Positions 1 to 64,000 of a DNA stretch of 64,000 nucleotides are shown one piece after another (position 1 is the first letter of the stretch; the number at the start of each line of letters is the position of its first letter). Origin of the DNA: Hydrolagus colliei (lineage: Eukaryota). The notes under the pieces were generated by a model, which was not told where the DNA came from, searched no databases, and saw nothing but the letters and a program-made list of their open reading frames with translations. Made by a program: the position numbers and the translations under genes. The stretch covers positions 4,154,001 through 4,218,000 of the forward strand of contig CM068771.1 of assembly GCA_035084275.1 (NCBI GenBank), in the 5' to 3' direction.

Positions 1-34
1 TCCTAACTATTGTCGATTGTTTGTTACTGAACAG

Positions 35-3000
35 AGAGATTCACAGTCAATGTTCCCAGTCACCCTGCCCTAGCCATTGCTGGTTCAGACGTTGTCCTGG
101 ACTGTAAGTGTTCCACAAAGCTGCCATTAGAGGGTGTGGAGGTGAGATGGTTCAGGGTGAGATTCGACTCCCCTGTGCACTTATTTAAAGAGGGACATCA
201 TCAACTGGATATACAGGATGAAGCCTATAGACACAGAACACAACTGTTTGAAGAGAAGTTTATCAATGGTGATGTGTCTCTCAGACTGGAAGATGTACGG
301 GTGACAGATCATGGAGAGTACACATGTTTCGTCGAGTACGACGGATCGTATGAACAGGGAGTGATAGAGTTGAAAGTTATAGGTCAGTAATGTTTCCAAT
401 TCATTTAATTACATGTAATCTGTGTGTGCAAGAATTCACTCATCTTTAATAAGTTCAAAGTACAATAATTTCTATGAACAAGAATGTCCGTTTATTCAGA
501 ATGTTGTAGATGTGTTTTTGTTAAGTTACTGCACTGTAATGTCCCGGGTAAAATATTGTCTGATTCATGTCTCCTGTCTCTTCCAGGCCTTGGCAGTCAG
601 CCTTGGATTCATGTTGATGGACAACACAATGGTGGTGTGATGCTATTGTGTGAATCCAGTGGATGGTTCCCAGCACCAGAGGTTCTGTGGTTTGATGATC
701 AGGGAAACAAATTATCAACACTCAGTAACTGGACAGTCAAACAGGATTCTAAAGGTCTCTTCAGTGTTCAAAGCCAAATAGAAATAATCCATTCAACCAA
801 CAAGATCAAGTGTCTGATTCATAATTCAGAAAATGAACAAGAAGGAAAACTCCAAATCTTGGGTTGGTAAACACAGTAAATATTAATGTTGGTCTGAAAA
901 ATATGATGTAGATTTATTATAATAACTCTTGCATTTGAAATAACACTTTTCACGTTTTCTATGCATCTCAAATTGCTTCACAGAATATACTGTAAAATAT
1001 ATTGGCTGTGTATACATGGGCGAAACGTGGCAGAAAGTTGCGCACAGCAGTGTCCCTCAAACAGCTGTGTATTAAAATAACCAATTATTATTGTGTCTTT
1101 TTGAGGGACTATTATTAGCTGTGCAGAGTAAGGAAACTTGCCCAAAGTTTCACCCCACCGGGAATCAAACTCACGTCTCGCGCTTGTCAGGGGAGTGCTC
1201 TAATCACTGAGCTACAGGACTCCATAAAGTATTGTACAGGACTTCACTTGATGTGTTGTACAACACATGAAGTGAATACATATCGGTCTGGATGATACGG
1301 TCTATCTAATTTCATCCTTTCAAAATATGAAACTCGTAAGAATTAGGAGCAGGAGTAGGCCACTCGGTCGCTCGAGCCTGCCCCACCATTCAATAAGATC
1401 ATGGCTGATCTATTCTAACTCCATCTACCCGCGTTATCCCCATATCCATTCATCATCTCCTTTATCTCTCTATTATCCCTCTCATCATCTTTAATAACAA
1501 CTATTTACATTTGTAAATTGCCTTTCACATCGAGACAACGTCCCAATGTGGAAGATGCTATAAAACGTCAAAGATTTGGTCATGAGCTGGGGGATAGGGT
1601 CAAGAAGGATGGAAGGCAGGTGGGTGGGAGTAGGTGGGTGACCGAATGTATGGTCAAAGTGGTGGGTGTTGAAGGTGAGAAGGGACAGCCCGAGGTGGAG
1701 GGACTGTGGATGGGGTTCCAAAAATACCTCCGTACTCCAGCCCACCCAACCTTCCTGTTAATTATTAAAGCTGTTTATTATGTTAGGAATGAATCAATAC
1801 TGAATGTCAACGTGACTGAAGCTCTCCTGATTAGCTCCAGTCAGCGCCTTCACATCTCAGGTACTGGCAGCATCAACAACAACAACAAATTACATTTATA
1901 GAGCGCCTTTCACGTCGGGAGGACGTCCCAAGGCGCTGAATGTACAACCTCCATGGTTGTACATTCCATATCAACAAACCAGTCAGGAACCTAGATGTCT
2001 TGTTCTATCCTCAACTGTCTTTCCTCCCCCACTTACAAGCCGTGACTCATTCTGCCTTCAATCACCTCCGCAACATTGCCCAACTCCGCCACTAGGTCAC
2101 CCCTCAGGCCGCTGAAACTGTATCCAATATGATACCAGGCTTCACTTTGATTGAAGCCTGTGGTAGCGACTGAGCTATTGTGTGTAATACAGTAACATGG
2201 GGGTAAATGTAGGCATTTAGTGTTTGATATCAGAATAGATGTTTGAATGTATATTTACATTTCTTGACAGATGAGTTCTTCCCCAAAGTGCCAGTGGGTT
2301 TGGTGGTCTCCTCACTGCTCTTAGGACTTGCCATAATAGTGCTGAGTGTTCTTGTCGTCTACAGTGTAAAACAGCACCGAGAGATCAAAGGTACGTTTCC
2401 GTCAGTAACATCCCTCAACTTAACACTGTGTTACTGTTTGTGTGAGAATATGCAAGTTCTATAAATCAATTGCTTTCTCCCTTCACTCAGTAACCACCTG
2501 GCCTGTTTCATGTCACTGCCCTATTCTTCCCCCCCATCAGCAAGTTAGGCTTTCAACCTATCTGTCCCCACTCTCTGGAACTCAATCCAACTGTCTTTTC
2601 GAATCAGTCTTTCCAAATCACTGCCACATCATCCCATTCTGAAAGATGCTCTATAAATGTCATTTTGTTGTTGTTGTTTAATAGGCCCCCTCTCCCCACT
2701 CTCACTGACTCACTGGAGACAATAAAACAGCATCTTAGACTACCACAGCTTGGCTAAATTATTAATTATTGCAGTATTATCTCATCGCTCGCTCCTCTCT
2801 CCCTTCTCTCGTTGAACGCTCCACTCCACTCTTCTCTTATCACTCGCTCCACTCTCCCTTCTCCGCCTAAGGGTGCATCGCGCGAGGGCGGTGAACTCCC
2901 ATATGCAGACCAGCCAGCCAGCGCATATACGCACGTTATTCAATAAAGTCACGCATTTTTTTCTTCGCGCATGTTTGAGTTCACAATTGAGAAAGATGCG

Positions 3001-6000
3001 ATCGACGAGTGCCTACTGTAACTGAGTTGAGCTTTATTCTGTGTAGTTTATCGCTTGTTATTGTTGTAAACAGGTAGTTTGACCACTAAATAATACTGTA
3101 TTCAATATTGGTTTCTAACAGTTTTGCTTTGTATCCTCCAGATCTTGAGAAGACAGTTGGTAAGTCATCAAAGTAAAATAACAATCTCATATTATGATTA
3201 CTCTCACTCACAAGGTTCACACAAATCAGACGTAAGGTGGTGTTACAACACTTCTGTTTGCCAACAAAAGGCAAAGTTACTACACTCTCCTGTCAACCTG
3301 GGGAAATGCTCATGGGGAGCCAAATCAAATTCAAGGATTATTATTGTGGTATAAGGTTAACTTGCAATTCTTTAGCGCTCTCCACGCAGGGCAGCATCTC
3401 AAAGCACTTAAGAATGGCGGAGCCTGACTGTGGTCTGGGGGGGTGGTTGGGCCGTAAGCATGTAGGAAAAGGAATGTTTTAAGGCAGGTCTTAAGGGGAG
3501 ATGGGGAGCAAGGCAGAGGGATTGAAGGAGAGAATCCATTGTTTCGGGGGTCGGTCGCTGAATGTATAAAGGTGGAGAGGAGGGAAAGTTCGCTGGGAAG
3601 TTGACATGTATATGAGATACATGATAAGAGACTTGAAGGAGTATATGGATAGGGCAGAACAGCTGCTGTAAGAAAAGATTGCTTTAATAACTCTTACAAA
3701 CTAGATATTTCACGTCATTAACTGTTCATTTTCTTCGCTTAGACAACAGTGGCTTGTCAATATACACACATTTCAGGGAGGGGGTGGGGTGGATAGAATG
3801 AGCAAGCTTGTCAGTAACACAGGGAGTGAGTCAATGATGGAGGGATGGAGGAAATGAAAGAAGAAGGTATTGAGAGAGAACAACAACAATATTGCACTTA
3901 TATAGCGCTTTTCACGTCGGGAGGACGTCCCAAAGCGTCTCCCAAAACAAGGGAGTGATTTGGGAGCTACATAAGGTTTGATCACTTCTCTCTTGGTTCT
4001 AGGGTGGAAGAGGATTTGTAGGTGTGCAGGTAAGAGTCTAACTGCTAAAGGAACCTGACTCCCCCCCAACCACCCCGCCACACACTTACATTCCCTCCCC
4101 ACCCCCCACCCACCCCCCACACACATGAACTCAATCCCCACCCACACACATACTCCCGCTGAGGGTGGTGTGGGGGTATGTGATGGTATCTCACACACCA
4201 TCACATACCCCCACACCACTCACACACACTCATATCTCTCTCCCACACACACCATCAAATCCCCCCGACACACACATCACCTCACACCACACCCCCCACA
4301 CAACAACAAATATTACATTGATAGAGCGCCTTTCACATTGGGAAGATGTCCCAAGGCGCTGAACAGTCGGGTCAGGACCCGAGCAAGGGGGAGGGGCAAG
4401 GTGGGTGGGGGGAGGGGAGGGAGAGAGTTGGGAGGGCAGCTGATGGCACTGACCAAGAGGAGAGTCTTGAGACTGGCCTTGAAGGAGGTGAAGGGGAAGT
4501 GAGGTGAAGGGACTATGGGATGGAGTTTCAGAGTGTGGGGGCAGAGGCTGAAAGCCCGGCCACCAATGGGAGGGCAGATCAAGCGGAGAACATGGAGCAG
4601 CCTGGAGCCTGGGGTGGGCAGGTTGATAGGATGTCAGCCGGTCAGAGAGATAGGAGGGGGCAAGGTAGTGAAACGTCTTGAAAGTGAGGACAACCCCAAA
4701 CACCCCCTCCCCACAATGCACATAACCTCACAAGCCTCCAACACAACTCTCCCTCCTCCCCCCGCCCCCCCCCCCCCCCACACACACACCCCCACAAACA
4801 CCCTGGCATTCCCTCCCAACACACGCCCTCACATCTTCCCTCTGGCCCCCCCACCGCCGCACACATCCTCACTTCCCCTCACCTACACACACCCTCATGT
4901 CTCCCCCCCCAACACACATAGTCACATCTCCCGCACACACCCTCAAACAACACTCCTCACACAAACCTCCACATAACCCACAAACACCCTTACAGCTCTC
5001 CCCCACACACCTGCAAATTGCTCAGCCAAACACACCCTCATATTCCCCCCACCAAACACACTCACACCCGAACCCTACACACCCTCAGTCACAACTCCCC
5101 CACCACACACATCCTTGCATTCCTCACCCACACATATACACATATCCCCCCATACACACCCTCATATCCCCTCCACACACATCAAACTCCACCCACTAAA
5201 CCCTCACATAACCCTCACATCCCCACACACACAGCCTCACATTCCCCCTCACCCACATAACCTCACATCCCCCCAACACACACACCCTCACATCCCCCTA
5301 CACACACAGCCTCACATCCCCATACACACAGCCTCACATCCCCCTCACCCATAAACCCTCACATCCCCCCTACACACACACACCCTCACACCCCCCCTAC
5401 ACACACACACCCTCACATCCCCCCTACACACACACACCCTCACATCCCCCCTACACACACACACCCTCACATCCCCCCTCCACACTGACACACCCCAGTC
5501 CACACACCCTCACATTCCCCCTCCTCCCCCCCCCAACACACACCCTCACATCCCCCCCCAACACACACCCTCACATCCCATCACACACTCACCCCCAACA
5601 CAAACATTTCCCACCCCCACACATGCTCATAATCCCCTCCAGACTTACATCATCCCCACACACCCTCACATCCCACCCCTCACACACACCCTCACATCCC
5701 ACCCCTCACACACACCCTCCCACCCCTCACACACACCCTCACATCCCACCCCTCACACACACCCTCACATCCCACCCCTCACACACACCCTCACATCCCA
5801 CCCCTCACACACACCCTCACATCCCACCCCTCACACACACCCTCACATCCCACCCCTCACACACACCCTCACATCCCCCCTCTTCCTCTCCCCTCCACAC
5901 ACACCCCCACATCACCGCCCAACTCGTCCCCCTACCCCCCCCACACCCACACCCACAGACTCTGAGCCTTTGTGTTGGATTCTGTTCCCAGGAGATGTCA

Positions 6001-6615
6001 GTGTTTGACACAAAGGCTTCTCTCCCGATGCTGAAGATCATCTTATTTACAATTGTCAATGTGTCCGACATTAATGGTCTGGTTCTCACTCTAGTTACAG
6101 TCACTCTGGATCCTGACACAGCCCATCCCTGGCTCATCCTGTCTGAGGCCCTGACCAGTGTGAGACGCGGAGACACATGGCAGCCGCTCCCTGACACCCC
6201 AAAGAGGTTTAGTGTCTGTCACATTGTCCTGGGGTCTGAGGGCTTCACATCAGGGAGACATTACTGGGAGGTGCAGGTGGGGAACAAGACACAGTGCATT
6301 GTGGGATTGGCCAGAGAGTCTGTCAACAGGAAACAACCAATCACATGGTCACCAGAGGGCGGGGTCTGGGGGGTGGAGCTGGTGGGCGGGGCCTATGAGG
6401 CTCTGACGTCACCCCCCACCCCCCTGCCCCTGACAGTGAGACCCGGGAAGGTCGGAGTTCACCTGGACTATGAGGGGGGACAGGTGTCAGTTTACGACGC
6501 TGATCACATGTCTCATCTCCACACCTTCACCCAAACTTTCACTGGGAAACTCTATCCTCTCTTCTATGTCTGGTATGGTTCCGAGCCTCTGACAATCTGC
6601 CCAGTGACTGGTTAA
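35..6615 (+). CDS. Butyrophilin-like gene, copy A (signal-peptide exon lies upstream of the window)
   Basis: Exons with AG/GT boundaries and all phase-1 introns: IgV 35-382 (348 bp), IgC 587-862, TM 2271-2390 ([33 protein letters not shown]), 3142-3159 (DLEKTV), 4003-4029 (GWKRICRCA), B30.2/PRYSPRY 6095-6615 ([12 protein letters not shown]...GRHYWEV...LDYEGG...LTICP). Confidence 0.92.
915..1222 (-). mobile_element. Older copy of the same SINE in a BTNL intron (also 23138-23445 and 47233-47540)
   Basis: Degenerate head, core and tail on the minus strand. Confidence 0.7.
4297..4690 (-). mobile_element. L2-type LINE 3' end in a BTNL intron (also ~26520-26914 and ~50614-51008)
   Basis: [23 protein letters not shown]...IGGRAFS...FKASLKTLL with a (ttg)n tail. 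Similar fragments at ~1500-1740 and ~3340-3700. Confidence 0.75.
4700..5960. repeat. C/A-rich low-complexity minisatellite tract in the last BTNL intron (also ~26925-28140 and ~51020-51855)
   Basis: Almost no G on the + strand; ~26-bp sub-repeats such as ccctcacatcccacccctcacacaca in copy-specific numbers. Confidence 0.9.
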
Positions 6616-7460
6616 CGAGGAGGAAAACGCTGAGACATTGACTAGGTTCACAGGTTGGTGGAGTGGGGCTGGGATGGGGGGGGAGGGGGTTGAGTGGCCA
6701 CTTTAAGATGAGAGTTGGCTTTGGGTCAGTATCAATGGGGGGGGGGGGGGGCTTGTCCATCGCCTTGGCAACCAATCGATGACAACATGGGAGAGTGGCA
6801 AGAGGGCTCCATGTGTTGCGGTTGCTGGGAGGACTAACTGAGGTCCTCCTCATGGCTTTGCCCTCCCATCTCTCATTAAATGGTGAGGGGGGGGGGGGAG
6901 ATAGGGACTGAGCCCCCACCAGCCCTCACCACCCACCGTCTATTTGACTGTTGTAACCGCGAGGTTTGGATGGAGCCGAGTGTTTGATTCTGGGCTTTTC
7001 CCCCAGTTTTGAGCTGAGTCTGAGACAGGAATCAATTACAATGAAAACTTCATCACCAGCTGGTCTCTGGGCTTGTGCTGAGAGAATCTGAGCTTCCATC
7101 AGTGTGTGAGCTCACACGGTCTGAGACAGGGATATCGGCTGATATCTTCCTCTCCAGCAATGCCCAGTCTCACAGTCGGGGGCTGGGCTCAGAATCTCAC
7201 TGAAATCTCCCAAATCACTTTAGTGTCTATAAACAAGGTGACACATTCTACTCTAGCGTCAGCCTCGTCTCACTGTGTATAAACAATGTGTAATGTGTAT
7301 TTTCAGTGACTACTTTTATAATCTGTGTAACATTTCTCATTCACTGTAACAATCACTCAAGACCTTTAACCCTCATTAAATCAATGTCCCGTTGTCTAGT
7401 CAAGTTGATATTATTACAGAAAATATTGTCATTGATTTGCAAAATACAAGAGCAATTAAC

Positions 7461-7466
7461 AATAAA
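7461..7466 (+). terminator. Candidate BTNL poly(A) signal (also at 29628 and 53358)
   Basis: AATAAA followed by T/GT-rich sequence, about 850 bp after the stop codon. Confidence 0.45.
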
Positions 7467-7620
7467 TCATGTTATGTCATTATTTTATGCCCAATGATTA
7501 TACACACTCTACACACTCTCCTCCCCCTCCCTCTCCCACCCCCACCACCCCCGATACACTCAGACACTGATACACACACCACTGACCATCAACCCCTGAT
7601 ACAAGAACACCAACAAGTTA

Positions 7621-8056
7621 CAGGTAGACCCCACTTAACGTCGCCTCGGTTAACGTACTTTGGTTATTACATTGCTGATACATTGGAAACACACAAATAT
7701 CCCTCCCCGACCGTGGAGGATACGTTCCTGAACACCCCCCCCCCCCCCCCCCAAGTGATTAGTAAAACCGTGGTTGGCAAATACAAGGCCAACCGCGTGT
7801 CTGGTTGATGTAACTGGGTCATCGCACCAAACTCTAGTGTTAGTGTTGAAACCCATGGATGCGCAAAATTCACTGCCGCGGTTGGCAAAGGTTGTCGCAG
7901 AGAGGAAACCACGGATACGGAGTGGGCAGCGAGAGAGATAGTCAGTGAGTGAGTGAGCCAGGAAGGCAGTCGGAGTGAGTGTAATGGGTTTGGTTTTAGA
8001 AATTTTTGACGCAAAATGTCCAAAAGAACCTAAATCCAGTTTTAACATTCATTCTT
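7621..8056. mobile_element. Same MITE, right end deleted (unit 1)
   Basis: TA plus left TIR at 7619-7643; diverges from the unit-3 copy at 8057. Confidence 0.8.
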
Positions 8057-8918
8057 CCAGATGGGAGTGCAGATGGCTAATTTCCATCTGCACTTCCATC
8101 TTGAAACATCCGTTGATTTGCATAAATTTCACACATGTTCACATTGAAATAATAATAACTTCACATTAACTTACGTTCAACGTCAAGGTGTTTTGGACAA
8201 TTTTAATGAAGATTTGGCTGATTTCCAGCTGTGTCTAAAAACGTTCCCAAAATTTCAACAAATATTCAGAACGATTTGATCTGAATTTCCAGTTTATTAG
8301 AGCACTTTCCAGGAGTTTCAGCGAATTTTCAGCTGTTTTTCCAGCACTTTCTAGAAGTTACAGTAGTCATCAGTAGTGCCCAGCCCACTTTCATGTGAAC
8401 TTTTGGCTCATTTCCAGCTGCATATTTTTTAAATATGTGTTGATTTCCATCAATTTAGCACATTTCAATTCATTTTACAGTATATTCTGTGAAGCGCTTT
8501 GTTACGTCGATAAGACATGAAAAAGCGCTGTATCAAATGCAAGGATTATTATTATTATTTTTATATTAAACTTACATTCGACTTCAAGATGTTTGTTACC
8601 CATTTATATTACCCATTTCTGACGCATAATGAATATCTGTCTGATTTCCCAAAGTGTCTTAACACTTTCTCCAAGTTTCAACAAAAGTTCCAAGCAATTT
8701 CCCTCTTTTCCCCCCTTTCTCCCTTGACCCCACTTCCGTGACTGTTTGTCGGACGCTGCCGTGCGCAGTTTGGCTGCCACGTTTCGCCCACAAATATAGT
8801 CAATTCTCCTCTCCTTCATCCTACCCCAACCCCTCCCCCCCTTCTCTTGTCCCTACCTGACTGTACAGCGCATTGGGATGTCCTCTCAATGTGAAAGGCG
8901 CCACGTAAATGTAAGTTT

Positions 8919-8996
8919 TGATTGATTGATTGATTGTTTGATTGATTGATTGATTGATGGATCAATCAATCAATCAATCGAATGAATGAATGAATG
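8919..8996. repeat. (TGAT)n-GG-(ATCA)n-(GAAT)n compound microsatellite (also ~31084-31161 and ~55389-55470)
   Basis: Read directly from the sequence. Confidence 0.9.
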
Positions 8997-9004
8997 TCCA
9001 ATGG

Positions 9005-10134
9005 TTTCCAGAACTTTCTAGAAGCTTTAACACATTTTCAGCTGTTTTTCCATCACTTTCTAGAAGTTACAGTAGTCACCAGTAGTGCCCAGCCCACTTT
9101 CACATGAACTTTTGGCTCATTTTCAGCTGTACATTCTTAAAATATCTGCTGATTTCCATTAAGTTAGCACATTTCAATTCACTTTACAGTACATTCTGTG
9201 AAGCGCTTTGTGACGTCGATAAGATGTGAAAAAGCACCAGATCAAATGCAAGGATTATTATTATTATTTTCATATTAAGATAATAATTACAACTTCACGC
9301 AAACTTACATTCGACTTCAAGATGTTTTTGACATATTTACACATTTACATTGCACATAATGAATCTCTGGCTGATTTCCCAAAGTGTCTTAACTCTTTCC
9401 CCAGTATCAACAAAAGTTCCAAGCAATTTTATCTGAACGCCCGATGGTTTCCAGAACTCTCCGGAAGCTTTCGCACACATCCAGCACTTTCCAGAAGCTA
9501 CCGGCCGCGCCTGGTAATTTCGCATGAACCTCTGGCACGTGGCCAGCTGATCGTTCTGGAAGTTTAACCCGATTCCCGTTGATCCCGGACGTCTCCGCAC
9601 AATCACAACAACAACAACAATAATAATTCCACACGAATTCGCGGTTGATTCCGGCTGTTTTTCCCGCTAATTTTCAGCAGATTGCCAGCAGTTTGGAGGC
9701 ATTGTTTTTTTACTGAAGCTTGGGGCTGATTTTGAGGCGTTTGAGCCCCTTTTCCCTGTTGACCCCCACAGGTCTGAGCCCCTCCCCCAGGTCTGAGCCC
9801 CTCCCCCAGGTCTGAGCCCCTCCCCCAGGTCTGAGCCCCTCCCCCAGGTCTGAGCCCCTCCCCCAGGTCTGAGCCCCGCCCCCAGGTCTGAGCCCCGCCC
9901 CCAGGTCAGATCTCCCAGAGCTGGGAATGAAGTTCCTCTGATTTCCAGCTGTTTCTGGACTGGGTTCCTTCCTGAAGTCTCCACAACGTTCCACGCGCTC
10001 CGATTGGCGGCCGACCAGGAAGCGGCCCGGGGCGTCCTCTTTGTGACATCACCTTGACGCCCTCTCATTGGCCCCCCTCCACCCCCCCGAGGCCGCCAGG
10101 CCCCGCCCACAACCAAGAAACCAGCCTTTATATA
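9005..10134 (+). promoter_or_regulatory. HSP70 copy 1 promoter: HSE arrays, CCAAT boxes, GC box, TATA
   Basis: Perfect 4-unit HSE tTTCcaGAActTTCtaGAAg at 9005-9024; in-phase array 9449-9496; TTCTGGAA at 9554; proximal TTC-GAA-CTC-CAA-TTC at 9968-9992; ATTGG at ~10003 and ~10067; CCCCGCCC at ~10100; TATATA at 10129-10134. Confidence 0.88.
9771..9903. repeat. 19-bp minisatellite x7 in the HSP70 promoter (also 31936-32068 and 56245-56377)
   Basis: Unit ggtctgagcccctccccca, exactly 133 bp in all three copies. Confidence 0.95.
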
Positions 10135-10160
10135 CAGGGCGAGGAGTGAAGCCAGGCTCA

Positions 10161-10345
10161 GACACTGAGACAGACTGAGAGTCAGACTGACACTGAGACA
10201 GACTGACACTGAGACAGACTGACACTGAGACAGACTGACACTGAGACAGACTGACACTGAGACAGACTGACACTGAGACAGACTGACACTGAGACAGACT
10301 GACACTGAGACAGACTGAGAGTCAGACTGACACTGAGACAGACTG
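10161..10345. repeat. 16-bp VNTR in the HSP70 5' UTR (10 units here; 4 at 32322-32385; 13 at 56646-56877)
   Basis: Unit gacactgagacagact; copies 1 and 3 each also carry two 12-bp gagagtcagact variants. Confidence 0.95.
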
Positions 10346-10563
10346 ACACTGAGAGGGGCTGAGAGACTAAAAGCCTGAGAAACAAGAAGGGAGAGCGAGA
10401 GAAAGAAGAGAGAGAGCGAAGGACGGAGCTACAAGAAGAAGACATAAAGAGGAAAACACCTTCGCGGCGACTTCAGTCCAAGACTCACTGACATTGGGAC
10501 AGCGATTCGGAGCCAAAGGATCTAAGTCACGTACAGACGCGCTCACGTACAGACGGCAGGACA

Positions 10564-12468
10564 ATGGCCCCAGCGATTGGCATCGACCTGGGCACCACCT
10601 ACTCGTGTGTGGGTGTATTCCAGCACGGCAAGGTGGAGATCATCGCCAACGACCAGGGCAACCGCACCACACCCAGCTACGTGGCCTTCAACGACACCGA
10701 GAGGCTGATCGGCGAAGCCGCCAAGAACCAAGCGGCCCTCAACCCCCCCAACACCGTCTTTGATGCCAAGAGGCTGATCGGGAGGAAGTTCGATGACCCT
10801 GTGGTGCAGGCGGACATGAAGCACTGGCCTTTCCAGGTGGTGAGCCAGGGGGGCAAGCCCAAGGTGCAGGTTGAGTACAAGGGAGAGTCCAAGACGTTCA
10901 ACCCCGAAGAGATCTCGTCCATGGTTCTGACCAAGATGAAGGAGATCGCCGAGGCTTATCTGGGCTCCAGAGTCACCAACGCTGTCATCACGGTGCCCGC
11001 TTACTTCAACGACTCCCAGCGCCAGGCCACCAAAGACGCCGGGATGATCGCGGGGCTCAACGTCCTTCGCATCATTAATGAGCCCACGGCAGCCGCCATC
11101 GCCTACGGTCTGGACAAGAAGGGCCAGGGGGAGAAGAACGTCCTGATCTTTGACCTGGGTGGAGGCACCTTCGACGTGTCCATCCTCGCCATCGACGGCG
11201 GGATCTTTGAGGTCAAATCCACAGCCGGTGACACCCACCTGGGGGGCGAGGACTTTGACAGCCGTATGGTCGACCACTTCATCCAGGAGTTCAAGAGGAA
11301 AAACAAGAGGGACATCAGCCAGAACAAGAGAGCAGTCAGGAGGCTGAGGACAGCCTGCGAGAGAGCAAAGAGGACTCTGTCTTCAAGCACCCAAGCCAGC
11401 ATTGAGATCGACTCACTGTTTGAGGGAATTGACTTCTACACCTCCATCACCAGGGCACGGTTTGAGGAGCTCAATGGAGACCTGTTCAGAGGAACCCTGG
11501 AGCCAGTGGAGAAAGCGTTGACAGACGCCAAGCTGGACAAGTCTCAGATCCACGAAGTTGTCCTCGTCGGTGGCTCCACTCGCATCCCGAAGATCCAGAA
11601 GCTTCTACAGGATTTCTTCAACGGCCGAGAGCTGAACAAGAGCATCAACCCGGATGAGGCAGTGGCCTACGGGGCAGCTGTGCAAGCCGCCATCTTGATG
11701 GGCGACAAGTCTGAGAATGTGCAGGATCTGCTCCTGCTGGACGTGACTCCTCTGTCCCTGGGTCTGGAGACAGCGGGAGGCGTCATGACCTCCCTCATCA
11801 AGAGAAACTCAACCATACCCTCCAAACAGACCCAGGTCTTCACCACCTACTCCGACAACCAGTCCGGTGTCTTGGTGCAAGTCTACGAGGGCGAGAGAGC
11901 CATGACCAAGGACAACAACCTCCTGGGCAAGTTTGAGCTGAGTGGAATCCCCCCGGCTCCCCGCGGGGTCCCGCAGATCCAGGTTACCTTCGACATCGAT
12001 GCCAACGGCATCCTTAGTGTCTCGGCCGCTGACAAGAGCACTGGTAATGAGAACAAGATCACCATCACCAACGAGAAGGGCCGGCTGAGCAAGGAGGAGA
12101 TCGAGAGGATGGTGCAGGAGGCTGAGAGGTACAAGGCGGATGATGAGACGCAGCGGGAGAGGGTGATGGCCAAGAACAAGCTGGAGTCGTTCGTCTACAC
12201 AGCCAAATGTGCGATGGAGGACAAGAGCATGGAGGGCAAGGTGGGAGAGGAGGACAGGCGGCAGGTGCTGGACAAGTGCAAACAGGTCATCAACTGGCTG
12301 GATGGAAACCAGACAGCGGAGAAGGAAGAGTTTGAGCACCAGCTGAAGGAGCTGGAGAGGGTGTGCAGTCCTGTCATGGCCAGGCTGAGGCAGGGAGGGG
12401 CAGAGGGCGGTCAGCGATCAGGCAAGAGCTGCCCATCTACCGGCCCAACCGTGGAGGAAGTCGATTAA
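10564..12468 (+). CDS. hsp70: Intronless heat-inducible HSP70 (HSPA1-like), full length 634 aa ending in EEVD
   Basis: Signatures [22 protein letters not shown] and [14 protein letters not shown]; cytosolic C-terminus GPTVEEVD; no introns; HSE/CCAAT/TATA promoter. Confidence 0.98.
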
Positions 12469-12569
12469 ACGTCAGCCGATGGACTTCCTGCCCCTTTGGC
12501 TTTTCTGTACCTGCTCAGGTGTTAATCTTTCCCACCTTCAGACACTTTGGGATATATGTATAAATGATA

Positions 12570-12695
12570 AACGTATAGGGCTATGGGTTAAGAGTAAGGG
12601 TGTGGGACTGATTGGGTAGATCTTTCAAACAGCCAGCGCAGATACAATGGGCCTAATGGTCTACTTATTTGCGGTAAGATTGAATGATTCTATGT
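12570..12695 (+). mobile_element. CR1 3'-terminal fragment downstream of HSP70 (also ~34611-34736 and ~59103-59228)
   Basis: gggctatggg...gatacaatgggcctaatgg...gattctatg resembles a CR1 3' end. Confidence 0.65.
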
Positions 12696-12790
12696 ATATT
12701 TTGAACTAATGATCTGCTATGAATGTATGTCACAGTGACAGCAGCTGGACTCTGAATTTTATTTTATTAAACTGTTTGTACCCGATGTAC

Positions 12791-12821
<31 letters not shown>

Positions 12822-12824
12822 AGA

Positions 12825-13070
12825 TTCATACTGGCTCAAACACTGGGGCCCTCAACTCTGAGTCAGAAGGTTGTGGGTGGAAGCCACACACTGGGCCGTG
12901 GAACCACAGTCTACCATGACACTTGAATGCAGGCGCTGGGTGGGGAGGGGGAGGGGGAGGGTGGAGGGTTTGCGACATCGTCAGAACTGGCATCCTTCAA
13001 ACAAAACATTAAAGTGAGCTCCTGTCAGCGCAGTGTTTCACAAACAGTTGTGGATTTCGTGAGCAAATGT
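12825..13070 (+). mobile_element. Degenerate Deu-type SINE remnant (also ~34860-35130 and ~59360-59630)
   Basis: ctctgagtcagaaggttgtgggtggaagcc head similar to the 40750 SINE. Confidence 0.55.
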
Positions 13071-13789
13071 TATTATTGTTAAGGGATTGTGACCCCAGTA
13101 AAGTGATCGGAAATCGCCCTAGAACTGTGGTCCTTTTCCCTGCAGGATAAACAGAGGCGTGTGGAATGGCGGTGTTGATGGGGAAACTTCACCCTATTAT
13201 TCACAGTAAAACATCAATAATAATCCTGACGTTTGAGAAGCGCCTTTCGTGTCAGGTGGACATCTCAAAGAGCTTCACAGGTTACACCATAAACATAAGA
13301 GCTGAGAACTTCCAGAACATGATTAAACAGTAAAATTCACATCAGTATTATTGCTAACACACCTGGACCCGAGTAAATTTACCTTTCCCTCGTGTCTCCC
13401 GATGTAGGTAAGTTAGAGGGCGATATCAGAAACAGAATCATTTACTGAGGGTTAAATTGACCGGCTGGGTGGATACAATGGACGCCGGTTAAATCGGACA
13501 CGAAAGAGCCGAGCATTTAATCTGAAATAAGCAGCTTCTGAGGCTGACCGCTATCGATGTATTAAATCTCATCCTTTGTTTTAACCCAATTACTGACAAC
13601 ATAGTAACGCCAATTACTACAACATATAGCGCCTCTGACGTCAGGAGGAAGTCCCGAGGCACTGTCACCAATTGCTGATGTGTAAAGCCCTGAACACAAT
13701 GCTCACTGTCATTTACAAACTAAGAAGGTGATTGATATCTTGATAAATAGTGTTCACAGAAAACGGGTAAAAAAAGAAGTGACAGAAAC

Positions 13790-15319
13790 TTAAACTTTTT
13801 TATTGAAAAGTTCTCTCAAGTCGGACTGTACGAGATCAGCGTGGCGTCGCTCTCTGATGCTCGCAACGATGTCGTTAAGTGCGTTCGAAAACTTGTTGTA
13901 GAGTCCGCTCTTTAGTAAGAAGCGTTCAGCCTCTCGCAGGCCAGTCAGAGCTGTGCTGGCTGTCACAGGCGAGGCCCCATTGTCCTCAGAGTCGCTGTCG
14001 CTGCTGTTCTCGACTAGTAGGCGCTCGGCGGCAACAGCTTCGGCCACGATATTCTCCTGACCTTGCGGATCACGGCAAGGTAGATCAGAGTCAATGTCCA
14101 GGAACTGGTCAGCGATCTGCCTCTCGCCCTCGGCCTCTGTGCTTGTCTTCTCGTCAGCCTCAGCACGGGGAGCAGCGTCACCAGACGCAAACCCTGCCTT
14201 TGCGAAGCAATTGGATATCATCGCAGGCTCCATGCTCTCCCAGGCCCTGGCAGCCATGCCGATGGCATCCAGCAGGCTGATGTGTCTGGCCATCTTTCCC
14301 ACCGAGGCCTGGGGGATGATGGTGTTGCTGTCAATGGCGTCGAGGAGGCGATTCCGTAGCTCCTCGCGGTAGGAAAACTTCAGGTGTCGGATGATTCCTT
14401 GACCCATGGGTTGGATCATGGTGGTGTCCGGGGGAATCAGCTCCAGGCAGATGTTCTTAAGCATTGGGACGGTCAGATGACACGGTGCGCTGTCCATGAG
14501 AAGAAGAACTTTACGCCCCAGGTTGACCAGCTCTGTGTCCCACTGCACCAGCCACTCCTTAAATATCGTTCCTGTCATCCACGCCATTTTGTTGGCCTTA
14601 TAGGTGACAGGCAGAACGGCGCAGTCGACTCCCTGCATACAGCGAGGGCGCTGGCTCTTCCCGATGACCAGCAGTTTGCGCCGGTCGCAGCCGGTCATGT
14701 TGGCGCAGACCATCAGCGTGACACTGTCCGTCGCTCCCTTTACACCACTCGGCTCCGTCGGGTGCAAATACGAGCCGTTGGGCACCGCGCGAAAGCGCAG
14801 CCCCGTTTCCTCCGCGTTGTAGATGGCATCTGGGGCATAGGAAGAGAGCAGCACGGTGCGGGAGTTAGCGCCCTCTAGGCCAGCGCTCCTCAGCTCTCCG
14901 GGAAACAGCCTGTACACTATGTTGTTACGTGCCTTCCAGCGGCTAAACCAGCCGTCGGTCACGGTGAACCCCGGCTTCCCGAGCTCGTGCGCCAGGCTCT
15001 GCGCCTTGGCTTTGAGGATGGGCCCATTGAGCGGCTGCCCCTCGGTGGACGCCCTTTGGAACCACAGGAGGAGAGCGAGCTCCACCTGGGGATCTTTGCC
15101 TTTGCGATCCCTCTTCTTACGCAGACCCACGTCGCCCTCGGCCAAGGTGGCCGCTGTCCGGCGCAGCTTCGTCTCACTGGCGACGAGGTCACCCAGCGTC
15201 GACTTCTTGACCCCGAGCCTCCTGGCCAGTTCTCGCAGGGGAGTCCCCCGCGGCTCCAACTTGACCCTGTCTAACACTTCTATCTTCTCCAAAAGTGTCC
15301 GGGACATTTTCTTCGACAT
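13790..15319 (-). CDS. Tigger/pogo-derived (TIGD/CENP-B family) domesticated transposase, 509 aa, copy 1
   Basis: N-terminal HTH, CENP-B-type HTH (ALLLWF...GPILKAKA...GWFSRWKARNNI) and DDE_1-type domain (IYNAEETGL, LLLMDSAPCH, IQPMGQGII). Intact single-exon ORF; no flanking TIRs seen. Confidence 0.9.
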   Translation of the reverse strand: MSKKMSRTLLEKIEVLDRVKLEPRGTPLRELARRLGVKKSTLGDLVASETKLRRTAATLAEGDVGLRKKRDRKGKDPQVELALLLWFQRASTEGQPLNGPILKAKAQSLAHELGKPGFTVTDGWFSRWKARNNIVYRLFPGELRSAGLEGANSRTVLLSSYAPDAIYNAEETGLRFRAVPNGSYLHPTEPSGVKGATDSVTLMVCANMTGCDRRKLLVIGKSQRPRCMQGVDCAVLPVTYKANKMAWMTGTIFKEWLVQWDTELVNLGRKVLLLMDSAPCHLTVPMLKNICLELIPPDTTMIQPMGQGIIRHLKFSYREELRNRLLDAIDSNTIIPQASVGKMARHISLLDAIGMAARAWESMEPAMISNCFAKAGFASGDAAPRAEADEKTSTEAEGERQIADQFLDIDSDLPCRDPQGQENIVAEAVAAERLLVENSSDSDSEDNGASPVTASTALTGLREAERFLLKSGLYNKFSNALNDIVASIRERRHADLVQSDLRELFNKKV

Positions 15320-15439
15320 TATGGCTTCTTATGTGTTGAGAGGATGACACAAGTTTAACAATAGAAAATAATACTTCCGATGTCTCAAATGGCTTCACAG
15401 GTCTTTTTTTTTGGGGGGGGTGGGGTGGGGGGGCGGGAA

Positions 15440-15570
15440 GGGAGGAAATGTCTGGTTCATTTCCGTCCGCCGGGAAATGTCCGGGAAGTGTCTGGTTCCT
15501 TCCCGAAGCGGTCGATGTCCCGCCCCCTTTCCCCCCCTCCCGCTGGCTGCTGATTGGCCGCCCCCAGGGA
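15440..15570 (-). promoter_or_regulatory. CpG-rich TATA-less promoter of TIGD copy 1
   Basis: ETS-like ccgggaaat/ccgggaagtg motifs, GC box gtcccgcccc (15517-15526) and CCAAT (ATTGG 15553-15557), 120-250 bp 5' of the ATG. Confidence 0.55.
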
Positions 15571-16231
15571 GCTTCAGCGAGTGGCTTAATGGAACAGACC
15601 AGGTTTGAGGCAGGAGGAAACACACACACACTTTATCTGCCGTGTTAGTATTAGTGCCCAGTCCCTCTTCACAAGTACCACTTTACCCTCTTTTCCCCCT
15701 TTCTCCCCCGGCCCCGATTTGGCTGCCGCGTTTCGCCCACAAACGTACAGTCAATTCTCCTACCCTCCTTCATCCCACCCCGACCCCTCCCCATCACCCC
15801 TGCTCTTGTCCCTACCTGTCTGTACAGCTCCTCGGGACGTCCCCTCGACGCGAAAGGCGATATATAAACGTACGTTTTGATTGATTTAGTGGATGAAACG
15901 TGGCAGCCATTTGCACACGGCAGTGTCCCACAAACAGCCGTTGATTGGGTGACCCACAATCGAGTAACACGGGCATTCCTACTTACCGCTAGTTAAACAG
16001 AGGCATGCGAAGGTACTTCCCTGCCCAGGAATCGACTCTGGGTCCTCTCGCTCGAGAGGCGAGAGAGCTAACCACTGAACTGCAAGACTCCACAAACTCA
16101 ACGGTGCTCGATTGCCTTTGCAATCTGCACACCAACTGATTCACTGGGACTATTTAAGCTGTTGTTGGCTGAATGAGAATATTGGTCATGTATTGCAGAA
16201 TGCACAGCTTTGAATATACATCTTGAAATAC

Positions 16232-16590
16232 AATAATAATAATAATAATCCTTGCATTTGACGCAGCGCTTTTCACACTTCATCGTCTTAGAGATTTTTC
16301 AAAGCGCTTCACGGAATATACTGTGAAGTGAAGCGACTGTATATATTTGTGGGCGAAACGCAGCAGCCAATTGCGCACAGCAGCGTCCCCCACACACAGT
16401 CGTGGATTGAAATGACAAATTTCTTTATTGTGTTTATTTGGAGGGATTATTATTGTGTGTGTGTGTGTGTCTGTGTGTATGTGTGGAGTAAGGAAACTTG
16501 CCCAAGGTTTCGCCCTGACCTGCCTGGATTTGAACACAGGTCTCACGCTCGTGAAGGCGAGTGCTCTAACCACTGAGCTACAGGAGCTAC
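16232..16590 (-). mobile_element. Same tRNA-derived SINE family, minus strand (also 38277-38632 and 62778-63133)
   Basis: Reverse complement of head, core and (att)n tail. Confidence 0.8.
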
Positions 16591-17364
16591 AGAATATAAT
16601 ATATTATGTTATAACGAGGGCTGGTTTAAAGCAAAATCTCAGAAGTATCCAATACCAATGCCATTTTAGAAACTAAATTTAAAAATTTTGTTTAATTAAA
16701 TTTAAAATATCTCCCCGAGAGCCAACCCCCTCCCGCCCGATCTAAGCCTGCTCTTCCCTTGTGGAGAGGTGCAGCCATGTGGTCGGTGACTGAGAGTGAA
16801 ACTCGTCTCTTCGCTTCTCACACGATTGCAAACAGTGGCTCCAACGCGCCCCTCACTGGCCAGCCTTAACACACAGCTTCCAATTGTGTGTGTGTGTGCA
16901 CAGTCAGTATGTGTGTGTGCGTGTGTGTGTGTGTGTATGTAAAGTCTATGTGTATGTATCTGTGTGTATGCAGACTGTGTGTTTGTAGTCTGTGTGTACA
17001 GTATGTGTGTGGGCGTATATACATTCTGTGTGTGTACAGTATATTGACTACAAACACTGACTACACACATACACTACAGTGTGTGAAGTATACAGTAGTT
17101 TACGGTGTGTGAGTGTATGTACGATCAGTGGATATACACAGTCACTGTGGGTCTAAATAAATGCAAACTAAGAATAAGAATAATCCTCGCATTTGGTACA
17201 GCACCTCATTAGGTCTTTGAGACGTCTCAAAGCCAGAGTACACTGTAACAGACTGTACATTTTGTGGGCAAAATGCTGTAGCCAACTGCGCACAGCAGCG
17301 TCCCCCCAAAAGGTAGTGGATCGAGGGACCAAATTCTTATAGTTTTTTATTTTTTAAGGGATTA

Positions 17365-17820
17365 TTACTCCCGAAAATGGCAACTCGCCAATCGACAGGT
17401 TTCTACTTGCTGCTAGGCATATAGAGGCCCCATCCTACTTAACCAATCTACTCTCCCCCTACACGCCCACCCGGACCCTCCGTTCAACAGGACTTGTCCT
17501 GCTCCAAGCCCCCCGCCCGAACCGCCCCACCATCGGAGGCCGGGCCTTCAGTTTCTCCGCTCCCACCTTATGGAATGCCATCCCTCAATCCCTCCATTTC
17601 GTCTCTTCCCTTTCCTCTTTCAAGGCCGGTTTGAAGACTTTCCTCTTCGATCGTGCCTTTTGTTCCACCCCGAACTCTTTTACCTCCCCTTCGTGTTTCA
17701 CCCCTTCCCAAACACTCCCCTCCCAGCTCGGGTCACACGCCTCCTGTTCAGCGCCTTGGGACGTCCTCCCAACGTGAAAGGCGCTCTATAAATGTAAATA
17801 TAAAATTGTTGTTGTTGTTG
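17365..17820 (+). mobile_element. L2-type LINE 3' end (mostly deleted in unit 2; resumes at ~63915)
   Basis: APSYLTNLLSPYTPTRTLRS...IGGRAFSFSAPTLWNAIP...FKAGLKTFLF with a (gtt)n tail. Confidence 0.8.
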
Positions 17821-17915
17821 AGTGAGGAAACTTGCCTCACTTTTCGCCCTGTGTGTGTACAGTCAGCGTATGACTGCCCCTGACTGTTTCTCTCTCTCGT
17901 GTCTTCTCCCCACAG

Positions 17916-18067
17916 CTGCCTCACTCCCTGCGCAGCCTCGACGAAGTCACATACGCAGAGATCAACTGGACCCCGATGAGGAGACCCAGCCCACAGCCCA
18001 GGGCTCTGTGTGCACACACTGACTACATACACACTGAGTACAGCAGCATCCGAACTGACACACTGAC
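17916..18067 (+). other. Orphan terminal exon of an inhibitory-receptor cytoplasmic tail (ITIM + ITSM), unit 1; runs into an N-gap
   Basis: Strong acceptor (ttctctctctcgtgtcttctccccacag) followed in phase 0 by LPHSLRSLDEVTYAEINWTPMRRPSPQPRALCAHTDYIHTEYSSIRTDTL. AATAAA downstream at 18901-18906. No upstream exons found in the unit. Confidence 0.6.
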
Positions 18068-18243
18068 NNNNNNNNNNNNNNNNNNNNNNNNNNNNNNNNN
18101 NNNNNNNNNNNNNNNNNNNNNNNNNNNNNNNNNNNNNNNNNNNNNNNNNNNNNNNNNNNNNNNNNNNNNNNNNNNNNNNNNNNNNNNNNNNNNNNNNNNN
18201 NNNNNNNNNNNNNNNNNNNNNNNNNNNNNNNNNNNNNNNNNNN
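18068..18243. other. Assembly gap (N run)
   Basis: 176 N. Confidence 1.
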
Positions 18244-18394
18244 GAGTACAGCAGCATCCGAACTGACACACTGACACACACACTGACACACACACACACT
18301 GACACACACACACACTGACACACACACACACTGACCACATACACACTGACACACACACACACTGACCACATACACACTGAGTACAGCAGCATCC

Positions 18395-18631
18395 NNNNNN
18401 NNNNNNNNNNNNNNNNNNNNNNNNNNNNNNNNNNNNNNNNNNNNNNNNNNNNNNNNNNNNNNNNNNNNNNNNNNNNNNNNNNNNNNNNNNNNNNNNNNNN
18501 NNNNNNNNNNNNNNNNNNNNNNNNNNNNNNNNNNNNNNNNNNNNNNNNNNNNNNNNNNNNNNNNNNNNNNNNNNNNNNNNNNNNNNNNNNNNNNNNNNNN
18601 NNNNNNNNNNNNNNNNNNNNNNNNNNNNNNN
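18395..18631. other. Assembly gap (N run)
   Basis: 237 N. Confidence 1.
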
Positions 18632-18940
18632 ACAATCTAAGTACACCAGTATCCGAGGTTGCAAAAACACACACACACATTCACTGAGTACACGAGCATC
18701 TGAACTGACACACATGTGGAACACACACATTAGCATTCACACGCACATTGAAACACACACACACACTGACACACACACACACTGACACTGACACACTGAC
18801 ACACACACACACACTGACACACACACACACTGACACACACACACACTGGGTACATCAGTAATTTAATGTAATTTAATTAACAGTAATTTAAAAAATGAAA
18901 AATAAAATTTTAATTGAAAAAAACTTTTGGTGCAATGTAT

Positions 18941-19263
18941 GAGCTCCTGTGGCTCAGTGGTTAGAGCACTTGTCTTGCAAGGCTGGGGAGACCTGTGTTC
19001 GAATCCAGGCAGGTCAGGGCAAAACGCCAGGCAAGTTTCCTTACGCCACACGCCTAATAATAATCCCAACAAAAAAAACACAACAATAAAGTTGGTCATT
19101 TCAATCCACGACTGTGTGTGGGGGGGACGCCGCTGTGCGCAATTGGCTGCCGCGTTTCACCCACAAATGTACAGTTAATTCACTTTACAGTGTATTCTGT
19201 GAAGCGCTTTGGGACGTCGATAAGATGTGAAAAGCGCCGTATCAAATGCAAGGATTATTATTA
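18941..19263 (+). mobile_element. Full-length tRNA-derived SINE (also 43032-43360)
   Basis: A box TGGCTCAGTGG (18950), B box GTTCGAATCC (18997), core tgtgcgcaattggctgccgcgtttc and tail ...aaatgcaagg(att)n. Confidence 0.85.
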
Positions 19264-19609
19264 TATATATATGACCGAGTGAGACACCATTGTCCACGCA
19301 ATTTAATAAATAATAATCCCTGTCTGACACACATACCTTCTCGTGTCTGGGGGACGTCTCAAAGCGCTTCACAGGATTCATCCCCCCTACCTCGTCTCTG
19401 CTCACAGCAGTACTGCTGCTTACGCTCTACTGGGTCTGGCCTCCTCCTTGTCCCCCCGAATCCTATGCTCTACCATCGGCAGCCGTGCTTTCCACCACTG
19501 TGCCCTGAAACTTTGGAGGTTGGAACTCCCTCCCTCAACCCCTTCACCTCAAACCCTCCTTTCCACCATCTTCAGGTGGCACCTGAGACCTTTCTCATTG
19601 ACTTGAGCC

Positions 19610-20200
19610 ATACGGACATGGAGGTGCAGAGGGACTGAACGTCCAGTGTGAAAAGGAGACGTTCAGGACCGTGCAACTGGAAATTGTCGAAATGTCGGAG
19701 GGCGTCCGACGAGTCATGGATATAGTTGGGTAGGGATTGGACGAGGGGAGAAAAAATGTAGTCTAAATATGATGAAATGAATTCATTGGGACAGGAGCAG
19801 GCTGAGACAACGGGTCTGCCAGGACAGTCCTGTTTAGGAATCTTGGGGAGAAAGTGTAGGCGGGCTGTGCGGGGTTGGGTGACTATGAGGTTGGACGCAG
19901 TAGGAGGAAGGTCACCAGCGGAGATGAGGTTATTAACTACCTCAGTGACGGAGGCTTGGTGTTGAGCTGTGGGGTCATGGTTGAGTGGAAGGTAGGCGGA
20001 GTTGTCGGAGAGCTGGCGTTTGGCCTCTGCCAGATACGGCTCCTTACGCCAGACAACGACAGCAGCACCCTGGTCAGCTGGTTTGATGATGAAATCAGGG
20101 TTGGCCCTGAGGGAGTGGAGTGCAGTGCGTTCAGAGGGAGAGAGGCTGTTGTTTGCTGTTGGACTGAAGGTGAGGCTCTGACCAGACTCAGACAACAATA
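19610..20200 (-). mobile_element. Penelope-like retroelement RT fragment
   Basis: IIKPADQGAAVVVW...PRTARLHFLPKIPKQDCPGRPVVSACSCP...LDVQSL, the N-terminal PLE RT motifs; truncated. Confidence 0.85.
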
Positions 20201-20523
20201 TGTGAGGAGCTACCGTCAACACTCGCAGTGAACATCACAGGACTGTTGCCCACTCTATGATGTAGGGAATATTTGAACTGTTTGTGTGTGTTTTCATGTG
20301 ATTCCCACAAACCAGGAAATCAGCAGGAAACCAAAACCAGAAATAGTCTCTGAACATTGCCATCTTGGGACACAAGTTCAATTCACTTCTAACAGTGAAG
20401 ATTCTTCTCTTTCAGGACCGAACCCAAACAGGTCAGTGTCAGAAATTGTTTCCTGAAATAAAATTAGACAGTGATATAAAAACAATCATACTTTTACATT
20501 ATATCGCAGTTACAGGATTGACT

Positions 20524-20537
20524 GGTTTCACTTTCGC
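20524..20537. promoter_or_regulatory. ISRE / IRF element upstream of BTNL copy B
   Basis: GGTTTCACTTTCGC (reverse complement GCGAAAGTGAAACC) matches the RGTTTCNNTTTC consensus, about 510 bp upstream of the ATG. Confidence 0.6.
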
Positions 20538-21041
20538 ACCCTGTGATGTTGAGTTTAACTGTGAAATAAATGTTCTCCATTGTCAGGTTTGTGTAAATAG
20601 TAAAGCGGGAGCGGCTGCTGTGAGTTTATTCCCAGTTTGTTGTTTAAACGCTGAGAATTGGAGGCCAGTGAGGAGTGAGGGGAATGGGAGCCTCGTCTCT
20701 GACCTGCACCTTGTTGGGGGTGAATAAGGAGCAGCTCTGAGGAGAGGGAGGGGAGGAGCACATAGAGCAGTCACACACAACATGTTTCTTCCCCAAAACT
20801 ACCTCATGGAGACCCCCCAGTGTGGGGCTGGGGGGGGCCTCACTGTCACAGTTAAACTTCCCAAATCATTATTCCGACAGAGATGGCAGTTTGTTCTGCT
20901 GTGTGTGTGTAAATGTTGTAAGATCGCAGAATTATTCATTAGGTTTTTTATTTTGACCAATTATGTACAAACACAAATCTCTGTAATTATCTGATTTGCT
21001 GTTGCAACCAGATGTGATCTCAATGTGAAGGCCCGAAGAAG

Positions 21042-24000
21042 ATGATCTGGAAACGCTGTATTCAGGTCCTGTGGCTTGTGCTCCCCCTCTCTCTGGCTGG
21101 TAAGGAAACACGTTGAATCTGTTTGGTTTCTGCTGATGGTAAAGGGAGGACCTCTCCATTCTGGTTCGTGTCCATAGGAAAGTGTAAAAGTTCCAAATGA
21201 CATTTGTGTCTATTTGCGGCCAGGGCTCACTATGTCTCCTCATCCTTCTTGATCTTCCCACGGCCACTAACATGGTTGACCACTTTATCCTTCTCCACTC
21301 CCTTTCCTCTCAGCTCCACGTTCGTGGCTCTGTCCTTTCCTGGTTCTGTTCTTACCTTTCCCATCGTCTCCACTTTGTTTCCACCAATGACTTCTCCTGT
21401 ATCCCACGCTCCATCACATGTGATGATATCCAGGGTTCTTTACCTGGTCCTACCCTTTTTAATATTTACATTCTCTCGCTTCCGGATGTGGGTGACAATC
21501 AACTCTGTCTCTCTGCCTATACCCCCAACTCCAGGAACAATGCTGTCCTGATAGATTGTCGGTCAGACAAGGCTTGGATGAGACCCAATTTCCTAACTAT
21601 AAATGTACAAGACTAAGGCTCTCCATCACCATCCTTTCCTTCCATCAGCATCTCTGCACCCCGGGCACTGACGGCATCAATATTCGTGGATGTACTCTCC
21701 ACCACCAATACATAAGAACTTAAGTATTAGGCGCAGGACTAGGCCATTTGGCCCCTCAAGCCTGCCCCGCCATTCAATAATACCATGGCTGATCTTCAAA
21801 TCTAACTCCACCTATGCGCCTCATTTCCATATCCCATAATCCCTTTGTCCAAAGAAATCTATCAATTTCAGTCTTGAATATGCTAAAGGATTGAACATCT
21901 ACAGTTTTTTGGGTTAGAAAATTCCATAAATTCACTAGCCTCTGAGTGCAGAAGTTTTCCCTCAACTCATTGTGAAAAGGCTGACACCTATTCTTAAGAC
22001 TATAACCCCAACCAGGATCACCAACCAGGGGAAACAGTCTCCCACTGTCTACTCTGTCATGGCCCTTAATAATCTTATAGGTTTCTTTCATGTCACCTCT
22101 CATTCTTCAAATGCAAGGATTATTATTATAGTTCAATTGCGGCTGCCAAAGGGAACTTCTACTTTATGTTAGTATGTCACTAACTTTCTGTTGATAGTTA
22201 TTCTGAGACAATGTGACTGAAAATCCTAACTATTGTCGATTGTTTGTTACTGAACAGAGAGATTCACAGTCAATGTTCCCAGTCACCCTGCCCTAGCCAT
22301 TGCTGGTTCAGACGTTGTCCTGGACTGTAAGTGTTCCACAAAGCTGCCATTAGAGGGTGTGGAGGTGAGATGGTTCAGGGTGAGATTCGACTCCCCTGTG
22401 CACTTATTTAAAGAGGGACATCATCAACTGGATATACAGGATGAAGCCTATAGACACAGAACACAACTGTTTGAAGAGAAGTTTATCAATGGTGATGTGT
22501 CTCTCAGACTGGAAGATGTACGGGTGACAGATCATGGAGAGTACACATGTTTCGTCGAGTACGACGGATCGTATGAACAGGGAGTGATAGAGTTGAAAGT
22601 TATAGGTCAGTAATGTTTCCAATTCATTTTATTACATGTAATCTGTGTGTGCAAGAATTCACTCATCTTTAATAAGTTCAAAGTACAATAATTTCTATGA
22701 ACAAGAATGTCCGTTTATTCAGAATGTTGTAGATGTGTTTTTGTTAAGTTACTGCACTGTAATGTCCCGGGTAAAATATTGTCTGATTCATGTCTCCTGT
22801 CTCTTCCAGGCCTTGGCAGTCAGCCTTGGATTCATGTTGATGGACAACACAATGGTGGTGTGATGCTATTGTGTGAATCCAGTGGATGGTTCCCAGCACC
22901 AGAGGTTCTGTGGTTTGATGATCAGGGAAACAAATTATCAACACTCAGTAACTGGACAGTCAAACAGGATTCTAAAGGTCTCTTCAGTGTTCAAAGCCAA
23001 ATAGAAATAATCCATTCAACCAACAAGATCAAGTGTCTGATTCATAATTCAGAAAATGAACAAGAAGGAAAACTCCAAATCTTGGGTTGGTAAACACAGT
23101 AAATATTAATGTTGGTCTGAAAAATATGATGTAGATTTATTATAATAACTCTTGCATTTGAAATAACACTTTTCACGTTTTCTATGCATCTCAAATTGCT
23201 TCACAGAATATACTGTAAAATATATTGGCTGTGTATACATGGGCGAAACGTGGCAGAAAGTTGCGCACAGCAGTGTCCCTCAAACAGCTGTGTATTAAAA
23301 TAACCAATTATTATTGTGTCTTTTTGAGGGACTATTATTAGCTGTGCAGAGTAAGGAAACTTGCCCAAAGTTTCACCCCACCGGGAATCAAACTCACGTC
23401 TCGCGCTTGTCAGGGGAGTGCTCTAATCACTGAGCTACAGGACTCCATAAAGTATTGTACAGGACTTCACTTGATGTGTTGTACAACACATGAAGTGAAT
23501 ACATATCGGTCTGGATGATACGGTCTATCTAATTTCATCCTTTCAAAATATGAAACTCGTAAGAATTAGGAGCAGGAGTAGGCCACTCGGTCGCTCGAGC
23601 CTGCCCCACCATTCAATAAGATCATGGCTGATCTATTCTAACTCCATCTACCCGCGTTATCCCCATATCCATTCATCATCTCCTTTATCTCTCTATTATC
23701 CCTCTCATCATCTTTAATAACAACTATTTACATTTGTAAATTGCCTTTCACATCGAGACAACGTCCCAATGTGGAAGATGCTATAAAACGTCAAAGATTT
23801 GGTCATCAGCTGGGGGATAGGGTCAAGAAGGATGGAAGGCAGGTGGGTGGGAGTAGGTGGGTGACCGAATGTATGGTCAAAGTGGTGGGTGTTGAAGGTG
23901 AGAAGGGACAGCCCGAGGTGGAGGGACTGTGGATGGGGTTCCAAAAATACCTCCGTACTCCAGCCCACCCAACCTTCCTGTTAATTATTCAAGCTGCTTA

Positions 24001-27000
24001 TTATGTTAGGAATGAATCAATACTGAATGTCAACGTGACTGAAGCTCTCCTGATTAGCTCCAGTCAGCGCCTTCACATCTCAGGTACTGGCAGCATCAAC
24101 AACAACAACAAATTACATTTATAGAGCGCCTTTCACGTCGGGAGGACGTCCCAAGGCGCTGAATGTACAACCTCCATGGTTGTACATTCCATATCAACAA
24201 ACCAGTCAGGAACCTAGATGTCTTGTTCTATCCTCAACTGTCTTTCCTCCCCCACTTACAAGCCGTGACTCATTCTGCCTTCAATCACCTCCGCAACATT
24301 GCCCAACTCCGCCACTAGGTCACCCCTCAGGCCGCTGAAACTGTATCCAATATGATACCAGGCTTCACTTTGATTGAAGCCTGTGGTAGCGACTGAGCTA
24401 TTGTGTGTAATACAGTAACATGGGGGTAAATGTAGGCATTTAGTGTTTGATATCAGAATAGATGTTTGAATGTATATTTACATTTCTTGACAGATGAGTT
24501 CTTCCCCAAAGTGCCAGTGGGTTTGGTGGTCTCCTCACTGCTCTTAGGACTTGCCATAATAGTGCTGAGTGTTCTTGTCGTCTACAGTGTAAAACAGCAC
24601 CGAGAGATCAAAGGTACGTTTCCGTCAGTAACATCCCTCAACTTAACACTGTGTTACTGTTTGTGTGAGAATATGCAAGTTCTATAAATCAATTGCTTTC
24701 TCCCTTCACTCAGTAACCACCTGGCCTGTTTCATGTCACTGCCCTATTCTTCCCCCCCATCAGCAAGTTAGGCTTTCAACCTATCTGTCCCCACTCTCTG
24801 GAACTCAATCCAACTGTCTTTTCGAATCAGTCTTTCCAAATCACTGCCACATCATCCCATTCTGAAAGATGCTCTATAAATGTCATTTTGTTGTTGTTGT
24901 TTAATAGGCCCCCTCTCCCCACTCTCACTGACTCACTGGAGACAATAAAACAGCATCTTAGACTACCACAGCTTGGCTAAATTATTAATTATTGCAGTAT
25001 TATCTCATCGCTCGCTCCTCTCTCCCTTCTCTCGTTGAACGCTCCACTCCACTCTTCTCTTATCACTCGCTCCACTCTCCCTTCTCCGCCTAAGGGTGCA
25101 TCGCGCGAGGGCGGTGAACTCCCATATGCAGACCAGCCAGCCAGCGCATATACGCACGTTATTCAATAAAGTCACGCATTTTTTTCTTCGCGCATGTTTG
25201 AGTTCACAATTGAGAAAGATGCGATCGACGAGTGCCTACTGTAACTGAGTTGAGCTTTATTCTGTGTAGTTTATCGCTTGTTATTGTTGTAAACAGGTAG
25301 TTTGACCACTAAATAATACTGTATTCAATATTGGTTTCTAACAGTTTTGCTTTGTATCCTCCAGATCTTGAGAAGACAGTTGGTAAGTCATCAAAGTAAA
25401 ATAACAATCTCATATTATGATTACTCTCACTCACAAGGTTCACACAAATCAGACGTAAGGTGGTGTTACAACACTTCTGTTTGCCAACAAAAGGCAAAGT
25501 TGCTACACTCTCCTGTCAACCTGGGGAAATGCTCATGGGGAGCCAAATCAAATTCAAGGATTATTATTGTGGTATAAGGTTAACTTGCAATTCTTTAGCG
25601 CTCTCCACGCAGGGCAGCATCTCAAAGCACTTAAGAATGGCGGAGCCTGACTGTGGTCTGGGGGGGAGGTTGGGCCGTAAGCATGTAGGAAAAGGAATGT
25701 TTTAAGGCAGGTCTTAAGGGGAGATGGGGAGCAAGGCAGAGGGATTGAAGGAGAGAATCCATTGTTTCGGGGGTCGGTCGCTGAATGTATAAAGGTGGAG
25801 AGGAGGGAAAGTTCGCTGGGAAGTTGACATGTATATGAGATACATGATAAGAGACTTGAAGGAGTATATGGATAGGGCAGAACAGCTGCTGTAAGAAAAG
25901 ATTGCTTTAATAACTCTTACAAACTAGATATTTCACGTCATTAACTGTTCATTTTCTTCGCTTAGACAACAGTGGCTTGTCAATATACACACATTTCAGG
26001 GAGGGGGTGGGGTGGATAGAATGAGCAAGCTTGTCAGTAACACAGGGAGTGAGTCAATGATGGAGGGATGGAGGAAATGAAAGAAGAAGGTATTGAGAGA
26101 GAACAACAACAATATTGCACTTATATAGCGCTTTTCACGTCGGGAGGACGTCCCAAAGCGTCTCCCAAAACAAGGGAGTGATTTGGGAGCTACATAAGGT
26201 TTGATCACTTCTCTCTTGGTTCTAGGGTGGAAGAGGATTTGTAGGTGTGCAGGTAAGAGTCTAACTGCTAAAGGAACCTGACTCCCCCCCAACCACCCCG
26301 CCACACACTTACATTCCCTCCCCACCCCCCACCCACCCCCCACACACATGAACTCAATCCCCACCCACACACATACTCCCGCTGAGGGTGGTGTGGGAGT
26401 ATGTGATGGTATCTCACACACCATCACATACCCCCACACCACTCACACACACTCATATCTCTCTCCCACACACACCATCAAATCCCCCCGACACACACAT
26501 CACCTTACACCACACCCCCCACACAACAACAAATATTACATTGATAGAGCGCCTTTCACATTGGGAAGATGTCCCAAGGCGCTGAACAGTCGGGTCAGGA
26601 CCCGAGCAAGGGGGAGGGGCAAGGTGGGTGGGGGGGAGGGGAGGGAGAGAGTTGGGAGGGCAGCTGAAGGCACTGACCAAGAGGAGAGTCTTGAGACTGG
26701 CCTTGAAGGAGGTGAAGGGGAAGTGAGGTGAAGGGACTATGGGATGGAGTTTCAGAGTGTGGGGGCAGAGGCTGAAAGCCCGGCCACCAATGGGAGGGCA
26801 GATCAAGCGGAGAACATGGAGCAGCCTGCAGCCTGGGGTGGGCAGGTTGATAGGATGTCAGCCGGTCAGAGAGATAGGAGGGGGCAAGGTAGTGAAACGT
26901 CTTGAAAGTGAGGACAACCCCAAACACCCCCTCCCCACAATGCACATAACCTCACAAGCCTCCAACACAACTCTCCCTCCTCCCCCCGCCCCCCCCCCCC

Positions 27001-28796
27001 CCCACACACACACCCCCACAAACACCCTGGCATTCCCTCCCAACACACGCCCTCACATCTTCCCTCTGGCCCCCCCACCCCCCACCGCCGCACACATCCT
27101 CACTTCCCCTCACCTCCACACACCCTCATATCTCCCCCCACAACACACATAGTCACATCTCCCGCACACACCCTCAAACAACACTCCTCACACAAACCTC
27201 CACATAACCCACAAACACCCTTACAGCTCTCCCCCACACACCTGCAAATTGCTCAGCCAAACACACCCTCATATTCCCCCCACCAAACACACTCACACCC
27301 GAACCCTACACACCCTCAGTCACAACTCCCCCACCACACACATCCTTGCATTCCTCACCCACACATATACACATATCCCCCCATACACACCCTCATATCC
27401 CCTCCACACACATCAAACTCCACCCACTAAACCCTCACATAACCCTCACATCCCCACACACACAGCCTCACATTCCCCCTCACCCACATAACCTCACATC
27501 CCCCCAACACACACACCCTCACATCCCCCTACACACACAGCCTCACATCCCCATACACACAGCCTCACATCCCCCTCACCCATAAACCCTCACATCCCCC
27601 CTACACACACACACCCTCACACCCCCCCTACACACACACACCCTCACACCCCCCCTACACACACACACCCTCACATCCCCCCTACACACACACACCCTCA
27701 CATCCCCCCTACACACACACACCCTCACATCCCCCCTCCACACTGACACACCCCAGTCCACACACCCTCACATTCCCCCCTCCTCCCCCCCCCAACACAC
27801 ACCCTCACATTCCCCCCTCCTCCCCCCCCCAACACACACCCTCACATTCCCCCCTCCTCCCCCCCCCAACACACACCCTCACATCCCCCCCCAACACACA
27901 CCCTCACATCCCATCACACACTCACCCCCAACACAAACATTTCCCACCCCCACACATGCTCATAATCCCCTCCAGACTTACATCATCCCCACACACCCTC
28001 ACATCCCACCCCTCACACACACCCTCACATCCCACCCCTCACACACACCCTCACATCCCCCCTCTTCCTCTCCCCTCCACACACACCCCCACATCACCGC
28101 CCAACTCGTCCCCCTACCCCCCCCCCCCCACACCCACAGACTCTGAGCCTTTGTGTTGGATTCTGTTCCCAGGAGATGTCAGTGTTTGACACAAAGGCTT
28201 CTCTCCCGATGCTGAAGATCATCTTATTTACAATTGTCAATGTGTCCGACACTAATGGTCTGGTTCTCACTCTAGTTACAGTCACTCTGGATCCTGACAC
28301 AGCCCATCCCCGGCTCATCCTGTCTGAGGCCCTGACCAGTGTGAGACGCGGAGACACATGGCAGCCGCTCCCTGACACCCCAAAGAGGTTTAGTGTCTGT
28401 GCCATTGTCCTGGGGTCTGAGGGCTTCACATCAGGGAGACATTACTGGGAGGTGCAGGTGGGGAACAAGACAAGGTGGATTGTGGGATTGGCCAGAGAGT
28501 CTGTCAACAGGAAACAACCAATCACATGGTCACCAGAGGGCGGGGTCTGGGGTGTGTGGCTGTGGGGCGGGGCCTATGAGGCTCTGACGTCACCCCCCAC
28601 CCGCCTGCCCCTGACAGTGAGACCCGGGAAGGTCGGAGTTCACCTGGACTATGAGGGGGGACAGGTGTCAGTTTACGACGCTGATCACATGTCTCATCTC
28701 CACACCTTCACCCAAACTTTCACTGAGAGACTCTATCCTCTCTTCTATCCCGGGTTTGATTCTGAGCCTCTGACAATCTGCCCAGTGACTGGTTAA
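21042..28796 (+). CDS. Butyrophilin-like gene, copy B (complete, 455 aa)
   Basis: Exons 21042-21099 ([19 protein letters not shown], signal peptide), 22258-22605, 22810-23085, 24494-24613, 25365-25382, 26226-26252, 28276-28796. Total 1368 nt, one open frame ending in TAA. Confidence 0.92.
21197..21616 (+). mobile_element. L2-type LINE RT fragment in BTNL intron 1 (also 45292-45711)
   Basis: Degenerate LLDL....[11 protein letters not shown]...[12 protein letters not shown]...[13 protein letters not shown]. Confidence 0.75.
21711..22103 (-). mobile_element. CR1 LINE 3' end in BTNL intron 1 (also 45806-46198)
   Basis: [25 protein letters not shown]...[10 protein letters not shown]...FKTEIDRFL plus a CR1 3' UTR ending in ttcttatg. 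Confidence 0.85.
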
Positions 28797-29787
28797 CGAG
28801 GAGGAAAACGCTGAGACATTGACTAGGTTCACAGGTGGGTGGGTGGGGGGGGGGAGGGGGTTGAGTGGCCATTTTAAGATGAGAGTTGGCTTTGGGTCAG
28901 TATCAATGGGGGTGGGGGGGAATCCATCGCCTTGGCAACCAACCGCTGACAGGGTGTGAGAGCGGCAAGAGGGCCCCATGTGTTGCGGTTGCTGGGAGGA
29001 CTGACTGAGATCCTCCTCATGGCTTTCCCTCCCATCTCTCATTAAATGGTGAGGGGGCGGGGGGGAGATAGGGACTGAGCCCCCACCAGCCCTCACCACC
29101 CACCGTCTATTTGACTGTTGTAACCGCGAGGTTTGGATGGAGCCGAGTGTTTGATTCTGGGCTTTTCCCCCAGTTTTGAGCTGAGTCTGAGACAGGAATC
29201 AATTACAATGAAAACTTCATCACCAGCTGGTCTCTGGGCTTGTGCTGAGAGAATCTGAGCTTCCATCAGTGTGTGAGCTCACACGGTCTGAGACAGGGAT
29301 ATCGGCTGATATCTTCCTCTCCAGCAATGCCCAGTCTCACAGTCGGGGGCTGGGCTCAGAATCTCACTGAAATCTCCCAAATCACTTTAGTGTCTATAAA
29401 CAAGGTGACACATTCTACTCTAGCGTCAGCCTCGTCTCACTGTGTATAAACAATGTGTAATGTGTATTTTCAGTGACTACTTTTATAATCTGTGTAACAT
29501 TTCTCATTCACTGTAACAATCACTCAAGACCTTTAACCCTCATTAAATCAATGTCCCGTTGTCTAGTCAAGTTGATATTATTACAGAAAATATTGTCATT
29601 GATTTGCAAAATACAAGAGCAATTAACAATAAATCATGTTATGTCATTATTTTATGCCCAATGATTATACACACTCTACACACTCTCCTCCCCCTCCCTC
29701 TCCCACCCCCACCACCCCCGATACACTCAGACACTGATACACACACCACTGACCATCAACCCCTGATACAAGAACACCAACAAGTTA

Positions 29788-30221
29788 CAGGTAGACCCCA
29801 CTTAACGTCGCCTCGGTTAACGTACTTTCGTTATTACATTGCTGATACATTGGAAACACACAAATATCCCTCCCCGACCGTGGAGGATACGTTCCTGAAC
29901 CCCCCCCCCCCCCCCCCAAGTGATTAGTAAAACCGTGGTTGGCAAATACAAGGCCAACCGCGTGTCTGGTTGATGTAACTGGGTCATCGCACCAAACTCT
30001 AGTGTTAGTGTTGAAACCCATGGATGCGCAAAATTCACTGCCGCGGTTGGCAAAGGTTGTCGCAGAGAGGAAACCACGGATACGGAGTGGGCAGCGAGAG
30101 AGATAGTCAGTGAGTGAGTGAGCCAGGAAGGCAGTCGGAGTGAGTGTAATGGGTTTGGTTTTAGAAATTTTTGACGCAAAATGTCCAAAAGAACCTAAAT
30201 CCAGTTTTAACATTCATTCTT
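29788..30221. mobile_element. Same MITE, right end deleted (unit 2)
   Basis: Same junction as in unit 1. Confidence 0.8.
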
Positions 30222-31169
30222 CCAGATGGGAGTGCAGATGGCTAATTTCCATCTGCACTTCCATCTTGAAACATCCGTTGATTTGCATAAATTTCACACA
30301 TGTTCACATTGAAATAATAATAACTTCACATTAACTTACGTTCAACGTCAAGGTGTTTTGGACAATTTTAATGAAGATTTGGCTGATTTCCAGCTGTGTC
30401 TAAAAACGTTCCCAAAATTTCAACAAATATTCAGAACGATTTGATCTGAATTTCCAGTTTATTAGAGCACTTTCCAGGAGTTTCAGCGAATTTTCAGCTG
30501 TTTTTCCAGCACTTTCTAGAAGTTACAGTAGTCATCAGTAGTGCCCAGCCCACTTTCATGTGAACTTTTGGCTCATTTCCAGCTGCATATTTTTTAAATA
30601 TGTGTTGATTTCCATCAATTTAGCACATTTCAATTCATTTTACAGTATATTCTGTGAAGCACTTTGTTACGTCGATAAGACATGAAAAAGCGCTGTATCA
30701 AATGCAAGGATTATTATTATTATTTTTATATTAAACTTACATTCGACTTCAAGATGTTTGTTACCCATTTATATTACCCATTTCTGACGCATAATGAATA
30801 TCTGTCTGATTTCCCAAAGTGTCTTAACACTTTCTCCAAGTTTCAACAAAAGTTCCAAGCAATTTCCCTCTTTTCCCCCCTTTCTCCCTTGACCCCACTT
30901 CCGTGACTGTTTGTCGGACGCTGCCGTGCGCAGTTTGGCTGCCACGTTTCGCCCACAAATATAGTCAATTCTCCTCTCCTTCATCCTACCCCAACCCCTC
31001 CCCCCCTTCTCTTGTCCCTACCTGACTGTACAGCGCATTGGGATGTCCTCTCAATGTGAAAGGCGCCACGTAAATGTAAGTTTTGATTGATTGATTGATT
31101 GTTTGATTGATTGATTGATTGATGGATCAATCAATCAATCAATCGAATGAATGAATGAATGTCCAATGG

Positions 31170-32295
31170 TTTCCAGAACTTTCTAGAAGCTTTAACACAT
31201 TTTCAGCTGTTTTTCCATCACTTTCTAGAAGTTACAGTAGTCACCAGTAGTGCCCAGCCCACTTTCACATGAACTTTTGGCTCATTTTCAGCTGTACATT
31301 CTTGAAATATCTGCTGATTTCCATTAAGTTAGCACATTTCAATTCACTTTACAGTACATTCTGTGAAGCGCTTTGTGACGTCGATAAGATGTGAAAAAGC
31401 ACCAGATCAAATGCGAGGATTATTATTATTATTTTCATATTAAGATAATAATTACAACTTCACGCAAACTTACATTCGACTTCAAGATGTTTTTGACATA
31501 TTTACACATTTACATTGCACATAATGAATCTCTGGCTGATTTCCCAAAGTGTCTTAACTCTTTCCCCAGTTTCAACAAAAGTTCCAAGCAATTGTATCTG
31601 AACGCCCGATGGTTTCCAGAACTCTCCGGAAGCTTTCGCACACATCCAGCACTTTCCAGAAGCTACCGGCCGCGCCTGGTAATTTCGCATGAACCTCTGG
31701 CACGTGGCCAGCTGATCGTTCTGGAAGTTTAACCCGATTCCCGTTGATCCCGGACGTCTCCGCACAATCACAACAACAACAACAATAATAATTCCACACG
31801 AATTCGCGGTTGATTCCGGCTGTTTTTCCCGCTAATTTTCAGCAGATTGCCAGCAGTTTGGAGGCATTGTTTTTTTACTGAAGCTTGGGGCTGATTTTGA
31901 GGCGTTTGAGCCCCTTTTCCCTGTTGACCCCCACAGGTCTGAGCCCCTCCCCCAGGTCTGAGCCCCTCCCCCAGGTCTGAGCCCCTCCCCCAGGTCTGAG
32001 CCCCACCCCCAGGTCTGAGCCCCTCCCCCAGGTCTGAGCCCCTCCCCCAGGTCTGAGCCCCTCCCCCAGGTCAGATCTCCCAGAGCTGGGAATGAAGTTC
32101 CTCTGATTTCCAGCTGTTTCTGGACTGGGTTCCTTCCTGAAGTCTCCGCAACGTTCCACGCGCTCCGATTGGCCGCCGACCAGGAAGCGGCCCGGGGCGT
32201 CCTCTTTGTGACATCACCTTGACGCCCTCTGATTGGCCCACCCCCCCTCGAGGCCGCCAGGCCCCGCCCACAACCAAGAAACTAGCCTTTATATA
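31170..32295 (+). promoter_or_regulatory. HSP70 copy 2 promoter (HSEs, CCAAT, GC box, TATA)
   Basis: Same elements; 4-unit HSE at 31170-31189; TATATA at 32290-32295. Confidence 0.88.
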
Positions 32296-32604
32296 CAGGG
32301 CGAGGAGTGAAGCCAGGCTCAGACACTGAGACAGACTGACACTGAGACAGACTGACACTGAGACAGACTGACACTGAGACAGACTGACACTGAGAGGGGC
32401 TGAGAGACTGAAAGCCCGAGAAACAAGAAGGGAGAGCGAGAGAAAGAAGAGAGAGAGCGAAGGACGGAGCTACAAGAAGAAGACATAAAGAGGAAAACAC
32501 CTTCGCGGCGACTTCAGTCCAAGACTCACTGACATTGGGACAGCGATTCGGAGCCAAAGGATCTAAGTCACGTACAGACGCGCTCACGTACAGACGGCAG
32601 GACA

Positions 32605-34458
32605 ATGGCCCCAGCGATTGGCATCGACCTGGGCACCACCTACTCGTGTGTGGGTGTATTCCAGCACGGCAAGGTGGAGATCATCGCCAACGACCAGGGC
32701 AACCGCACCACACCCAGCTACGTGGCCTTCAACGACACCGAGAGGCTGATCGGCGAAGCCGCCAAGAACCAAGCAGCCCTCAACCCCCCCAACACCGTCT
32801 TCGATGCCAAGAGGCTGATCGGGAGGAAGTTCGATGACCCTGTGGTGCAGGCGGACATGAAGCACTGGCCTTTCCAGGTGGTGAGCCAGGGGGGCAAGCC
32901 CAAGGTGCAGGTTGAGTACAAGGGAGAGTCCAAGACGTTCAACCCCGAAGAGATCTCGTCCATGGTTCTGACCAAGATGAAGGAGATCGCCGAGGCTTAT
33001 CTGGGCTCCAGAGTCACCAACGCTGTCATCACGGTGCCCGCTTACTTCAACGACTCCCAGCGCCAGGCCACCAAAGACGCCGGGATGATCGCGGGGCTCA
33101 ACGTCCTTCGCATCATTAATGAGCCCACGGCAGCCGCCATCGCCTACGGTCTGGACAAGAAGGGCCAGGGGGAGAAGAACGTCCTGATCTTTGACCTGGG
33201 TGGAGGCACCTTCGACGTGTCCATCCTCGCCATCGACGGCGGGATCTTTGAGGTCAAATCCACAGCCGGTGACACCCACCTGGGGGGCGAGGACTTTGAC
33301 AGCCGTATGGTCGACCACTTCATCCAGGAGTTCAAGAGGAAAAACAAGAGGGACATCAGCCAGAACAAGAGAGCAGTCAGGAGGCTGAGGACAGCCTGCG
33401 AGAGAGCAAAGAGGACTCTGTCTTCAAGCACCCAAGCCAGCATTGAGATCGACTCACTGTTTGAGGGAATTGACTTCTACACCTCCATCACCAGGGCACG
33501 GTTTGAGGAGCTCAATGGAGACCTGTTCAGAGGAACCCTGGAGCCAGTGGAGAAAGCGTTGACAGATGCCAAGCTGGACAAGTCTCAGATCCACGAAGTT
33601 GTCCTCGTCGGTGGCTCCACTCGCATCCCGAAGATCCAGAAGCTTCTACAGGATTTCTTCAACGGCCGAGAGCTGAACAAGAGCATCAACCCGGATGAGG
33701 CAGTGGCCTACGGGGCAGCTGTGCAAGCCGCCATCTTGATGGGCGACAAGTCTGAGAATGTGCAGGATCTGCTCCTGCTGGACGTGACTCCTCTGTCCCT
33801 GGGTCTGGAGACAGCGGGAGGCGTCATGACCTCCCTCATCAAGAGAAACTCAACCATACCCTCCAAACAGACCCAGGTCTTCACCACCTACTCCGACAAC
33901 CAGTCCGGTGTCTTGGTGCAAGTCTACGAGGGCGAGAGAGCCATGACCAAGGACAACAACCTCCTGGGCAAGTTTGAGCTGAGTGGAATCCCCCCGGCTC
34001 CCCGCGGGGTCCCGCAGATCCAGGTTACCTTCGACATCGATGCCAACGGCATCCTTAGTGTCTCGGCCGCTGACAAGAGCACTGGTAATGAGAACAAGAT
34101 CACCATCACCAACGAGAAGGGCCGGCTGAGCAAGGAGGAGATCGAGAGGATGGTGCAGGAGGCTGAGAGGTACAAGGCGGATGATGAGACGCAGCGGGAG
34201 AGGGTGATGGCCAAGAACAAGCTGGAGTCGTTCGTCTACACAGCCAAATGTGCGATGGAGGACAAGAGCATGGAGGGCAAGGTGGGAGAGGAGGACAGGC
34301 GGCAGGTGCTGGACAAGTGCAAACAGGTCATCAACTGGCTGGATGGAAACCAGACAGCGGAGAAGGAAGAGTTTGAGCACCAGCTGAAGGAGCTGGAGAG
34401 GGTGTGCAGTCCTGTCATGGCCAGGCTGAGGCAGGGAGGGGCAGAGGGCGGTCAGTGA
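32605..34458 (+). CDS. hsp70: Intronless HSP70, copy 2, truncated at 617 aa (no EEVD)
   Basis: Identical in protein to copy 1 for 617 aa. Codon 618 is TGA (34456-34458) instead of CGA; the old tail is intact and in frame to TAA at 34509. Confidence 0.93.
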
Positions 34459-35835
34459 TCAGGCAAGAGCTGCCCATCTACCGGCCCAACCGTGGAGGAA
34501 GTCGATTAAACGTCAGCCGATGGACTTCCTGCCCCTTTGGCTTTTCTGTACCTGCTCAGGTGTTAACCTTTCCCACCTTCAGACACTTTGGGATATATGT
34601 ATAAATGATAAACGTATAGGGCTATGGGTTAAGAGTAAGGGTGTGGGACTGATTGGGTAGATCTTTCAAACAGCCAGCGCAGATACAATGGGCCTAATGG
34701 TCTACTTATTTGCGGTAAGATTGAATGATTCTATGTATATTTTGAACTAATGATCTGCTATGAATGTATGTCACAGCGACAGCAGCTGGACTCCGAATTT
34801 TATTTTATTAAACTGTTTGTACCCGATGTACTTCTGTGTGTGTGTGTGTGTGTGAGATTCATACTGGCTCAAACACTGGGGCCCTCAACTCTGAGTCAGA
34901 AGGTTGTGGGTGGAAGCCACACACTGGGCCGTGGAACCACAGTCTACCATGACACTTGAATGCAGGCGCTGGGTGGGGAGGGGGGCGTTGGGTGGGGGAG
35001 GGGGAGGGTGGAGTGTGGGGTTTGCGACATCGTCAGAACTGGCATCCTTCAAACAAAACATTAAAGTGAGCTCCCGTCAGCGCAGTGTTTCACAAACAGT
35101 TGTGGATTTCGTGAGCAAATGTTATTATTGTTAAGGGATTGTGACCCCAGTAAAGTGATCGGAAATCGCCCTAGAACTGTGGTCCTTTTCCCTGCTGGAT
35201 AAACAGAGGCTTGTGGAATGGCGGTGTTGATGGGGAAACTTCACCCTATTGTTCACAGTAAAACATTAATAATAATCCTGACGTTTGAGAAGCACCTTTC
35301 GTGTCAGGTGGACATCTCAAAGAGGTTACACCATAAACATAAGAGCTGAGAACTTCTAGGACATGGTTATACAGTAAAATTCACATCAGTATTATTGCTA
35401 ACATCACACCTGGACCCGAGTAAATTTACCTTTCCCTCGTGTCTCCCGATGTAGGTAAGTTAGAGTGCGATATCAGAAACAGAATCATTTACTGAGGGTT
35501 AAATTGACCGGCTGGGTGGATACAATGGACGCCGGTTAAATCGGACACGAAAGGGCCGAGCATTTAATCTGAAATAAGCAGCTTCTGAGGCTGACCGCTA
35601 TCGATGTATTAAATCTCATCCTTTGTTTTAACCCAATTACTGACAACATAGTAACGCCAATTACTACAACATATAGCGCCTCTGACGTCAGGAGGAAGTC
35701 CCGAGGCACTGTCACCAATTGCTGATGTGTAAAGCCCTGAACACAATGCTCACTGTCATTTACAAACTAAGAAGGTGATTGATACCTTGATAAATAGTGT
35801 TCACAGAAAACGGGTAAAAAAAAAGTGACAGAAAT

Positions 35836-37365
35836 TTAAACTTTTTTATTGAAAAGTTCTCTCAAGTCGGACTGTACGAGATCAGCGTGGCGTCGCTCTC
35901 TGATGCTCGCAACGATGTCGTTAAGTGCGTTCGAAAACTTGTTGTAGAGTCCGCTCTTTAGTAAGAAGCGTTCAGCCTCTCGCAGGCCAGTCAGAGCTGT
36001 GCTGGCTGTCACAGGCGAGGCCCCATTGTCCTCAGAGTCGCTGTCGCTGCTGTTCTCGACTAGTAGGCGCTCGGCGGCAACAGCTTCGGCCACGATATTC
36101 TCCTGACCTTGCGGATCACGGCAAGGTAGATCAGAGTCAATGTCCAGGAACTGGTCAGCAATCTGCCTCTCGCCCTCGGCCTCTGTGCTTGTCTTCTCGT
36201 CAGCCTCAGCACGGGGAGCAGCGTCACCAGACGCAAACCCTGCCTTTGCGAAGCAATTGGATATCATCGCAGGCTCCATGCTCTCCCAGGCCCTGGCAGC
36301 CATGCCGATGGCATCCAGCAGGCTGATGTGTCTGGCCATCTTTCCCACCGAGGCCTGGGGGATGATGGTGTTGCTGTCAATGGCGTCGAGGAGGCGATTC
36401 CGTAGCTCCTCGCGGTAGGAAAGCTTCAGGTGTCGGATGATTCCTTGACCCATGGGTTGGATCATGGTGGTGTCCGGGGGAATCAGCTCCAGGCAGATGT
36501 TCTTAAGCGTTGGGACGGTCAGATGACACGTTGCGCTGTCCATGAGAAGAAGAACTTTACGCCCCAGGTTGACCAGCTCTGTGTCCCACTGCACCAGCCA
36601 CTCCTTAAATATCGTTCCTGTCATCCACGCCATTTTGTTGGCCTTATAGGTGACAGGCAGAACGGCGCAGTCGACTCCCTGCATACAGCGAGGGCGCTGG
36701 CTCTTCCCGATGACCAGCAGTTTGCGCCGGTCGCAGCCGGTCATGTTGGCGCAGACCATCAGCGTGACACTGTCCGTCGCTCCCTTTACACCACTCGGCT
36801 CAGTCGGGTGCAAATACGAGCCGTTGGGCACCGCGCGATAGCGCAGCCCCGTTTGCTCCGCGTTGTAGATGGCATCTGGGGCATAGGAAGAGAGCAGCAC
36901 GGTGCGGGAGTTAGCGCCCTCTAGGCCAGCGCTCCTCAGCTTTCCGGGAAACAGCCTGTACACTATGTTGTTACGTGCCTTCCAGCGGCTAAACCAGCCG
37001 TCGGTCACGGTGAACCCCGGCTTCCCGAGCTCGTGCGCCAGGCTCTGCGCCTTGGCTTTGAGGATGGGTCCATTGAGCGGCTGCCCCTCGGTGGACGCCC
37101 TTTGGAACCACAGGAGGAGAGCGAGCTCCACCTGGGGATCTTTGCCTTTGCGATCCCTCTTCTTACGCAGACCCACGTCGCCCTCGGCCAAGGTGGCCGC
37201 TGTCCGGCGCAGCTTCGTCTCACTGGCGACGAGGTCACCCAGCGTCGACTTCTTGACCCCGAGCCTCCTGGCCAGTTCTCGCAGGGGAGTCCCCCGCGGC
37301 TCCAACTTGACCCTGTCTAACACTTCTATCTTCTCCAAAAGTGTCCGGGACATTTTCTTCGACAT
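35836..37365 (-). CDS. TIGD-like protein, copy 2 (509 aa)
   Basis: Intact ORF with 6 amino-acid differences from copy 1. Confidence 0.9.
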   Translation of the reverse strand: MSKKMSRTLLEKIEVLDRVKLEPRGTPLRELARRLGVKKSTLGDLVASETKLRRTAATLAEGDVGLRKKRDRKGKDPQVELALLLWFQRASTEGQPLNGPILKAKAQSLAHELGKPGFTVTDGWFSRWKARNNIVYRLFPGKLRSAGLEGANSRTVLLSSYAPDAIYNAEQTGLRYRAVPNGSYLHPTEPSGVKGATDSVTLMVCANMTGCDRRKLLVIGKSQRPRCMQGVDCAVLPVTYKANKMAWMTGTIFKEWLVQWDTELVNLGRKVLLLMDSATCHLTVPTLKNICLELIPPDTTMIQPMGQGIIRHLKLSYREELRNRLLDAIDSNTIIPQASVGKMARHISLLDAIGMAARAWESMEPAMISNCFAKAGFASGDAAPRAEADEKTSTEAEGERQIADQFLDIDSDLPCRDPQGQENIVAEAVAAERLLVENSSDSDSEDNGASPVTASTALTGLREAERFLLKSGLYNKFSNALNDIVASIRERRHADLVQSDLRELFNKKV

Positions 37366-37485
37366 TATGGCTTCTTATGTGTTGAGAGGATGACACAAGT
37401 TTAACAATAGAAAATAATACTTCCGATGTCTCAAATGGCTTCACAGGTCTTTTTTTTGGGGGGGGGTGGGGTGGGGGGGCGGGAA

Positions 37486-37616
37486 GGGAGGAAATGTCTG
37501 GTTCATTTCCGTCCGCCGGGAAATGTCCGGGAAGTGTCTGGTTCCTTCCCGAAGCGGTCGATGTCCCGCCCCCTTTCCCCCCCTCCCGCTGGCTGCTGAT
37601 TGGCCGCCCCCAGTGA
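37486..37616 (-). promoter_or_regulatory. Promoter of TIGD copy 2
   Basis: Same motifs as copy 1. Confidence 0.55.
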
Positions 37617-39959
37617 GCTTCAGCGAGTGGCTTAATGGAACAGACCAGGTTTGAGGCAGGAGGAAACACACACACACTTTATCTGCCGTGTTAGTATTAG
37701 TGCCCAGTCCCTCTTCACAAGTACCACTTTACCCTCTTTTCCCCCTTTCTCCCCCGGCCCCGATTTGGCTGCCGCGTTTCGCCCACAAACGTACAGTCAA
37801 TTCTCCTACCCTCCTTCATCCCACCCCGACCCCTCCCCATCACCCCTGCTCTTGTCCCTACCTGTCTGTACAGCTCCTCGGGACGTCCCCTCGACGCGAA
37901 AGGCGATATATAAACGTACGTTTTGATTGATTTAGTGGATGAAACGTGGCAGCCATTTGCACACGGCAGTGTCCCACAAACAGCCGTTGATTGGGTGACC
38001 CACAATCGAGTAACACGGGCATTCCTACTTACCGCTAGTTAAACAGAGGCATGCGAAGGTACTTCCCTCCCAGGAATCGACTCTGGGTCCTCTCGCTCGA
38101 GAGGCGAGAGAGCTAACCACTGAACTGCAAGACTCCACAAACTCAACGGTGCTCGATTGCCTTTGCAATCTGCACACCAACTGATTCTCTGGGACTATTT
38201 AAGCTGTTGTTGGCTGAATGAGAATATTGGTCATGTATTGCAGAATGCACAGCTTTGAATATACATCTTGAAATACAATAATAATAATAATAATCCTTGC
38301 ATTTGACGCAGCGCTTTTCACACTTCATCGTCTTAGAGATTTTTCAAAGCGCTTCACGGAATATACTGTGAAGTGAAGCGACTGTATATATTTGTGGGCG
38401 AAACGCAGCAGCCAATTGCGCACAGCAGCGTCCCCCACACACAGTCGTGGATTGAAATGACAAATTTCTTTATTGTGTTTATTTGGAGGGATTATTATTG
38501 TGTGTGTGTGTGTCTACGTGTGTGTGTGTGGAGTAAGGAAACTTGCCCAAGGTTTCGCCCTGACCTGCCTGGATTTGAACACAGGTCTCACGCTCGTGAA
38601 GGCGAGTGCTCTAACCACTGAGCTACAGGAGCTACAGAATATAATATATTATGTTATAACGAGGGCTGGTTTAAAGCAAAATCTCAGAAGTATCCAATAC
38701 CAATGCCATTTTAGAAACTAAATTTAAAAAATTTTAGTAATTAAATTTAAAATATCTCCCCGAGAGCCAACCCCCTCCCGCCCGATCTAAGCCTGCTCTT
38801 CCCTTGTGGAGAGGTGCAGCCATGTGGTCGGTGACTGAGAGTGAAACTCGTCTCTTCGCTTCTCACACGATTGCAAACAGTGGCTCCAACGCGCCCCTCA
38901 CTGGCCAGCCTTAACACATAGCTTCCAATTGTGTGTGTGTGTGTGTGCACAGTCAGTATGTGTGTGTGTGTGTGCACAGTCAGTATGTGTGTGTGTGTGT
39001 GTGCACAGTCAGTATGTGTGTGTGTGTGCACAGTCAGTATGTGTGTGTGTGTGTGTGCACAGTCAGTATGTGTGTGTGTGTGTGCACAGTCAGTATGTGT
39101 GTGTGTGTGTGTATGTAAAGTCTATGTGTATGTATCTGTGTGTATGCAGACTGTGTGTTTGTAGTCTGTGTGTACAGTATGTGTGTGGGCGTATATACAT
39201 TCTGTGTGTGTACAGTATACAGGGCCGTACGCAGGATGTTTAATGGGGGGGGTGCGAATTGCTAGTGAAGGGACCAACAATGGCCGGGGGCTTGGGGGCT
39301 GCCCCCGGGGCCCCCTCGAGGCTCCGACGTTTTACACAGTTTGAAGTCTTATTTAATCGATTCAGAAGATCCAATATGAACGGTATTTATGCCCTTGGTG
39401 TTTAAGAGCATCATTATTTATTCAGTGTTTATATTTTCCCCGGTAGTCCATGTCTAATTGGGAAGGTCGAATGTGTTCGCCGATAAAAGCCAACACGATT
39501 GTTGACTCGATGATGTAAGGAATGCGAACGATAAAGTAAATTACAATCCAATTAACACAGTACAATGACGAATGCTTGATAAATGTATGTGTATAGAGAA
39601 AATGATCATAAACTACAGATTGACGGTAACTAATAAGTTGTTCTGCATTGTTATCCTAAGACTAAACTTCTTTCGGACTGTAATGAACAATAATGTAAGA
39701 ATAAAGTATGAATGATGTGCTCAGATATTCCAGCAAAGCAAATTTTATAAAAGACAAGAAAATATACAGAAACTGAAAATCAGTGGCAAACAGTTAATTC
39801 ACACGTGTTACAAGCCTGTTATCAGCATTATCCTGAAAATATCGTTGAACTGTGAGCAATAGTGTAGTTAGTTTTTATTTATTTAGAATCAAAATGAAAG
39901 GCAGTGACCCATCAAGCAATACTGACCTGACGAAAAAATACTTGAAAAAATAATGGAGG

Positions 39960-40380
39960 GGAAATTAATTCTTTAATAGCGTTCCATATTCGAGACGCCT
40001 CGGTCGCTTTTAAGCGAATACGTCAACCGCTCTACCAATATCGATTTCCATATTATAATGAATGTGCATTAACGCGAGTGCTGAAAGTCGCTCCTATACG
40101 GAGCAGAATGCTGGACACTTAGGCAAACCCAGGAGATTAGGTGACTCGTGAGGTATATACCAGGCTTCTAAGAGACGCCCTGAACGTTTACTGGCGACAG
40201 CATCTGACAAATAGTGAGCTATATGGTACACTACCACACTGGTATCACAGACATTACCGCAGAGGCGTCTTAGGTTTAGCGGACATAGCTGGAGAAGCCG
40301 GGAGGAAACTGTCCATAGTGCTACTATCCTATGGGAACCATTGCACGGTCACAGAACACGAGGTAGACCGACCCTAACCT
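39960..40380 (+). mobile_element. Decayed LINE ORF2 C-terminal fragment (RTE-like) nested in the DNA transposon
   Basis: Frameshifted ES-LLYGAECWTLRQTQEIR...YTRLLRDALNVYWRQHLTNSELYG, resembling the post-RT region of RTE-type LINEs. Confidence 0.6.
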
Positions 40381-40749
40381 ACCTCGCTACATGAAATGCA
40401 CGGATTATATTATTATTCAAAGAGAGAAAGAGTGACTTTCAGAGGAGTCACGTTGAAGAGATTTGTGTAGGAAGAGCTGTTGCTTTGCAGACTCGACTGC
40501 ACCTGTCCTTTATATCCCGCTGGTGTGAGGCAGCAGTTCTGGGGACCTCAACTCTAACAGGTGCAGGTTAACAATCCTTTAAGTTATAGCCAATTACGTG
40601 ACACTGCCCACAAACCCTGAAAATAAATCTCAGTTGTCAATCAGTCAGATATGCAACCTCGACCTTGGGAATGTCTTCAGATTCAGAGGCACTGAGTAGG
40701 AGGGAAAGAAAGTTTCCCACAGGTGATAGAAGACAGCAGCATCACCTGG

Positions 40750-41165
40750 CGAGTCGCCTGGCACAGTGAATAGCACTCTGGCCTCTGAGTCAGAAAGTTG
40801 TGGGTTCAAACCCCACGTCGGCACTCGATATCACACAGAGGAAGCTGACACTTCAATGTGGTGCTGGGGGGGGGGGGGGGTGTCCCATTGTTAGAGGCTG
40901 TTCTTTTGGTTGAGATGCTGAACCGAGGTCTGATCCGTCTGTTTAGATGGATGTGAAAAGATCCTCTGACACTACTCGAAAAGCGGAGGGAAGTCTCTCT
41001 CCTGTTGTCCTGGCCAACAAACGCCCCCAAATAAAATCGGTGACTCACTCCATCGGTGTTTGTGGGACAATCCTGGGCAAAAACTGGCCACTTTACAGTA
41101 CGTTCTGTGAAGCCTCTGAGCTGTCTGACAATGTACTAAGGCACTATTATCAATTGCTAACATTA
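40750..41165 (+). mobile_element. Deu-domain SINE (SacSINE1/AmnSINE-like) nested in the DNA transposon
   Basis: tRNA-like head (gcctctgagtcagaaagttgtgggttcaaacccc), Deu core (gagatgctgaaccgaggtc...gtgaaaagatcc...gtcctggccaa) and a LINE-like tail. Confidence 0.7.
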
Positions 41166-42349
41166 TCAGATTAAAATACGATTTCAGCTTCCACAAAGTG
41201 GTGCTACCTTTTTATGTAGTGACTGTATACGGGATGATTTCCGATTGACACACCACGTAGAATAGGCGCTAAAGCCTAGGTCTATGTCCATGCGTATTTT
41301 TTTTAAAGATAGGCATTCCCGTCCAGCATATAACTTTTTGTTGGGTTCTCAAAAGCTTTAATTTCTCAGAAGCTTGTAAATATGTTGTCATTGTTTGCTA
41401 GCATTACAGTCACACCTCTCAAAACTTGAGTCATTTTTACTTACGGTGATCAGATGAAAAGATGATTTTAACTCCAGAATTGGTGCTGCCCCTTGTGGCT
41501 GTTTACGGGATGATTTCCAAACGAGGATTTGAGTCTTGGCGCCTATGTTTATCCAATCACGAGTCACAGACTCGCCGCGTCATGGACTGGTCTATCGACG
41601 CGGTATGTTTTGGGGTAGACGCCGATTCTGGTGTGCGACTCGATAATTTTATATTAATACTAAATCATTCAAAGATGTGAGTTTATAATTTATACATAGT
41701 TTTGAAGAACTGATTGTTACTCAAATGTTCAATAAATTTACTTGGTATTTAAATTTGATAAAAAAATGCAATTCTCTACCCCGGAAAATGTGGACCTTTT
41801 ATAATTTGGGGGGGTGCGTACGCACCCGTCGCACCCCCCCAGCGTACGGCCTTGGTATATTGACTACAAACACTGACTACACACACACACACACACACTA
41901 CAGTGTGTGAAGTATACAGTAGTTTACGGTGTGTGAGTGTGTGTACGATCAGTGGATATACACAGTCACTGTGTGTCTAAATAAATGCAAACTAAGAATA
42001 AGAATAATCCTCGCATTTGATACAGCACCTCATTAGGTCTTTGAGACGTCTCAAAGCCAGAGTGTAACAGACTGTACATTTTGTGGGCGAAATGCTGTAG
42101 CCAACTGCGCACAGCAGCGTCCCCCCCAAAAGGTAGTGGATCGAGGGACCAAATTCTTATAGTTTTTTATTTTTTAAGGGATTATTACTCCCGAAAATGG
42201 CAACTCGCCAATCGACAGGTTTCTACTTGCTGCTAGGCATATAGAGGCTTGTTGAGTGAGGAAACTTGCCTCACTTTTCGCCCTGTGTGTGTACAGTCAG
42301 CGTATGACTGCCCCTGACTGTTTCTCTCTCTCGTGTCTTCTCCCCACAG

Positions 42350-42538
42350 CTGCCTCACTCCCTGCGCAGCCTCGACGAAGTCACATACGCAGAGATCAAC
42401 TGGACCCCGATGAGGAGACCCAGCCCACAGCCCAGGGCTCTGTGTGCACACACTGACTACATACACACTGACACACACACACTGACACACACACACACTG
42501 ACCCACACACACTGACACACACACACTACACTGACTGA
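42350..42538 (+). pseudogene. Orphan ITIM exon, unit 2 (ITIM kept, in-frame ITSM replaced by CA repeat)
   Basis: Same acceptor and LPHSLRSLDEVTYAEINW..., then HTDYIHTDTHTLTH...YTD and TGA at 42536-42538. AATAAA at 42992-42997. Confidence 0.55.
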
Positions 42539-42678
42539 GTACACACAATCTAAGTACACCAGCATCCAAACTGACACACATGTGGAAACACACACATTAG
42601 CATTCACACGCACATTGAAACACACACACACACACACACACTGACACACACACACTGACACTGACACACACACTGACA

Positions 42679-42950
42679 NNNNNNNNNNNNNNNNNNNNNN
42701 NNNNNNNNNNNNNNNNNNNNNNNNNNNNNNNNNNNNNNNNNNNNNNNNNNNNNNNNNNNNNNNNNNNNNNNNNNNNNNNNNNNNNNNNNNNNNNNNNNNN
42801 NNNNNNNNNNNNNNNNNNNNNNNNNNNNNNNNNNNNNNNNNNNNNNNNNNNNNNNNNNNNNNNNNNNNNNNNNNNNNNNNNNNNNNNNNNNNNNNNNNNN
42901 NNNNNNNNNNNNNNNNNNNNNNNNNNNNNNNNNNNNNNNNNNNNNNNNNN
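42679..42950. other. Assembly gap (N run)
   Basis: 272 N. Confidence 1.
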
Positions 42951-43705
42951 AATTTAATGTAATTTAATTAACAGTAATTTAAAAAATGAAAAATAAAATT
43001 TTAATTGAAAAAAACGTTTGGTGCAATGTATGAGCTCCTGTGGCTCAGTGATTAGAGCACTTGTCTTGCAAGGCTGGGGAGACCTGTGTTCGAATCCAGG
43101 CAGGTCAGGGCAAAACGTCAGGCAAGTTTCCTTACGCCACACGCCTAATAATAATCCCTCCAACAAAAAAAACACAACAATAAAGTTGGTCATTTCAATC
43201 CACGACTGTGTGTGGGGGGGACGCCGCTGTGCGCAATTGGCTGCCGCGTTTCGCCCACAAATATATGCAGTCACTTCACTTTACAGTGTAGTCTGTGAAG
43301 CGCTTTGGGACGTCGATAAGATGTGAAAAGCGCCGTATCAAATGCAAGGATTATTATTATATATATATGACCGAGTGAGACACCATTGTCCACGCAATTT
43401 AATAAATAATAATCCCTGTCTGACACACATACCTTCTCGTGTCTGGGGGACGTCTCAAAGCGCTTCACAGGATTCATCCCCCCTACCTCGTCTCTCCTCA
43501 CAGCAGTACTGCTGCTTCCGCTCTACTGGGTCTGGCCTCCTCCTTGTCCCCCCGAATCCTATGCTCTACCATCGGCAGCCGTGCTTTCCACCACTGTGCC
43601 CTGAAACTTTGGAGTTTGGAACTCCCTCCCTCAACCCCTTCACCTCAAACCCTCCTTTCCACCATCTTCAGGTGGCACCTGAGACCTTTCTCATTGACTT
43701 GAGCC

Positions 43706-44296
43706 ATACGGACATGGAGGTGCAGAGGGACTGAACGTCCAGTGTGAAAAGGAGACGTTCAGGACCGTGCAACTGGAAATTGTCGAAATGTCGGAGGGCG
43801 TCCGACGAGTCATGGATATAGTTGGGTAGGGATTGGACGAGGGGAGAAAAAATGTAGTCTAAATATGATGAAATGAATTCAGTGGGACAGGAGCAGGCTG
43901 AGACAACGGGTCTGCCAGGACAGTCCTGTTTAGGAATCTTGGGGAGAAAGTGTAGGCGGGCTGTGCGGGGTTGGGTGACTATGAGGTTGGACGCAGTAGG
44001 AGGAAGGTCACCAGCGGAGATGAGGTTATTAACTACCTCAGTGACGGAGGCTTGGTGTTGAGCTGTGGGGTCATGGTTGAGTGGAAGGTAGGCGGAGTTG
44101 TCGGAGAGCTGGCGTTTGGCCTCTGCCAGATACGGCTCCTTACGCCAGACAACGACAGCAGCACCCTGGTCAGCTGGTTTGATGATGAAATCAGGGTTGG
44201 CCCTGAGGGAGTGGAGTGCAGTGCGTTCAGAGGGAGAGAGGCTGTTGTTTGCTGTTGGACTGAAGGTGAGGCTCTGACCAGACTCAGACAACAATA
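43706..44296 (-). mobile_element. Penelope-like RT fragment (unit 2 copy)
   Basis: Same as 19610-20200. Confidence 0.85.
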
Positions 44297-44618
44297 TGTG
44301 AGGAGCTACCGTCAACACTCGCAGTGAACATCACAGGACTGTTGCCCACTCTATGATGTAGGGAATATTTGAACTGTTTGTGTGTGTTTTCATGTGATTC
44401 CCACAAACCAGGAAATCAGCAGGAAACCAAAACCAGAAATAGTCTCTGAACATTGCCATCTTGGGACACAAGTTCAATTCACTTCTAACAGTGAAGATTC
44501 TTCTCTTTCAGGACAAACCCAAACAGGTCAGTGTCAGAAATTGTTTCCTGAAATAAAATTAGACAGTGATATAAAAACAATCATACTTTTACATTATATC
44601 GCAGTTACAGGATTGACT

Positions 44619-44632
44619 GGTTTCACTTTCGC
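44619..44632. promoter_or_regulatory. ISRE / IRF element upstream of BTNL copy C
   Basis: Identical motif at the equivalent position. Confidence 0.6.
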
Positions 44633-45136
44633 ACCCTGTGATGTTGAGTTTAACTGTGAAATAAATGTTCTCCATTGTCAGGTTTGTGTAAATAGTAAAG
44701 CGGGAGCGGCTGCTGTGAGTTTATTCCCAGTTTGTTGTTTAAACGCTGAGAATTGGAGGCCAGTGAGGAGTGAGGGGAATGGGAGCCTCGTCTCTGACCT
44801 GCACCTTGTTGGGGGTGAATAAGGAGCAGCTCTGAGGAGAGGGAGGGGAGGAGCACATAGAGCAGTCACACACAACATGTTTCTTCCCCAAAACTACCTC
44901 ATGGAGACCCCCCAGTGTGGGGCTGGGGGGGGCCTCACTGTCACAGTTAAACTTCCCAAATCATTATTCCGACAGAGATGGCAGTTTGTTCTGCTGTGTG
45001 TGTGTAAATGTTGTAAGATCGCAGAATTATTCATTAGGTTTTTTATTTTGACCAATTATGTACAAACACAAATCTCTGTAATTATCTGATTTGCTGTTGC
45101 AACCAGATGTGATCTCAATGTGAAGGCCCGAAGAAG

Positions 45137-48100
45137 ATGATCTGGAAACGCTGTATTCAGGTCCTGTGGCTTGTGCTCCCCCTCTCTCTGGCTGGTAAGG
45201 AAACACGTTGAATCTGTTTGGTTTCTGCTGATGGTAAAGGGAGGACCTCTCCATTCTGGTTCGTGTCCATAGGAAAGTGTAAAAGTTCCAAATGACATTT
45301 GTGTCTATTTGCGGCCAGGGCTCACTATGTCTCCTCATCCTTCTTGATCTTCCCACGGCCACTAACATGGTTGACCACTTTATCCTTCTCCACTCCCTTT
45401 CCTCTCAGCTCCACGTTCGTGGCTCTGTCCTTTCCTGGTTCTGTTCTTACCTTTCCCATCGTCTCCACTTTGTTTCCACCAATGACTTCTCCTGTATCCC
45501 ACGCTCCATCACATGTGATGATATCCAGGGTTCTTTACCTGGTCCTACCCTTTTTAATATTTACATTCTCTCGCTTCCGGATGTGGGTGACAATCAACTC
45601 TGTCTCTCTGCCTATACCCCCAACTCCAGGAACAATGCTGTCCTGATAGATTGTCGGTCAGACAAGGCTTGGATGAGACCCAATTTCCTAACTATAAATG
45701 TACAAGACTAAGGCTCTCCATCACCATCCTTTCCTTCCATCAGCATCTCTGCACCCCGGGCACTGACGGCATCAATATTCGTGGATGTACTCTCCACCAC
45801 CAATACATAAGAACTTAAGTATTAGGCGCAGGACTAGGCCATTTGGCCCCTCAAGCCTGCCCCGCCATTCAATAATACCATGGCTGATCTTCAAATCTAA
45901 CTCCACCTATGCGCCTCATTTCCATATCCCATAATCCCTTTGTCCAAAGAAATCTATCAATTTCAGTCTTGAATATGCTAAAGGATTGAACATCTACAGT
46001 TTTTTGGGTTAGAAAATTCCATAAATTCACTAGCCTCTGAGTGCAGAAGTTTTCCCTCAACTCATTGTGAAAAGGCTGACACCTATTCTTAAGACTATAA
46101 CCCCAACCAGGATCACCAACCAGGGGAAACAGTCTCCCACTGTCTACTCTGTCATGGCCCTTAATAATCTTATAGGTTTCTTTCATGTCACCTCTCATTC
46201 TTCAAATGCAAGGATTATTATTATAGTTCAATTGCGGCTGCCAAAGGGAACTTCTACTTTATGTTAGTATGTCACTAACTTTCTGTTGATAGTTATTCTG
46301 AGACAATGTGACTGAAAATCCTAACTATTGTCGATTGTTTGTTACTGAACAGAGAGATTCACAGTCAATGTTCCCAGTCACCCTGCCCTAGCCATTGCTG
46401 GTTCAGATGTTGTCCTGGACTGTAAGTGTTCCACAAAGCTGCCATTAGAGGGTGTGGAGGTGAGATGGTTCAGGGTGAGATTCGACTCCCCTGTGCACTT
46501 ATTTAAAGAGGGACATCATCAACTGGATATACAGGATGAAGCCTATAGACACAGAACACAACTGTTTGAAGAGAAGTTTATCAATGGTGATGTGTCTCTC
46601 AGACTGGAAGATGTACGGGTGACAGATCATGGAGAGTACACATGTTTCGTCGAGTACGACGGATCGTATGAACAGGGAGTGATAGAGTTGAAAGTTATAG
46701 GTCAGTAATGTTTCCAATTCATTTTATTACATGTAATCTGTGTGTGCAAGAATTCACTCATCTTTAATAAGTTCAAAGTACAATAATTTCTATGAACAAG
46801 AATGTCCGTTTATTCAGAATGTTGTAGATGTGTTTTTGTTAAGTTACTGCACTGTAATGTCCCGGGTAAAATATTGTCTGATTCATGTCTCCTGTCTCTT
46901 CCAGGCCTTGGCAGTCAGCCTTGGATTCATGTTGATGGACAACACAATGGTGGTGTGATGCTATTGTGTGAATCCAGTGGATGGTTCCCAGCACCAGAGG
47001 TTCTGTGGTTTGATGATCAGGGAAACAAATTATCAACACTCAGTAACTGGACAGTCAAACAGGATTCTAAAGGTCTCTTCAGTGTTCAAAGCCAAATAGA
47101 AATAATCCATTCAACCAACAAGATCAAGTGTCTGATTCATAATTCAGAAAATGAACAAGAAGGAAAACTCCAAATCTTGGGTTGGTAAACACAGTAAATA
47201 TTAATGTTGGTCTGAAAAATATGATGTAGATTTATTATAATAACTCTTGCATTTGAAATAACACTTTTCACGTTTTCTATGCATCTCAAATTGCTTCACA
47301 GAATATACTGTAAAATATATTGGCTGTGTATACATGGGCGAAACGTGGCAGAAAGTTGCGCACAGCAGTGTCCCTCAAACAGCTGTGTATTAAAATAACC
47401 AATTATTATTGTGTCTTTTTGAGGGACTATTATTAGCTGTGCAGAGTAAGGAAACTTGCCCAAAGTTTCACCCCACCGGGAATCAAACTCACGTCTCGCG
47501 CTTGTCAGGGGAGTGCTCTAATCACTGAGCTACAGGACTCCATAAAGTATTGTACAGGACTTCACTTGATGTGTTGTACAACACATGAAGTGAATACATA
47601 TCGGTCTGGATGATACGGTCTATCTAATTTCATCCTTTCAAAATATGAAACTCGTAAGAATTAGGAGCAGGAGTAGGCCACTCGGTCGCTCGAGCCTGCC
47701 CCACCATTCAATAAGATCATGGCTGATCTATTCTAACTCCATCTACCCGCGTTATCCCCATATCCATTCATCATCTCCTTTATCTCTCTATTATCCCTCT
47801 CATCATCTTTAATAACAACTATTTACATTTGTAAATTGCCTTTCACATCGAGACAACGTCCCAATGTGGAAGATGCTATAAAACGTCAAAGATTTGGTCA
47901 TCAGCTGGGGGATAGGGTCAAGAAGGATGGAAGGCAGGTGGGTGGGAGTAGGTGGGTGACCGAATGTATGGTCAAAGTGGTGGGTGTTGAAGGTGAGAAG
48001 GGACAGCCCGAGGTGGAGGGACTGTGGATGGGGTTCCAAAAATACCTCCGTACTCCAGCCCACCCAACCTTCCTGTTAATTATTCAAGCTGCTTATTATG

Positions 48101-51100
48101 TTAGGAATGAATCAATACTGAATGTCAACGTGACTGAAGCTCTCCTGATTAGCTCCAGTCAGCGCCTTCACATCTCAGGTACTGGCAGCATCAACAACAA
48201 CAACAAATTACATTTATAGAGCGCCTTTCACGTCGGGAGGACGTCCCAAGGCGCTGAATGTACAACCTCCATGGTTGTACATTCCATATCAACAAACCAG
48301 TCAGGAACCTAGATGTCTTGTTCTATCCTCAACTGTCTTTCCTCCCCCACTTACAAGCCGTGACTCATTCTGCCTTCAATCACCTCCGCAACATTGCCCA
48401 ACTCCGCCACTAGGTCACCCCTCAGGCCGCTGAAACTGTATCCAATATGATACCAGGCTTCACTTTGATTGAAGCCTGTGGTAGCGACTGAGCTATTGTG
48501 TGTAATACAGTAACATGGGGGTAAATGTAGGCATTTAGTGTTTGATATCAGAATAGATGTTTGAATGTATATTTACATTTCTTGACAGATGAGTTCTTCC
48601 CCAAAGTGCCAGTGGGTTTGGTGGTCTCCTCACTGCTCTTAGGACTTGCCATAATAGTGCTGAGTGTTCTTGTCGTCTACAGTGTAAAACAGCACCGAGA
48701 GATCAAAGGTACGTTTCCGTCAGTAACATCCCTCAACTTAACACTGTGTTACTGTTTGTGTGAGAATATGCAAGTTCTATAAATCAATTGCTTTCTCCCT
48801 TCACTCAGTAACCACCTGGCCTGTTTCATGTCACTGCCCTATTCTTCCCCCCCATCAGCAAGTTAGGCTTTCAACCTATCTGTCCCCACTCTCTGGAACT
48901 CAATCCAACTGTCTTTTCGAATCAGTCTTTCCAAATCACTGCCACATCATCCCATTCTGAAAGATGCTCTATAAATGTCATTTTGTTGTTGTTGTTTAAT
49001 AGGCCCCCTCTCCCCACTCTCACTGACTCACTGGAGACAATAAAACAGCATCTTAGACTACCACAGCTTGGCTAAATTATTAATTATTGCAGTATTATCT
49101 CATCGCTCGCTCCTCTCTCCCTTCTCTCGTTGAACGCTCCACTCCACTCTTCTCTTATCACTCGCTCCACTCTCCCTTCTCCGCCTAAGGGTGCATCGCG
49201 CGAGGGCGGTGAACTCCCATATGCAGACCAGCCAGCCAGCGCATATACGCACGTTATTCAATAAAGTCACGCATTTTTTTCTTCGCGCATGTTTGAGTTC
49301 ACAATTGAGAAAGATGCGATCGACGAGTGCCTACTGTAACTGAGTTGAGCTTTATTCTGTGTAGTTTATCGCTTGTTATTGTTGTAAACAGGTAGTTTGA
49401 CCACTAAATAATACTGTATTCAATATTGGTTTCTAACAGTTTTGCTTTGTATCCTCCAGATCTTGAGAAGACAGTTGGTAAGTCATCAAAGTAAAATAAC
49501 AATCTCATATTATGATTACTCTCACTCACAAGGTTCACACAAATCAGACGTAAGGTGGTGTTACAACACTTCTGTTTGCCAACAAAAGGCAAAGTTGCTA
49601 CACTCTCCTGTCAACCTGGGGAAATGCTCATGGGGAGCCAAATCAAATTCAAGGATTATTATTGTGGTATAAGGTTAACTTGCAATTCTTTAGCGCTCTC
49701 CACGCAGGGTAGCATCTCAAAGCACTTAAGAATGGCGGAGCCTGACTGTGGTCTGGGGGGGAGGTTGGGCCGTAAGCATGTAGGAAAAGGAATGTTTTAA
49801 GGCAGGTCTTAAGGGGAGATGGGGAGAAAGGCAGAGGGATTGAAGGAGAGAATCCATTGTTTCGGGGGTCGGTCGCTGAATGTATAAAGGTGGAGAGGAG
49901 GGAAAGTTCGCTGGGAAGTTGACATGTATATGAGATACATGATAAGAGACTTGAAGGAGTATATGGATAGGGCAGAACAGCTGCTGTAAGAAAAGATTGC
50001 TTTAATAACTCTTGCAAACTAGATATTTCACATCATTAACTGTTCATTTTCTTCGCTTAGACAACAGTGGCTTGTCAATATACACACATTTCAGGGAGGG
50101 GGTGGGGTGGATAGAATGAGCAAGCTTGTCAGTAACACAGGGAGTGAGTCAATGATGGAGGGATGGAGGAAATGAAAGAAGAAGGTATTGAGAGAGAACA
50201 ACAACAATATTGCACTTATATAGCGCTTTTCACGTCGGGAGGACGTCCCAAAGCGTCTCCCAAAACAAGGGAGTGATTTTGGAGCTACATAAGGTTTGAT
50301 CACTTCTCTCTTGGTTCTAGGGTGGAAGAGGATTTGTAGGTGTGCAGGTAAGAGTCTAACTGCTAAAGGAACCTGACTCCCCCCCAACGACCCCGCCACA
50401 CACTCACATTCCCTCCCCACCCCCCACCCACCCCCCACACACATGGACTCAATCCCACCCACACACATACTCCCGATGAGGGTGGTGTGGGGGTATGTGA
50501 TGGTATCTCACACACCATCACATACCCCCACACCACTCACACACACTCACATCTCTCTCCCACACACACCATCAAATCCCCCCGACACACACATCACCTC
50601 ACACCACACCCCCCACACAACAACAAATATTACATTGATAGAGCGCCTTTCACATTGGGAAGATGTCCCAAGGCGCTGAACAGTCGGGTCAGGACCCGAG
50701 CAAGGGGGAGGGGCAAGGTGGGTGGGGGGAGGGGAGGGAGAGAGTTGGGAGGGCAGCTGAAGGCACTGACCAAGAGGAGAGTCTTGAGACTGGCCTTGAA
50801 GGAGGTGAAGGGGAAGTGAGGTGAAGGGACTATGGGATGGAGTTTCAGAGTGTGGGGGCAGAGGCTGAAAGCCCGGCCACCAATGGGAGGGCAGATCAAG
50901 CGGAGAACATGGAGCAGCCTGCAGCCTGGGGTGGGCAGGTTGATAGGATGTCAGCCGGTCAGAGAGATAGGAGGGGGCAAGGTAGTGAAACGTCTTGAAA
51001 GTGAGGACAACCCCAAACACCCCCTCCCCACAATGCACATAACCTCACAAGCCTCCAACACAACTCTCCCTCCTCCCCCCGCCCCCCCCCCCCCCACACA

Positions 51101-52510
51101 CACACACCCACAAACACCCTGGCATTCCCTCCCAACACACGCCCTCACATCTTCCCTCTGGCCCCCCCACCCCCCACCGCCGCACACATCCTCACTTCCC
51201 CTCACCTCCACACACCCTCATGTCTCCCCCCACAACACACATAGTCACATCTCCCGCACACACCCTCAAACAACACTCCTCACACAAACCTCCACATAAC
51301 CCACAAACACCCTTACAGCTCTCCCCCACACACCTGCAAATTGCTCAGCCAAACACACCCTCATATTCCCCCCACCAAACACACTCACACCCGAACCCTA
51401 CACACCCTCAGTCACAACTCCCCCACCACACACATCCTTGCATTCCTCACCCACACATATCCCCCCATACACACCCTCATATCGCCTCCACACACGTCAA
51501 ACTCCACCCACTAAACCCTCACATAACCCTCACATCCCCCTCCACAAACACACCCTCATATTCCCCCTCCACACTGACACACCCCAGTCCACACACATTC
51601 CCCCCTCCTCCTCCCCCCCAACACACACCCTCACATCCCATCACACACTCATCCCCAACACACACATTTCCCACCCCCACACATGCTCATAATCCCCTCC
51701 AGACTTATATCATCCCCACACACCCTCACATCCCACCCCTCACACACACCCTCACATCCCACCCCTCACACACATGCACATCACCCCCTCTTCCTCTCCC
51801 CTCCACACACCCCCCCACATCACCCCCCCCCCCCCCCCCCCCCACACCCACAGACTCTGAGCCTATGTGTTGGATTCTGTTCCCAGGAGATGTCAGTGTT
51901 TGACACAAAGGCTTCTCTCCCGAAGCTGAAGATCATCTTATTGATAATTGTCAATGTGTCCGACATTAATGGTCTGGTTCTCACTCTAGTTACAGTCACT
52001 CTGGATCCTGACACAGCCCATCCCCGGCTCATCCTGTCTGAGGACCTGACCAGTGTGAGAGATGGAGACACATGGCAGCCGCTCCCTGACACCCCAAAGA
52101 GGTTTAGTAAAGATCCCATTGTCCTGGGGTCTGAGGGCTTCACATCAGGGAGACATTACTGGGAGGTGCAGGTGGGGAACAAGACACAGTGCATTGTGGG
52201 ATTGGCCAGAGAGTCTGTCAACAGGAAACAATGGATCACATGGTCACCAGAGGGCGGGGTCTGGGGGGTGGAGCTGTGGGGCGGGGCCTATGAGGCTCTG
52301 ACGTCACCCCGCACCCCCCTGCCCCTGACAGTGAGACCCGGGAAGGTCGGAGTTCACCTGGACTATGAGGGGGGACAGGTGTCAGTTTACGACGCTGATC
52401 ACATGTCTCATCTCCACACCTTCACCCAAACTTTCACTGAGAGACTCTATCCTCTCTTCTATCCCGGGTTTGATTCTGAGCCTCTGACAATCTGCCCAGT
52501 GACTGGTTAA
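45137..52510 (+). CDS. Butyrophilin-like gene, copy C (complete, 455 aa)
   Basis: Exons 45137-45194, 46353-46700, 46905-47180, 48589-48708, 49460-49477, 50321-50347, 51990-52510, with the same splice sites as copy B. Confidence 0.92.
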
Positions 52511-53522
52511 TCAGGAGGAAAACGCTGAGACATTGACTAGGTTCACAGGTTGGTGGAGTGGGGCTGGGGTGGGGGGGGGAGGGGGTTGAGTGGCCACTTT
52601 AAGATGAGAGTTGGCTTTGGGTCAGTATCAATGGGGGGGGGGGGGGGGCTTGTCCATCGCCTTGGCAACCAACCGCTGACAGGGTGTGAGAGCGGCAAGA
52701 GGGCCCCATGTGTTGCGGTTGCTGGGAGGACTGACTGAGGTCCTCCTCATGGCTTTCCCTCCCATCTCTCATTAAATGGTGAGGGGGCGGGGGGGAGATA
52801 GGGACTGAGCCCCCACCAGCCCTCACCACCCACCGTCTATTTGACTGTTGTAACCGCGAGGTTTGGATGGAGCCGAGTGTTTGATTCTGGGCTTTTCCCC
52901 CAGTTTTGAGCTGAGTCTGAGACAGGAATCAATTACAATGAAAACTTCATCACCAGCTGGTCTCTGGGCTTGTGCTGAGAGAATCTGAGCTTCCATCAGT
53001 GTGTGAGCTCACACGGTCTGAGACAGGGATATCGGCTGATATCTTCCTCTCCAGCAATGCCCAGTCTCACAGTCGGGGGCTGGGCTCAGAATCTCACTGA
53101 AATCTCCCAAATCACTTTAGTGTCTATAAACAAGGTGACACATTCTACTCTAGCGTCAGCCTCGTCTCACTGTGTATAAACAATGTGTAATGTGTATTTT
53201 CAGTGACTACTTTTATAATCTGTGTAACATTTCTCATTCACTGTAACAATCACTCAAGACCTTTAACCCTCATTAAATCAATGTCCCGTTGTCTAGTCAA
53301 GTTGATATTATTACAGAAAATATTGTCATTGATTTGCAAAATACAAGAGCAATTAACAATAAATCATGTTATGTCATTATTTTATGCCCAATGATTATAC
53401 ACACTCTACACACTCTCCTCGCCCTCCCCCTCCCTCTCCCACCCCCACCACCCCGAAACACTCAGACACTGATACACACACCACTGACCATCAACCCCTG
53501 ATACAAGAACACAAACAAGTTA

Positions 53523-54046
53523 CAGGTAGACCCCACTTAACGTCGCCTCGGTTAACGTACTTTCGTTATTACATTGCTGATACATTGGAAACACACAAAT
53601 ATCCCTCCCCGACCGTGGAGGATACGTTCCTGAATCCCCCGCCCCCCCCCCCCAAGTGATTAGTAAAACCATGGTTGGCAAATACAAGGCCAACCGCGTG
53701 TCTGGTTGATGTAACTGGGTCATCGCACCAAACTCTAGTGTTAGTGTTGAAACCCATGGATGCGCAAAATTCACTGCCGCGGTTGGCAAAGGTTGTCGCA
53801 GAGAGGAAACCACGGATACGGAGTGGGCAGCGAGAGAGATCGTCAGTGAGTGAGTGAGCCAGGAAGGCAGTCAGGGAGTGAGTGTAATGGGTTTGTTTTT
53901 GGAAATTTTTGACGAAAAATGTCCAAAAGAACCTAAATCCAGTTTTAACATTCATTCTTATGGGAAACATGTAATCACTTAACGTTGTTTCGCTTAAAGT
54001 CGCACTTTTCAAGAACCAAACTACGATGTTAAGCGGGGTCTACCTG
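53523..54046. mobile_element. Tc1/mariner-Tigger-type MITE, complete (524 bp)
   Basis: 23-bp TIRs CAGGTAGACCCCACTTAACGTCG / CAGGTAGACCCCGCTTAACATCG (21/23 match), flanked by TA on both sides (53521-53522, 54047-54048). Confidence 0.85.
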
Positions 54047-55478
54047 TACATTTTCACAGCATCTTTCATGTCAGGAGGACGTCCCTAGGCGCTGACAATC
54101 AGGGATCCCCACCTGATCTGGTGTTTGGGATCAGGAGGGGTGGAGGACAGGGAGGGGAGGGTAAGAGGTTTACCAATGGCACGGTTGAATAGGGGGGTCT
54201 TCAGATGCGGCTTGAAGGAAGCAATGGAGGGCGTGAGGTGGAGAGACTGAGGGTGCGTGCAGAGAGGTTGATAGTTCACCTGCCAATGAGAGGGCGGAGC
54301 AGTTGATCGAGTTGTTATTACTGTATCATTGTCTTCAAGCTACTTGTGCACTTCTTATGAAGCTTTGCCTGATTTTCTGCTGTTTCCCACCCTTTTCCCC
54401 AAAAATGTCAGTTCACATTACAAACCGTTTGATTTGTATTTCTAACTAACCCCAGCACTTTCCGGAAGTTTATTTGATGTTTTAAGCTTTTTTCCAGCAC
54501 TTTCTAGAAGTTGATCACCAGTAGGCACCTTCACGTGAACGTTTGGCTAATTTCCATCTGCACTTCCATCTTGAAACATCCGTTGATTTGTATAAATTTC
54601 ACACATGTTCACATTGAAATAATAATAACTTCACATTAACTTACGTTCAACGTCAAGGTGTTTTGAACAATTTTAATGAAGATTTGGCTGATTTCCAGCT
54701 GTGTCTTAAAACGTTCCCAAAATTTCAACAAATATTCAGAACAATTTGATCTGAATTTCCAGTTTATTAGAGCACTTTCCAGGAGTTTCAGCGAATTTTC
54801 AGCTGTTTTTCCAGCACTTTCTAGAAGTTACAGTAGTCATCAGTAGTGCCCAGCCCACTTTCATGTGAACTTTTGGCTCATTTCCAGCTGCATATTTTTT
54901 AAATATGTGTTGATTTCCATCAATTTAGCACATTTCAATTCACTTTACAGTATATTCTGTGAAGCGCTTTGTTACGTCGATAAGACATGAAAAAGCGCTG
55001 TATCAAATGCAAGGATTATTATTATTATTTTTATATTAAACTTACATTCGACTTCAAGATGTTTGTTACCCATTTATATTACCCATTTCTGACACATAAT
55101 GAATATCTGTCTGATTTCCGAAAGTGTCTTAACACTTTCTTCAAGTTTCAACAAAAGTTCCAAGCAATTTCCCTCTTTTCCCCCCTTTCTCCCTTGACCC
55201 CACTTCCGTGACTGTTTATCGGACGCTGCCGTGCGCAGTTTGGCTGCCACGTTTCGCCCACAAATATAGTCAATTCTCCTCTCCTTCATCCTACCCCAAC
55301 CCCTCCCCCCCTTCTCTTGTCCCTACCTGACTGTACAGCGCCTTGGGATGTCCTCTCAATGTGAAAGGCGCCACGTAAATGTAAGTTTTGATTGATAGAT
55401 TGATTGTTTGTTTGATTGATTGATTGATTGATTGATGGATCAATCAATCAATCGAATGAATGAATGAATGTCCAATGG

Positions 55479-56619
55479 TTTCCAGAACTTTCTAGAAGCT
55501 TTAACACATTTTCAGCTGTTTTTCCAGCACTTTCTAGAAGTTACAGTAGTCACCAGTAGTGCCCAGCCCACTTTCACGTGAACTTTTGGCTCATTTCCAG
55601 CTGTACATTCTTGAAATATCTGCTGATTTCCATTAATTTAGCACATTTCAATTCACTTTACAGTACATTCTGTGAAGCGCTTTGTGACGTCGATAAGACG
55701 TGAAAAAGCACCAGATCAAATGCGAGGATTATTATTATTATTTTCATATTAAGATAATAATTACAACTTCACGCAAACTTACATTCAACTTCAAGATGTT
55801 TTTGACACATTTACACATTTACATTGCACATAATGAATCTCTGGCTGATTTCCCAAAGTGTCTTAACTCTTTCCCCAGTTTCAGCAAAAGTTCCAAGCAA
55901 TTGTATCTGAACGCCCGATGGTTTCCAGAACTCTCCGGAAGCTTTCGCACACATCCAGCACTTTCCAGAAGCTACTGGCCGCGCCTGGTAATTTCGCATG
56001 AACCTCTGGCACGTGGCCAGCTGATCGTTCTGGAAGTTTAACCCGATTCCCGTTGATCCCGGACGTCTCCGCACAATCACAACAACAACAATAATAATAA
56101 TTCCACACGAATTCGCGGTTGATTCCGGCTGTTTTTCCCGCTAATTTTCAGCAGATTGCCAGCAGTTTGGAGGCATTGTTTTTTTACTGAAGTTTGGGGC
56201 AGATTTTCAGGTGTTTGAGCCCCTTTTCCCTGTTGACCCCCACAGGTCTGAGCCCCTCCCCCAGGTCTGAGCCCCTCCCCCAGGTCTGAGCCCCTCCCCC
56301 AGATCTGAGCCCCTCCCCCAGGTCTGAGCCCCTCCCCCAGGTCTGAGCCCCTCCCCCAGATCTGAGCCCCTCCCCCAGGTCAGATCTCCCAGAGCTGGGA
56401 ATGAAGTTCCTCTGATTTCCAGCTGTTTCTGGACTGGGTTCCTTCCTGAAGTCTCCACAACGTTCCACGCGCTCCGATTGGCCGCCGACCAGGAAGCGGC
56501 CGGGGGCGTCCTCTTTGTGACATCACCTTGACGCCCTCTGATTGGCCCCCCTCCACCCCCCCCCCCCCCCCCCGAGGCCGCCAGGCCCCGCCCACAACCA
56601 AGAAACCAGCCTTTATATA
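55479..56619 (+). promoter_or_regulatory. HSP70 copy 3 promoter (HSEs, CCAAT, GC box, TATA)
   Basis: Same elements; TATATA at 56614-56619. Confidence 0.88.
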
Positions 56620-57096
56620 CAGGGCGAGGAGTGAAGCCAGGCTCAGACACTGAGACAGACTGAGAGTCAGACTGACACTGAGACAGACTGACACTGAGAC
56701 AGACTAACACTGAGACAGGCTGACACTGAGACAGACTGACACTGAGACAGACTGACACTGAGACAGACTGACACTGAGACAGACTGACACTGAGACAGAC
56801 TGACACTGAGACAGACTGACACTGAGACAGACTGACACTGAGACAGACTGAGAGTCAGACTGACACTGAGACAGACTGACACTGAGAGGGGCTGAGAGAC
56901 TGAAAGCCTGAGAAACAAGAAGGGAGAGCGAGAGAAAGAAGAGAGAGAGCGAAGGACGGAGCTACAAGAAGAAGACATAAAGAGGAAAACACCTTCGCGG
57001 CGACTTCAGTCCAAGACTCACTGACATTGGGACAGCGATTCGGAGCCAAAGGATCTAAGTCACGTACAGACGCGCTCACGTACAGACGGCAGGACA

Positions 57097-58950
57097 ATGG
57101 CCCCAGCGATTGGCATCGACCTGGGCACCACCTACTCGTGTGTGGGTGTGTTCCAGCACGGCAAGGTGGAGATCATCGCCAACGACCAGGGCAACCGCAC
57201 CACACCCAGCTACGTGGCCTTCAACGACACCGAGAGGCTGATCGGCGAAGCCGCCAAGAACCAAGCAGCCCTCAACCCCCCCAACACCGTCTTCGATGCC
57301 AAGAGGCTGATCGGGAGGAAGTTCGATGACCCTGTGGTGCAGGCGGACATGAAGCACTGGCCTTTCCAGGTGGTGAGCCAGGGGGGCAAGCCCAAGGTGC
57401 AGGTTGAGTACAAGGGAGAGTCCAAGACGTTCAACCCCGAAGAGATCTCGTCCATGGTTCTGACCAAGATGAAGGAGATCGCCGAGGCTTATCTGGGCTC
57501 CAGAGTCACCAACGCTGTCATCACGGTGCCCGCTTACTTCAACGACTCCCAGCGCCAGGCCACCAAAGACGCCGGGATGATCGCGGGGCTCAACGTCCTT
57601 CGCATCATTAATGAACCCACGGCAGCCGCCATCGCCTACGGTCTGGACAAGAAGGGCCAGGGGGAGAAGAACGTCCTGATCTTTGACCTGGGTGGAGGCA
57701 CCTTCGACGTGTCCATCCTCGCCATCGACGGCGGGATCTTTGAGGTCAAATCCACAGCCGGTGACACCCACCTGGGGGGCGAGGACTTTGACAGCCGTAT
57801 GGTCGACCACTTCATCCAGGAGTTCAAGAGGAAAAACAAGAGGGACATCAGCCAGAACAAGAGAGCAGTCAGGAGGCTGAGGACAGCCTGCGAGAGAGCA
57901 AAGAGGACTCTGTCTTCAAGCACCCAAGCCAGCATTGAGATCGACTCACTGTTTGAGGGAATTGACTTCTACACCTCCATCACCAGGGCACGGTTTGAGG
58001 AGCTCAATGGAGACCTGTTCAGAGGAACCCTGGAGCCAGTGGAGAAAGCGTTGACAGACGCCAAGCTGGACAAGTCTCAGATCCACGAAGTTGTCCTCGT
58101 CGGTGGCTCCACTCGCATCCCGAAGATCCAGAAGCTTCTACAGGATTTCTTCAACGGCCGAGAGCTGAACAAGAGCATCAACCCGGATGAGGCAGTGGCC
58201 TACGGGGCAGCTGTGCAAGCCGCCATCTTGATGGGCGACAAGTCTGAGAATGTGCAGGATCTGCTCCTGCTGGACGTGACTCCTCTGTCCCTGGGTCTGG
58301 AGACAGCGGGAGGCGTCATGACCTCCCTCATCAAGAGAAACTCAACCATACCCTCCAAACAGACCCAGGTCTTCACCACCTACTCCGACAACCAGTCCGG
58401 TGTCTTGGTGCAAGTCTACGAGGGCGAGAGAGCCATGACCAAGGACAACAACCTCCTGGGCAAGTTTGAGCTGAGTGGAATCCCCCCGGCTCCCCGCGGG
58501 GTCCCGCAGATCCAGGTTACCTTCGACATCGATGCCAACGGCATCCTTAGTGTCTCGGCCGCTGACAAGAGCACTGGTAATGAGAACAAGATCACCATCA
58601 CCAACGAGAAGGGCCGGCTGAGCAAGGAGGAGATCGAGAGGATGGTGCAGGAGGCTGAGAGGTACAAGGCGGATGATGAGACGCAGCGGGAGAGGGTGAT
58701 GGCCAAGAACAAGCTGGAGTCATTCGTCTACACAGCCAAATGTGCGATGGAGGACAAGAGCATGGAGGGCAAGGTGGGAGAGGAGGACAGGCGGCAGGTG
58801 CTGGACAAGTGCAAACAGGTCATCAACTGGCTGGATGGAAACCAGACAGCGGAGAAGGAAGAGTTTGAGCACCAGCTGAAGGAGCTGGAGAGGGTGTGCA
58901 GTCCTGTCATGGCCAGGCTGAGGCAGGGAGGGGCAGAGGGCGGTCAGTGA
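57097..58950 (+). CDS. hsp70: Intronless HSP70, copy 3, truncated at 617 aa (no EEVD)
   Basis: Same CGA>TGA (58948-58950); the old tail is intact to TAA at 59001. Confidence 0.93.
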
Positions 58951-59323
58951 TCAGGCAAGAGCTGCCCATCTACCGGCCCAACCGTGGAGGAAGTCGATTA
59001 AACGTCAGCCGATGGACTTCCTGCCCCTTTGGCTTTTCTGTACCTGCTCAGGTGTTAACCTTTCCCACCTTCAGACACTTTGGGATATATGTATAAATGA
59101 TAAACGTATAGGGCTATGGGTTAAGAGTAAGGGTGTGGGACTGATTGGGTAGATCTTTCAAACAGCCAGCGCAGATACAATGGGCCTAATGGTCTACTTA
59201 TTTGCGGTAAGATTGAATGATTCTATGTATATTTTGAACTAATGATCTGCTATGAATGTATGTCACAGCGACAGCAGCTGGACTCCGAATTTTATTTTAT
59301 TAAACTGTTTGTACCCGATGTAC

Positions 59324-59354
<31 letters not shown>

Positions 59355-60335
59355 AGATTCATACTGGCTCAAACACTGGGGCCCTCAACTCTGAGTCAGA
59401 AGGTTGTGGGTGGAAGCCACACACTGGGCCGTGGAACCACAGTCTACCATGACACTTGAATGCAGGCGCTGGGTGGGGAGGGGGGCGTTGGGTGGGGGAG
59501 GGGGAGGGTGGAGTGTGGGGTTTGCGACATCGTCAGAACTGGCATCCTTCAAACGAAACATTAAAGTGAGCTCCCGTCAGCGCAGTGTTTCACAAACAGT
59601 TGTGGATTTCGTGAGCAAATGTTATTATTGTTAAGGGATTGTGACCCCAGTAAAGTGATCGGAAATCGCCCTAGAACTGTGGTCCTTTTCCCTGCTGGAT
59701 AAACAGAGGCTTGTGGAATGGCGGTGTTGATGGGGAAACTTCACCCTATTGTTCACAGTAAAACATTAATAATAATCCTGACGTTTGAGAAGCACCTTTC
59801 GTGTCAGGTGGACATCTCAAAGAGGTTACACCATAAACATAAGAGCTGAGAACTTCTAGGACATGGTTATACAGTAAAATTCACATCAGTATTATTGCTA
59901 ACATCACACCTGGACCCGAGTAAATTTACCTTTCCCTCGTGTCTCCCGATGTAGGTAAGTTAGAGTGCGATATCAGAAACAGAATCATTTACTGAGGGTT
60001 AAATTGACCGGCTGGGTGGATACAATGGACGCCGGTTAAATCGGACACGAAAGGGCCGAGCATTTAATCTGAAATAAGCAGCTTCTGAGGCTGACCGCTA
60101 TCGATGTATTAAATCTCATCCTTTGTTTTAACCCAATTACTGACAACATAGTAACGCCAATTACTACAACATATAGCGCCTCTGACGTCAGGAGGAAGTC
60201 CCGAGGCACTGTCACCAATTGCTGATGTGTAAAGCCCTGAACACAATGCTCACTGTCATTTACAAACTAAGAAGGTGATTGATACCTTGATAAATAGTGT
60301 TCACAGAAAACGGGTAAAAAAAAAGTGACAGAAAT

Positions 60336-61865
60336 TTAAACTTTTTTATTGAAAAGTTCTCTCAAGTCGGACTGTACGAGATCAGCGTGGCGTCGCTCTC
60401 TGATGCTCGCAACGATGTCGTTAAGTGCGTTCGAAAACTTGTTGTAGAGTCCGCTCTTTAGTAAGAAGCGTTCAGCCTCTCGCAGGCCAGTCAGAGCTGT
60501 GCTGGCTGTCACAGGCGAGGCCCCATTGTCCTCAGAGTCGCTGTCGCTGCTGTTCTCGACTAGTAGGCGCTCGGCGGCAACAGCTTCGGCCACGATATTC
60601 TCCTGACCTTGCGGATCACGGCAAGGTAGATCAGAGTCAATGTACAGGAACTGGTCAGCGATCTGCCTCTCGCCCTCGGCCTCTGTGCTTGTCTTCTCGT
60701 CAGCCTCAGCACGGGGAGCAGCGTCACCAGACGCAAACCCTGCCTTTGCGAAGCAATTGGATATCATCGCAGGCTCCATGCTCTCCCAGGCCCTGGCAGC
60801 CATGCCGATGGCATCCAGCAGGCTGATGTGTCTGGCCATCTTTCCCACCGAGGCCTGGGGGATGATGGTGTTGCTGTCAATGGCGTCGAGGAGGCGATTC
60901 CGTAGCTCCTCGCGGTAGGAAAGCTTCAGGTGTCGGATGATTCCTTGACCCATGGGTTGGATCATGGTGGTGTCCGGGGGAATCAGCTCCAGGCAGATGT
61001 TCTTAAGCGTTGGGACGGTCAGATGACACGGTGCGCTGTCCATGAGAAGAAGAACTTTACGCCCCAGGTTGACCAGCTCTGTGTCCCACTGCACCAGCCA
61101 CTCCTTAAATATCGTTCCTGTCATCCACGCCATTTTGTTGGCCTTATAGGTGACAGGCAGAACGGCGCAGTCGACTCCCTGCATACAGCGAGGGCGCTGG
61201 CTCTTCCCGATGACCAGCAGTTTGCGCCGGTCGCAGCCGGTCATGTTGGCGCAGACCATCAGCGTGACACTGTCCGTCGCTCCCTTTACACCACTCGGCT
61301 CAGTCGGGTGCAAATACGAGCCGTTGGGCACCGCGCGATAGCGCAGCCCCGTTTGCTCCGCGTTGTAGATGGCATCTGGGGCATAGGAAGAGAGCAGCAC
61401 GGTGCGGGAGTTAGCGCCCTCTAGGCCAGCGCTCCTCAGCTTTCCGGGAAACAGCCTGTACACTATGTTGTTACGTGCCTTCCAGCGGCTAAACCAGCCG
61501 TCGGTCACGGTGAACCCCGGCTTCCCGAGCTCGTGCGCCAGGCTCTGCGCCTTGGCTTTGAGGATGGGCCCATTGAGCGGCTGCCCCTCGGTGGACGCCC
61601 TTTGGAACCACAGGAGGAGAGCGAGCTCCACCTGGGGATCTTTGCCTTTGCGATCCCTCTTCTTACGCAGACCCACGTCGCCCTCGGCCAAGGTGGCCGC
61701 TGTCCGGCGCAGCTTCGTCTCACTGGCGACGAGGTCACCCAGCGTCGACTTCTTGACCCCGAGCCTCCTGGCCAGTTCTCGCAGGGGAGTCCCCCGCGGC
61801 TCCAACTTGACCCTGTCTAACACTTCTATCTTCTCCAAAAGTGTCCGGGACATTTTCTTCGACAT
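60336..61865 (-). CDS. TIGD-like protein, copy 3 (509 aa)
   Basis: Intact ORF; differs from copy 2 at 2 residues (T/P, D/Y). Confidence 0.9.
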   Translation of the reverse strand: MSKKMSRTLLEKIEVLDRVKLEPRGTPLRELARRLGVKKSTLGDLVASETKLRRTAATLAEGDVGLRKKRDRKGKDPQVELALLLWFQRASTEGQPLNGPILKAKAQSLAHELGKPGFTVTDGWFSRWKARNNIVYRLFPGKLRSAGLEGANSRTVLLSSYAPDAIYNAEQTGLRYRAVPNGSYLHPTEPSGVKGATDSVTLMVCANMTGCDRRKLLVIGKSQRPRCMQGVDCAVLPVTYKANKMAWMTGTIFKEWLVQWDTELVNLGRKVLLLMDSAPCHLTVPTLKNICLELIPPDTTMIQPMGQGIIRHLKLSYREELRNRLLDAIDSNTIIPQASVGKMARHISLLDAIGMAARAWESMEPAMISNCFAKAGFASGDAAPRAEADEKTSTEAEGERQIADQFLYIDSDLPCRDPQGQENIVAEAVAAERLLVENSSDSDSEDNGASPVTASTALTGLREAERFLLKSGLYNKFSNALNDIVASIRERRHADLVQSDLRELFNKKV

Positions 61866-61985
61866 TATGGCTTCTTATGTGTTGAGAGGATGACACAAGT
61901 TTAACAATAGAAAATAATACTTCCGATGTCTCAAATGGCTTCACAGGTCTTTTTTTTTGGGGGGGGTGGGGTGGGGGGGCGGGAA

Positions 61986-62116
61986 GGGAGGAAATGTCTG
62001 GTTCATTTCCGTCCGCCGGGAAATGTCCGGGAAGTGTCTGGTTCCTTCCCGAAGCGGTCGATGTCCCGCCCCCTTTCCCCCCCTCCCGCTGGCTGCTGAT
62101 TGGCCGCCCCCAGGGA
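61986..62116 (-). promoter_or_regulatory. Promoter of TIGD copy 3
   Basis: Same motifs as copy 1. Confidence 0.55.
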
Positions 62117-64000
62117 GCTTCAGCGAGTGGCTTACTGGAACAGACCAGGTTTGAGGCAGGAGGAAACACACACACACTTTATCTGCCGTGTTAGTATTAG
62201 TGCCCAGTCCCTCTTCACAAGTACCACTTTACCCTCTTTTCCCCCTTTCTCCCCCGGCCCCGATTTGGCTGCCGCGTTTCGCCCACAAACGTACAGTCAA
62301 TTCTCCTACCCTCCTTCATCCCACCCCGACCCCTCCCCATCACCCCTGCTCTTGTCCCTACCTGTCTGTACAGCTCCTCGGGACGTCCCCTCGACGCGAA
62401 AGGCGATATATAAACGTACGTTTTGATTGATTTAGTGGATGAAACGTGGCAGCCATTTGCACACGGCAGTGTCCCACAAACAGCCGTTGATTGGGTGACC
62501 CACAATCGAGTAACACGGGCATTCCTACTTACCACTAGTTAAACAGAGGCATGCGAAGGTACTTCCCTGCCCAGGAATCGACTCTGGGTCCTCTCGCTCG
62601 AGAGGCGAGAGAGCTAACCACTGAACTGCAAGACTCCACAAACTCAACGGTGCTCGATTGCCTTTGCAATCTGCACACCAACTGATTCACTGGGACTATT
62701 TAAGCTGTTGTTGGCTGAATGAGAATATTGGTCATGTATTGCAGAATGCACAGCTTTGAATATACATCTTGAAATACAATAATAATAATAATAATCCTTG
62801 CATTTGACGCAGCGCTTTTCACACTTCATCGTCTTAGAGATTTTTCAAAGCGCTTCACGGAATATACTGTGAAGTGAAGCGACTGTATATATTTGTGGGC
62901 GAAACGCAGCAGCCAATTGCGCACAGCAGCGTCCCCCACACACAGTCGTGGATTGAAATGACAAATTTCTTTATTGTGTTTATTTGGAGGGATTATTATT
63001 GTGTGTGTGTGTGTGTCTGTGTGTATGTGTGGAGTAAGGAAACTTGCCCAAGGTTTCGCCCTGACCTGCCTGGATTTGAACACAGGTCTCACGCTCGTGA
63101 AGGCGAGTGCTCTAACCACTGAGCTACAGGAGCTACAGAATATAATATATTATGTTATAACGAGGGCTGGTTTAAAGCAAAATCTCAGAAGTATCCAATA
63201 CCAATGCCATTTTAGAAACTAAATTTAAAAATTTTGTTTAATTAAATTTAAAATATCTCCCCGAGAGCCAACCCCCTCCCGCCCGATCTAAGCCTGCTCT
63301 TCCCTTGTGGAGAGGTGCAGCCATGTGGTCGGTGACTGAGAGTGAAACTCGTCTCTTCGCTTCTCACACGATTGCAAACAGTGGCTCCAACGCGCCCCTC
63401 ACTGGCCAGCCTTAACACACAGCTTCCAATTGTGTGTGTGTGTGCACAGTCAGTATGTGTGTGTGCGTGTGTGTGTGTGTGTATGTAAAGTCTATGTGTA
63501 TGTATCTGTGTGTATGCAGACTGTGTGTTTGTAGTCTGTGTGTACAGTATGTGTGTGGGCGTATATACATTCTGTGTGTGTACAGTATATTGACTACAAA
63601 CACTGACTACACACATACACTACAGTGTGTGAAGTATACAGTAGTTTACGGTGTGTGAGTGTATGTACGATCAGTGGATATACACAGTCACTGTGGGTCT
63701 AAATAAATGCAAACTAAGAATAAGAATAATCCTCGCATTTGGTACAGCACCTCATTAGGTCTTTGAGACGTCTCAAAGCCAGAGTACACTGTAACAGACT
63801 GTACATTTTGTGGGCAAAATGCTGTAGCCAACTGCGCACAGCAGCGTCCCCCCAAAAGGTAGTGGATCGAGGGACCAAATTCTTATAGTTTTTTATTTTT
63901 TAAGGGATTATTACTCCCGAAAATGGCAACTCGCCAATCGACAGGTTTCTACTTGCTGCTAGGCATATAGAGGCCCCATCCTACTTAACCAATCTACTCT

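What the first reader, a model, noticed from the sequence alone, without database searches (positions are those of the whole stretch)
1..64000. Co-amplified three-gene immune/stress cassette: IFN-type BTNL, heat-shock HSP70 and a dead transposase
Seen: at least three tandem units each keep open frames for BTNL(+), HSP70(+) and TIGD(-). HSP70 and TIGD are tail-to-tail; TIGD and the next BTNL are head-to-head about 5.7 kb apart. Divergence is partitioned: BTNL varies in B30.2, HSP70 in its C-terminus and 5' UTR length, TIGD by scattered replacements. I know of no described cassette of this composition, but cannot search to confirm. Inference: BTNL diversification may drive the expansion with the other genes hitch-hiking, or the unit may work as an infection/fever-responsive module.
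Basis: partly seen in the sequence, partly recalled or inferred. Interest (0 to 1): 0.75.

Follow-up and report, generated by a model that had tools for sequence, protein, structure and literature searches.

The report
Tandem butyrophilin-HSP70-tamed-transposase gene block
A chimaera-type fish carries a 22-24 kb block repeated head to tail, holding an immune butyrophilin gene, a heat-shock HSP70 gene and a catalytically dead but conserved transposase-derived gene; the same three-gene neighbourhood exists in the elephant shark, so this is a young amplification of an old MHC-type gene cluster, not a new purpose-built cassette.

Summary
The window has about 2.9 tandem units (period 22.0-24.5 kb). 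Each unit carries a 7-exon butyrophilin-like gene (BTNL, +), an intronless HSP70 (+) and a 509-codon pogo/Tigger-type ORF (TIGD, -).

- **Units are young or homogenised.** Substitution divergence is 0.1-0.5% over most of the unit, introns included.
- **One sharp exception.** The B30.2 exon plus about 230 nt (up to 285 nt) of its 3' flank differs by 4-7%, in short alternating tracts. All 19 variable residues sit at family-wide hypervariable positions.
- **HSP70.** All copies keep a canonical heat-shock promoter. Copies B and C stop at codon 618 and lose EEVD. All 7 other inter-copy changes are synonymous.
- **TIGD.** It lacks two of three catalytic residues and has no terminal inverted repeats. 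It is under purifying selection against its elephant-shark orthologue (dN/dS 0.36; DNA-binding part 0.14).
- **Outgroup.** Elephant shark has the same BTN-HSP70-TIGD order and orientation twice on one 4.1 Mb BTN/TRIM scaffold.

Best reading: recombination-driven tandem amplification of an ancestral MHC-type neighbourhood, with concerted evolution and B30.2 diversification. It is comparable to the human RCCX module.

An adjacent window of this scan reached a similar verdict (s1-138766).

The parts
35..6615 (+). BTNL copy A, exons 2-7 (IgV 35-382, IgC 587-862, TM 2271-2390, 3142-3159, 4003-4029, B30.2 6095-6615); leader exon lies upstream of the window
   Evidence: tblastn with C. milii BTN1A1-like P0024 and splice-site mapping; PRY+SPRY Pfam hits
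9006..10563 (+). HSP70-A promoter and predicted 5'UTR: perfect 4-unit HSE at 9006-9023, further HSE-like clusters at 9449-9566 and 9969, two CCAAT boxes, a GC box, TATA at 10127-10139, and a 16-nt tandem repeat at 10161-10354
   Evidence: HSE pattern found 6 times against 0.64 expected; sequence read; repeat; TATA-to-ATG distance 437/317/485 nt in A/B/C. The transcription start is inferred, not shown.
10564..12468 (+). HSP70 copy A, 634 aa, intronless, ends in EEVD
   Evidence: Pfam HSP70 1e-260; 94% identical to C. milii HSP70 P0155; dN/dS 0.11 against C. milii
13790..15319 (-). TIGD copy A, 509 aa, a domesticated pogo/Tigger-type transposase gene (triad E170-D276-G306)
   Evidence: Pfam DDE_1 and HTH_Tnp_Tc5; triad alignment; no TIRs; dN/dS 0.37 against the intact C. 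milii copy
17916..18848 (+). Orphan ITIM/ITSM receptor tail exon followed by a CA-rich, ITSM-coding repeat; holds N runs 18068-18243 and 18395-18631. Likely marks the unit junction.
   Evidence: Sequence read; 17815-18037 is 100% identical to 42249-42471; earlier notes s1-138850 and s1-138812
19572..20222 (-). 216-aa ORF, probably a retroelement fragment, present in units A and B (43668-44318)
   Evidence: ORF lists; no Pfam hit; the retroelement reading is from motif memory only
20524..20535 (-). ISRE-like site (GAAAGTGAAACC) about 510 nt upstream of the BTNL-B ATG; second copy at 44619-44630
   Evidence: Pattern search (the total count is near chance); perfectly conserved within a conserved promoter block in C. 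milii L001
21042..28796 (+). BTNL copy B, complete 455-aa gene: 21042-21099, 22258-22605, 22810-23085, 24494-24613, 25365-25382, 26226-26252, 28276-28796
   Evidence: Spliced ORF is open with GT-AG at every intron
32605..34458 (+). HSP70 copy B, 617 aa, stops at codon 618 (CGA to TGA); the former EEVD tail and stop follow in frame up to 34509
35836..37365 (-). TIGD copy B, 509 aa
39219..41855 (.). B-specific 2.6 kb insertion with a LINE-like ORF fragment; absent from A and C
   Evidence: Alignment gaps; ORF at 40141-40377; the LINE reading is inferred from motif memory
42249..42950 (+). Second copy of the orphan tail exon plus CA-rich repeat, ending in N run 42679-42950
45137..52510 (+). BTNL copy C, complete 455-aa gene: 45137-45194, 46353-46700, 46905-47180, 48589-48708, 49460-49477, 50321-50347, 51990-52510
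57097..58950 (+). HSP70 copy C, 617 aa, same R618* stop
60336..61865 (-). TIGD copy C, 509 aa
5950..6900 (+). Divergence island in unit A coordinates (B30.2 exon plus about 230-285 nt of 3' flank); equivalents lie near 28130-29070 and 51850-52800
   Evidence: 3.8-4.8% divergence in the exon and 4-6.7% in 6616-6900, against 0.26-0.44% in the 5 kb upstream; no differences from 6843 to 7555

Best explanation
This is a young, recombination-driven tandem amplification of an ancestral holocephalan gene neighbourhood: butyrophilin(+) - inducible HSP70(+) - domesticated pogo gene TIGD(-). It lies inside an MHC-class-III-type BTN/TRIM cluster.

How it most likely works:
- Unequal crossing-over between units changes copy number. 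The CA-rich repeat behind an orphan receptor tail exon is a likely junction (inferred).
- Gene conversion and crossing-over keep most of each unit nearly identical (concerted evolution).
- The B30.2 exon, which encodes the cytoplasmic ligand-binding domain of the butyrophilin, escapes homogenisation or receives short conversion tracts. As a result the copies differ almost only at the hypervariable binding-surface positions.
- HSP70 and TIGD are real, selected host genes that are copied because they sit inside the unit. They are not known to need the butyrophilin.
- After the first duplication one HSP70 copy acquired R618* (loss of EEVD), and that version was amplified further.

Shown: the anatomy, the divergence pattern, the conserved synteny and the selection statistics. 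Inferred: the recombination mechanism, the order of events, expression and inducibility.
For: 1. About 2.9 units with period 22.0-24.5 kb. Substitution divergence is only 0.1-0.5% over most of the unit, introns included.
2. Mosaic relationships along the unit: A=B against C at 7.4-9.8 kb, B=C against A at 12.2-15.7 kb, A=C against B at 16.2-16.9 kb. This is the signature of recombination or conversion among units.
3. The B30.2 island diverges by 3.8-4.8%, and its 3' flank by 4-6.7%. The odd-one-out alternates in tracts of about 5-100 nt.
4. The 19 variable residues fall on family-wide hypervariable columns (entropy 1.85 against 0.71 bits across 87 B30.2 sequences, p=2e-5). Raw nonsynonymous:synonymous counts are 18:2, 24:1 and 20:1. 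B30.2 dN/dS against a C. milii paralogue is about 1.0-1.2, against 0.55-0.64 for the Ig exons.
5. The trio is ancestral. C. milii MU249860.1 has BTN(+)-HSP70(+)-TIGD(-) at 2.097-2.119 Mb (L002) and, inverted, at 2.213-2.234 Mb (L005), with the same spacing. The two are 97.5% identical to each other over 9 kb and about 85-89% identical to the window. Blocks therefore duplicate independently, or are homogenised, in both lineages.
6. HSP70 is selected. dN/dS is 0.11 against C. milii. All 7 inter-copy substitutions other than R618* are synonymous, with binomial p about 3e-5 at a synonymous-site share of 0.229. The 4 substitutions private to the truncated copies are all synonymous (p about 0.003).
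7. TIGD is domesticated. The triad is E-D-G, shared with C. milii. There are no TIRs. Synteny is conserved. dN/dS is 0.35-0.37 (p about 1e-10), with 0.14 for the DNA-binding part and 0.50 for the DDE part. C. milii protein AFK11349.1 appears to be cDNA-derived (the cDNA origin is from my own knowledge of that accession series).
8. Each unit has private structural marks: the B-specific LINE-like insert, a C-specific insert of about 570 nt, and different 5'UTR repeat numbers.
9. Tandem HSP70 arrays are ordinary in cartilaginous fishes; the skate locus L006 holds three copies 6.7 kb apart.
Against: - No read-depth, long-read or population data could be obtained, so copy number and even the tandem order rest on the assembly. 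An N run sits at every unit junction seen.
- Path-averaged dN/dS among the three B30.2 copies is only 1.4-2.4 and is not significant on its own (p 0.09-0.37). The island also extends into non-coding sequence, so diversifying selection is not demonstrated.
- No conversion donor was identified.
- Among the three recent TIGD copies the ratio is 7 nonsynonymous to 3 synonymous, which cannot distinguish constraint from neutrality.
- That the trio has stayed together since before the two holocephalan lineages split, and is co-duplicated in both, could mean more than passive linkage.
Confidence: 0.68

Rival explanations
1. The block is a functional stress/infection module. The three genes are kept together and amplified together because they are co-regulated (heat-shock elements plus an interferon element) or act together, for example with TIGD as a DNA-binding regulator of the unit.
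For: - The trio keeps the same order, orientation and spacing in two holocephalan lineages and is co-duplicated in both.
- HSE arrays lie between BTNL and HSP70.
- A conserved ISRE-like site lies upstream of BTNL.
- The TIGD DNA-binding domain is strongly constrained (dN/dS 0.14).
Against: - In C. milii each trio has lost one partner. HSP70 is frameshifted in L005 and TIGD is truncated in L002. A BTN-TIGD pair exists without HSP70 (L001), and BTN genes exist without either partner (L003, L004).
- Skate HSP70 amplifies on its own.
- The overall ISRE pattern count is near chance (9 against 5.15 expected).
- No expression data are available.
Confidence: 0.1
2. Selection for HSP70 dosage or a new HSP70 function (the EEVD-less chaperone) drives the amplification, and BTNL and TIGD are the passengers.
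For: - All inter-copy HSP70 changes except R618* are synonymous, including those private to the truncated copies.
- The R618* version is the one that was amplified (copies B and C, and further copies according to notes).
- Tandem HSP70 expansion recurs in cartilaginous fishes.
- All copies keep intact promoters.
Against: - A 2-kb intronless gene can amplify in 6.7-kb units, as in skate, so a 22-kb unit is not needed.
- The only segment showing diversification is B30.2, not HSP70.
- The numbers of substitutions are small, and gene conversion could mimic constraint.
Confidence: 0.12
3. Much of the array is an assembly artefact: haplotypes or mis-joined repeat copies laid in tandem, so the true copy number is one or two.
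For: - N runs sit at each unit junction in the window (18068-18631 and 42679-42950).
- Background divergence of 0.1-0.5% is in the range of heterozygosity.
- Unit lengths depend on estimated gaps.
Against: - There are three distinct B30.2 exons, three different 5'UTR repeat lengths, a private 2.6 kb insert in B and a private insert in C. Two haplotypes of one copy cannot give three versions.
- Unchecked notes of this scan report further units over at least 120 kb beyond the window.
- C. milii independently shows duplicated trios.
Confidence: 0.08
4. TIGD is an active or recently active transposon that inserted here and promotes the rearrangements.
For: It has the pogo/Tigger domain architecture. 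DNA transposons can seed rearrangements.
Against: - Two of three catalytic residues are replaced (E-D-G), and the replacements are shared with C. milii.
- No terminal inverted repeats were found; the flanking inverted repeats are SINE-like copies at 71-76% complementarity.
- The gene sits at the same position and in the same orientation in C. milii.
Confidence: 0.02

Closest known systems
Human RCCX module (STK19-C4-CYP21-TNX) in MHC class III
   Same: A multi-gene unit of tens of kb repeated in tandem inside the MHC class III region. Unequal crossover changes copy number and gene conversion transfers short tracts. Some copies carry truncated or inactive genes (PMC8362596).
   Different: The gene content is entirely different. 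Here there are at least 3 units in the window, and more according to unchecked notes. One exon (B30.2) is kept diverse rather than being degraded by conversion. Copy-number variation among individuals is untested.
HSPA1A/HSPA1B/HSPA1L cluster in mammalian MHC class III, and tandem HSP70 arrays in skate
   Same: Intronless, heat-inducible HSP70 genes duplicated within an MHC-type region, with a promoter of HSE, CCAAT, GC box and TATA (the mammalian layout is from established knowledge). Skate locus L006 has three tandem copies.
   Different: Here the repeat unit also carries a butyrophilin and a pogo-derived gene. Most copies lack the C-terminal EEVD motif.
Primate BTN3A1/A2/A3 cluster
   Same: Tandem butyrophilin paralogues whose IgV ectodomains are homogenised by concerted evolution, while the cytoplasmic B30.2 part differs and determines ligand sensing (PMC6790196; PMC8210570).
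   Different: Here whole units, introns included, are near-identical. Homogenisation is therefore not specific to the ectodomain. No ligand or receptor is known.
Hypervariable B30.2 loops of TRIM5alpha, fish finTRIM and other immune TRIM/BTN proteins
   Same: Differences are concentrated in a few loop positions of PRY/SPRY. dN/dS is about 1 or higher across the domain while the framework is conserved (the comparison with TRIM5 and finTRIM is from established knowledge).
   Different: The variation here sits among tandem copies that are otherwise 99.5% or more identical, and it extends into the 3'UTR as a tract mosaic.
Domesticated pogo genes of vertebrates (TIGD1-7, JRK, JRKL, CENPB, POGK, POGZ)
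   Same: CENP-B/Tc5-type DNA-binding domain plus a retained DDE_1 fold with a partly lost triad; a fixed genomic position; purifying selection (PMC7386202).
   Different: Not an orthologue of mammalian TIGD6, which arose in Theria according to PMC7386202. The closest relatives are in C. milii (80%) and coelacanth (about 60%). It is multi-copy because it rides a segmental duplication, and it is linked to BTN and HSP70.

Membership tests
Butyrophilin (BTN/BTNL) | Leader, IgV, IgC, transmembrane segment, short heptad exons and a cytoplasmic B30.2 (PRY/SPRY) domain in one gene | tested here: met
   A 7-exon, 455-aa open spliced frame in copies B and C, colinear with C. milii BTN1A1-like proteins of 453-455 aa. 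PRY and SPRY Pfam hits. The closest solved B30.2 domains are pyrin, BTN2A2, TRIM21 and BTN3A1.
   One ISRE-like site is conserved in C. milii, but the pattern count in the window is near chance. No expression data.
Inducible cytosolic HSP70 (HSPA1-type) | Full-length HSP70 ATPase and substrate-binding domains encoded without introns | tested here: met
   Pfam HSP70 profile positions 1-598 of 599 matched in a single ORF. The best solved-structure matches are full-length HSPA1A and HSPA2 chains.
Inducible cytosolic HSP70 (HSPA1-type) | Heat-shock elements and a TATA promoter upstream | tested here: met
   A perfect 4-unit HSE and further HSE-like clusters, CCAAT boxes, a GC box and TATA in every unit. 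Inducibility itself was not tested.
Inducible cytosolic HSP70 (HSPA1-type) | C-terminal EEVD motif for TPR co-chaperones | tested here: not met
   Present in copy A only. Copies B and C stop at codon 618, 17 residues early.
Active pogo/Tigger DNA transposon | Intact DDD catalytic triad | tested here: not met
   D1 is replaced by E170 and D3 by G306; D276 is kept. Homologues carry D at all three positions.
Active pogo/Tigger DNA transposon | Terminal inverted repeats flanking the ORF | tested here: not met
   Only SINE-like inverted copies at 71-76% complementarity were found.
Domesticated transposase gene | Fixed orthologous position in different species | tested here: met
   Same place and orientation next to HSP70 and BTN in C. 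milii loci L002 and L005.
Domesticated transposase gene | Purifying selection on the ORF | tested here: met
   dN/dS 0.35-0.37 with Fisher p about 1e-10; 0.14 for the DNA-binding part. Undecided among the three recent copies (7 nonsynonymous to 3 synonymous).
Mammalian TIGD6 orthologue | Orthology to therian TIGD6 | tested here: inconclusive
   The name comes from automatic annotation of the C. milii protein. No mammalian TIGD appeared among the 18 hits. PMC7386202 dates TIGD6 to Theria. No tree was built.
RCCX-like modular tandem CNV in the MHC | Multi-gene unit in tandem with evidence of NAHR or gene conversion | tested here: met
RCCX-like modular tandem CNV in the MHC | Copy number varies between haplotypes or individuals | not testable with these tools
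MHC class III-type location | Linkage to class III markers | not tested
   RNF5 and EGFL8 nearby are reported only in unchecked notes of this scan. The C. milii counterpart is a 4.1 Mb BTN/TRIM scaffold.

The most novel reading that the evidence does not exclude
The array is a battery of intracellular sensors. Butyrophilin copies share one invariant ectodomain but carry different B30.2 binding pockets, which are shuffled among units by short-tract gene conversion. Different cytosolic ligands would then be reported to one cell-surface partner, an early-vertebrate counterpart of BTN3A1-type inside-out signalling. In this reading the conserved linkage to HSP70 and to a DNA-binding pogo-derived gene reflects shared stress regulation and is not an accident.
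Probability: 0.12. Interest if true: 0.75.

Novelty: new variant of a known kind. Interest (0 to 1): 0.45.

Why it matters
- **MHC history.** In the oldest surviving jawed-vertebrate lineage, butyrophilin and inducible HSP70 sit side by side, with class III markers reported nearby by unchecked notes of this scan. Both genes are MHC residents in mammals. This bears on how the primordial MHC was organised.
- **A model of selective diversification.** The locus gives a clean natural case of concerted evolution that spares a single ligand-binding exon.
- **A new tamed transposase.** It adds an apparently undescribed, independently domesticated pogo gene whose DNA-binding domain is strongly conserved.
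- **A natural HSP70 variant.** It provides several natural EEVD-less HSP70 copies that still look constrained.

None of these is a new kind of system, but each can be tested directly.

Tried and rejected
- **Reads:** No read depth, long-read or RNA evidence was obtained, and read laying was not used.
- **Transposon ends:** the search for TIRs around TIGD found only SINE-like inverted copies.
- **RNA families:** the Rfam scan of the whole window gave no hits.
- **Other ORFs:** a Pfam scan of seven other ORFs, including the 216-aa ORF at 19572-20222 and the ORF in the B-specific insert, gave no hits.
- **Failed look-ups:** exact look-ups of P0001, P0025 and P0164 found no contig. The white-shark HSP70 locus returned no DNA and no neighbouring genes. 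Whether the BTN-HSP70 adjacency extends to elasmobranchs is therefore still open.
- **Ectodomain selection rejected:** 'purifying selection explains the identical BTNL ectodomain exons' was considered and rejected, because the intervening introns are just as identical.
- **Positive selection rejected as sole cause:** 'positive selection alone explains the B30.2 divergence' was considered and rejected, because the island continues into the 3'UTR and path-averaged dN/dS is not significant.
- **Pocket mapping not done:** mapping the variable B30.2 positions onto the BTN3A1 phosphoantigen pocket was possible only from memory of that sequence. Patch 41-43 and positions 82, 108 and 159-162 seem to line up with pocket residues. 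No tool returned a residue-level alignment to BTN3A1, so this is a lead and not a result.
- **Literature:** searches found no description of a BTN-HSP70-TIGD block.

Full report
**1. What is in the window**

Self-comparison shows about 2.9 head-to-tail copies of a unit of 22.0-24.5 kb. A 1-10230 matches B 22224-32395 at 97.9%. A 10285-16925 matches B 32322-38974 at 98.6%. 18860-27736 matches 42951-51827 at 98.5%. B 32322-38974 matches C 56818-63471 at 99.4%.

Each unit holds three genes:
- An intronless HSP70 ORF on the + strand: 10564-12468, 32605-34458 and 57097-58950, each matching Pfam HSP70 at E about 1e-260.
- A 509-codon ORF on the - strand with DDE_1 and HTH_Tnp_Tc5 domains: 13790-15319, 35836-37365 and 60336-61865.
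- A butyrophilin-like gene (BTNL) on the + strand.

I mapped the BTNL exons using elephant-shark BTN1A1-like proteins found with the B30.2 exon. There are seven exons: leader, IgV, IgC, TM, two short exons and B30.2. All have GT-AG borders. Copies B and C splice into open 455-aa frames. Copy A is open from IgV onward, and its leader lies upstream of the window.

The best TIGD hit is a Callorhinchus milii protein at 80% identity. The best HSP70 hit is C. milii at 94%. The genome is therefore a holocephalan other than C. milii.

**2. The assembly gaps**

The three N runs (18068-18243, 18395-18631 and 42679-42950) all lie in a CA-rich repeat. Its unit encodes an ITSM-like motif, and it sits behind an orphan receptor tail exon, between TIGD and the next BTNL.
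- They interrupt none of the three genes.
- The sequences on both sides are colinear between units A and B. 17815-18037 is 100% identical to 42249-42471, and 18860 onward matches 42951 onward.
- Continuity and length across the N runs are unknowable from the window, so unit lengths are estimates.
- Long ORFs listed across the N runs are artefacts.

**3. Pattern of divergence**

I aligned the three units and counted substitutions only. The picture is much more extreme than the BLAST identities suggest.
- The 5 kb covering BTNL exons 2-6 with their introns differ by 0.26-0.44%.
- HSP70 CDS copies differ by 0.21-0.31%.
- TIGD CDS copies differ by 0.26-0.59%.
- BTNL exons 1-6 have 0-1 differences in 847 nt, but the introns are just as similar. 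This reflects recent duplication or homogenisation, not ectodomain constraint.

The relationships switch along the unit. A=B against C at about 7.4-9.8 kb, B=C against A at about 12.2-15.7 kb, and A=C against B at about 16.2-16.9 kb. That is the pattern expected from unequal crossing-over and gene conversion among array members.

The copies also carry private structural marks:
- a 2.6 kb insert with a LINE-like ORF in B (39219-41855);
- an insert of about 570 nt in C;
- different copy numbers of a 16-nt repeat in the predicted HSP70 5'UTR, giving TATA-to-ATG distances of 437, 317 and 485 nt.

**4. The B30.2 island**

The B30.2 exon is the exception to this near-identity.
- It shows 20-25 differences in 521 nt (3.8-4.8%). 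Raw nonsynonymous:synonymous counts are 18:2, 24:1 and 20:1.
- The 19 variable residues lie in patches at positions 13, 19, 25, 41-43, 67-68, 82, 95, 97, 108, 110, 151-152 and 159-162.
- These patches coincide with the most variable columns of 87 distinct, mostly elephant-shark, B30.2 domains. Mean entropy is 1.85 against 0.71 bits, Mann-Whitney p=2e-5.
- Some variants recur in elephant-shark paralogues, for example SKDPI in 6 of 87 sequences. Others are private.

Two findings temper a simple positive-selection reading. First, path-averaged Nei-Gojobori dN/dS is 1.4-2.4 and is not significant alone (p 0.09-0.37). Second, the island continues for about 230 nt into the 3'UTR (last difference at 6843; 6616-6900 differs by 4-6.7%), then stops abruptly, with no differences from 6843 to 7555.

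Within the island the odd copy out alternates in short runs: C at 6149-6218, B at 6292-6297, C at 6337-6339, B at 6372-6377, A at 6545-6582, B at 6656-6755 and A at 6776-6836. This tract mosaic points to short-tract gene conversion, or to old segments protected from homogenisation, with selection filtering what survives at binding-surface positions.

Against one elephant-shark paralogue, B30.2 has dN/dS of about 1.0-1.2 with low dS (0.11). The IgV and IgC exons give 0.64 and 0.55.

**5. HSP70**

- Copy A ends in EEVD. Copies B and C carry CGA to TGA at codon 618 and lose 17 residues.
- All seven other substitutions among the copies are synonymous. With a synonymous-site share of 0.229, the chance of this under neutrality is about 3e-5. 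For the four changes private to the truncated copies it is about 0.003. Gene conversion could inflate the apparent constraint.
- dN/dS against the elephant-shark gene is 0.11.
- Every unit has the same promoter features: a perfect four-unit heat-shock element (9006-9023, 31171-31188, 55480-55497; 6 pattern matches against 0.64 expected), further HSE-like clusters, two CCAAT boxes, a GC box and a TATA box about 30 nt before the 16-nt repeat.
- The transcription start and heat inducibility are inferred.

**6. TIGD**

- Alignment with 18 homologues shows that the first catalytic Asp is Glu (position 170) and the third is Gly (position 306). Asp276 is kept. The elephant-shark protein shares both replacements.
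- No terminal inverted repeats flank the ORF.
- Against the intact elephant-shark copy (L005 10001-11533, XP_042200744.1), dN/dS is 0.35-0.37 with Fisher p about 1e-10. The N-terminal DNA-binding part gives 0.14 and the DDE part 0.50.
- The near-identical elephant-shark protein AFK11349.1 belongs, to my knowledge, to a full-length cDNA series, which would indicate transcription.
- TIGD is therefore a domesticated pogo-type gene, not a decaying relic.
- Gao et al. date mammalian TIGD6 to Theria (PMC7386202). The automatic name 'TIGD6-like' therefore should not be read as orthology.
- Among the three recent copies the substitutions are 7 nonsynonymous and 3 synonymous, which decides nothing.

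**7.

All loci below are on elephant-shark scaffold MU249860.1, a 4.1 Mb scaffold full of BTN and TRIM genes.
- **L002 (2.097-2.119 Mb):** BTN(+), then an intact 634-aa HSP70(+) 3.9 kb downstream, then TIGD(-) truncated to residues of about 202-508, then a TRIM gene.
- **L005 (2.213-2.234 Mb, inverted):** BTN, an HSP70 whose N-terminal part falls in three reading frames (apparent frameshifts), and the intact TIGD. Spacing is the same 7.2 kb from the B30.2 end to the TIGD stop as in the window.
- **L002 against L005:** 97.5% identical over 9 kb, and about 85-89% identical to the window.
- **L001 (0.73 Mb):** BTN followed by a frameshifted TIGD, with no HSP70.
- **L003 and L004:** BTN genes with neither partner.
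- **Little skate (L006):** three HSP70 genes 6.7 kb apart, with nothing between them.

The trio therefore predates the split of the two holocephalan lineages (dS about 0.28-0.30). Blocks containing it duplicate, or are homogenised, independently in each lineage, and partners are readily lost after duplication.

**8. Interpretation**

The most economical account is an RCCX-like situation (PMC8362596). A multi-gene unit in an MHC-type region is amplified by non-allelic homologous recombination and kept similar by conversion. One exon, the butyrophilin's B30.2, stays diverse. HSP70 and TIGD are genuine selected genes that ride along.

The parallel with primate BTN3A genes is close but not exact. 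Those genes have homogenised IgV domains and differing B30.2 domains (PMC6790196). Here, entire units are homogenised.

- The 'infection/fever module' idea is not excluded. Regulatory elements are present and the trio is old. The elephant-shark copies that lost one partner argue against obligatory cooperation.
- An assembly artefact cannot be ruled out without reads. Three distinct versions of several features need at least two true copies.
- Unchecked notes of this scan report more units beyond the window and the class III markers RNF5 and EGFL8 nearby.
- An earlier follow-up on the adjacent window (s1-138766) reached a similar 'expansion with passengers' verdict. My window adds four things: the outgroup synteny, the TIGD selection test, the HSP70 synonymous-only pattern and the tract structure of the B30.2 island.
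- That report stated that every copy has a broken gene. In this window, unit A has a full-length HSP70, an intact TIGD and an intact BTNL as far as the window shows.

**9. Limits**

- No conversion donor was found.
- The age estimate is rough. It rests on my recollection that the two holocephalan lineages split roughly 170-190 million years ago, which no tool or paper here checked. On that assumption and a constant rate, background divergence of 0.3% against an interspecies dS of 0.3 gives about 1% of the split time, on the order of 1-2 million years.
- The mapping of variable residues onto known B30.2 ligand pockets is from memory only.

Noticed in passing
window 17916-18067 and 42350-42500: Each unit carries an orphan exon with a splice acceptor that encodes an ITIM (VTYAEI) and an ITSM (TEYSSI). 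It is followed by a CA-rich repeat whose unit re-encodes the ITSM. It looks like a copied last exon of the inhibitory receptor gene upstream of the window, and so it probably marks the original duplication breakpoint.
   Followed up: partly
window 10161-10354, 32322-32400, 56646-56898: A 16-nt tandem repeat (GACACTGAGACAGACT) starts at about the predicted HSP70 transcription start. Its copy number differs between units: a GACTGA[CG]A motif count gives 12, 4 and 13 matches in A, B and C. The predicted 5'UTR length therefore varies between copies.
   Followed up: partly
window 8301-8700 vs 9010-9429 (and equivalents in B and C): A segment of about 400 nt upstream of HSP70 is duplicated inside each unit, 709 nt apart at about 83% identity. 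The downstream copy begins with the perfect heat-shock element. The upstream copy has only one-mismatch versions.
   Followed up: no
window 5026-5950 (and 27250-28100, 51350-51800): The last BTNL intron holds a C/A-rich tandem repeat of about 26 nt with strong strand skew. Its length differs between units, and it creates long spurious ORFs that run into the B30.2 exon (for example 5623-6615).
   Followed up: partly
L002 and L005 (C. milii MU249860.1, 2.10 and 2.22 Mb): The two elephant-shark trios show complementary decay. One keeps HSP70 intact and has a truncated TIGD. The other keeps TIGD intact and has an HSP70 with apparent frameshifts near its 5' end. The frameshifts could also be assembly errors.
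   Followed up: partly
window TIGD codon 171 (within 14805-14810 region of copy A; copies B and C differ): Copies B and C changed the residue next to the former first catalytic position (NAEETG to NAEQTG). Copy C also has D408Y. The numbers are too small to tell relaxation from drift.
   Followed up: no
L006 (Leucoraja erinacea JAMYXN010000098.1): Three 640-aa HSP70 genes lie in tandem at 6.7 kb spacing in the little skate. Tandem HSP70 amplification may therefore be common in cartilaginous fishes.
   Followed up: no
window B30.2 exons vs L001: Synonymous divergence of B30.2 between the two species' paralogues is only about 0.11, against 0.28-0.30 for HSP70 and TIGD. This suggests family-wide homogenisation of the B30.2 framework at the nucleotide level.
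   Followed up: no

Follow-up and report, generated by a model that had tools for sequence, protein, structure and literature searches.

Large tandem gene families with B30.2 domains include the NLR-B30.2 family of zebrafish (Howe et al. 2016, PMC4852459) and the finTRIMs of teleosts (van der Aa et al. 2009, PMC2657112). Homogenisation in these families affects one portion of the gene, while the B30.2 domain, encoded by a single exon, varies at the variable loops of TRIM21 and TRIM5; positive selection has been detected, and gene conversion has been proposed to shuffle the loop variants (PMC4852459, PMC2657112). For the butyrophilin BTN3A1, a basic phosphoantigen pocket lined by H351, H378, K393, R412, R418 and R469 has been described (PMC4303140), and W350, Y352 and W391 make contacts through which the domain binds its ligand and docks with BTN2A1 (PMC10533412). 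The human BTN3A proteins are treated in PMC7348870 and in a 2017 study that it cites; functional differences among them map to pocket residue 351. The chicken BG clusters are butyrophilin-related tandem arrays near immune loci that undergo dynamic expansion and contraction (PMC4046983).

We analysed a 64,000-nt stretch of the Hydrolagus colliei genome (GCA_035084275.1, contig CM068771.1, positions 4,154,001-4,218,000, forward strand), hereafter called the window. It contains three tandem units of 22–24 kb, each with one butyrophilin gene, one HSP70 gene that lacks introns and one pogo-like ORF (Table 1), and the array continues past both window ends. The units are 99.2–99.9% identical over their full 22–24 kb length; with gaps counted, self-BLAST gave 97.9% identity between 1-10230 and 22224-32395 and 97.5% between 1-5545 and 46319-51849. 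HSP70 copies 2 and 3 have a nonsense codon in common. All three runs of N lie in a (CACACTGA)n microsatellite that separates the pogo-like ORF from the leader exon of the next gene; the distance from the end of the gaps to the leader exon downstream is 2.4 kb for the exon at 21042 and 2.2 kb for the one at 45137. Gaps inside genes were ruled out, as none of the butyrophilin exons or introns crosses any of the three; the gap flanks are colinear across units, and the 223 nt immediately before the gaps are 100% identical.

Table 1. Features of the butyrophilin array, in window coordinates
Feature	Position	Strand	Copies	Basis and remarks
Tandem unit 1	1-22223	+		Self-BLAST; start falls within unit, gene 1 leader exon off-window
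Tandem unit 2	22224-46318	+		About 24.1 kb; about 2.9 kb extra at 38975-41854
Tandem unit 3	46319-64000	+		Cut off by window end
Leader exon, gene 2	21042-21099	+		Encodes 19 residues; motif search, GTAAGG donor; resembles C. milii leaders
Leader exon, gene 3	45137-45194	+		Motif search
IgV exon, gene 1, phase 1	35-382	+	22258-22605, 46353-46700	Pfam V-set E = 1.8e-11
IgC exon, gene 1	587-862	+	22810-23085, 46905-47180	Pfam C2-set_3 (butyrophilin Ig-C) E = 2.1e-24
TM exon, gene 1	2271-2390	+	24494-24613, 48589-48708	25-residue hydrophobic stretch, canonical splice sites
Juxtamembrane micro-exon 1, 18 nt (DLEKTV)	3142-3159	+	25365-25382, 49460-49477	AG/GTAAGT borders
Juxtamembrane micro-exon 2, 27 nt (WKRICRCA)	4003-4029	+	26226-26252, 50321-50347	AG/GTAAGA borders
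C/A-rich low-complexity tract, last intron	4700-5950	+		GC skew -0.58; unit-specific length, many inter-unit indels; adjoins divergent block
Divergent block, unit 1	5950-6880	+		Last-intron end and B30.2 exon, plus 3' flank of ~260 nt
Divergent block, other units		+	about 28131-29046, 51845-52776	
B30.2 (PRY-SPRY) exon, gene 1	6095-6615	+		Includes stop codon; Pfam PRY 1.6e-24, SPRY 4.5e-21
B30.2 exon, gene 2	28276-28796	+		Pfam, splice sites
B30.2 exon, gene 3	51990-52510	+		Pfam, splice sites
HSP70 gene, intronless, unit 1	10564-12468	+		Pfam HSP70 E = 1e-260
HSP70 gene, units 2 and 3		+	32605-34458, 57097-58950	ORF lengths
Pogo/Tigger-like DDE transposase ORF, 509 aa, intact	13790-15319	-		Pfam DDE_1 2e-37, HTH_Tnp_Tc5 9.5e-15
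Pogo-like ORF, copies		-	35836-37365, 60336-61865	ORF scan
Two assembly gaps, unit 1	18068-18243, 18395-18631			151-nt island between; intergenic, within (CACACTGA)n repeat
Assembly gap, unit 2	42679-42950			Site equivalent to unit 1 gaps; intergenic

The complete butyrophilin gene comprises leader, IgV, IgC, TM, two micro-exons and one B30.2 exon; chicken BG proteins have coiled-coil tails and are not known to carry a B30.2 domain. The IgV and IgC domains each occupy a separate phase-1 exon after the signal peptide, and the micro-exons, located by a splice-site scan, correspond to 'DLEKRV' and 'WKRIRSCA' of the Callorhinchus milii (C. milii) linker. AG/GT splice borders flank each of the six exons in every copy, and all three ORFs are intact, with neither frameshift nor stop in 3 x 1311 nt. 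The gene 1 B30.2 domain was modelled by AlphaFold2 with a pLDDT of 94; the predicted fold has a TM-score of 0.95 against the BTN3A1 and TRIM21 B30.2 structures, and its best Foldseek matches are the B30.2 structures of BTN3 and BTN3A1. Most of the closest full-length relatives bear the name butyrophilin in their source records, led by a C. milii protein (E = 1.6e-216, 78% identity). Exon plan, Pfam domains and closest relatives thus agree that these are genuine IgV-IgC-TM-B30.2 butyrophilin genes in a tandem array, as a sequence-only reading of the same DNA had proposed. A tblastn search of the window for extra B30.2 pseudo-exons that could act as conversion donors found none, returning only the three B30.2, IgV and IgC exons.

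The nearest counterpart is a C. milii cluster of 'butyrophilin subfamily 1 member A1-like' genes (MU249860.1, GCA_018977255.1) with the same exon plan and domain order. The two loci share 78% protein identity, and their exons and some stretches of intron are 77-87% identical in nucleotide sequence; the C. milii cluster also has many paralogues, the same hypervariable codons and a pogo-like element downstream. However, the C. milii genes lie ~32 kb apart and are 4-20% diverged, and therefore their ectodomains differ, whereas the units in the window are near-identical. The window units carry HSP70, but none was present in the six C. milii loci examined. The human BTN3A1, BTN3A2 and BTN3A3 proteins have the same IgV-IgC-TM-B30.2 architecture, with a B30.2 TM-score of 0.95 and 46-47% identity. 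The array resembles the NLR-B30.2 and finTRIM families in being tandem and multi-copy, in its loop-concentrated variation and in the mosaic patches within its B30.2 exon; however, those proteins are cytosolic, built on NACHT-LRR or RING-B-box scaffolds, whereas here the B30.2 domain belongs to a type-I membrane protein whose ectodomain is IgV-IgC, in a cartilaginous-fish lineage. The likeness to the chicken BG clusters is that both are butyrophilin-related tandem arrays.

The sequence-only reading had set a constant ectodomain against a variable B30.2 domain. A single difference was indeed present in 789 nt (the sum of the IgV, IgC, TM and two micro-exons): a synonymous C/C/T change at position 90, which is window position 46408, in copy 3. 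The IgC and TM exons showed no difference among the three copies. However, this rate (1/789, 0.13%) was not significantly below that of the introns (24/4309 variable sites, 0.56%; Fisher P = 0.16, Poisson P = 0.07), and the remaining unit was mostly 0-1.6% variable per 250-nt bin, with ~3-5% at most in the repeat-rich stretch 8700-10200. Noncoding DNA is thus homogenised to the coding level across units. The near-invariance of the ectodomain stands, but a constancy specific to its exons is not supported, since the introns and the other parts of the 22-kb unit show the same uniformity. Special purifying selection on the ectodomain was rejected because the introns are equally invariant, and the ectodomains of the C. 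milii paralogues differ from one another. The ectodomain appears invariant because whole units were recently duplicated or homogenised alike over exons, introns and intergenic DNA; judged from these alignments, its identity is a by-product of very recent copying. Recent duplication and concerted evolution would account equally well for the homogeneity of the units.

The B30.2 exon block is the sole hot spot of the repeat unit. It spans ~0.9 kb and extends ~260 nt past the stop codon, with 5/145 variable sites in the intron end, 33/521 in the B30.2 exon and 20/250 in the 3' flank, against 9/1173 farther 3' and no more than about eight in each 250-nt bin elsewhere in the unit. Both the exon (P = 3e-18) and the 3' flank (P = 2e-14) differed from the introns but not from each other (P = 0.45), although part of the flank divergence adjoins G-run indels, where the alignment is uncertain. 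The exon is flanked by the C/A-rich tract and by G-runs. The 521-nt exons vary at 33 nt and, as the sequence-only reading had counted, at 19 of 173 residues, with pairwise residue differences of 13, 15 and 11 and two purely synonymous codon changes (codons 92 and 162); the motif triplets it had quoted (RFSVCH/RFSVCA/RFSKDP, KTQC/KTRW/KTQC, QP/QP/QW, VELV/VWLW/VELW, PPTP/PPTR/PRTP and YVWYG/YPGFD/YPGFD) were all found.

These changes are clustered in patches that alter up to seven of eight adjacent bases, for example GTC TGT CAC to AAA GAT CCC. Neighbouring variable-site pairs numbered 13 against 2.0 expected (permutation maximum 8 in 20,000 runs, P < 5e-5). The AAA GAT CCC (KDP) patch of copy 3 is nucleotide-identical to that of a C. 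milii paralogue (Cm_L003b), and a silent GGT accompanies the TGG..TGG patch in copy 2 as it does in Cm_L003b. The exons are also mosaic: Ala at the D18 site is common to copies 1 and 2, Cys at the W67 site to copies 1 and 3, and R151 to copies 2 and 3. D18 and W67 are near-invariant in the family, and all four gametes are present at these two sites when the outgroup is included. Synonymous sites of the exon have diverged by 0.019-0.031, which is 6-10 times the intron level (0.003-0.005). Polarising the 3'-flank patches against C. milii was unsuccessful, as the flanks are too diverged for reliable alignment.

To place the variable sites, BLASTP alignments were made with BTN3A1 and TRIM21 sequences derived from PDB entries, and contact residues were taken from papers. 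Variable positions 40, 41, 42, 81 and 107 align with BTN3A1 W350, H351, Y352, W391 and R418, and positions 12, 94, 96 and 160 with TRIM21 W299, W381, W383 and F450. Nine of the 14 mapped BTN3A1 and TRIM21 contacts are variable (hypergeometric P = 5e-7), which bears out the earlier proposal that the variable sites fall on pocket-lining or ligand-contact positions. Among 113 homologues, family entropy was 2.35 bits at the 19 sites and 1.26 elsewhere (P = 1e-5), and the three most variable columns all lie within the 19 sites. As aligned to BTN3A1 and TRIM21, the variable residues lie on the canonical B30.2 ligand-binding surface.

A BTN3A1-type phosphoantigen pocket, which the sequence-only reading had invoked by analogy, is however lacking in the window copies. 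None of the six basic residues of BTN3A1 is conserved (H351 is replaced by C/C/D, H378 by I, K393 by T, R412 by E, R418 by P/P/R and R469 by Y), a single Arg occurring in copy 3 only. The equivalents of W350, Y352 and W391 (V/V/K, H/A/P and P/P/W) are variable rather than conserved, and variable position 41 is the counterpart of BTN3A residue 351. Copy 2 shows the TRIM21 motif W-L-W, but TRIM21 D355 aligns with an invariant Ile. TRIM21 and TRIM5alpha have RING, B-box and coiled-coil regions, which the window genes lack, and the likeness to them concerns contact positions at the sequence level only.

Pairwise dN/dS among the window copies was 2.4, 2.1 and 1.4, values not significantly above 1 (P = 0.09-0.37). 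In seven B30.2 exons of C. milii, omega at the same 19 codons, specified beforehand, was 2.09, compared with a framework value of 0.63; likelihood-ratio tests of the 19 codons gave P = 2e-4 against omega 0.63 and P = 0.03 against omega = 1, the latter being nominal and open to inflation by recombination. Close C. milii pairs had a pN of 0.30-0.33 at these codons, compared with a framework pS of 0.05-0.08. The D18A and W67C changes alter near-invariant residues in two copies each and could reflect relaxed constraint rather than selection.

The reading we favour, with a probability of roughly 0.6, is that this is a concertedly evolving array in which the B30.2 loops would be kept diverse by short-tract gene conversion and diversifying selection. 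The units may have been made or kept near-identical by recent duplication, or by unequal crossing-over and long-tract conversion, while the ~0.9-kb block is the exception, a mosaic whose multi-base patches are short and old and are located at the hypervariable loops of the canonical PRY-SPRY ligand-binding surface. Most likely the patches were drawn from a pool of loop variants common to family members; they would be shifted from one copy to another by short-tract gene conversion and retained by diversifying selection on binding by the cytoplasmic domain.

It is possible, though rather unlikely, that the same mosaic arose neutrally in young redundant duplicates that are under relaxed constraint and take up conversion patches from paralogues that are older and functional; the bias towards loops would then be inherited from the donors, selection would be absent here, and some copies may be decaying. 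The window omega values that do not differ significantly from 1, the hits on near-invariant residues (D18A and W67C) and the nonsense codon common to linked HSP70 copies 2 and 3, which indicates that damage is tolerated in the array, are consistent with such a history. The intact reading frames and splice sites of all butyrophilin genes over 3 x 1311 nt and the unchanged framework codons, however, argue against it, and omega exceeds 1 at these codons in C. milii, so that selection probably shaped at least the donor pool.

An assembly or polishing artefact, in which units were over-homogenised from a collapsed repeat or B30.2 exons of other paralogues were misplaced, could have exaggerated or created the contrast, since 22-24 kb units that are >99% identical and split by estimated-length gaps in a microsatellite are hard to assemble. 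We consider it improbable: the frame is intact in all three exons despite G- and C-runs, the differences spare framework codons and occupy positions hypervariable in the family, and the units differ structurally from one another (a 2.9-kb insertion and repeat lengths). A homogeneous 5' part beside a divergent B30.2 block also occurs in C. milii, a separate species and assembly, where two adjacent genes, L001 and L002, share 95-96.6% identity in the 5' part of the gene and 79.6% in the B30.2 block.

The account implied by the sequence-only reading, in which point mutations under strong positive selection diversify a B30.2 sensor while purifying selection fixes the ectodomain as an external interface, would fit the 19 variable residues against two silent codons, the omega of 1.4-2.4 and the location of the changes on the binding surface, but it is very unlikely and largely refuted already by the intron and 3'-flank data, as introns and intergenic DNA match the ectodomain exons in invariance, the noncoding 3' flank (~260 nt) has diverged to the level of the exon, the patches change up to 7/8 adjacent bases with one identical in a paralogue of another species, synonymous divergence in the exon is 6-10 times that of the introns, and the ectodomains differ among C. 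milii paralogues.

The present comparison covers three copies at the level of sequence, and their constant ectodomain has an ordinary explanation. Loop diversification of B30.2 families is already known from TRIM5alpha, finTRIM and NLR-B30.2 proteins; here it would be carried on a butyrophilin scaffold. A more far-reaching scenario, which is speculative and which we hold to be unlikely, is that holocephalans may carry germline-diversified membrane butyrophilins, in which many cytoplasmic B30.2 sites for non-phosphoantigen pathogen or stress ligands would report to lymphocytes through one shared ectodomain, as an ancient multi-specificity form of the 'inside-out' signalling of BTN3A1, a form that would be renewed as the B30.2 exon undergoes cassette-like conversion. 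The array offers a clean natural case of concerted evolution from which a single short block is exempt. If the pattern holds array-wide, it would extend B30.2 loop diversification beyond cytosolic scaffolds to a cell-surface butyrophilin, in one of the oldest jawed-vertebrate lineages, and would offer a concrete setting in which to ask whether the intracellular sensing of butyrophilins is older than, and goes beyond, the sensing of phosphoantigens.

Self-comparison divides the window into three tandem units with 97.5-99.4% identity (gaps counted), and each unit contains a plus-strand butyrophilin gene, an HSP70 gene without introns and a pogo/Tigger-like DDE ORF, along with assorted repeat fragments. 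The units differ in length in large part because approximately 2.9 kb at 38975-41854 is present in unit 2 and missing from units 1 and 3; the units are therefore distinct copies. The microsatellite that bears the assembly gaps lies between the pogo-like ORF and the following butyrophilin gene, and none of the butyrophilin exons and introns in the window contains a gap. The gap flanks are colinear between units: a 223-nt stretch ahead of the gap is 100% identical, and homology picks up again beyond it.

Positions of the tandem units, assembly gaps and genes in the window
Feature	Position	Remarks
Tandem unit 1	1-22223	self-comparison
Tandem unit 2	22224-46318	self-comparison
Tandem unit 3	46319-64000	self-comparison
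Assembly gap (N run)	18068-18243	inside (CACACTGA)n microsatellite
Assembly gap (N run)	18395-18631	inside (CACACTGA)n microsatellite
Assembly gap (N run)	42679-42950	inside (CACACTGA)n microsatellite
Copy 1 IgV exon	35-382	
Copy 1 IgC exon	587-862	
Copy 1 TM exon	2271-2390	
Copy 1 micro-exon 1	3142-3159	
Copy 1 micro-exon 2	4003-4029	
Copy 1 B30.2 exon	6095-6615	
Gene 2 leader exon	start 21042	2.4 kb downstream of gaps
Gene 3 leader exon	start 45137	2.2 kb downstream of gap
HSP70 copies 1/2/3	10564-12468, 32605-34458, 57097-58950	Pfam E = 1e-260
Pogo/Tigger-like ORF copies	13790-15319, 35836-37365, 60336-61865	minus strand; DDE_1 + HTH_Tnp_Tc5; 509 aa

The HSP70 ORF of copy 1 is intact at 634 aa and ends in EEVD, the co-chaperone motif; copies 2 and 3 have one nonsense codon in common, so that they stop at 617 aa and lack the final 17 residues, EEVD included. 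No HSP70 gene was found beside the butyrophilin genes in the six Callorhinchus milii loci that we fetched. The pogo-like ORF is intact in all three units (six residue differences in copies 2 and 3 relative to copy 1), and a homologous element located 3' of a C. milii butyrophilin gene (locus L001, 23680-25209) is frameshifted. An open frame that follows a good splice acceptor on the plus strand (17916-18067 and about 42350-42480) reads LPHSLRSLDEVTYAEINW...TEYSSI, contains ITIM-like and ITSM-like tyrosine motifs and continues into the (CACACTGA)n repeat and gaps; motifs of this type occur in the tails of inhibitory immune receptors. A 220-aa frame at 19575-20234 (minus strand), between the gap and the gene 2 leader, is a putative fragment of a retroelement reverse transcriptase, and SINE-like fragments are found repeatedly, near 16233-16588 and 18942-19272 and at the copies of these stretches.

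All six butyrophilin exons have AG/GT borders and are found in the three copies, and the top-scoring protein hits are C. milii (elephant shark) proteins named 'butyrophilin subfamily 1 member A1-like' (78% identity, E = 1.6e-216). The IgV, IgC, TM and two micro-exons (789 nt) contain a single variable site, a silent C/C/T at position 90 (46408 in copy 3). The B30.2 exons vary at 19 of 173 residues, with pairwise differences of 13, 15 and 11, and have two purely synonymous codon changes (codons 92 and 162). These counts are exactly those of the sequence-only reading, which had taken them to indicate an invariant ectodomain joined to a hypervariable sensor domain.

The first half of that claim does not hold. 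In a three-way alignment, 24 of 4309 intron positions were variable (0.56%); at this rate 4.4 differences are expected per 789 nt, and the one observed is not a significant deficit (Fisher P = 0.16, Poisson P = 0.07). Elsewhere in the unit, HSP70 and the pogo ORF included, 0-8 sites vary per 250 nt, and the ectodomains differ between C. milii paralogues. Because the introns and the rest of the unit are equally uniform, exon-specific constraint on the ectodomain was dismissed; its invariance is that of a very recent duplication or homogenization of the entire 22-24 kb unit.

Variable sites number 5 in the last 145 nt of the last intron, 33 in the 521-nt B30.2 exon, 20 (plus indels) in the 250 aligned nt past the stop codon and 9 in the 1173 nt further 3'. 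Their density exceeds that of the introns in both the exon (P = 3e-18) and the 3' flank (P = 2e-14) and does not differ between these two (P = 0.45). Since the exon and its non-coding flank are equally divergent, the hot spot is a block of approximately 0.9 kb (about 5950-6880), the unit's only one of this kind. It is bracketed by a C/A-rich tract of approximately 1.2 kb upstream and by G-runs after the stop codon, which may be exchange boundaries. The tract is a low-complexity sequence at 4700-5950 in the last butyrophilin intron, with a GC skew of -0.58 and a length that varies between units.

Within the B30.2 exon, 13 pairs of variable sites are adjacent, compared with 2.0 expected and a maximum of 8 in 20,000 permutations. 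Patches alter up to seven of eight neighboring bases (e.g., GTC TGT CAC to AAA GAT CCC), and each copy has private ones. The AAA GAT CCC (KDP) of copy 3 is nucleotide-identical to the same codons in Cm_L003b, a B30.2 paralogue from C. milii locus L003, in which the silent GGT of copy 2 is likewise paired with a TGG-CTG-TGG patch. Synonymous sites in the exon diverge by 0.019-0.031, which is 6-10 times as much as the introns. When the family serves as outgroup, Ala at near-invariant D18 is common to copies 1 and 2, Cys at near-invariant W67 to copies 1 and 3, and R151 to copies 2 and 3; all four gametes are thus present. Together, the clustering, patch identity, synonymous divergence and four gametes point to templated exchange of short tracts of old sequence. 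They do not match new point mutations in a recently duplicated gene. A conversion donor was sought within the 64-kb window and none was found. Codon 18 (6148-6150 and its copies) is Asp, within an LSED motif, in at least 90% of 116 aligned sequences, as codon 67 (6295-6297 and its copies) is Trp in at least 90%; D18A and W67C could reflect altered function or relaxed constraint.

The AlphaFold2 model of the B30.2 domain was confident (pLDDT 94), and its top structural matches (TM-score 0.95) were BTN3 and BTN3A1, with TRIM21 next. The domain sequences of BTN3A1 and TRIM21 were taken from PDB alignments and aligned to the window domains. Variable positions 40, 41, 42, 81 and 107 correspond to W350, H351, Y352, W391 and R418 of BTN3A1, and positions 66-67 and 158 are neighbors of H378 and R469 (pocket and contact residues from PMC4303140 and PMC10533412); positions 12, 94, 96 and 160 correspond to the TRIM21 Fc contacts W299, W381, W383 and F450 (PMC4670481). 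Of the 14 contact positions mapped, nine vary between the copies (P = 5e-7). Across 113 homologues, entropy is 2.35 bits at the 19 sites and 1.26 elsewhere (P = 1e-5), and the three most variable columns all fall within the 19. This overlap and the entropy support the earlier proposal that the variable sites lie on pocket-lining segments. The basic phosphoantigen pocket, in contrast, is not conserved, as H351, H378, K393, R412, R418 and R469 align with C/C/D, I, T, E, P/P/R and Y in the copies; the proteins should not be classed as phosphoantigen sensors of the BTN3A1 type.

Nei-Gojobori omega between the copies was 2.38, 2.07 and 1.42, values that rest on 2.5-4 synonymous differences and are not significant (P = 0.09-0.37). 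As an independent set, seven B30.2 exons were extracted from the six C. milii loci (L001-L006, GCA_018977255.1), to which the 19 codons, fixed beforehand from the window, were applied. Close C. milii pairs showed a pN of 0.30-0.33 at these codons versus a pS of 0.05-0.08 in the framework (the B30.2 codons outside the 19). A GY codon model gave an omega of 0.63 at 150 framework codons and 2.09 at the 19 (likelihood-ratio test uncorrected for recombination: P = 0.03 versus omega = 1, P = 2e-4 versus 0.63), which lends nominal support to diversifying selection on the loop positions across the family. Between the butyrophilin genes of the neighboring loci L001 and L002 (MU249860.1, 726825-792758), identity is 95-96.6% over the promoter-to-TM part, drops to 79.6% in the B30.2 block and is 84-88% downstream, the window's pattern on an older time scale.

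The best-supported explanation, on these sequence comparisons, is that the array is under concerted evolution or was very recently amplified, that the B30.2 block would be a mosaic of loop variants swapped by short-tract conversion, and that loop diversity may be maintained by selection on predicted cytoplasmic ligand binding. D18A, W67C and the nonsense codon common to HSP70 copies 2 and 3 hint at a rival that remains in contention, a neutral mosaic among redundant duplicates of recent origin. An assembly or polishing effect also remains, although the same discontinuity between the 5' part and the B30.2 block occurs in L001 and L002, which come from a separate assembly. Selection on point mutations, as in the sequence-only reading, is largely excluded by the intron uniformity and the 3'-flank divergence; what stands of that reading is B30.2 variability on the binding surface.

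The B30.2 pattern is real: it is present in three copies in the window and recurs in a second species, C. milii. The same pattern has been described for zebrafish NLR-B30.2 genes (PMC4852459) and teleost finTRIMs (PMC2657112), and the array also has a parallel in human BTN3, whose ectodomains are reported to evolve in concert. We file it as a holocephalan B30.2 multigene family built on a butyrophilin scaffold and diversified at putative binding loops.

Follow-up and report, generated by a model that had tools for sequence, protein, structure and literature searches.

The 64-kb window, by which we mean the whole stretch of DNA analysed here, is a tandem array whose repeating unit of about 22-24 kb carries a butyrophilin-like (BTN) gene, an HSP70 gene and a TIGD gene, and in self-alignment the units are 96-99% identical to each other. 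With the unit borders taken from the self-alignment, the array and its genes are laid out as follows:

1-22223: array unit 1
22224-46318: array unit 2
46319 to the window end: array unit 3
31-387, + strand: ORF of the butyrophilin-like IgV domain (Pfam); unit-2 counterpart at 22258-22610
About 590-867, + strand: BTN-type IgC domain (Pfam)
2271-2390, + strand: butyrophilin transmembrane (TM) exon with a phase-1 donor
6101-6612, + strand: butyrophilin PRY/SPRY (B30.2) exon with a phase-1 acceptor and its stop codon at 6613-6615
10564-12465, + strand: intronless HSP70 gene (Pfam)
13793-15319, 35839-37365 and 60339-61865, - strand: Tigger/TIGD-type transposase ORF of 509 aa with CENP-B N, HTH_Tnp_Tc5 and DDE_1 domains
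21042-21099, + strand: butyrophilin-like leader exon, which serves the Ig exons of the following unit

The butyrophilin-like gene appears complete and open, with leader, IgV, IgC, TM and PRY/SPRY parts and with phase 1 at all boundaries checked; a low-complexity tract rich in proline, histidine and threonine occupies about 4060-6000 in the intron 5' of the B30.2 exon. The HSP70 of unit 1 is full-length with 634 aa. In units 2 and 3, a CGA-to-TGA change (34456-34458 and 58948-58950; counterpart in unit 1 at 12415-12417) shortens the protein by its final 17 residues, with which the EEVD co-chaperone motif at the C-terminus is lost, and apart from this truncation the three HSP70 proteins are identical. 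The TIGD ORF has stayed intact across the three units and varies between them by 2-6 residues, its protein shares 80% identity with a 'TIGD6-like' protein of the elephant shark Callorhinchus milii, and it looks like a domesticated transposase gene rather than a dead transposon.

The subject of this analysis, an exon encoding the tail of a putative inhibitory receptor, is found between the promoter of TIGD and the leader exon of the following BTN gene. It is located 3.1 kb 5' of this leader and 2.3 kb 3' of a GC-rich promoter-like region (about 15400-15650) that faces away from TIGD, and the gaps around it are occupied by SINEs and a LINE fragment.

The tail exon and its copies

The features around the exon, including those assigned by the comparison with C. 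milii described below, are:

16604-17915, + strand, unit 1: 3' part of the last intron of the parent gene (collinear blastn blocks)
About 17160-17428, unit 1: old SINE in this intron, with a counterpart at the equivalent position of the C. milii gene
17429-17815: younger SINE insertion about 100 bp 5' of the acceptor, found in unit 1 and probably unit 3, not in unit 2
17885-17915, + strand: polypyrimidine tract and AG acceptor, homologous to the acceptor of the C. milii gene
17916-18067, + strand: coding part of the terminal-exon copy of unit 1, phase 0, with the frame open into a masked stretch
18244-18860, + strand: CA-rich minisatellite built of ITSM-like units, with a masked stretch inside it, homologous to the C. 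milii 3' UTR repeat
18901-18906, + strand: AATAAA in an AT-rich stretch, a possible poly(A) signal judged from the letters only
38649-39019, + strand: distal intron block of unit 2 (blastn), followed by a LINE-like insertion at 38974-41855
41870-42349, + strand: proximal intron of unit 2 with the old SINE and the acceptor (blastn to the C. milii locus)
42350-42538, + strand: tail-exon copy of unit 2, with the ITIM intact at 42380-42397 and a stop codon at 42536-42538

Directly 3' of a strong acceptor, the + strand at 17916-18067 reads LPHSLRSLDEVTYAEINW...HTEYSSIRTDTL, and the stop-free translation of 17916-18065 is LPHSLRSLDEVTYAEINWTPMRRPSPQPRALCAHTDYIHTEYSSIRTDTL. Two tyrosine motifs share this frame: VTYAEI (17946-17963), an ITIM by the criterion [S/I/V/L]xYxx[I/V/L], and TEYSSI (18033-18050), an ITSM by the criterion TxYxx[V/I] in the same frame, with 29 residues between their tyrosines. 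The ORF then enters the masked stretch 18068-18243; this and the other masked stretches (18395-18631 and 42679-42950) were kept as N, and frames were read up to the first gap. ITIM-like hexamers are plentiful, with 198 across the six frames of the window. The combination of an ITIM with an ITSM in one open frame is seen once in these frames. In an order-2 Markov simulation, 0.23 such pairs are expected for the loose consensus, and the strict form was seen in 0 of 200 simulations.

The acceptor reads tctctctcgtgtcttctccccacag/CTG with pyrimidines at 17 of 20 positions. Acceptors of this strength number only six on the + strand of the 22-kb unit, and its pyrimidine tract surpasses those of the butyrophilin IgV, TM and B30.2 acceptors. 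Neither the Pfam search with the tail-exon peptide nor the Rfam and tRNA scans of 15500-22300 on both strands returned a match.

In unit 2, the sequence is identical to that of unit 1 from the acceptor through ...HTDYIHT. The ITSM is then replaced by (CACACTGA)n, and the frame ends with ...HTHYTD and a stop codon, so that the ITIM is present in both copies and the ITSM in frame only in the one of unit 1. In the ITIM half of the exon the two copies agree at every position (100% identity) and no decay is visible there; this identity is uninformative, since the units are 96-99% identical anyway. The ITSM codons, starting at 18033, are themselves the first unit of the CA-rich minisatellite, which extends to 18860 and whose further units in unit 1 include EYSSIR at 18241 and 18376, SKYTSIR at 18636 and TEYTSI followed by a stop codon at 18683. 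In unit 1 this minisatellite is amplified for its first unit type; in unit 2 (42534-42580) it is contracted. The differences between the two copies fit relaxed constraint on the exon. They could also be an assembly artefact, since they sit in low-complexity DNA beside masked or gap stretches.

The alignment of unit 3 with unit 1 continues to the window end and takes in the initial 26 bases of the SINE at 17429; a third copy of the tail exon is therefore probably located just beyond the window. Near the tail exon the units fall into subtypes: the SINE at 17429-17815 is present in unit 1 and probably in unit 3, and unit 2 is without it and carries instead a LINE-like insert of 2.9 kb (38974-41855) that is missing from unit 1. 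Away from the tail exon, the closest pair is units 2 and 3 (99.4%). Such a mosaic of subtypes suggests exchange between the units.

The preliminary description of this DNA had proposed a strong acceptor opening in phase 0 into an exon with both motifs, and a poly(A) signal further downstream. The letters and coordinates of VTYAEI and TEYSSI, the spacing of 29 residues and AATAAA at 18901 are confirmed, and the acceptor holds up as well, with its 17 of 20 pyrimidines and a phase-0 counterpart in C. milii. The tandem ITIM/ITSM tail, in turn, stands for unit 1 but not for unit 2, where (CACACTGA)n has taken the place of the ITSM.

The homologous gene in Callorhinchus milii

For the identification of the exon, the tail-exon peptide was searched with exhaustive HMMER (phmmer) against 1.84 billion representative proteins. 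The sole true match is LOC103190391 of C. milii (E 6.8e-11, 65% identity), in which residues 228-276 of the 277-aa protein XP_007909341.1 align with residues 1-49 of the peptide; a second match (P0002) is a low-complexity repeat protein. A word-index protein search with the 50-aa peptide at the end of a 400-aa filler made of BTN pieces from the window, which admits candidates of 220-700 aa and was scored at residues 351-400 only, yielded two candidates, none of which scored. The matching record is entitled 'uncharacterized protein LOC103190391 isoform X1' and comes from the elephant shark. Behind a signal peptide, this protein has a single V-set Ig domain and a TM segment, followed by a tail that contains VTYAEI and TEYTSI and ends with ...EEVTYAEIKWMPMRRPNPETRTLRAHADCAHTEYTSIRAHTH. 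The tail peptide is identical to this protein in 32 of 50 residues, and the two tyrosines are 29 residues apart in both.

We mapped the exons of this gene on the C. milii locus (L001):

L001 12432: leader exon
L001 13306-13683: IgV exon
L001 14397-14537: TM exon
L001 16387-16470: cytoplasmic exon of 28 codons (exon 4), ending with CGG/gtaagt in phase 0
L001 22039 onward: terminal exon, starting with CTG CCC after ...ccccacag in phase 0

With the junction CGG/gtaagt and ccccacag/CTG, the window peptide is the exact counterpart of the terminal exon, both in its boundary and in its phase. Two further C. milii sequences of the LOC103190391-type gene are available, which we label P0005 and P0006 (with P0001 for XP_007909341.1). 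P0005 (310 aa) has the same exon junction, differs from XP_007909341.1 in 2 residues and starts with 33 residues before the start methionine that resemble a translated 5' leader; we take it as transcript-type support for the gene model. In the isoform P0006, the last exon of the gene is translated in another frame and lacks the motifs.

The homology extends well beyond the coding part. In blastn, 16604-16953 of the window aligns with L001 20282-20685 (72-80%), 17054-17356 with L001 21538-21855 (72%, including a SINE at the matching relative position) and 17812-18067 with L001 21939-22192 (about 79%), where the intron portion 17812-17915 corresponds to L001 21939-22038. In unit 2, a single alignment joins 41870-42655 to L001 21529-22343, with 70% identity over 849 bases. 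Within the last 100 intron bases before the acceptor, the identity between window and L001 reaches 87%. The minisatellite of the window and that of C. milii (L001 22156-22380) agree in the order of their units, which is TEY(S/T)SIR, (S/T)KYTSIR and TEYTSI-stop. The homology, collinear with C. milii, covers the acceptor, the exon and the CA-rich minisatellite together with about 1.7 kb of last intron, and it stops at about 16604, from where nested SINEs continue to the TIGD promoter.

Compared with C. milii, the DNA of the exon is 78% identical (22% divergence) and has a dN/dS ratio of 0.37, with changes at 13 of 34 synonymous sites versus 20 of 116 non-synonymous ones (Fisher p 0.017). Such a ratio fits descent from a constrained coding exon; being lower than 1, it would also be compatible with constraint that still acts on the copies themselves.

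The surroundings of the C. milii gene are of a different make. It is located just downstream of a RING-finger gene (L001 1-7171), and retrovirus-like pol fragments, SINEs and microsatellites follow on its 3' side (L001 23700-25650). No BTN, HSP70 or TIGD gene was found in the fetched locus with its roughly 10 kb beyond the last exon. SINE families are common to the window and this locus, and together with the 80% identity of the TIGD proteins they mark the DNA of the window as chondrichthyan, probably holocephalan.

What the window does not hold is the body of the gene. In a tblastn search of the window with XP_007909341.1, the tail was found in two places (E 6.5e-15) and nothing else, the IgV domain of BTN scoring no better than E 0.13; counterparts of the leader, Ig, TM and exon 4 of LOC103190391 were found nowhere in the 64 kb. 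In unit 1, every ORF on the + strand with a length of 55 aa or above, 96 in number, was scanned with Pfam, and the one V-set and the one Ig-C domain detected both belong to BTN. From the TIGD promoter to the tail exon, the only exon with an ATG and a phase-0 donor has three codons and lies inside a SINE, and a TM or ectodomain exon belonging to the tail is missing from the window, such domains being found only in the C. milii homologue. Since the gene-body exons are missing, the element is a fragment from the 3' end of a gene, and each complete unit has one.

As to the kind of receptor, the C. milii homologue resembles PD-1 (PDCD1) in its architecture: signal peptide, one V-type Ig domain, TM segment, a short cytoplasmic exon and, in the final exon, the ITIM followed by the ITSM. 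PD-1 has the same exon plan, with a spacing of 25 residues between ITIM and ITSM. The likeness to the PD-1/CD28 family is one of architecture only, without detectable sequence kinship, and no PD-1, CD28 or CTLA-4 chain is among the 59 PDB matches of the homologue up to an E of 1; the window element differs further from PD-1 in that it has no ectodomain at all. In PD-1, ITIM and ITSM act in SHP-2 binding (PMC6994217; PMC7078208).

The best match to a solved structure is SCN4B (7dtd_B), a weak match with an E of 1.1e-5 that covers residues 17-200 (signal, IgV and TM), and CEACAM V domains score nearly as high in the F-G strand region. The single-IgV group of sodium-channel beta-4 and myelin P0 also includes MPZL1/PZR with its two ITIMs, and PZR-like proteins join an MPZ-type ectodomain with tyrosine motifs that bind SHP-2. 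KIR and LILR receptors have C2-type Ig domains, and Siglecs combine C2 domains with an N-terminal V-set domain that binds sialic acid; the ectodomain of the homologue, a single V-set domain and nothing more, is not of their kind. The search with full-length XP_007909341.1 in 5.8 billion protein clusters returned only the protein itself, and no wider family could therefore be built. The single-sequence AF2 model had a mean pLDDT of 41.6 with confidence only at the TM helix and was thus judged unfit for a fold search. We found no paper naming LOC103190391, and it is not among the genes in the papers on shark PD-1 and the CD28 family.

Origin and likely fate of the copies

The terminal exon of LOC103190391 and the element in the window are alike in acceptor, phase, VTYAEI, TEY(S/T)SIR and the spacing of 29 residues, and also in the upstream intron with its SINE and in the downstream TEYxSI minisatellite with its order of units. 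Unlike the C. milii gene, the window copy consists of the 3' end only, is embedded in a BTN-HSP70-TIGD array and has lost the ITSM in unit 2. Based on this comparison, 16604-18860 and 38649-42655 appear to be the 3' end of a LOC103190391-type gene, and the element a partial-gene duplicate of the ITIM/ITSM tail exon from this gene lineage. The retained intron and the SINE in common show that the piece was made by genomic duplication and not as a retrocopy. It is like other partial-gene duplicates found where segmental or tandem duplications end, as a 3' piece with its intron that occurs once per unit and with one copy decaying; a difference is that here the array edge and the parent gene lie outside the window.

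In our preferred reading, which we consider probable, the internal copies are non-functional relics of a segmental duplication with its breakpoint in the last intron of the parent gene. Of the two edges of this DNA-level duplication, one would fall within that intron, at some point from about 15650 to 16604, and the second beyond the TIGD promoter. The duplication would have taken the exon along with the downstream BTN, HSP70 and TIGD genes. The unit of about 22-24 kb would then have been amplified via unequal crossing-over. A point against this history is that the homologous gene of C. milii has no BTN, HSP70 or TIGD neighbour in the fetched locus. The internal tail-exon copies are most likely untranslated, inert passengers, one of which, in unit 2, would have lost its in-frame ITSM by contraction of the minisatellite. 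In the intact gene, by comparison, the exon would form the C-terminus of a type I membrane protein that has a single V-set Ig domain. Receptors with ITIM and ITSM, of which PD-1 is the best studied, are phosphorylated on both tyrosines by Src-family kinases, and SHP-1 or SHP-2 then binds this pair through its tandem SH2 domains. We infer that the two tyrosines of the intact receptor, when phosphorylated, would likewise dock SHP-1 or SHP-2 and dampen signalling.

This agrees in large part with what had been proposed before the homologue was known. The exon was described as most likely the last one of an Ig-type inhibitory receptor, and a C. milii protein with signal peptide, IgV, TM, ITIM and ITSM indeed ends in the homologous peptide, encoded by a phase-0 terminal exon with collinear intron and 3' UTR, while the rest of the gene is missing from the window. 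The preliminary description would have been given up if no homologue ended in this peptide, and LOC103190391 does. From the assignment to the KIR/LILR/Siglec/PD-1 type, the PD-1-like architecture is borne out by the homologue, but neither a KIR/LILR/Siglec ectodomain nor a sequence kinship with PD-1 is. The breakpoint had been placed between 15600 and 17900, and the homology of the last intron, which begins at or before 16604 and just 3' of the nested SINEs abutting the TIGD promoter, falls into this range. The intact receptor gene predicted for the 5' end of the array would lie outside the window. Use of the exon by a read-through transcript, offered as the alternative, is disfavoured for transcripts from BTN by the phase mismatch discussed below.

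An active role of the copies is unlikely but deserves consideration. Here, they would be working alternative terminal exons, and a parent receptor 5' of the array, or a long transcript, would splice to 17916 or 42350, giving tails with the ITSM from unit 1 or without it from unit 2. The strong acceptor, conserved with a bona fide one in C. milii, the intact ITIM in both copies, the dN/dS of 0.37 and the AATAAA downstream would all suit this explanation. Nevertheless, such a transcript must cross a complete BTN and HSP70 gene on the same strand, each with its own 3' end, as well as the TIGD gene on the opposite strand; its upstream exon was not found within the 64 kb, and the copy nearest to the parent gene would take the splicing first. 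An extension of this idea, to which we give little credence, is that slippage or unequal exchange in the minisatellite adds, removes and re-frames ITSMs, with the array copies serving as a menu of alternative tails for a live parent receptor. If true, tails with the ITIM alone or with ITIM and ITSM would amount to a repeat-driven tuning of inhibitory signalling.

Slightly less credible still is a 3' exon of a non-coding or novel transcript that starts divergently from the TIGD promoter (about 15400-15650). The promoter-like region pointing towards the exon and the strong acceptor would allow for it, but the only ATG exon with a compatible donor is the three-codon one in the SINE, and no sequence feature demands such a transcript.

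A use of the exon as an alternative inhibitory tail of the butyrophilin-like gene of its unit, which would give a protein of the type IgV-IgC-TM-ITIM/ITSM with the B30.2 domain replaced, is very improbable, even though the tail exon lies on the same strand and 3' of the BTN exons. The BTN TM donor (2271-2390) and the B30.2 acceptor are both phase 1 and the tail exon requires phase 0. Since the BTN exons are phase 1, splicing from them into the tail would be out of frame, and read-through from BTN was rejected on this ground. Phase-1 entry leads to another reading without the ITIM and, by hand translation, to an early stop, just as the out-of-frame last exon of the C. milii isoform P0006 is without motifs. 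Besides, the complete PRY/SPRY exon with its stop codon at 6613-6615, the intronless HSP70 gene and the antisense TIGD gene intervene. We give a negligible probability to an open frame that arose by chance in CA-rich low-complexity DNA and spells the two tyrosine motifs by coincidence: the ITSM does lie within a microsatellite-like repeat and ITIM-like hexamers are common in the window, but 49 of the 50 residues are homologous to a terminal exon of another genome together with the flanking intron, a homology of protein and intron that refutes this explanation, and the strict motif pair was absent from all simulations.

With the copies regarded as probable duplication relics, the element within the window is most likely inert, and its meaning lies in what it records. 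A reading of sequence only was able to recover an unannotated exon. The segmental duplication of the BTN-HSP70-TIGD array gains a scar that can be dated and oriented, with one edge that would fall within the final intron of a receptor gene next to it. Furthermore, the exon points to a poorly known lineage of chondrichthyan receptors that combine a single IgV domain with ITIM and ITSM and have one annotated member. If the parent gene adjoins the butyrophilin array, it would be another candidate inhibitory receptor linked to genes of the B7/butyrophilin type and, as such, of interest to comparative immunology.

What the first reader, a model, noticed from the sequence alone, without database searches (positions are those of the whole stretch)
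51990..52510. B30.2 exon of copy C is a patchwork of copy A-like, copy B-like and private segments
Seen along the exon: B-like (R13), private (D, D, KDP), A-like (CAG TGC), private (TGG), A-like (GGG GTG GAG) directly followed by B-like (TGG), private R, A-like P, then B-like (ER, PGFD, TCT). The two silent sites also switch partner. No single tree fits these sites. Inference: short-tract gene conversion is shuffling individual loops among paralogues, generating combinatorial pocket variants.
Basis: partly seen in the sequence, partly recalled or inferred. Interest (0 to 1): 0.72.

Follow-up and report, generated by a model that had tools for sequence, protein, structure and literature searches.

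The report
Hypervariable pocket exon in tandem butyrophilin-like genes
Three almost identical tandem copies of a butyrophilin-like immune gene in a chimaera-like fish differ almost only at ligand-pocket codons of their last exon; gene conversion plus selection for diversity probably caused this, as already proposed for other fish immune gene families.

Summary
But with three sequences each site is a singleton, so "no single tree fits" cannot follow. The order of A-, B- and C-private events along the exon is random (p=0.77).

The real anomaly is a divergence island. The 22-24 kb units differ at 0-3 sites/kb over most of the gene, and the IgV, IgC and TM exons are identical bar one base. Copies A and B differ at 38/kb in the B30.2 exon and 54/kb in its first 290 bp of 3' flank. 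The changes are whole-codon swaps at positions that are hypervariable in 70 Callorhinchus B30.2 domains. They align with BTN3A1 pocket residues W350, H351, W391 and R418.

Polarising with Callorhinchus sequences reveals true incongruence: derived A18 groups A+B, C67 groups A+C, R151 groups B+C.

Most parsimonious reading: B and A each carry one private replaced tract of about 200-300 bp, probably imported from B30.2 exons outside the window. C then only looks like a patchwork. Gene conversion is supported; loop-by-loop shuffling among A, B and C is not shown. The mechanism was already proposed for zebrafish NLR-B30.2 and finTRIM genes. Assembly phasing is untested.

The parts
51990..52510 (+). 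B30.2 (PRY/SPRY) exon of butyrophilin-like gene copy C. It is the last coding exon, running from an AG acceptor to the TAA stop, and encodes 172 aa.
   Evidence: Pfam PRY 1.8e-24 and SPRY 3.5e-21. PDB BTN2A2/BTN3A1/TRIM21 hits at E 1e-44 to 2e-47. AlphaFold2 model pLDDT 92.7, with TM 0.93-0.95 to TRIM21 and BTN3A1 B30.2 structures.
28276..28796 (+). B30.2 exon of copy B.
   Evidence: blastn 95.97% identity to C, no gaps; intact ORF.
6095..6615 (+). B30.2 exon of copy A.
   Evidence: blastn 95.20% identity to C, no gaps; intact ORF.
51484..52740 (.). Divergence island in copy C coordinates: about 500 bp of intron, the exon, and about 230 bp of 3' flank. It is followed by 600 bp (52801-53400) with no differences among the three copies.
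   Evidence: Three-way alignment of the units, per-region counts.
28401..28603 (+). Private tract of copy B (C coordinates 52115-52317; codons 42-109). It carries GCC42, AGG66, TGG67, silent GGT92, TGG94 and CGC109. W67, W94 and R109 are the commonest states in the family. Proposed to be imported from a donor outside the window.
   Evidence: Four of the 27 B-private events in the unit fall in these 203 bp (binomial p=4e-4, window chosen after seeing the data).
6545..6836 (+). Private tract of copy A (C coordinates 52440-52733; codons 150-162 plus the 3'UTR). It carries G150, K151, V158, W159, Y160, G161 and silent TCC162, plus 9 non-coding changes, 8 of them within 33 bp. Proposed to be imported from a donor outside the window.
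   Evidence: Five of the 51 A-private events fall in 254 bp (binomial p=1.4e-3, window chosen after seeing the data).
45137..45199 (+). Putative signal-peptide exon of copy C.
   Evidence: tblastn with Callorhinchus BTN1A1-like protein P0005, residues 1-21, 71% identity.
46349..46705 (+). IgV exon of copy C (approximate boundaries). One variable site among the three copies.
   Evidence: Pfam V-set 2e-11.
46900..47180 (+). IgC exon of copy C (approximate boundaries). Identical in all three copies.
   Evidence: Pfam C2-set_3 (butyrophilin Ig-C) 2.3e-24.
48582..48707 (+). Transmembrane/juxtamembrane exon of copy C. Identical in all three copies.
   Evidence: tblastn to P0005 residues 227-268, 86% identity.
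51040..51850 (.). C-rich low-complexity, cryptically repeated tract directly upstream of the exon. Its length varies among the copies (indels of 90-263 bp). It may act as a boundary or hotspot for exchange.
   Evidence: Composition, self-blast, gap runs, tandem repeats of period 12-26.

Best explanation
What it is. The region is the single-exon B30.2 (PRY/SPRY) domain of the third of three tandem butyrophilin-like genes (signal peptide, IgV, IgC, TM, B30.2). Each gene lies in a 22-24 kb unit that also carries an intronless HSP70 gene and a pogo-type transposase ORF. The genome is closely related to, but not the same as, Callorhinchus milii.

The anomaly. The units have been duplicated or homogenised very recently (0-3 differences/kb over the 5' 4 kb; the ectodomain and TM exons are identical bar one base). 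The B30.2 exon and its immediate flanks form a narrow divergence island. There, the copies differ by whole-codon replacements at the family's hypervariable positions, which line the ligand pocket.

Proposed mechanism (inferred):
1. The exon belongs to a large pool of B30.2 exons with a conserved framework and hypervariable pocket codons.
2. Ectopic gene conversion from other pool members overwrites stretches of a few hundred bp in individual copies. Diversifying selection keeps converted copies that have new pocket combinations.
3. In this array the flanks give the backbone ((A,B),C).
4. B then received a tract covering codons 42-109, and A received a tract covering codons 150-162 plus the 3'UTR.
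5. C differs from A+B across the 5' part of the exon and the upstream intron.
6. A few single-codon differences (codons 12 and 42) may be point mutations or micro-conversions.

Copy C therefore looks like a patchwork because A and B were each altered in different places.

Likely function (inferred by analogy with BTN3A1 and TRIM-type B30.2 domains): an intracellular ligand sensor attached to a constant surface ectodomain, with each copy recognising something different.
For: Shown:
- Three gap-free copies with 33 variable bases in 21 codons, 19 of them replacements. Packing into codons, p<1e-5.
- Island. A-B differences are 38/kb in the exon and 54/kb in 52511-52800. They are 2.3/kb in 51484-51989, 0 in 52801-53400 and 2.7/kb in 53401-56281 (Fisher p about 1e-11).
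- The IgV, IgC and TM exons have 1, 0 and 0 variable sites.
- Flank backbone: C-private:A-private:B-private sites are 16:0:1 upstream and 37:5:1 downstream.
- The window-variable positions are the hypervariable positions of 70 unique Callorhinchus B30.2 domains (mean entropy 1.75 against 0.61 bits, Mann-Whitney p=4e-5).
- The same states, and often the same codons, recur in Callorhinchus exons (AAA GAT CCC, GAT24, CGC24, GTG96, GAG94, TGG TAT).
- Codons 40, 41, 81 and 107 align with BTN3A1 W350, H351, W391 and R418. Codons 42, 66-67 and 158 adjoin Y352, H378 and R469 (pocket residue list from PMC4337483; hypergeometric p=0.006).
- Incongruence after polarisation: D18 is present in 69/70, W67 in 70/70 and K151 in 70/70 Callorhinchus domains. 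Yet A18 is shared by A+B, C67 by A+C and R151 by B+C.
- My own PHI-type test on A, B, C plus the Callorhinchus exon gives p=0.001 at site level.
- Non-coding hitch-hiking: 9 A-private sites in the 3'UTR, and both silent exon changes lie within 6 bp of replaced codons with the same pattern.
- B-private and A-private events are concentrated in 52115-52597 and 52440-52740 (p=1e-4 and 1.4e-3).
- Generality: Callorhinchus paralogue pairs have 94-97% framework identity but only 30-65% identity at hypervariable positions, with 21-33 amino-acid differences against 3-5 silent codon differences. The adjacent Callorhinchus BTN-like genes in L001 and L003 are 95-97% identical in the 5' half and 67-80% identical around the B30.2 exon.
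- The mechanism has been published for another B30.2 family (PMC4852459).
Against: - No donor exon is present in the window, so import from outside is inferred from parsimony only.
- With the three copies alone there is no statistical mosaic signal.
- The PHI p=0.001 treats bases within one codon as independent. At the level of codon events, by my own count, 9 informative events sorted into three blocks give about p=0.005.
- Among 11 Callorhinchus exons, 45% of informative site pairs are incompatible but show no dependence on distance (PHI p=0.20). Recurrent mutation at hypervariable sites explains that equally well.
- Nei-Gojobori dN/dS for whole exons is only 1.4-2.4 and not significant. At hypervariable codons it is 1.6-3.1.
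- Silent divergence in the exon is not significantly lower than in the non-coding part of the island (p=0.15).
- The B and A tracts were delimited after seeing the data.
- Phasing in a 98-99% identical tandem array cannot be checked here.
Confidence: 0.5

Rival explanations
1. Short, loop-sized conversion tracts move individual pocket loops among copies A, B and C themselves. Copy C, or each copy, is a recombinant of the others. The island is old diversity that selection protects from homogenising conversion (an island of divergence, as in the Teshima-Innan model).
For: - Three incompatible groupings lie in 5'-to-3' order within 500 bp.
- Several differences are replacements of 2-3 bases in a single codon, flanked by tens of identical bases: codon 81 CCA/TGG, codon 96 GTG/TGG, and codon 42 hit separately in A and in B.
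- The kb-scale mosaic of the whole unit shows that the copies do exchange sequence.
- The concept is published for zebrafish NLR-B30.2 genes.
Against: - An A-C exchange over codons 66-109 would have to skip codons 81, 96 and 107, which lie inside it and differ between A and C. That needs at least 3 extra events, against one contiguous import into B.
- Over 52440-52740, B and C differ at about the backbone level, by my count (4 sites in about 290 bp), while A alone carries 17 private sites. This points to a change in A rather than a recent B-C exchange.
- Private multi-base states (KDP, W81, VWYG) cannot come from the other two copies.
- There is no mosaic signal from the three copies alone.
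Confidence: 0.22
2. Assembly artefact. In a tandem array 98-99% identical, mis-polishing, haplotype mixing or partial collapse has switched phase between true copies or alleles. The combinations seen in A, B and C would then not exist on any one chromosome.
For: - The array is hard to assemble.
- N runs lie near the unit junctions (18068-18243, 18395-18631, 42679-42950).
- Phase switching would give exactly this kind of alternating pattern.
Against: - Private states exist in every copy, and differences are absent from 52801-53400 and from the other exons, so the copies are resolved.
- Long coherent blocks at unit level (for example 15 of 16 consecutive events A-private across 58948-60335) look like real history.
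- An independent Callorhinchus assembly shows the same conserved framework with variable pocket codons, and the same 5'-homogeneous, 3'-diverged gene pairs.
- None of this verifies the phasing within the exon.
Confidence: 0.1
3. No recombination. After a recent triplication, each copy independently accumulated point mutations at pocket codons under very strong positive selection (star tree).
For: - All sites are singletons among the three copies and their order is random.
- The changes sit at positions that are hypervariable across the family.
- Codon 42 was hit independently in A and in B.
Against: - Nine codons carry 2-3 changed bases, while neighbouring neutral DNA of A and B differs at 0.2-0.3%.
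- 14 non-coding differences within 290 bp of 3' flank cannot be driven by selection on the protein.
- Derived states at conserved positions (A18, C67, R151) conflict with any single tree.
Confidence: 0.06

Closest known systems
Zebrafish NLR-B30.2 (NLR-C) family (Howe et al. 2016, PMC4852459)
   Same: A single-exon B30.2 domain in a large clustered family. [quoted passage not shown] The authors explicitly propose that conversion tracts shorter than the exon recombine substitutions and spread recognition modules.
   Different: There the domain sits on a cytosolic NACHT-LRR protein. Here it is the cytoplasmic tail of a transmembrane IgV-IgC butyrophilin-like protein, in a three-copy array whose non-B30.2 parts are essentially identical. 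Here the island can be seen against near-identical flanks.
Teleost finTRIM and primate TRIM5alpha B30.2 domains (van der Aa et al. 2009, PMC2657112)
   Same: Hypervariable, positively selected sites lie in the variable loops of the B30.2 domain. A recombination breakpoint was detected within the exon by GARD.
   Different: Those are RING-B-box-coiled-coil proteins. That paper found no finTRIM counterpart in the elephant shark. Here the closest relatives are Callorhinchus BTN1A1-like and A33/NF7-like TRIM genes.
Human BTN3A1 (intracellular B30.2 phosphoantigen sensor)
   Same: Same domain architecture and fold (TM 0.93-0.94, rmsd 1.3-1.4 A, about 48% identity). The variable codons coincide with pocket residues W350, H351, W391 and R418.
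   Different: The basic pocket is not conserved. At the positions of H351, H378, K393, R412, R418 and R469 the window copies have C or D, I, T, E, P or R, and Y. Phosphoantigen binding is therefore not expected. From my own knowledge, not tested here: the BTN3 paralogues are reported to evolve in concert rather than diversify their pockets.
Microconversion and segmental exchange in MHC class I/II peptide-binding exons, and hybrid genes in the chicken BG (butyrophilin-like) region (PMC4046983)
   Same: Tandem immune genes in which recombination or conversion, together with selection for diversity, produces patchwork exons on homogenised backgrounds.
   Different: Different domains are involved: MHC grooves, and the BG IgV domain and coiled-coil tails, with no B30.2 domain in BG genes. 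These comparisons rest on my own knowledge and on the abstract listed; they were not analysed here.

Membership tests
B30.2 (PRY/SPRY) domain | PRY plus SPRY sequence signature and the beta-sandwich fold. | tested here: met
   Pfam PRY 85.5 bits and SPRY 76 bits, both above their cut-offs. PDB hits at E 2e-47. Model pLDDT 92.7, TM 0.95 to TRIM21 and 0.94 to BTN3A1.
Butyrophilin/BTN-like proteins | IgV + IgC (BTN-type C2-set) + transmembrane segment + cytoplasmic B30.2 encoded by one terminal exon. | tested here: met
   V-set 2e-11 and C2-set_3 2.3e-24. The exons are collinear with Callorhinchus BTN1A1-like P0005, including the signal and TM exons. The small cytoplasmic exons between TM and B30.2 were not located, and no transcript evidence is available.
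BTN3A1-type phosphoantigen sensors | Basic pocket formed by H351, H378, K393, R412, R418 and R469. | tested here: not met
   The aligned residues are C/D41, I68, T83, E101, P/R107 and Y157. Only copy C has the arginine at the R418 position.
Diversifying B30.2 multigene families (finTRIM, NLR-B30.2, TRIM5 type) | Clustered multi-copy genes whose variation is concentrated in the ligand-contact loops or pocket of the domain. | tested here: met
   Three tandem copies here, and dozens on one 4.1 Mb Callorhinchus contig. Entropy test p=4e-5. Pocket overlap p=0.006.
Diversifying B30.2 multigene families (finTRIM, NLR-B30.2, TRIM5 type) | Codon-level evidence of positive selection (dN/dS > 1 at those sites). 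| tested here: inconclusive
   Pairwise Nei-Gojobori ratio is 1.4-2.4 for the whole exon, not significant. At hypervariable codons it is 1.6-3.1, against 0.4-1.0 in the framework. No site-model likelihood test was run, and recombination would bias one.
Interlocus gene conversion | Phylogenetic incongruence between adjacent segments of the same paralogues. | tested here: met
   Derived A18 (A+B), C67 (A+C) and R151 (B+C) occur at positions that are 69/70, 70/70 and 70/70 conserved in Callorhinchus. PHI p=0.001 with one outgroup. The three copies alone give no signal.
Interlocus gene conversion | An identified donor and acceptor with a delimited tract. | tested here: not met
   No other B30.2 sequence is in the window (tblastn). 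The species is not in the protein collection. The tracts are delimited only by runs of private sites.

The most novel reading that the evidence does not exclude
Chimaera-like fishes may hold a germline 'cassette pool' of B30.2 exons shared between butyrophilin-like and neighbouring TRIM genes. In the butyrophilin-like arrays, a constant IgV-IgC ectodomain would be coupled to combinatorially varied intracellular pockets. The array would then work as a panel of inside-out sensors, each reporting a different cytosolic ligand to the same surface partner. That would be an ancient, diversified counterpart of BTN3A1 signalling.
Probability: 0.15. Interest if true: 0.75.

Novelty: new member of a known kind. 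Interest (0 to 1): 0.45.

Why it matters
The three copies are almost identical everywhere else, so this array isolates the diversifying process in a B30.2 pocket unusually cleanly. The affected codons, the hitch-hiking non-coding bases and the tract edges can all be read directly.

If the phasing is confirmed and donors are found, the array would give tract lengths and donor choice for conversion among B30.2 exons. It would also show that butyrophilin-like genes, and not only TRIM and NLR genes, diversify their intracellular sensor domain in an early-branching jawed vertebrate.

The idea itself (positive selection plus short-tract conversion in B30.2 exons) has already been published for zebrafish.

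Tried and rejected
- Runs test and 3SEQ-type tests on the three copies alone gave no signal once the bases of one codon are merged (p=0.77; 0.75-0.99). With flanks the result is only borderline (p about 0.04-0.05).
- Whole-exon Nei-Gojobori dN/dS was not significant.
- My PHI-type test on 11 Callorhinchus exons gave p=0.20 despite 45% incompatible site pairs. It cannot separate fine-scale shuffling from recurrent mutation.
- There are only 5 informative silent sites in Callorhinchus, too few to test for recombination free of selection.
- Variable residues are not enriched in loops relative to strands in the model (6 of 19 in strands, p=0.46). Mapping onto the pocket is the informative comparison.
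- Silent divergence in the exon against the non-coding part of the island gave p=0.15.
- A search for further B30.2 fragments in the window that could act as donors found none.
- An exact look-up of the HSP70 and transposase proteins, tried to place the species, found neither in the collection.
- Two contig look-ups (P0025, P0052) returned nothing.
- A mutational cause (hypermutable exon, tandem multi-base mutation) was considered and rejected. The multi-base changes are aligned to codons and sit at positions that vary across the family.
- Relaxed constraint was considered and rejected, because it cannot raise the substitution density 12-25-fold above neighbouring neutral DNA.

Full report
**What is at the coordinates.** Window 51990-52510 runs from an AG acceptor to a TAA stop and encodes 172 residues.
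- The residues match Pfam PRY and SPRY.
- They match solved B30.2 domains of BTN2A2, BTN3A1 and TRIM21 at E=1e-44 to 2e-47.
- An AlphaFold2 model (pLDDT 92.7) superposes on TRIM21 and BTN3A1 B30.2 structures with TM 0.93-0.95.
- Upstream on the same strand lie an IgV exon, a butyrophilin-type IgC exon and a transmembrane exon. All are collinear with a Callorhinchus milii 'butyrophilin subfamily 1 member A1-like' protein.

**The array.** The gene sits in a 22-24 kb unit present three times in the window (A from 1, B from 22224, C from 46319). Each unit also has an intronless HSP70 gene and a pogo-type transposase ORF.

**The species.**
- The closest proteins in the public collection are all from C. 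milii, at 70-82% identity. They are both BTN-like and TRIM (A33/NF7-like), and most lie on one 4.1 Mb contig.
- The window is not C. milii. Its introns are about 84% identical to the syntenic C. milii loci, whereas C. milii paralogues are 90-97% identical to each other.
- Four residues fixed in A, B and C are absent from all 70 distinct C. milii domains.
- I infer a related holocephalan.

**Check of the observation.** The exon occurs exactly three times without indels. There are 33 variable bases: 13 private to C, 12 where B=C, and 8 where A=C. They fall in 21 codons, of which 19 change the amino acid. Both silent sites have different partners.

With three sequences every variable site is a singleton and fits the only unrooted tree. 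When adjacent same-pattern bases are merged into 14 events, their order gives 11 runs (p=0.77), and 3SEQ-type tests give p=0.75-0.99.

**What is really unusual.**
- A three-way alignment of the units shows 0-3 differences per kb over the first 4 kb. The IgV, IgC and TM exons have 1, 0 and 0 variable sites.
- Flanking the B30.2 exon, almost all differences are private to C (16:0:1 upstream, 37:5:1 downstream). The local backbone is therefore ((A,B),C), and A and B differ at only 2-3 sites per kb there.
- Inside the exon, A and B differ at 38 sites per kb, and in the next 290 bp of non-coding 3' flank at 54 per kb. The following 600 bp have no difference at all (Fisher p about 1e-11).
- The 33 sites are packed into 21 codons (p<1e-5). 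Nine codons carry 2-3 changes: CGC/GAT, GTC TGT/AAA GAT, CCA/TGG and others.
- Both silent changes lie within 6 bp of replaced codons that have the same pattern.

**Where the changes fall in the protein.**
- Across 70 distinct C. milii B30.2 domains, the positions that vary in the window are the family's hypervariable positions (entropy 1.75 against 0.61 bits, p=4e-5). 13 of the 19 are in the top 30 of 172.
- The states, and often the exact codons, recur in C. milii exons fetched as DNA. Examples are AAA GAT CCC for KDP, GAT and CGC at codon 24, GTG96, GAG94, TGG TAT at 159-160, and even the silent GGG/GGT alternative at codon 92.
- Aligned to BTN3A1, codons 40, 41, 81 and 107 are W350, H351, W391 and R418 of the phosphoantigen pocket. 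Codons 42, 66-67 and 158 adjoin Y352, H378 and R469 (residue list from PMC4337483; overlap p=0.006).
- The basic residues of that pocket are not conserved, so these proteins are not phosphoantigen sensors.

**Is there a mosaic after all?** Yes, once the sites are polarised.
- D18, W67 and K151 are present in 69/70, 70/70 and 70/70 C. milii domains.
- The derived A18 is shared by A and B, C67 by A and C, and R151 by B and C.
- With one C. milii exon as a fourth sequence, the informative sites support AB|CO at codons 18-41, AC|BO at 67-109 and BC|AO at 151-161. That is all three splits, sorted 5' to 3' (PHI-type test p=0.001 at site level). At least two exchange events are needed.

**The most economical history.** It keeps the flank backbone ((A,B),C) and gives B one contiguous private tract (C coordinates 52115-52317). 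This tract restores the family-typical W67, W94 and R109 and brings in the silent GGT92. A gets one contiguous private tract (52440-52733). This tract restores K151, brings in G150, V158, W159, Y160, G161 and silent TCC162, and adds nine 3'UTR changes.

An A-C exchange over codons 66-109 would have to skip codons 81, 96 and 107, which lie inside it. In the 3' tract, B and C differ only at about the backbone level, while A alone carries 17 private sites. B-private and A-private events are concentrated in these stretches (p=1e-4 and 1.4e-3, windows chosen after seeing the data). On this reading, C looks 'A-like' where B was overwritten and 'B-like' where A was overwritten.

**Mechanism.**
- Shown: a narrow divergence island; codon-aligned multi-base replacements at pocket positions; non-coding bases changing together with them; incongruent derived states.
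- Inferred: ectopic gene conversion from other exons of a large B30.2 pool overwrites stretches of a few hundred bp, and diversifying selection retains new pocket combinations.
- Not demonstrated: donors from outside, because the window holds no other B30.2 sequence.
- The alternative is exchange among A, B and C, with the island protected from homogenisation. It needs more events but is not excluded.
- Point mutation alone is very unlikely, given the multi-base codons, the 3'UTR cluster and the conflicting derived states.
- An assembly phasing artefact cannot be tested here.

**Generality.**
- In C. milii, paralogue pairs with 94-97% framework identity share only 30-65% of hypervariable residues. 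They show 21-33 amino-acid differences against 3-5 silent codon differences.
- pN/pS is 1.6-3.1 at hypervariable codons and 0.4-1.0 in the framework.
- Two adjacent C. milii BTN-like genes are 95-97% identical in their 5' halves but 67-80% identical around the B30.2 exon.
- The same architecture of variation therefore exists in an independent assembly. That argues against a pure artefact and for a family-wide process.
- A formal test there (PHI p=0.20, although 45% of site pairs are incompatible) cannot separate fine-scale shuffling from recurrent mutation.

**Comparison with what is known.** Positive selection in B30.2 variable loops, with a recombination breakpoint inside the exon, was described for teleost finTRIMs (PMC2657112). 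The specific idea that conversion tracts shorter than the B30.2 exon recombine substitutions and spread recognition modules was proposed for zebrafish NLR-B30.2 genes (PMC4852459). This case is a new member of that kind. It is notable for its butyrophilin context and for the clean contrast with near-identical flanks. My two full-text searches on butyrophilin and B30.2 returned no report of this for butyrophilin-like genes of cartilaginous fishes.

**Verdict.** The listed sites are real. The stated logic is wrong, but the conclusion 'gene conversion' is probably right for other reasons. 'Loop-by-loop shuffling among A, B and C that makes copy C a mosaic' is not shown, and a simpler history fits better. 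Interest is moderate.

Noticed in passing
window 10564-12417, 32605-34458, 57097-58950: Three intronless HSP70 genes differ at only 7 bases, of which 6 are silent third positions. The seventh is the stop codon. Copies B and C have TGA where copy A has CGA, and copy A reads on for 17 codons to a canonical '...GPTVEEVD' end. B and C therefore share a premature stop that removes the EEVD motif. This fits the B=C block of the unit.
   Followed up: partly
window 13793-15319, 35839-37365, 60339-61865 (minus strand); L001:23729-25203: A 509-aa pogo/Tigger-type transposase ORF (DDE_1, HTH_Tnp_Tc5, CENP-B_N) is intact in all three units, at 98.8-100% protein identity. The copy at the syntenic position next to a Callorhinchus BTN-like gene has 5 stops. 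It may be an old insertion that is kept open in this lineage, or it may simply be young as part of the duplicated unit.
   Followed up: partly
window 46319-63270 (unit C coordinates): The whole unit is a kb-scale mosaic. A and B are closest over 51484-56281, B and C over 58701-61800 (15 of 16 consecutive events are A-private, p=5e-5), and A and C over 61801-63270. This is as expected from unequal crossing-over or long conversions between units.
   Followed up: partly
window 51040-51850 and 52556-52660 (and the same places in A and B): The hypervariable exon is bracketed by a C-rich, cryptically repeated tract upstream and by poly-G runs downstream. The upstream tract has repeat periods of 12-26 and length differences of 90-263 bp between copies. 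These tracts coincide with the edges of the divergence island and might bound or promote exchange.
   Followed up: no
window 18068-18243, 18395-18631, 42679-42950: Three N runs lie in the inter-gene parts near the ends of units A and B. They were left untouched. If they are assembly gaps, they add to the uncertainty over how well the array is resolved.
   Followed up: no
codons 18, 67 and 158 of the B30.2 exons (copy C coordinates 52043-52045, 52190-52192, 52463-52465): Some copies carry changes at residues that are nearly invariant in the family: D18A in A and B, W67C in A and C, and P158V in A. W67 is a core tryptophan, conserved in 70/70 Callorhinchus domains and in at least 90% of a wider alignment. 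Whether these copies still fold and function is unknown.
   Followed up: no
L001 and L003 (C. milii MU249860.1, 726825-792758): Two neighbouring Callorhinchus BTN-like genes are 95-97% identical over about 7 kb of their 5' parts. Identity drops to 67-80% just upstream of and around the B30.2 exon, while the exon itself stays more conserved than its flanks. This is an older, wider version of the island seen in the window.
   Followed up: partly
L004:7765-8250 (minus strand): A degraded B30.2-like fragment (48% identity, with a deletion in the PRY part) lies between two BTN-like genes in Callorhinchus. Pseudo-exons of this kind could act as silent donors for conversion.
   Followed up: no
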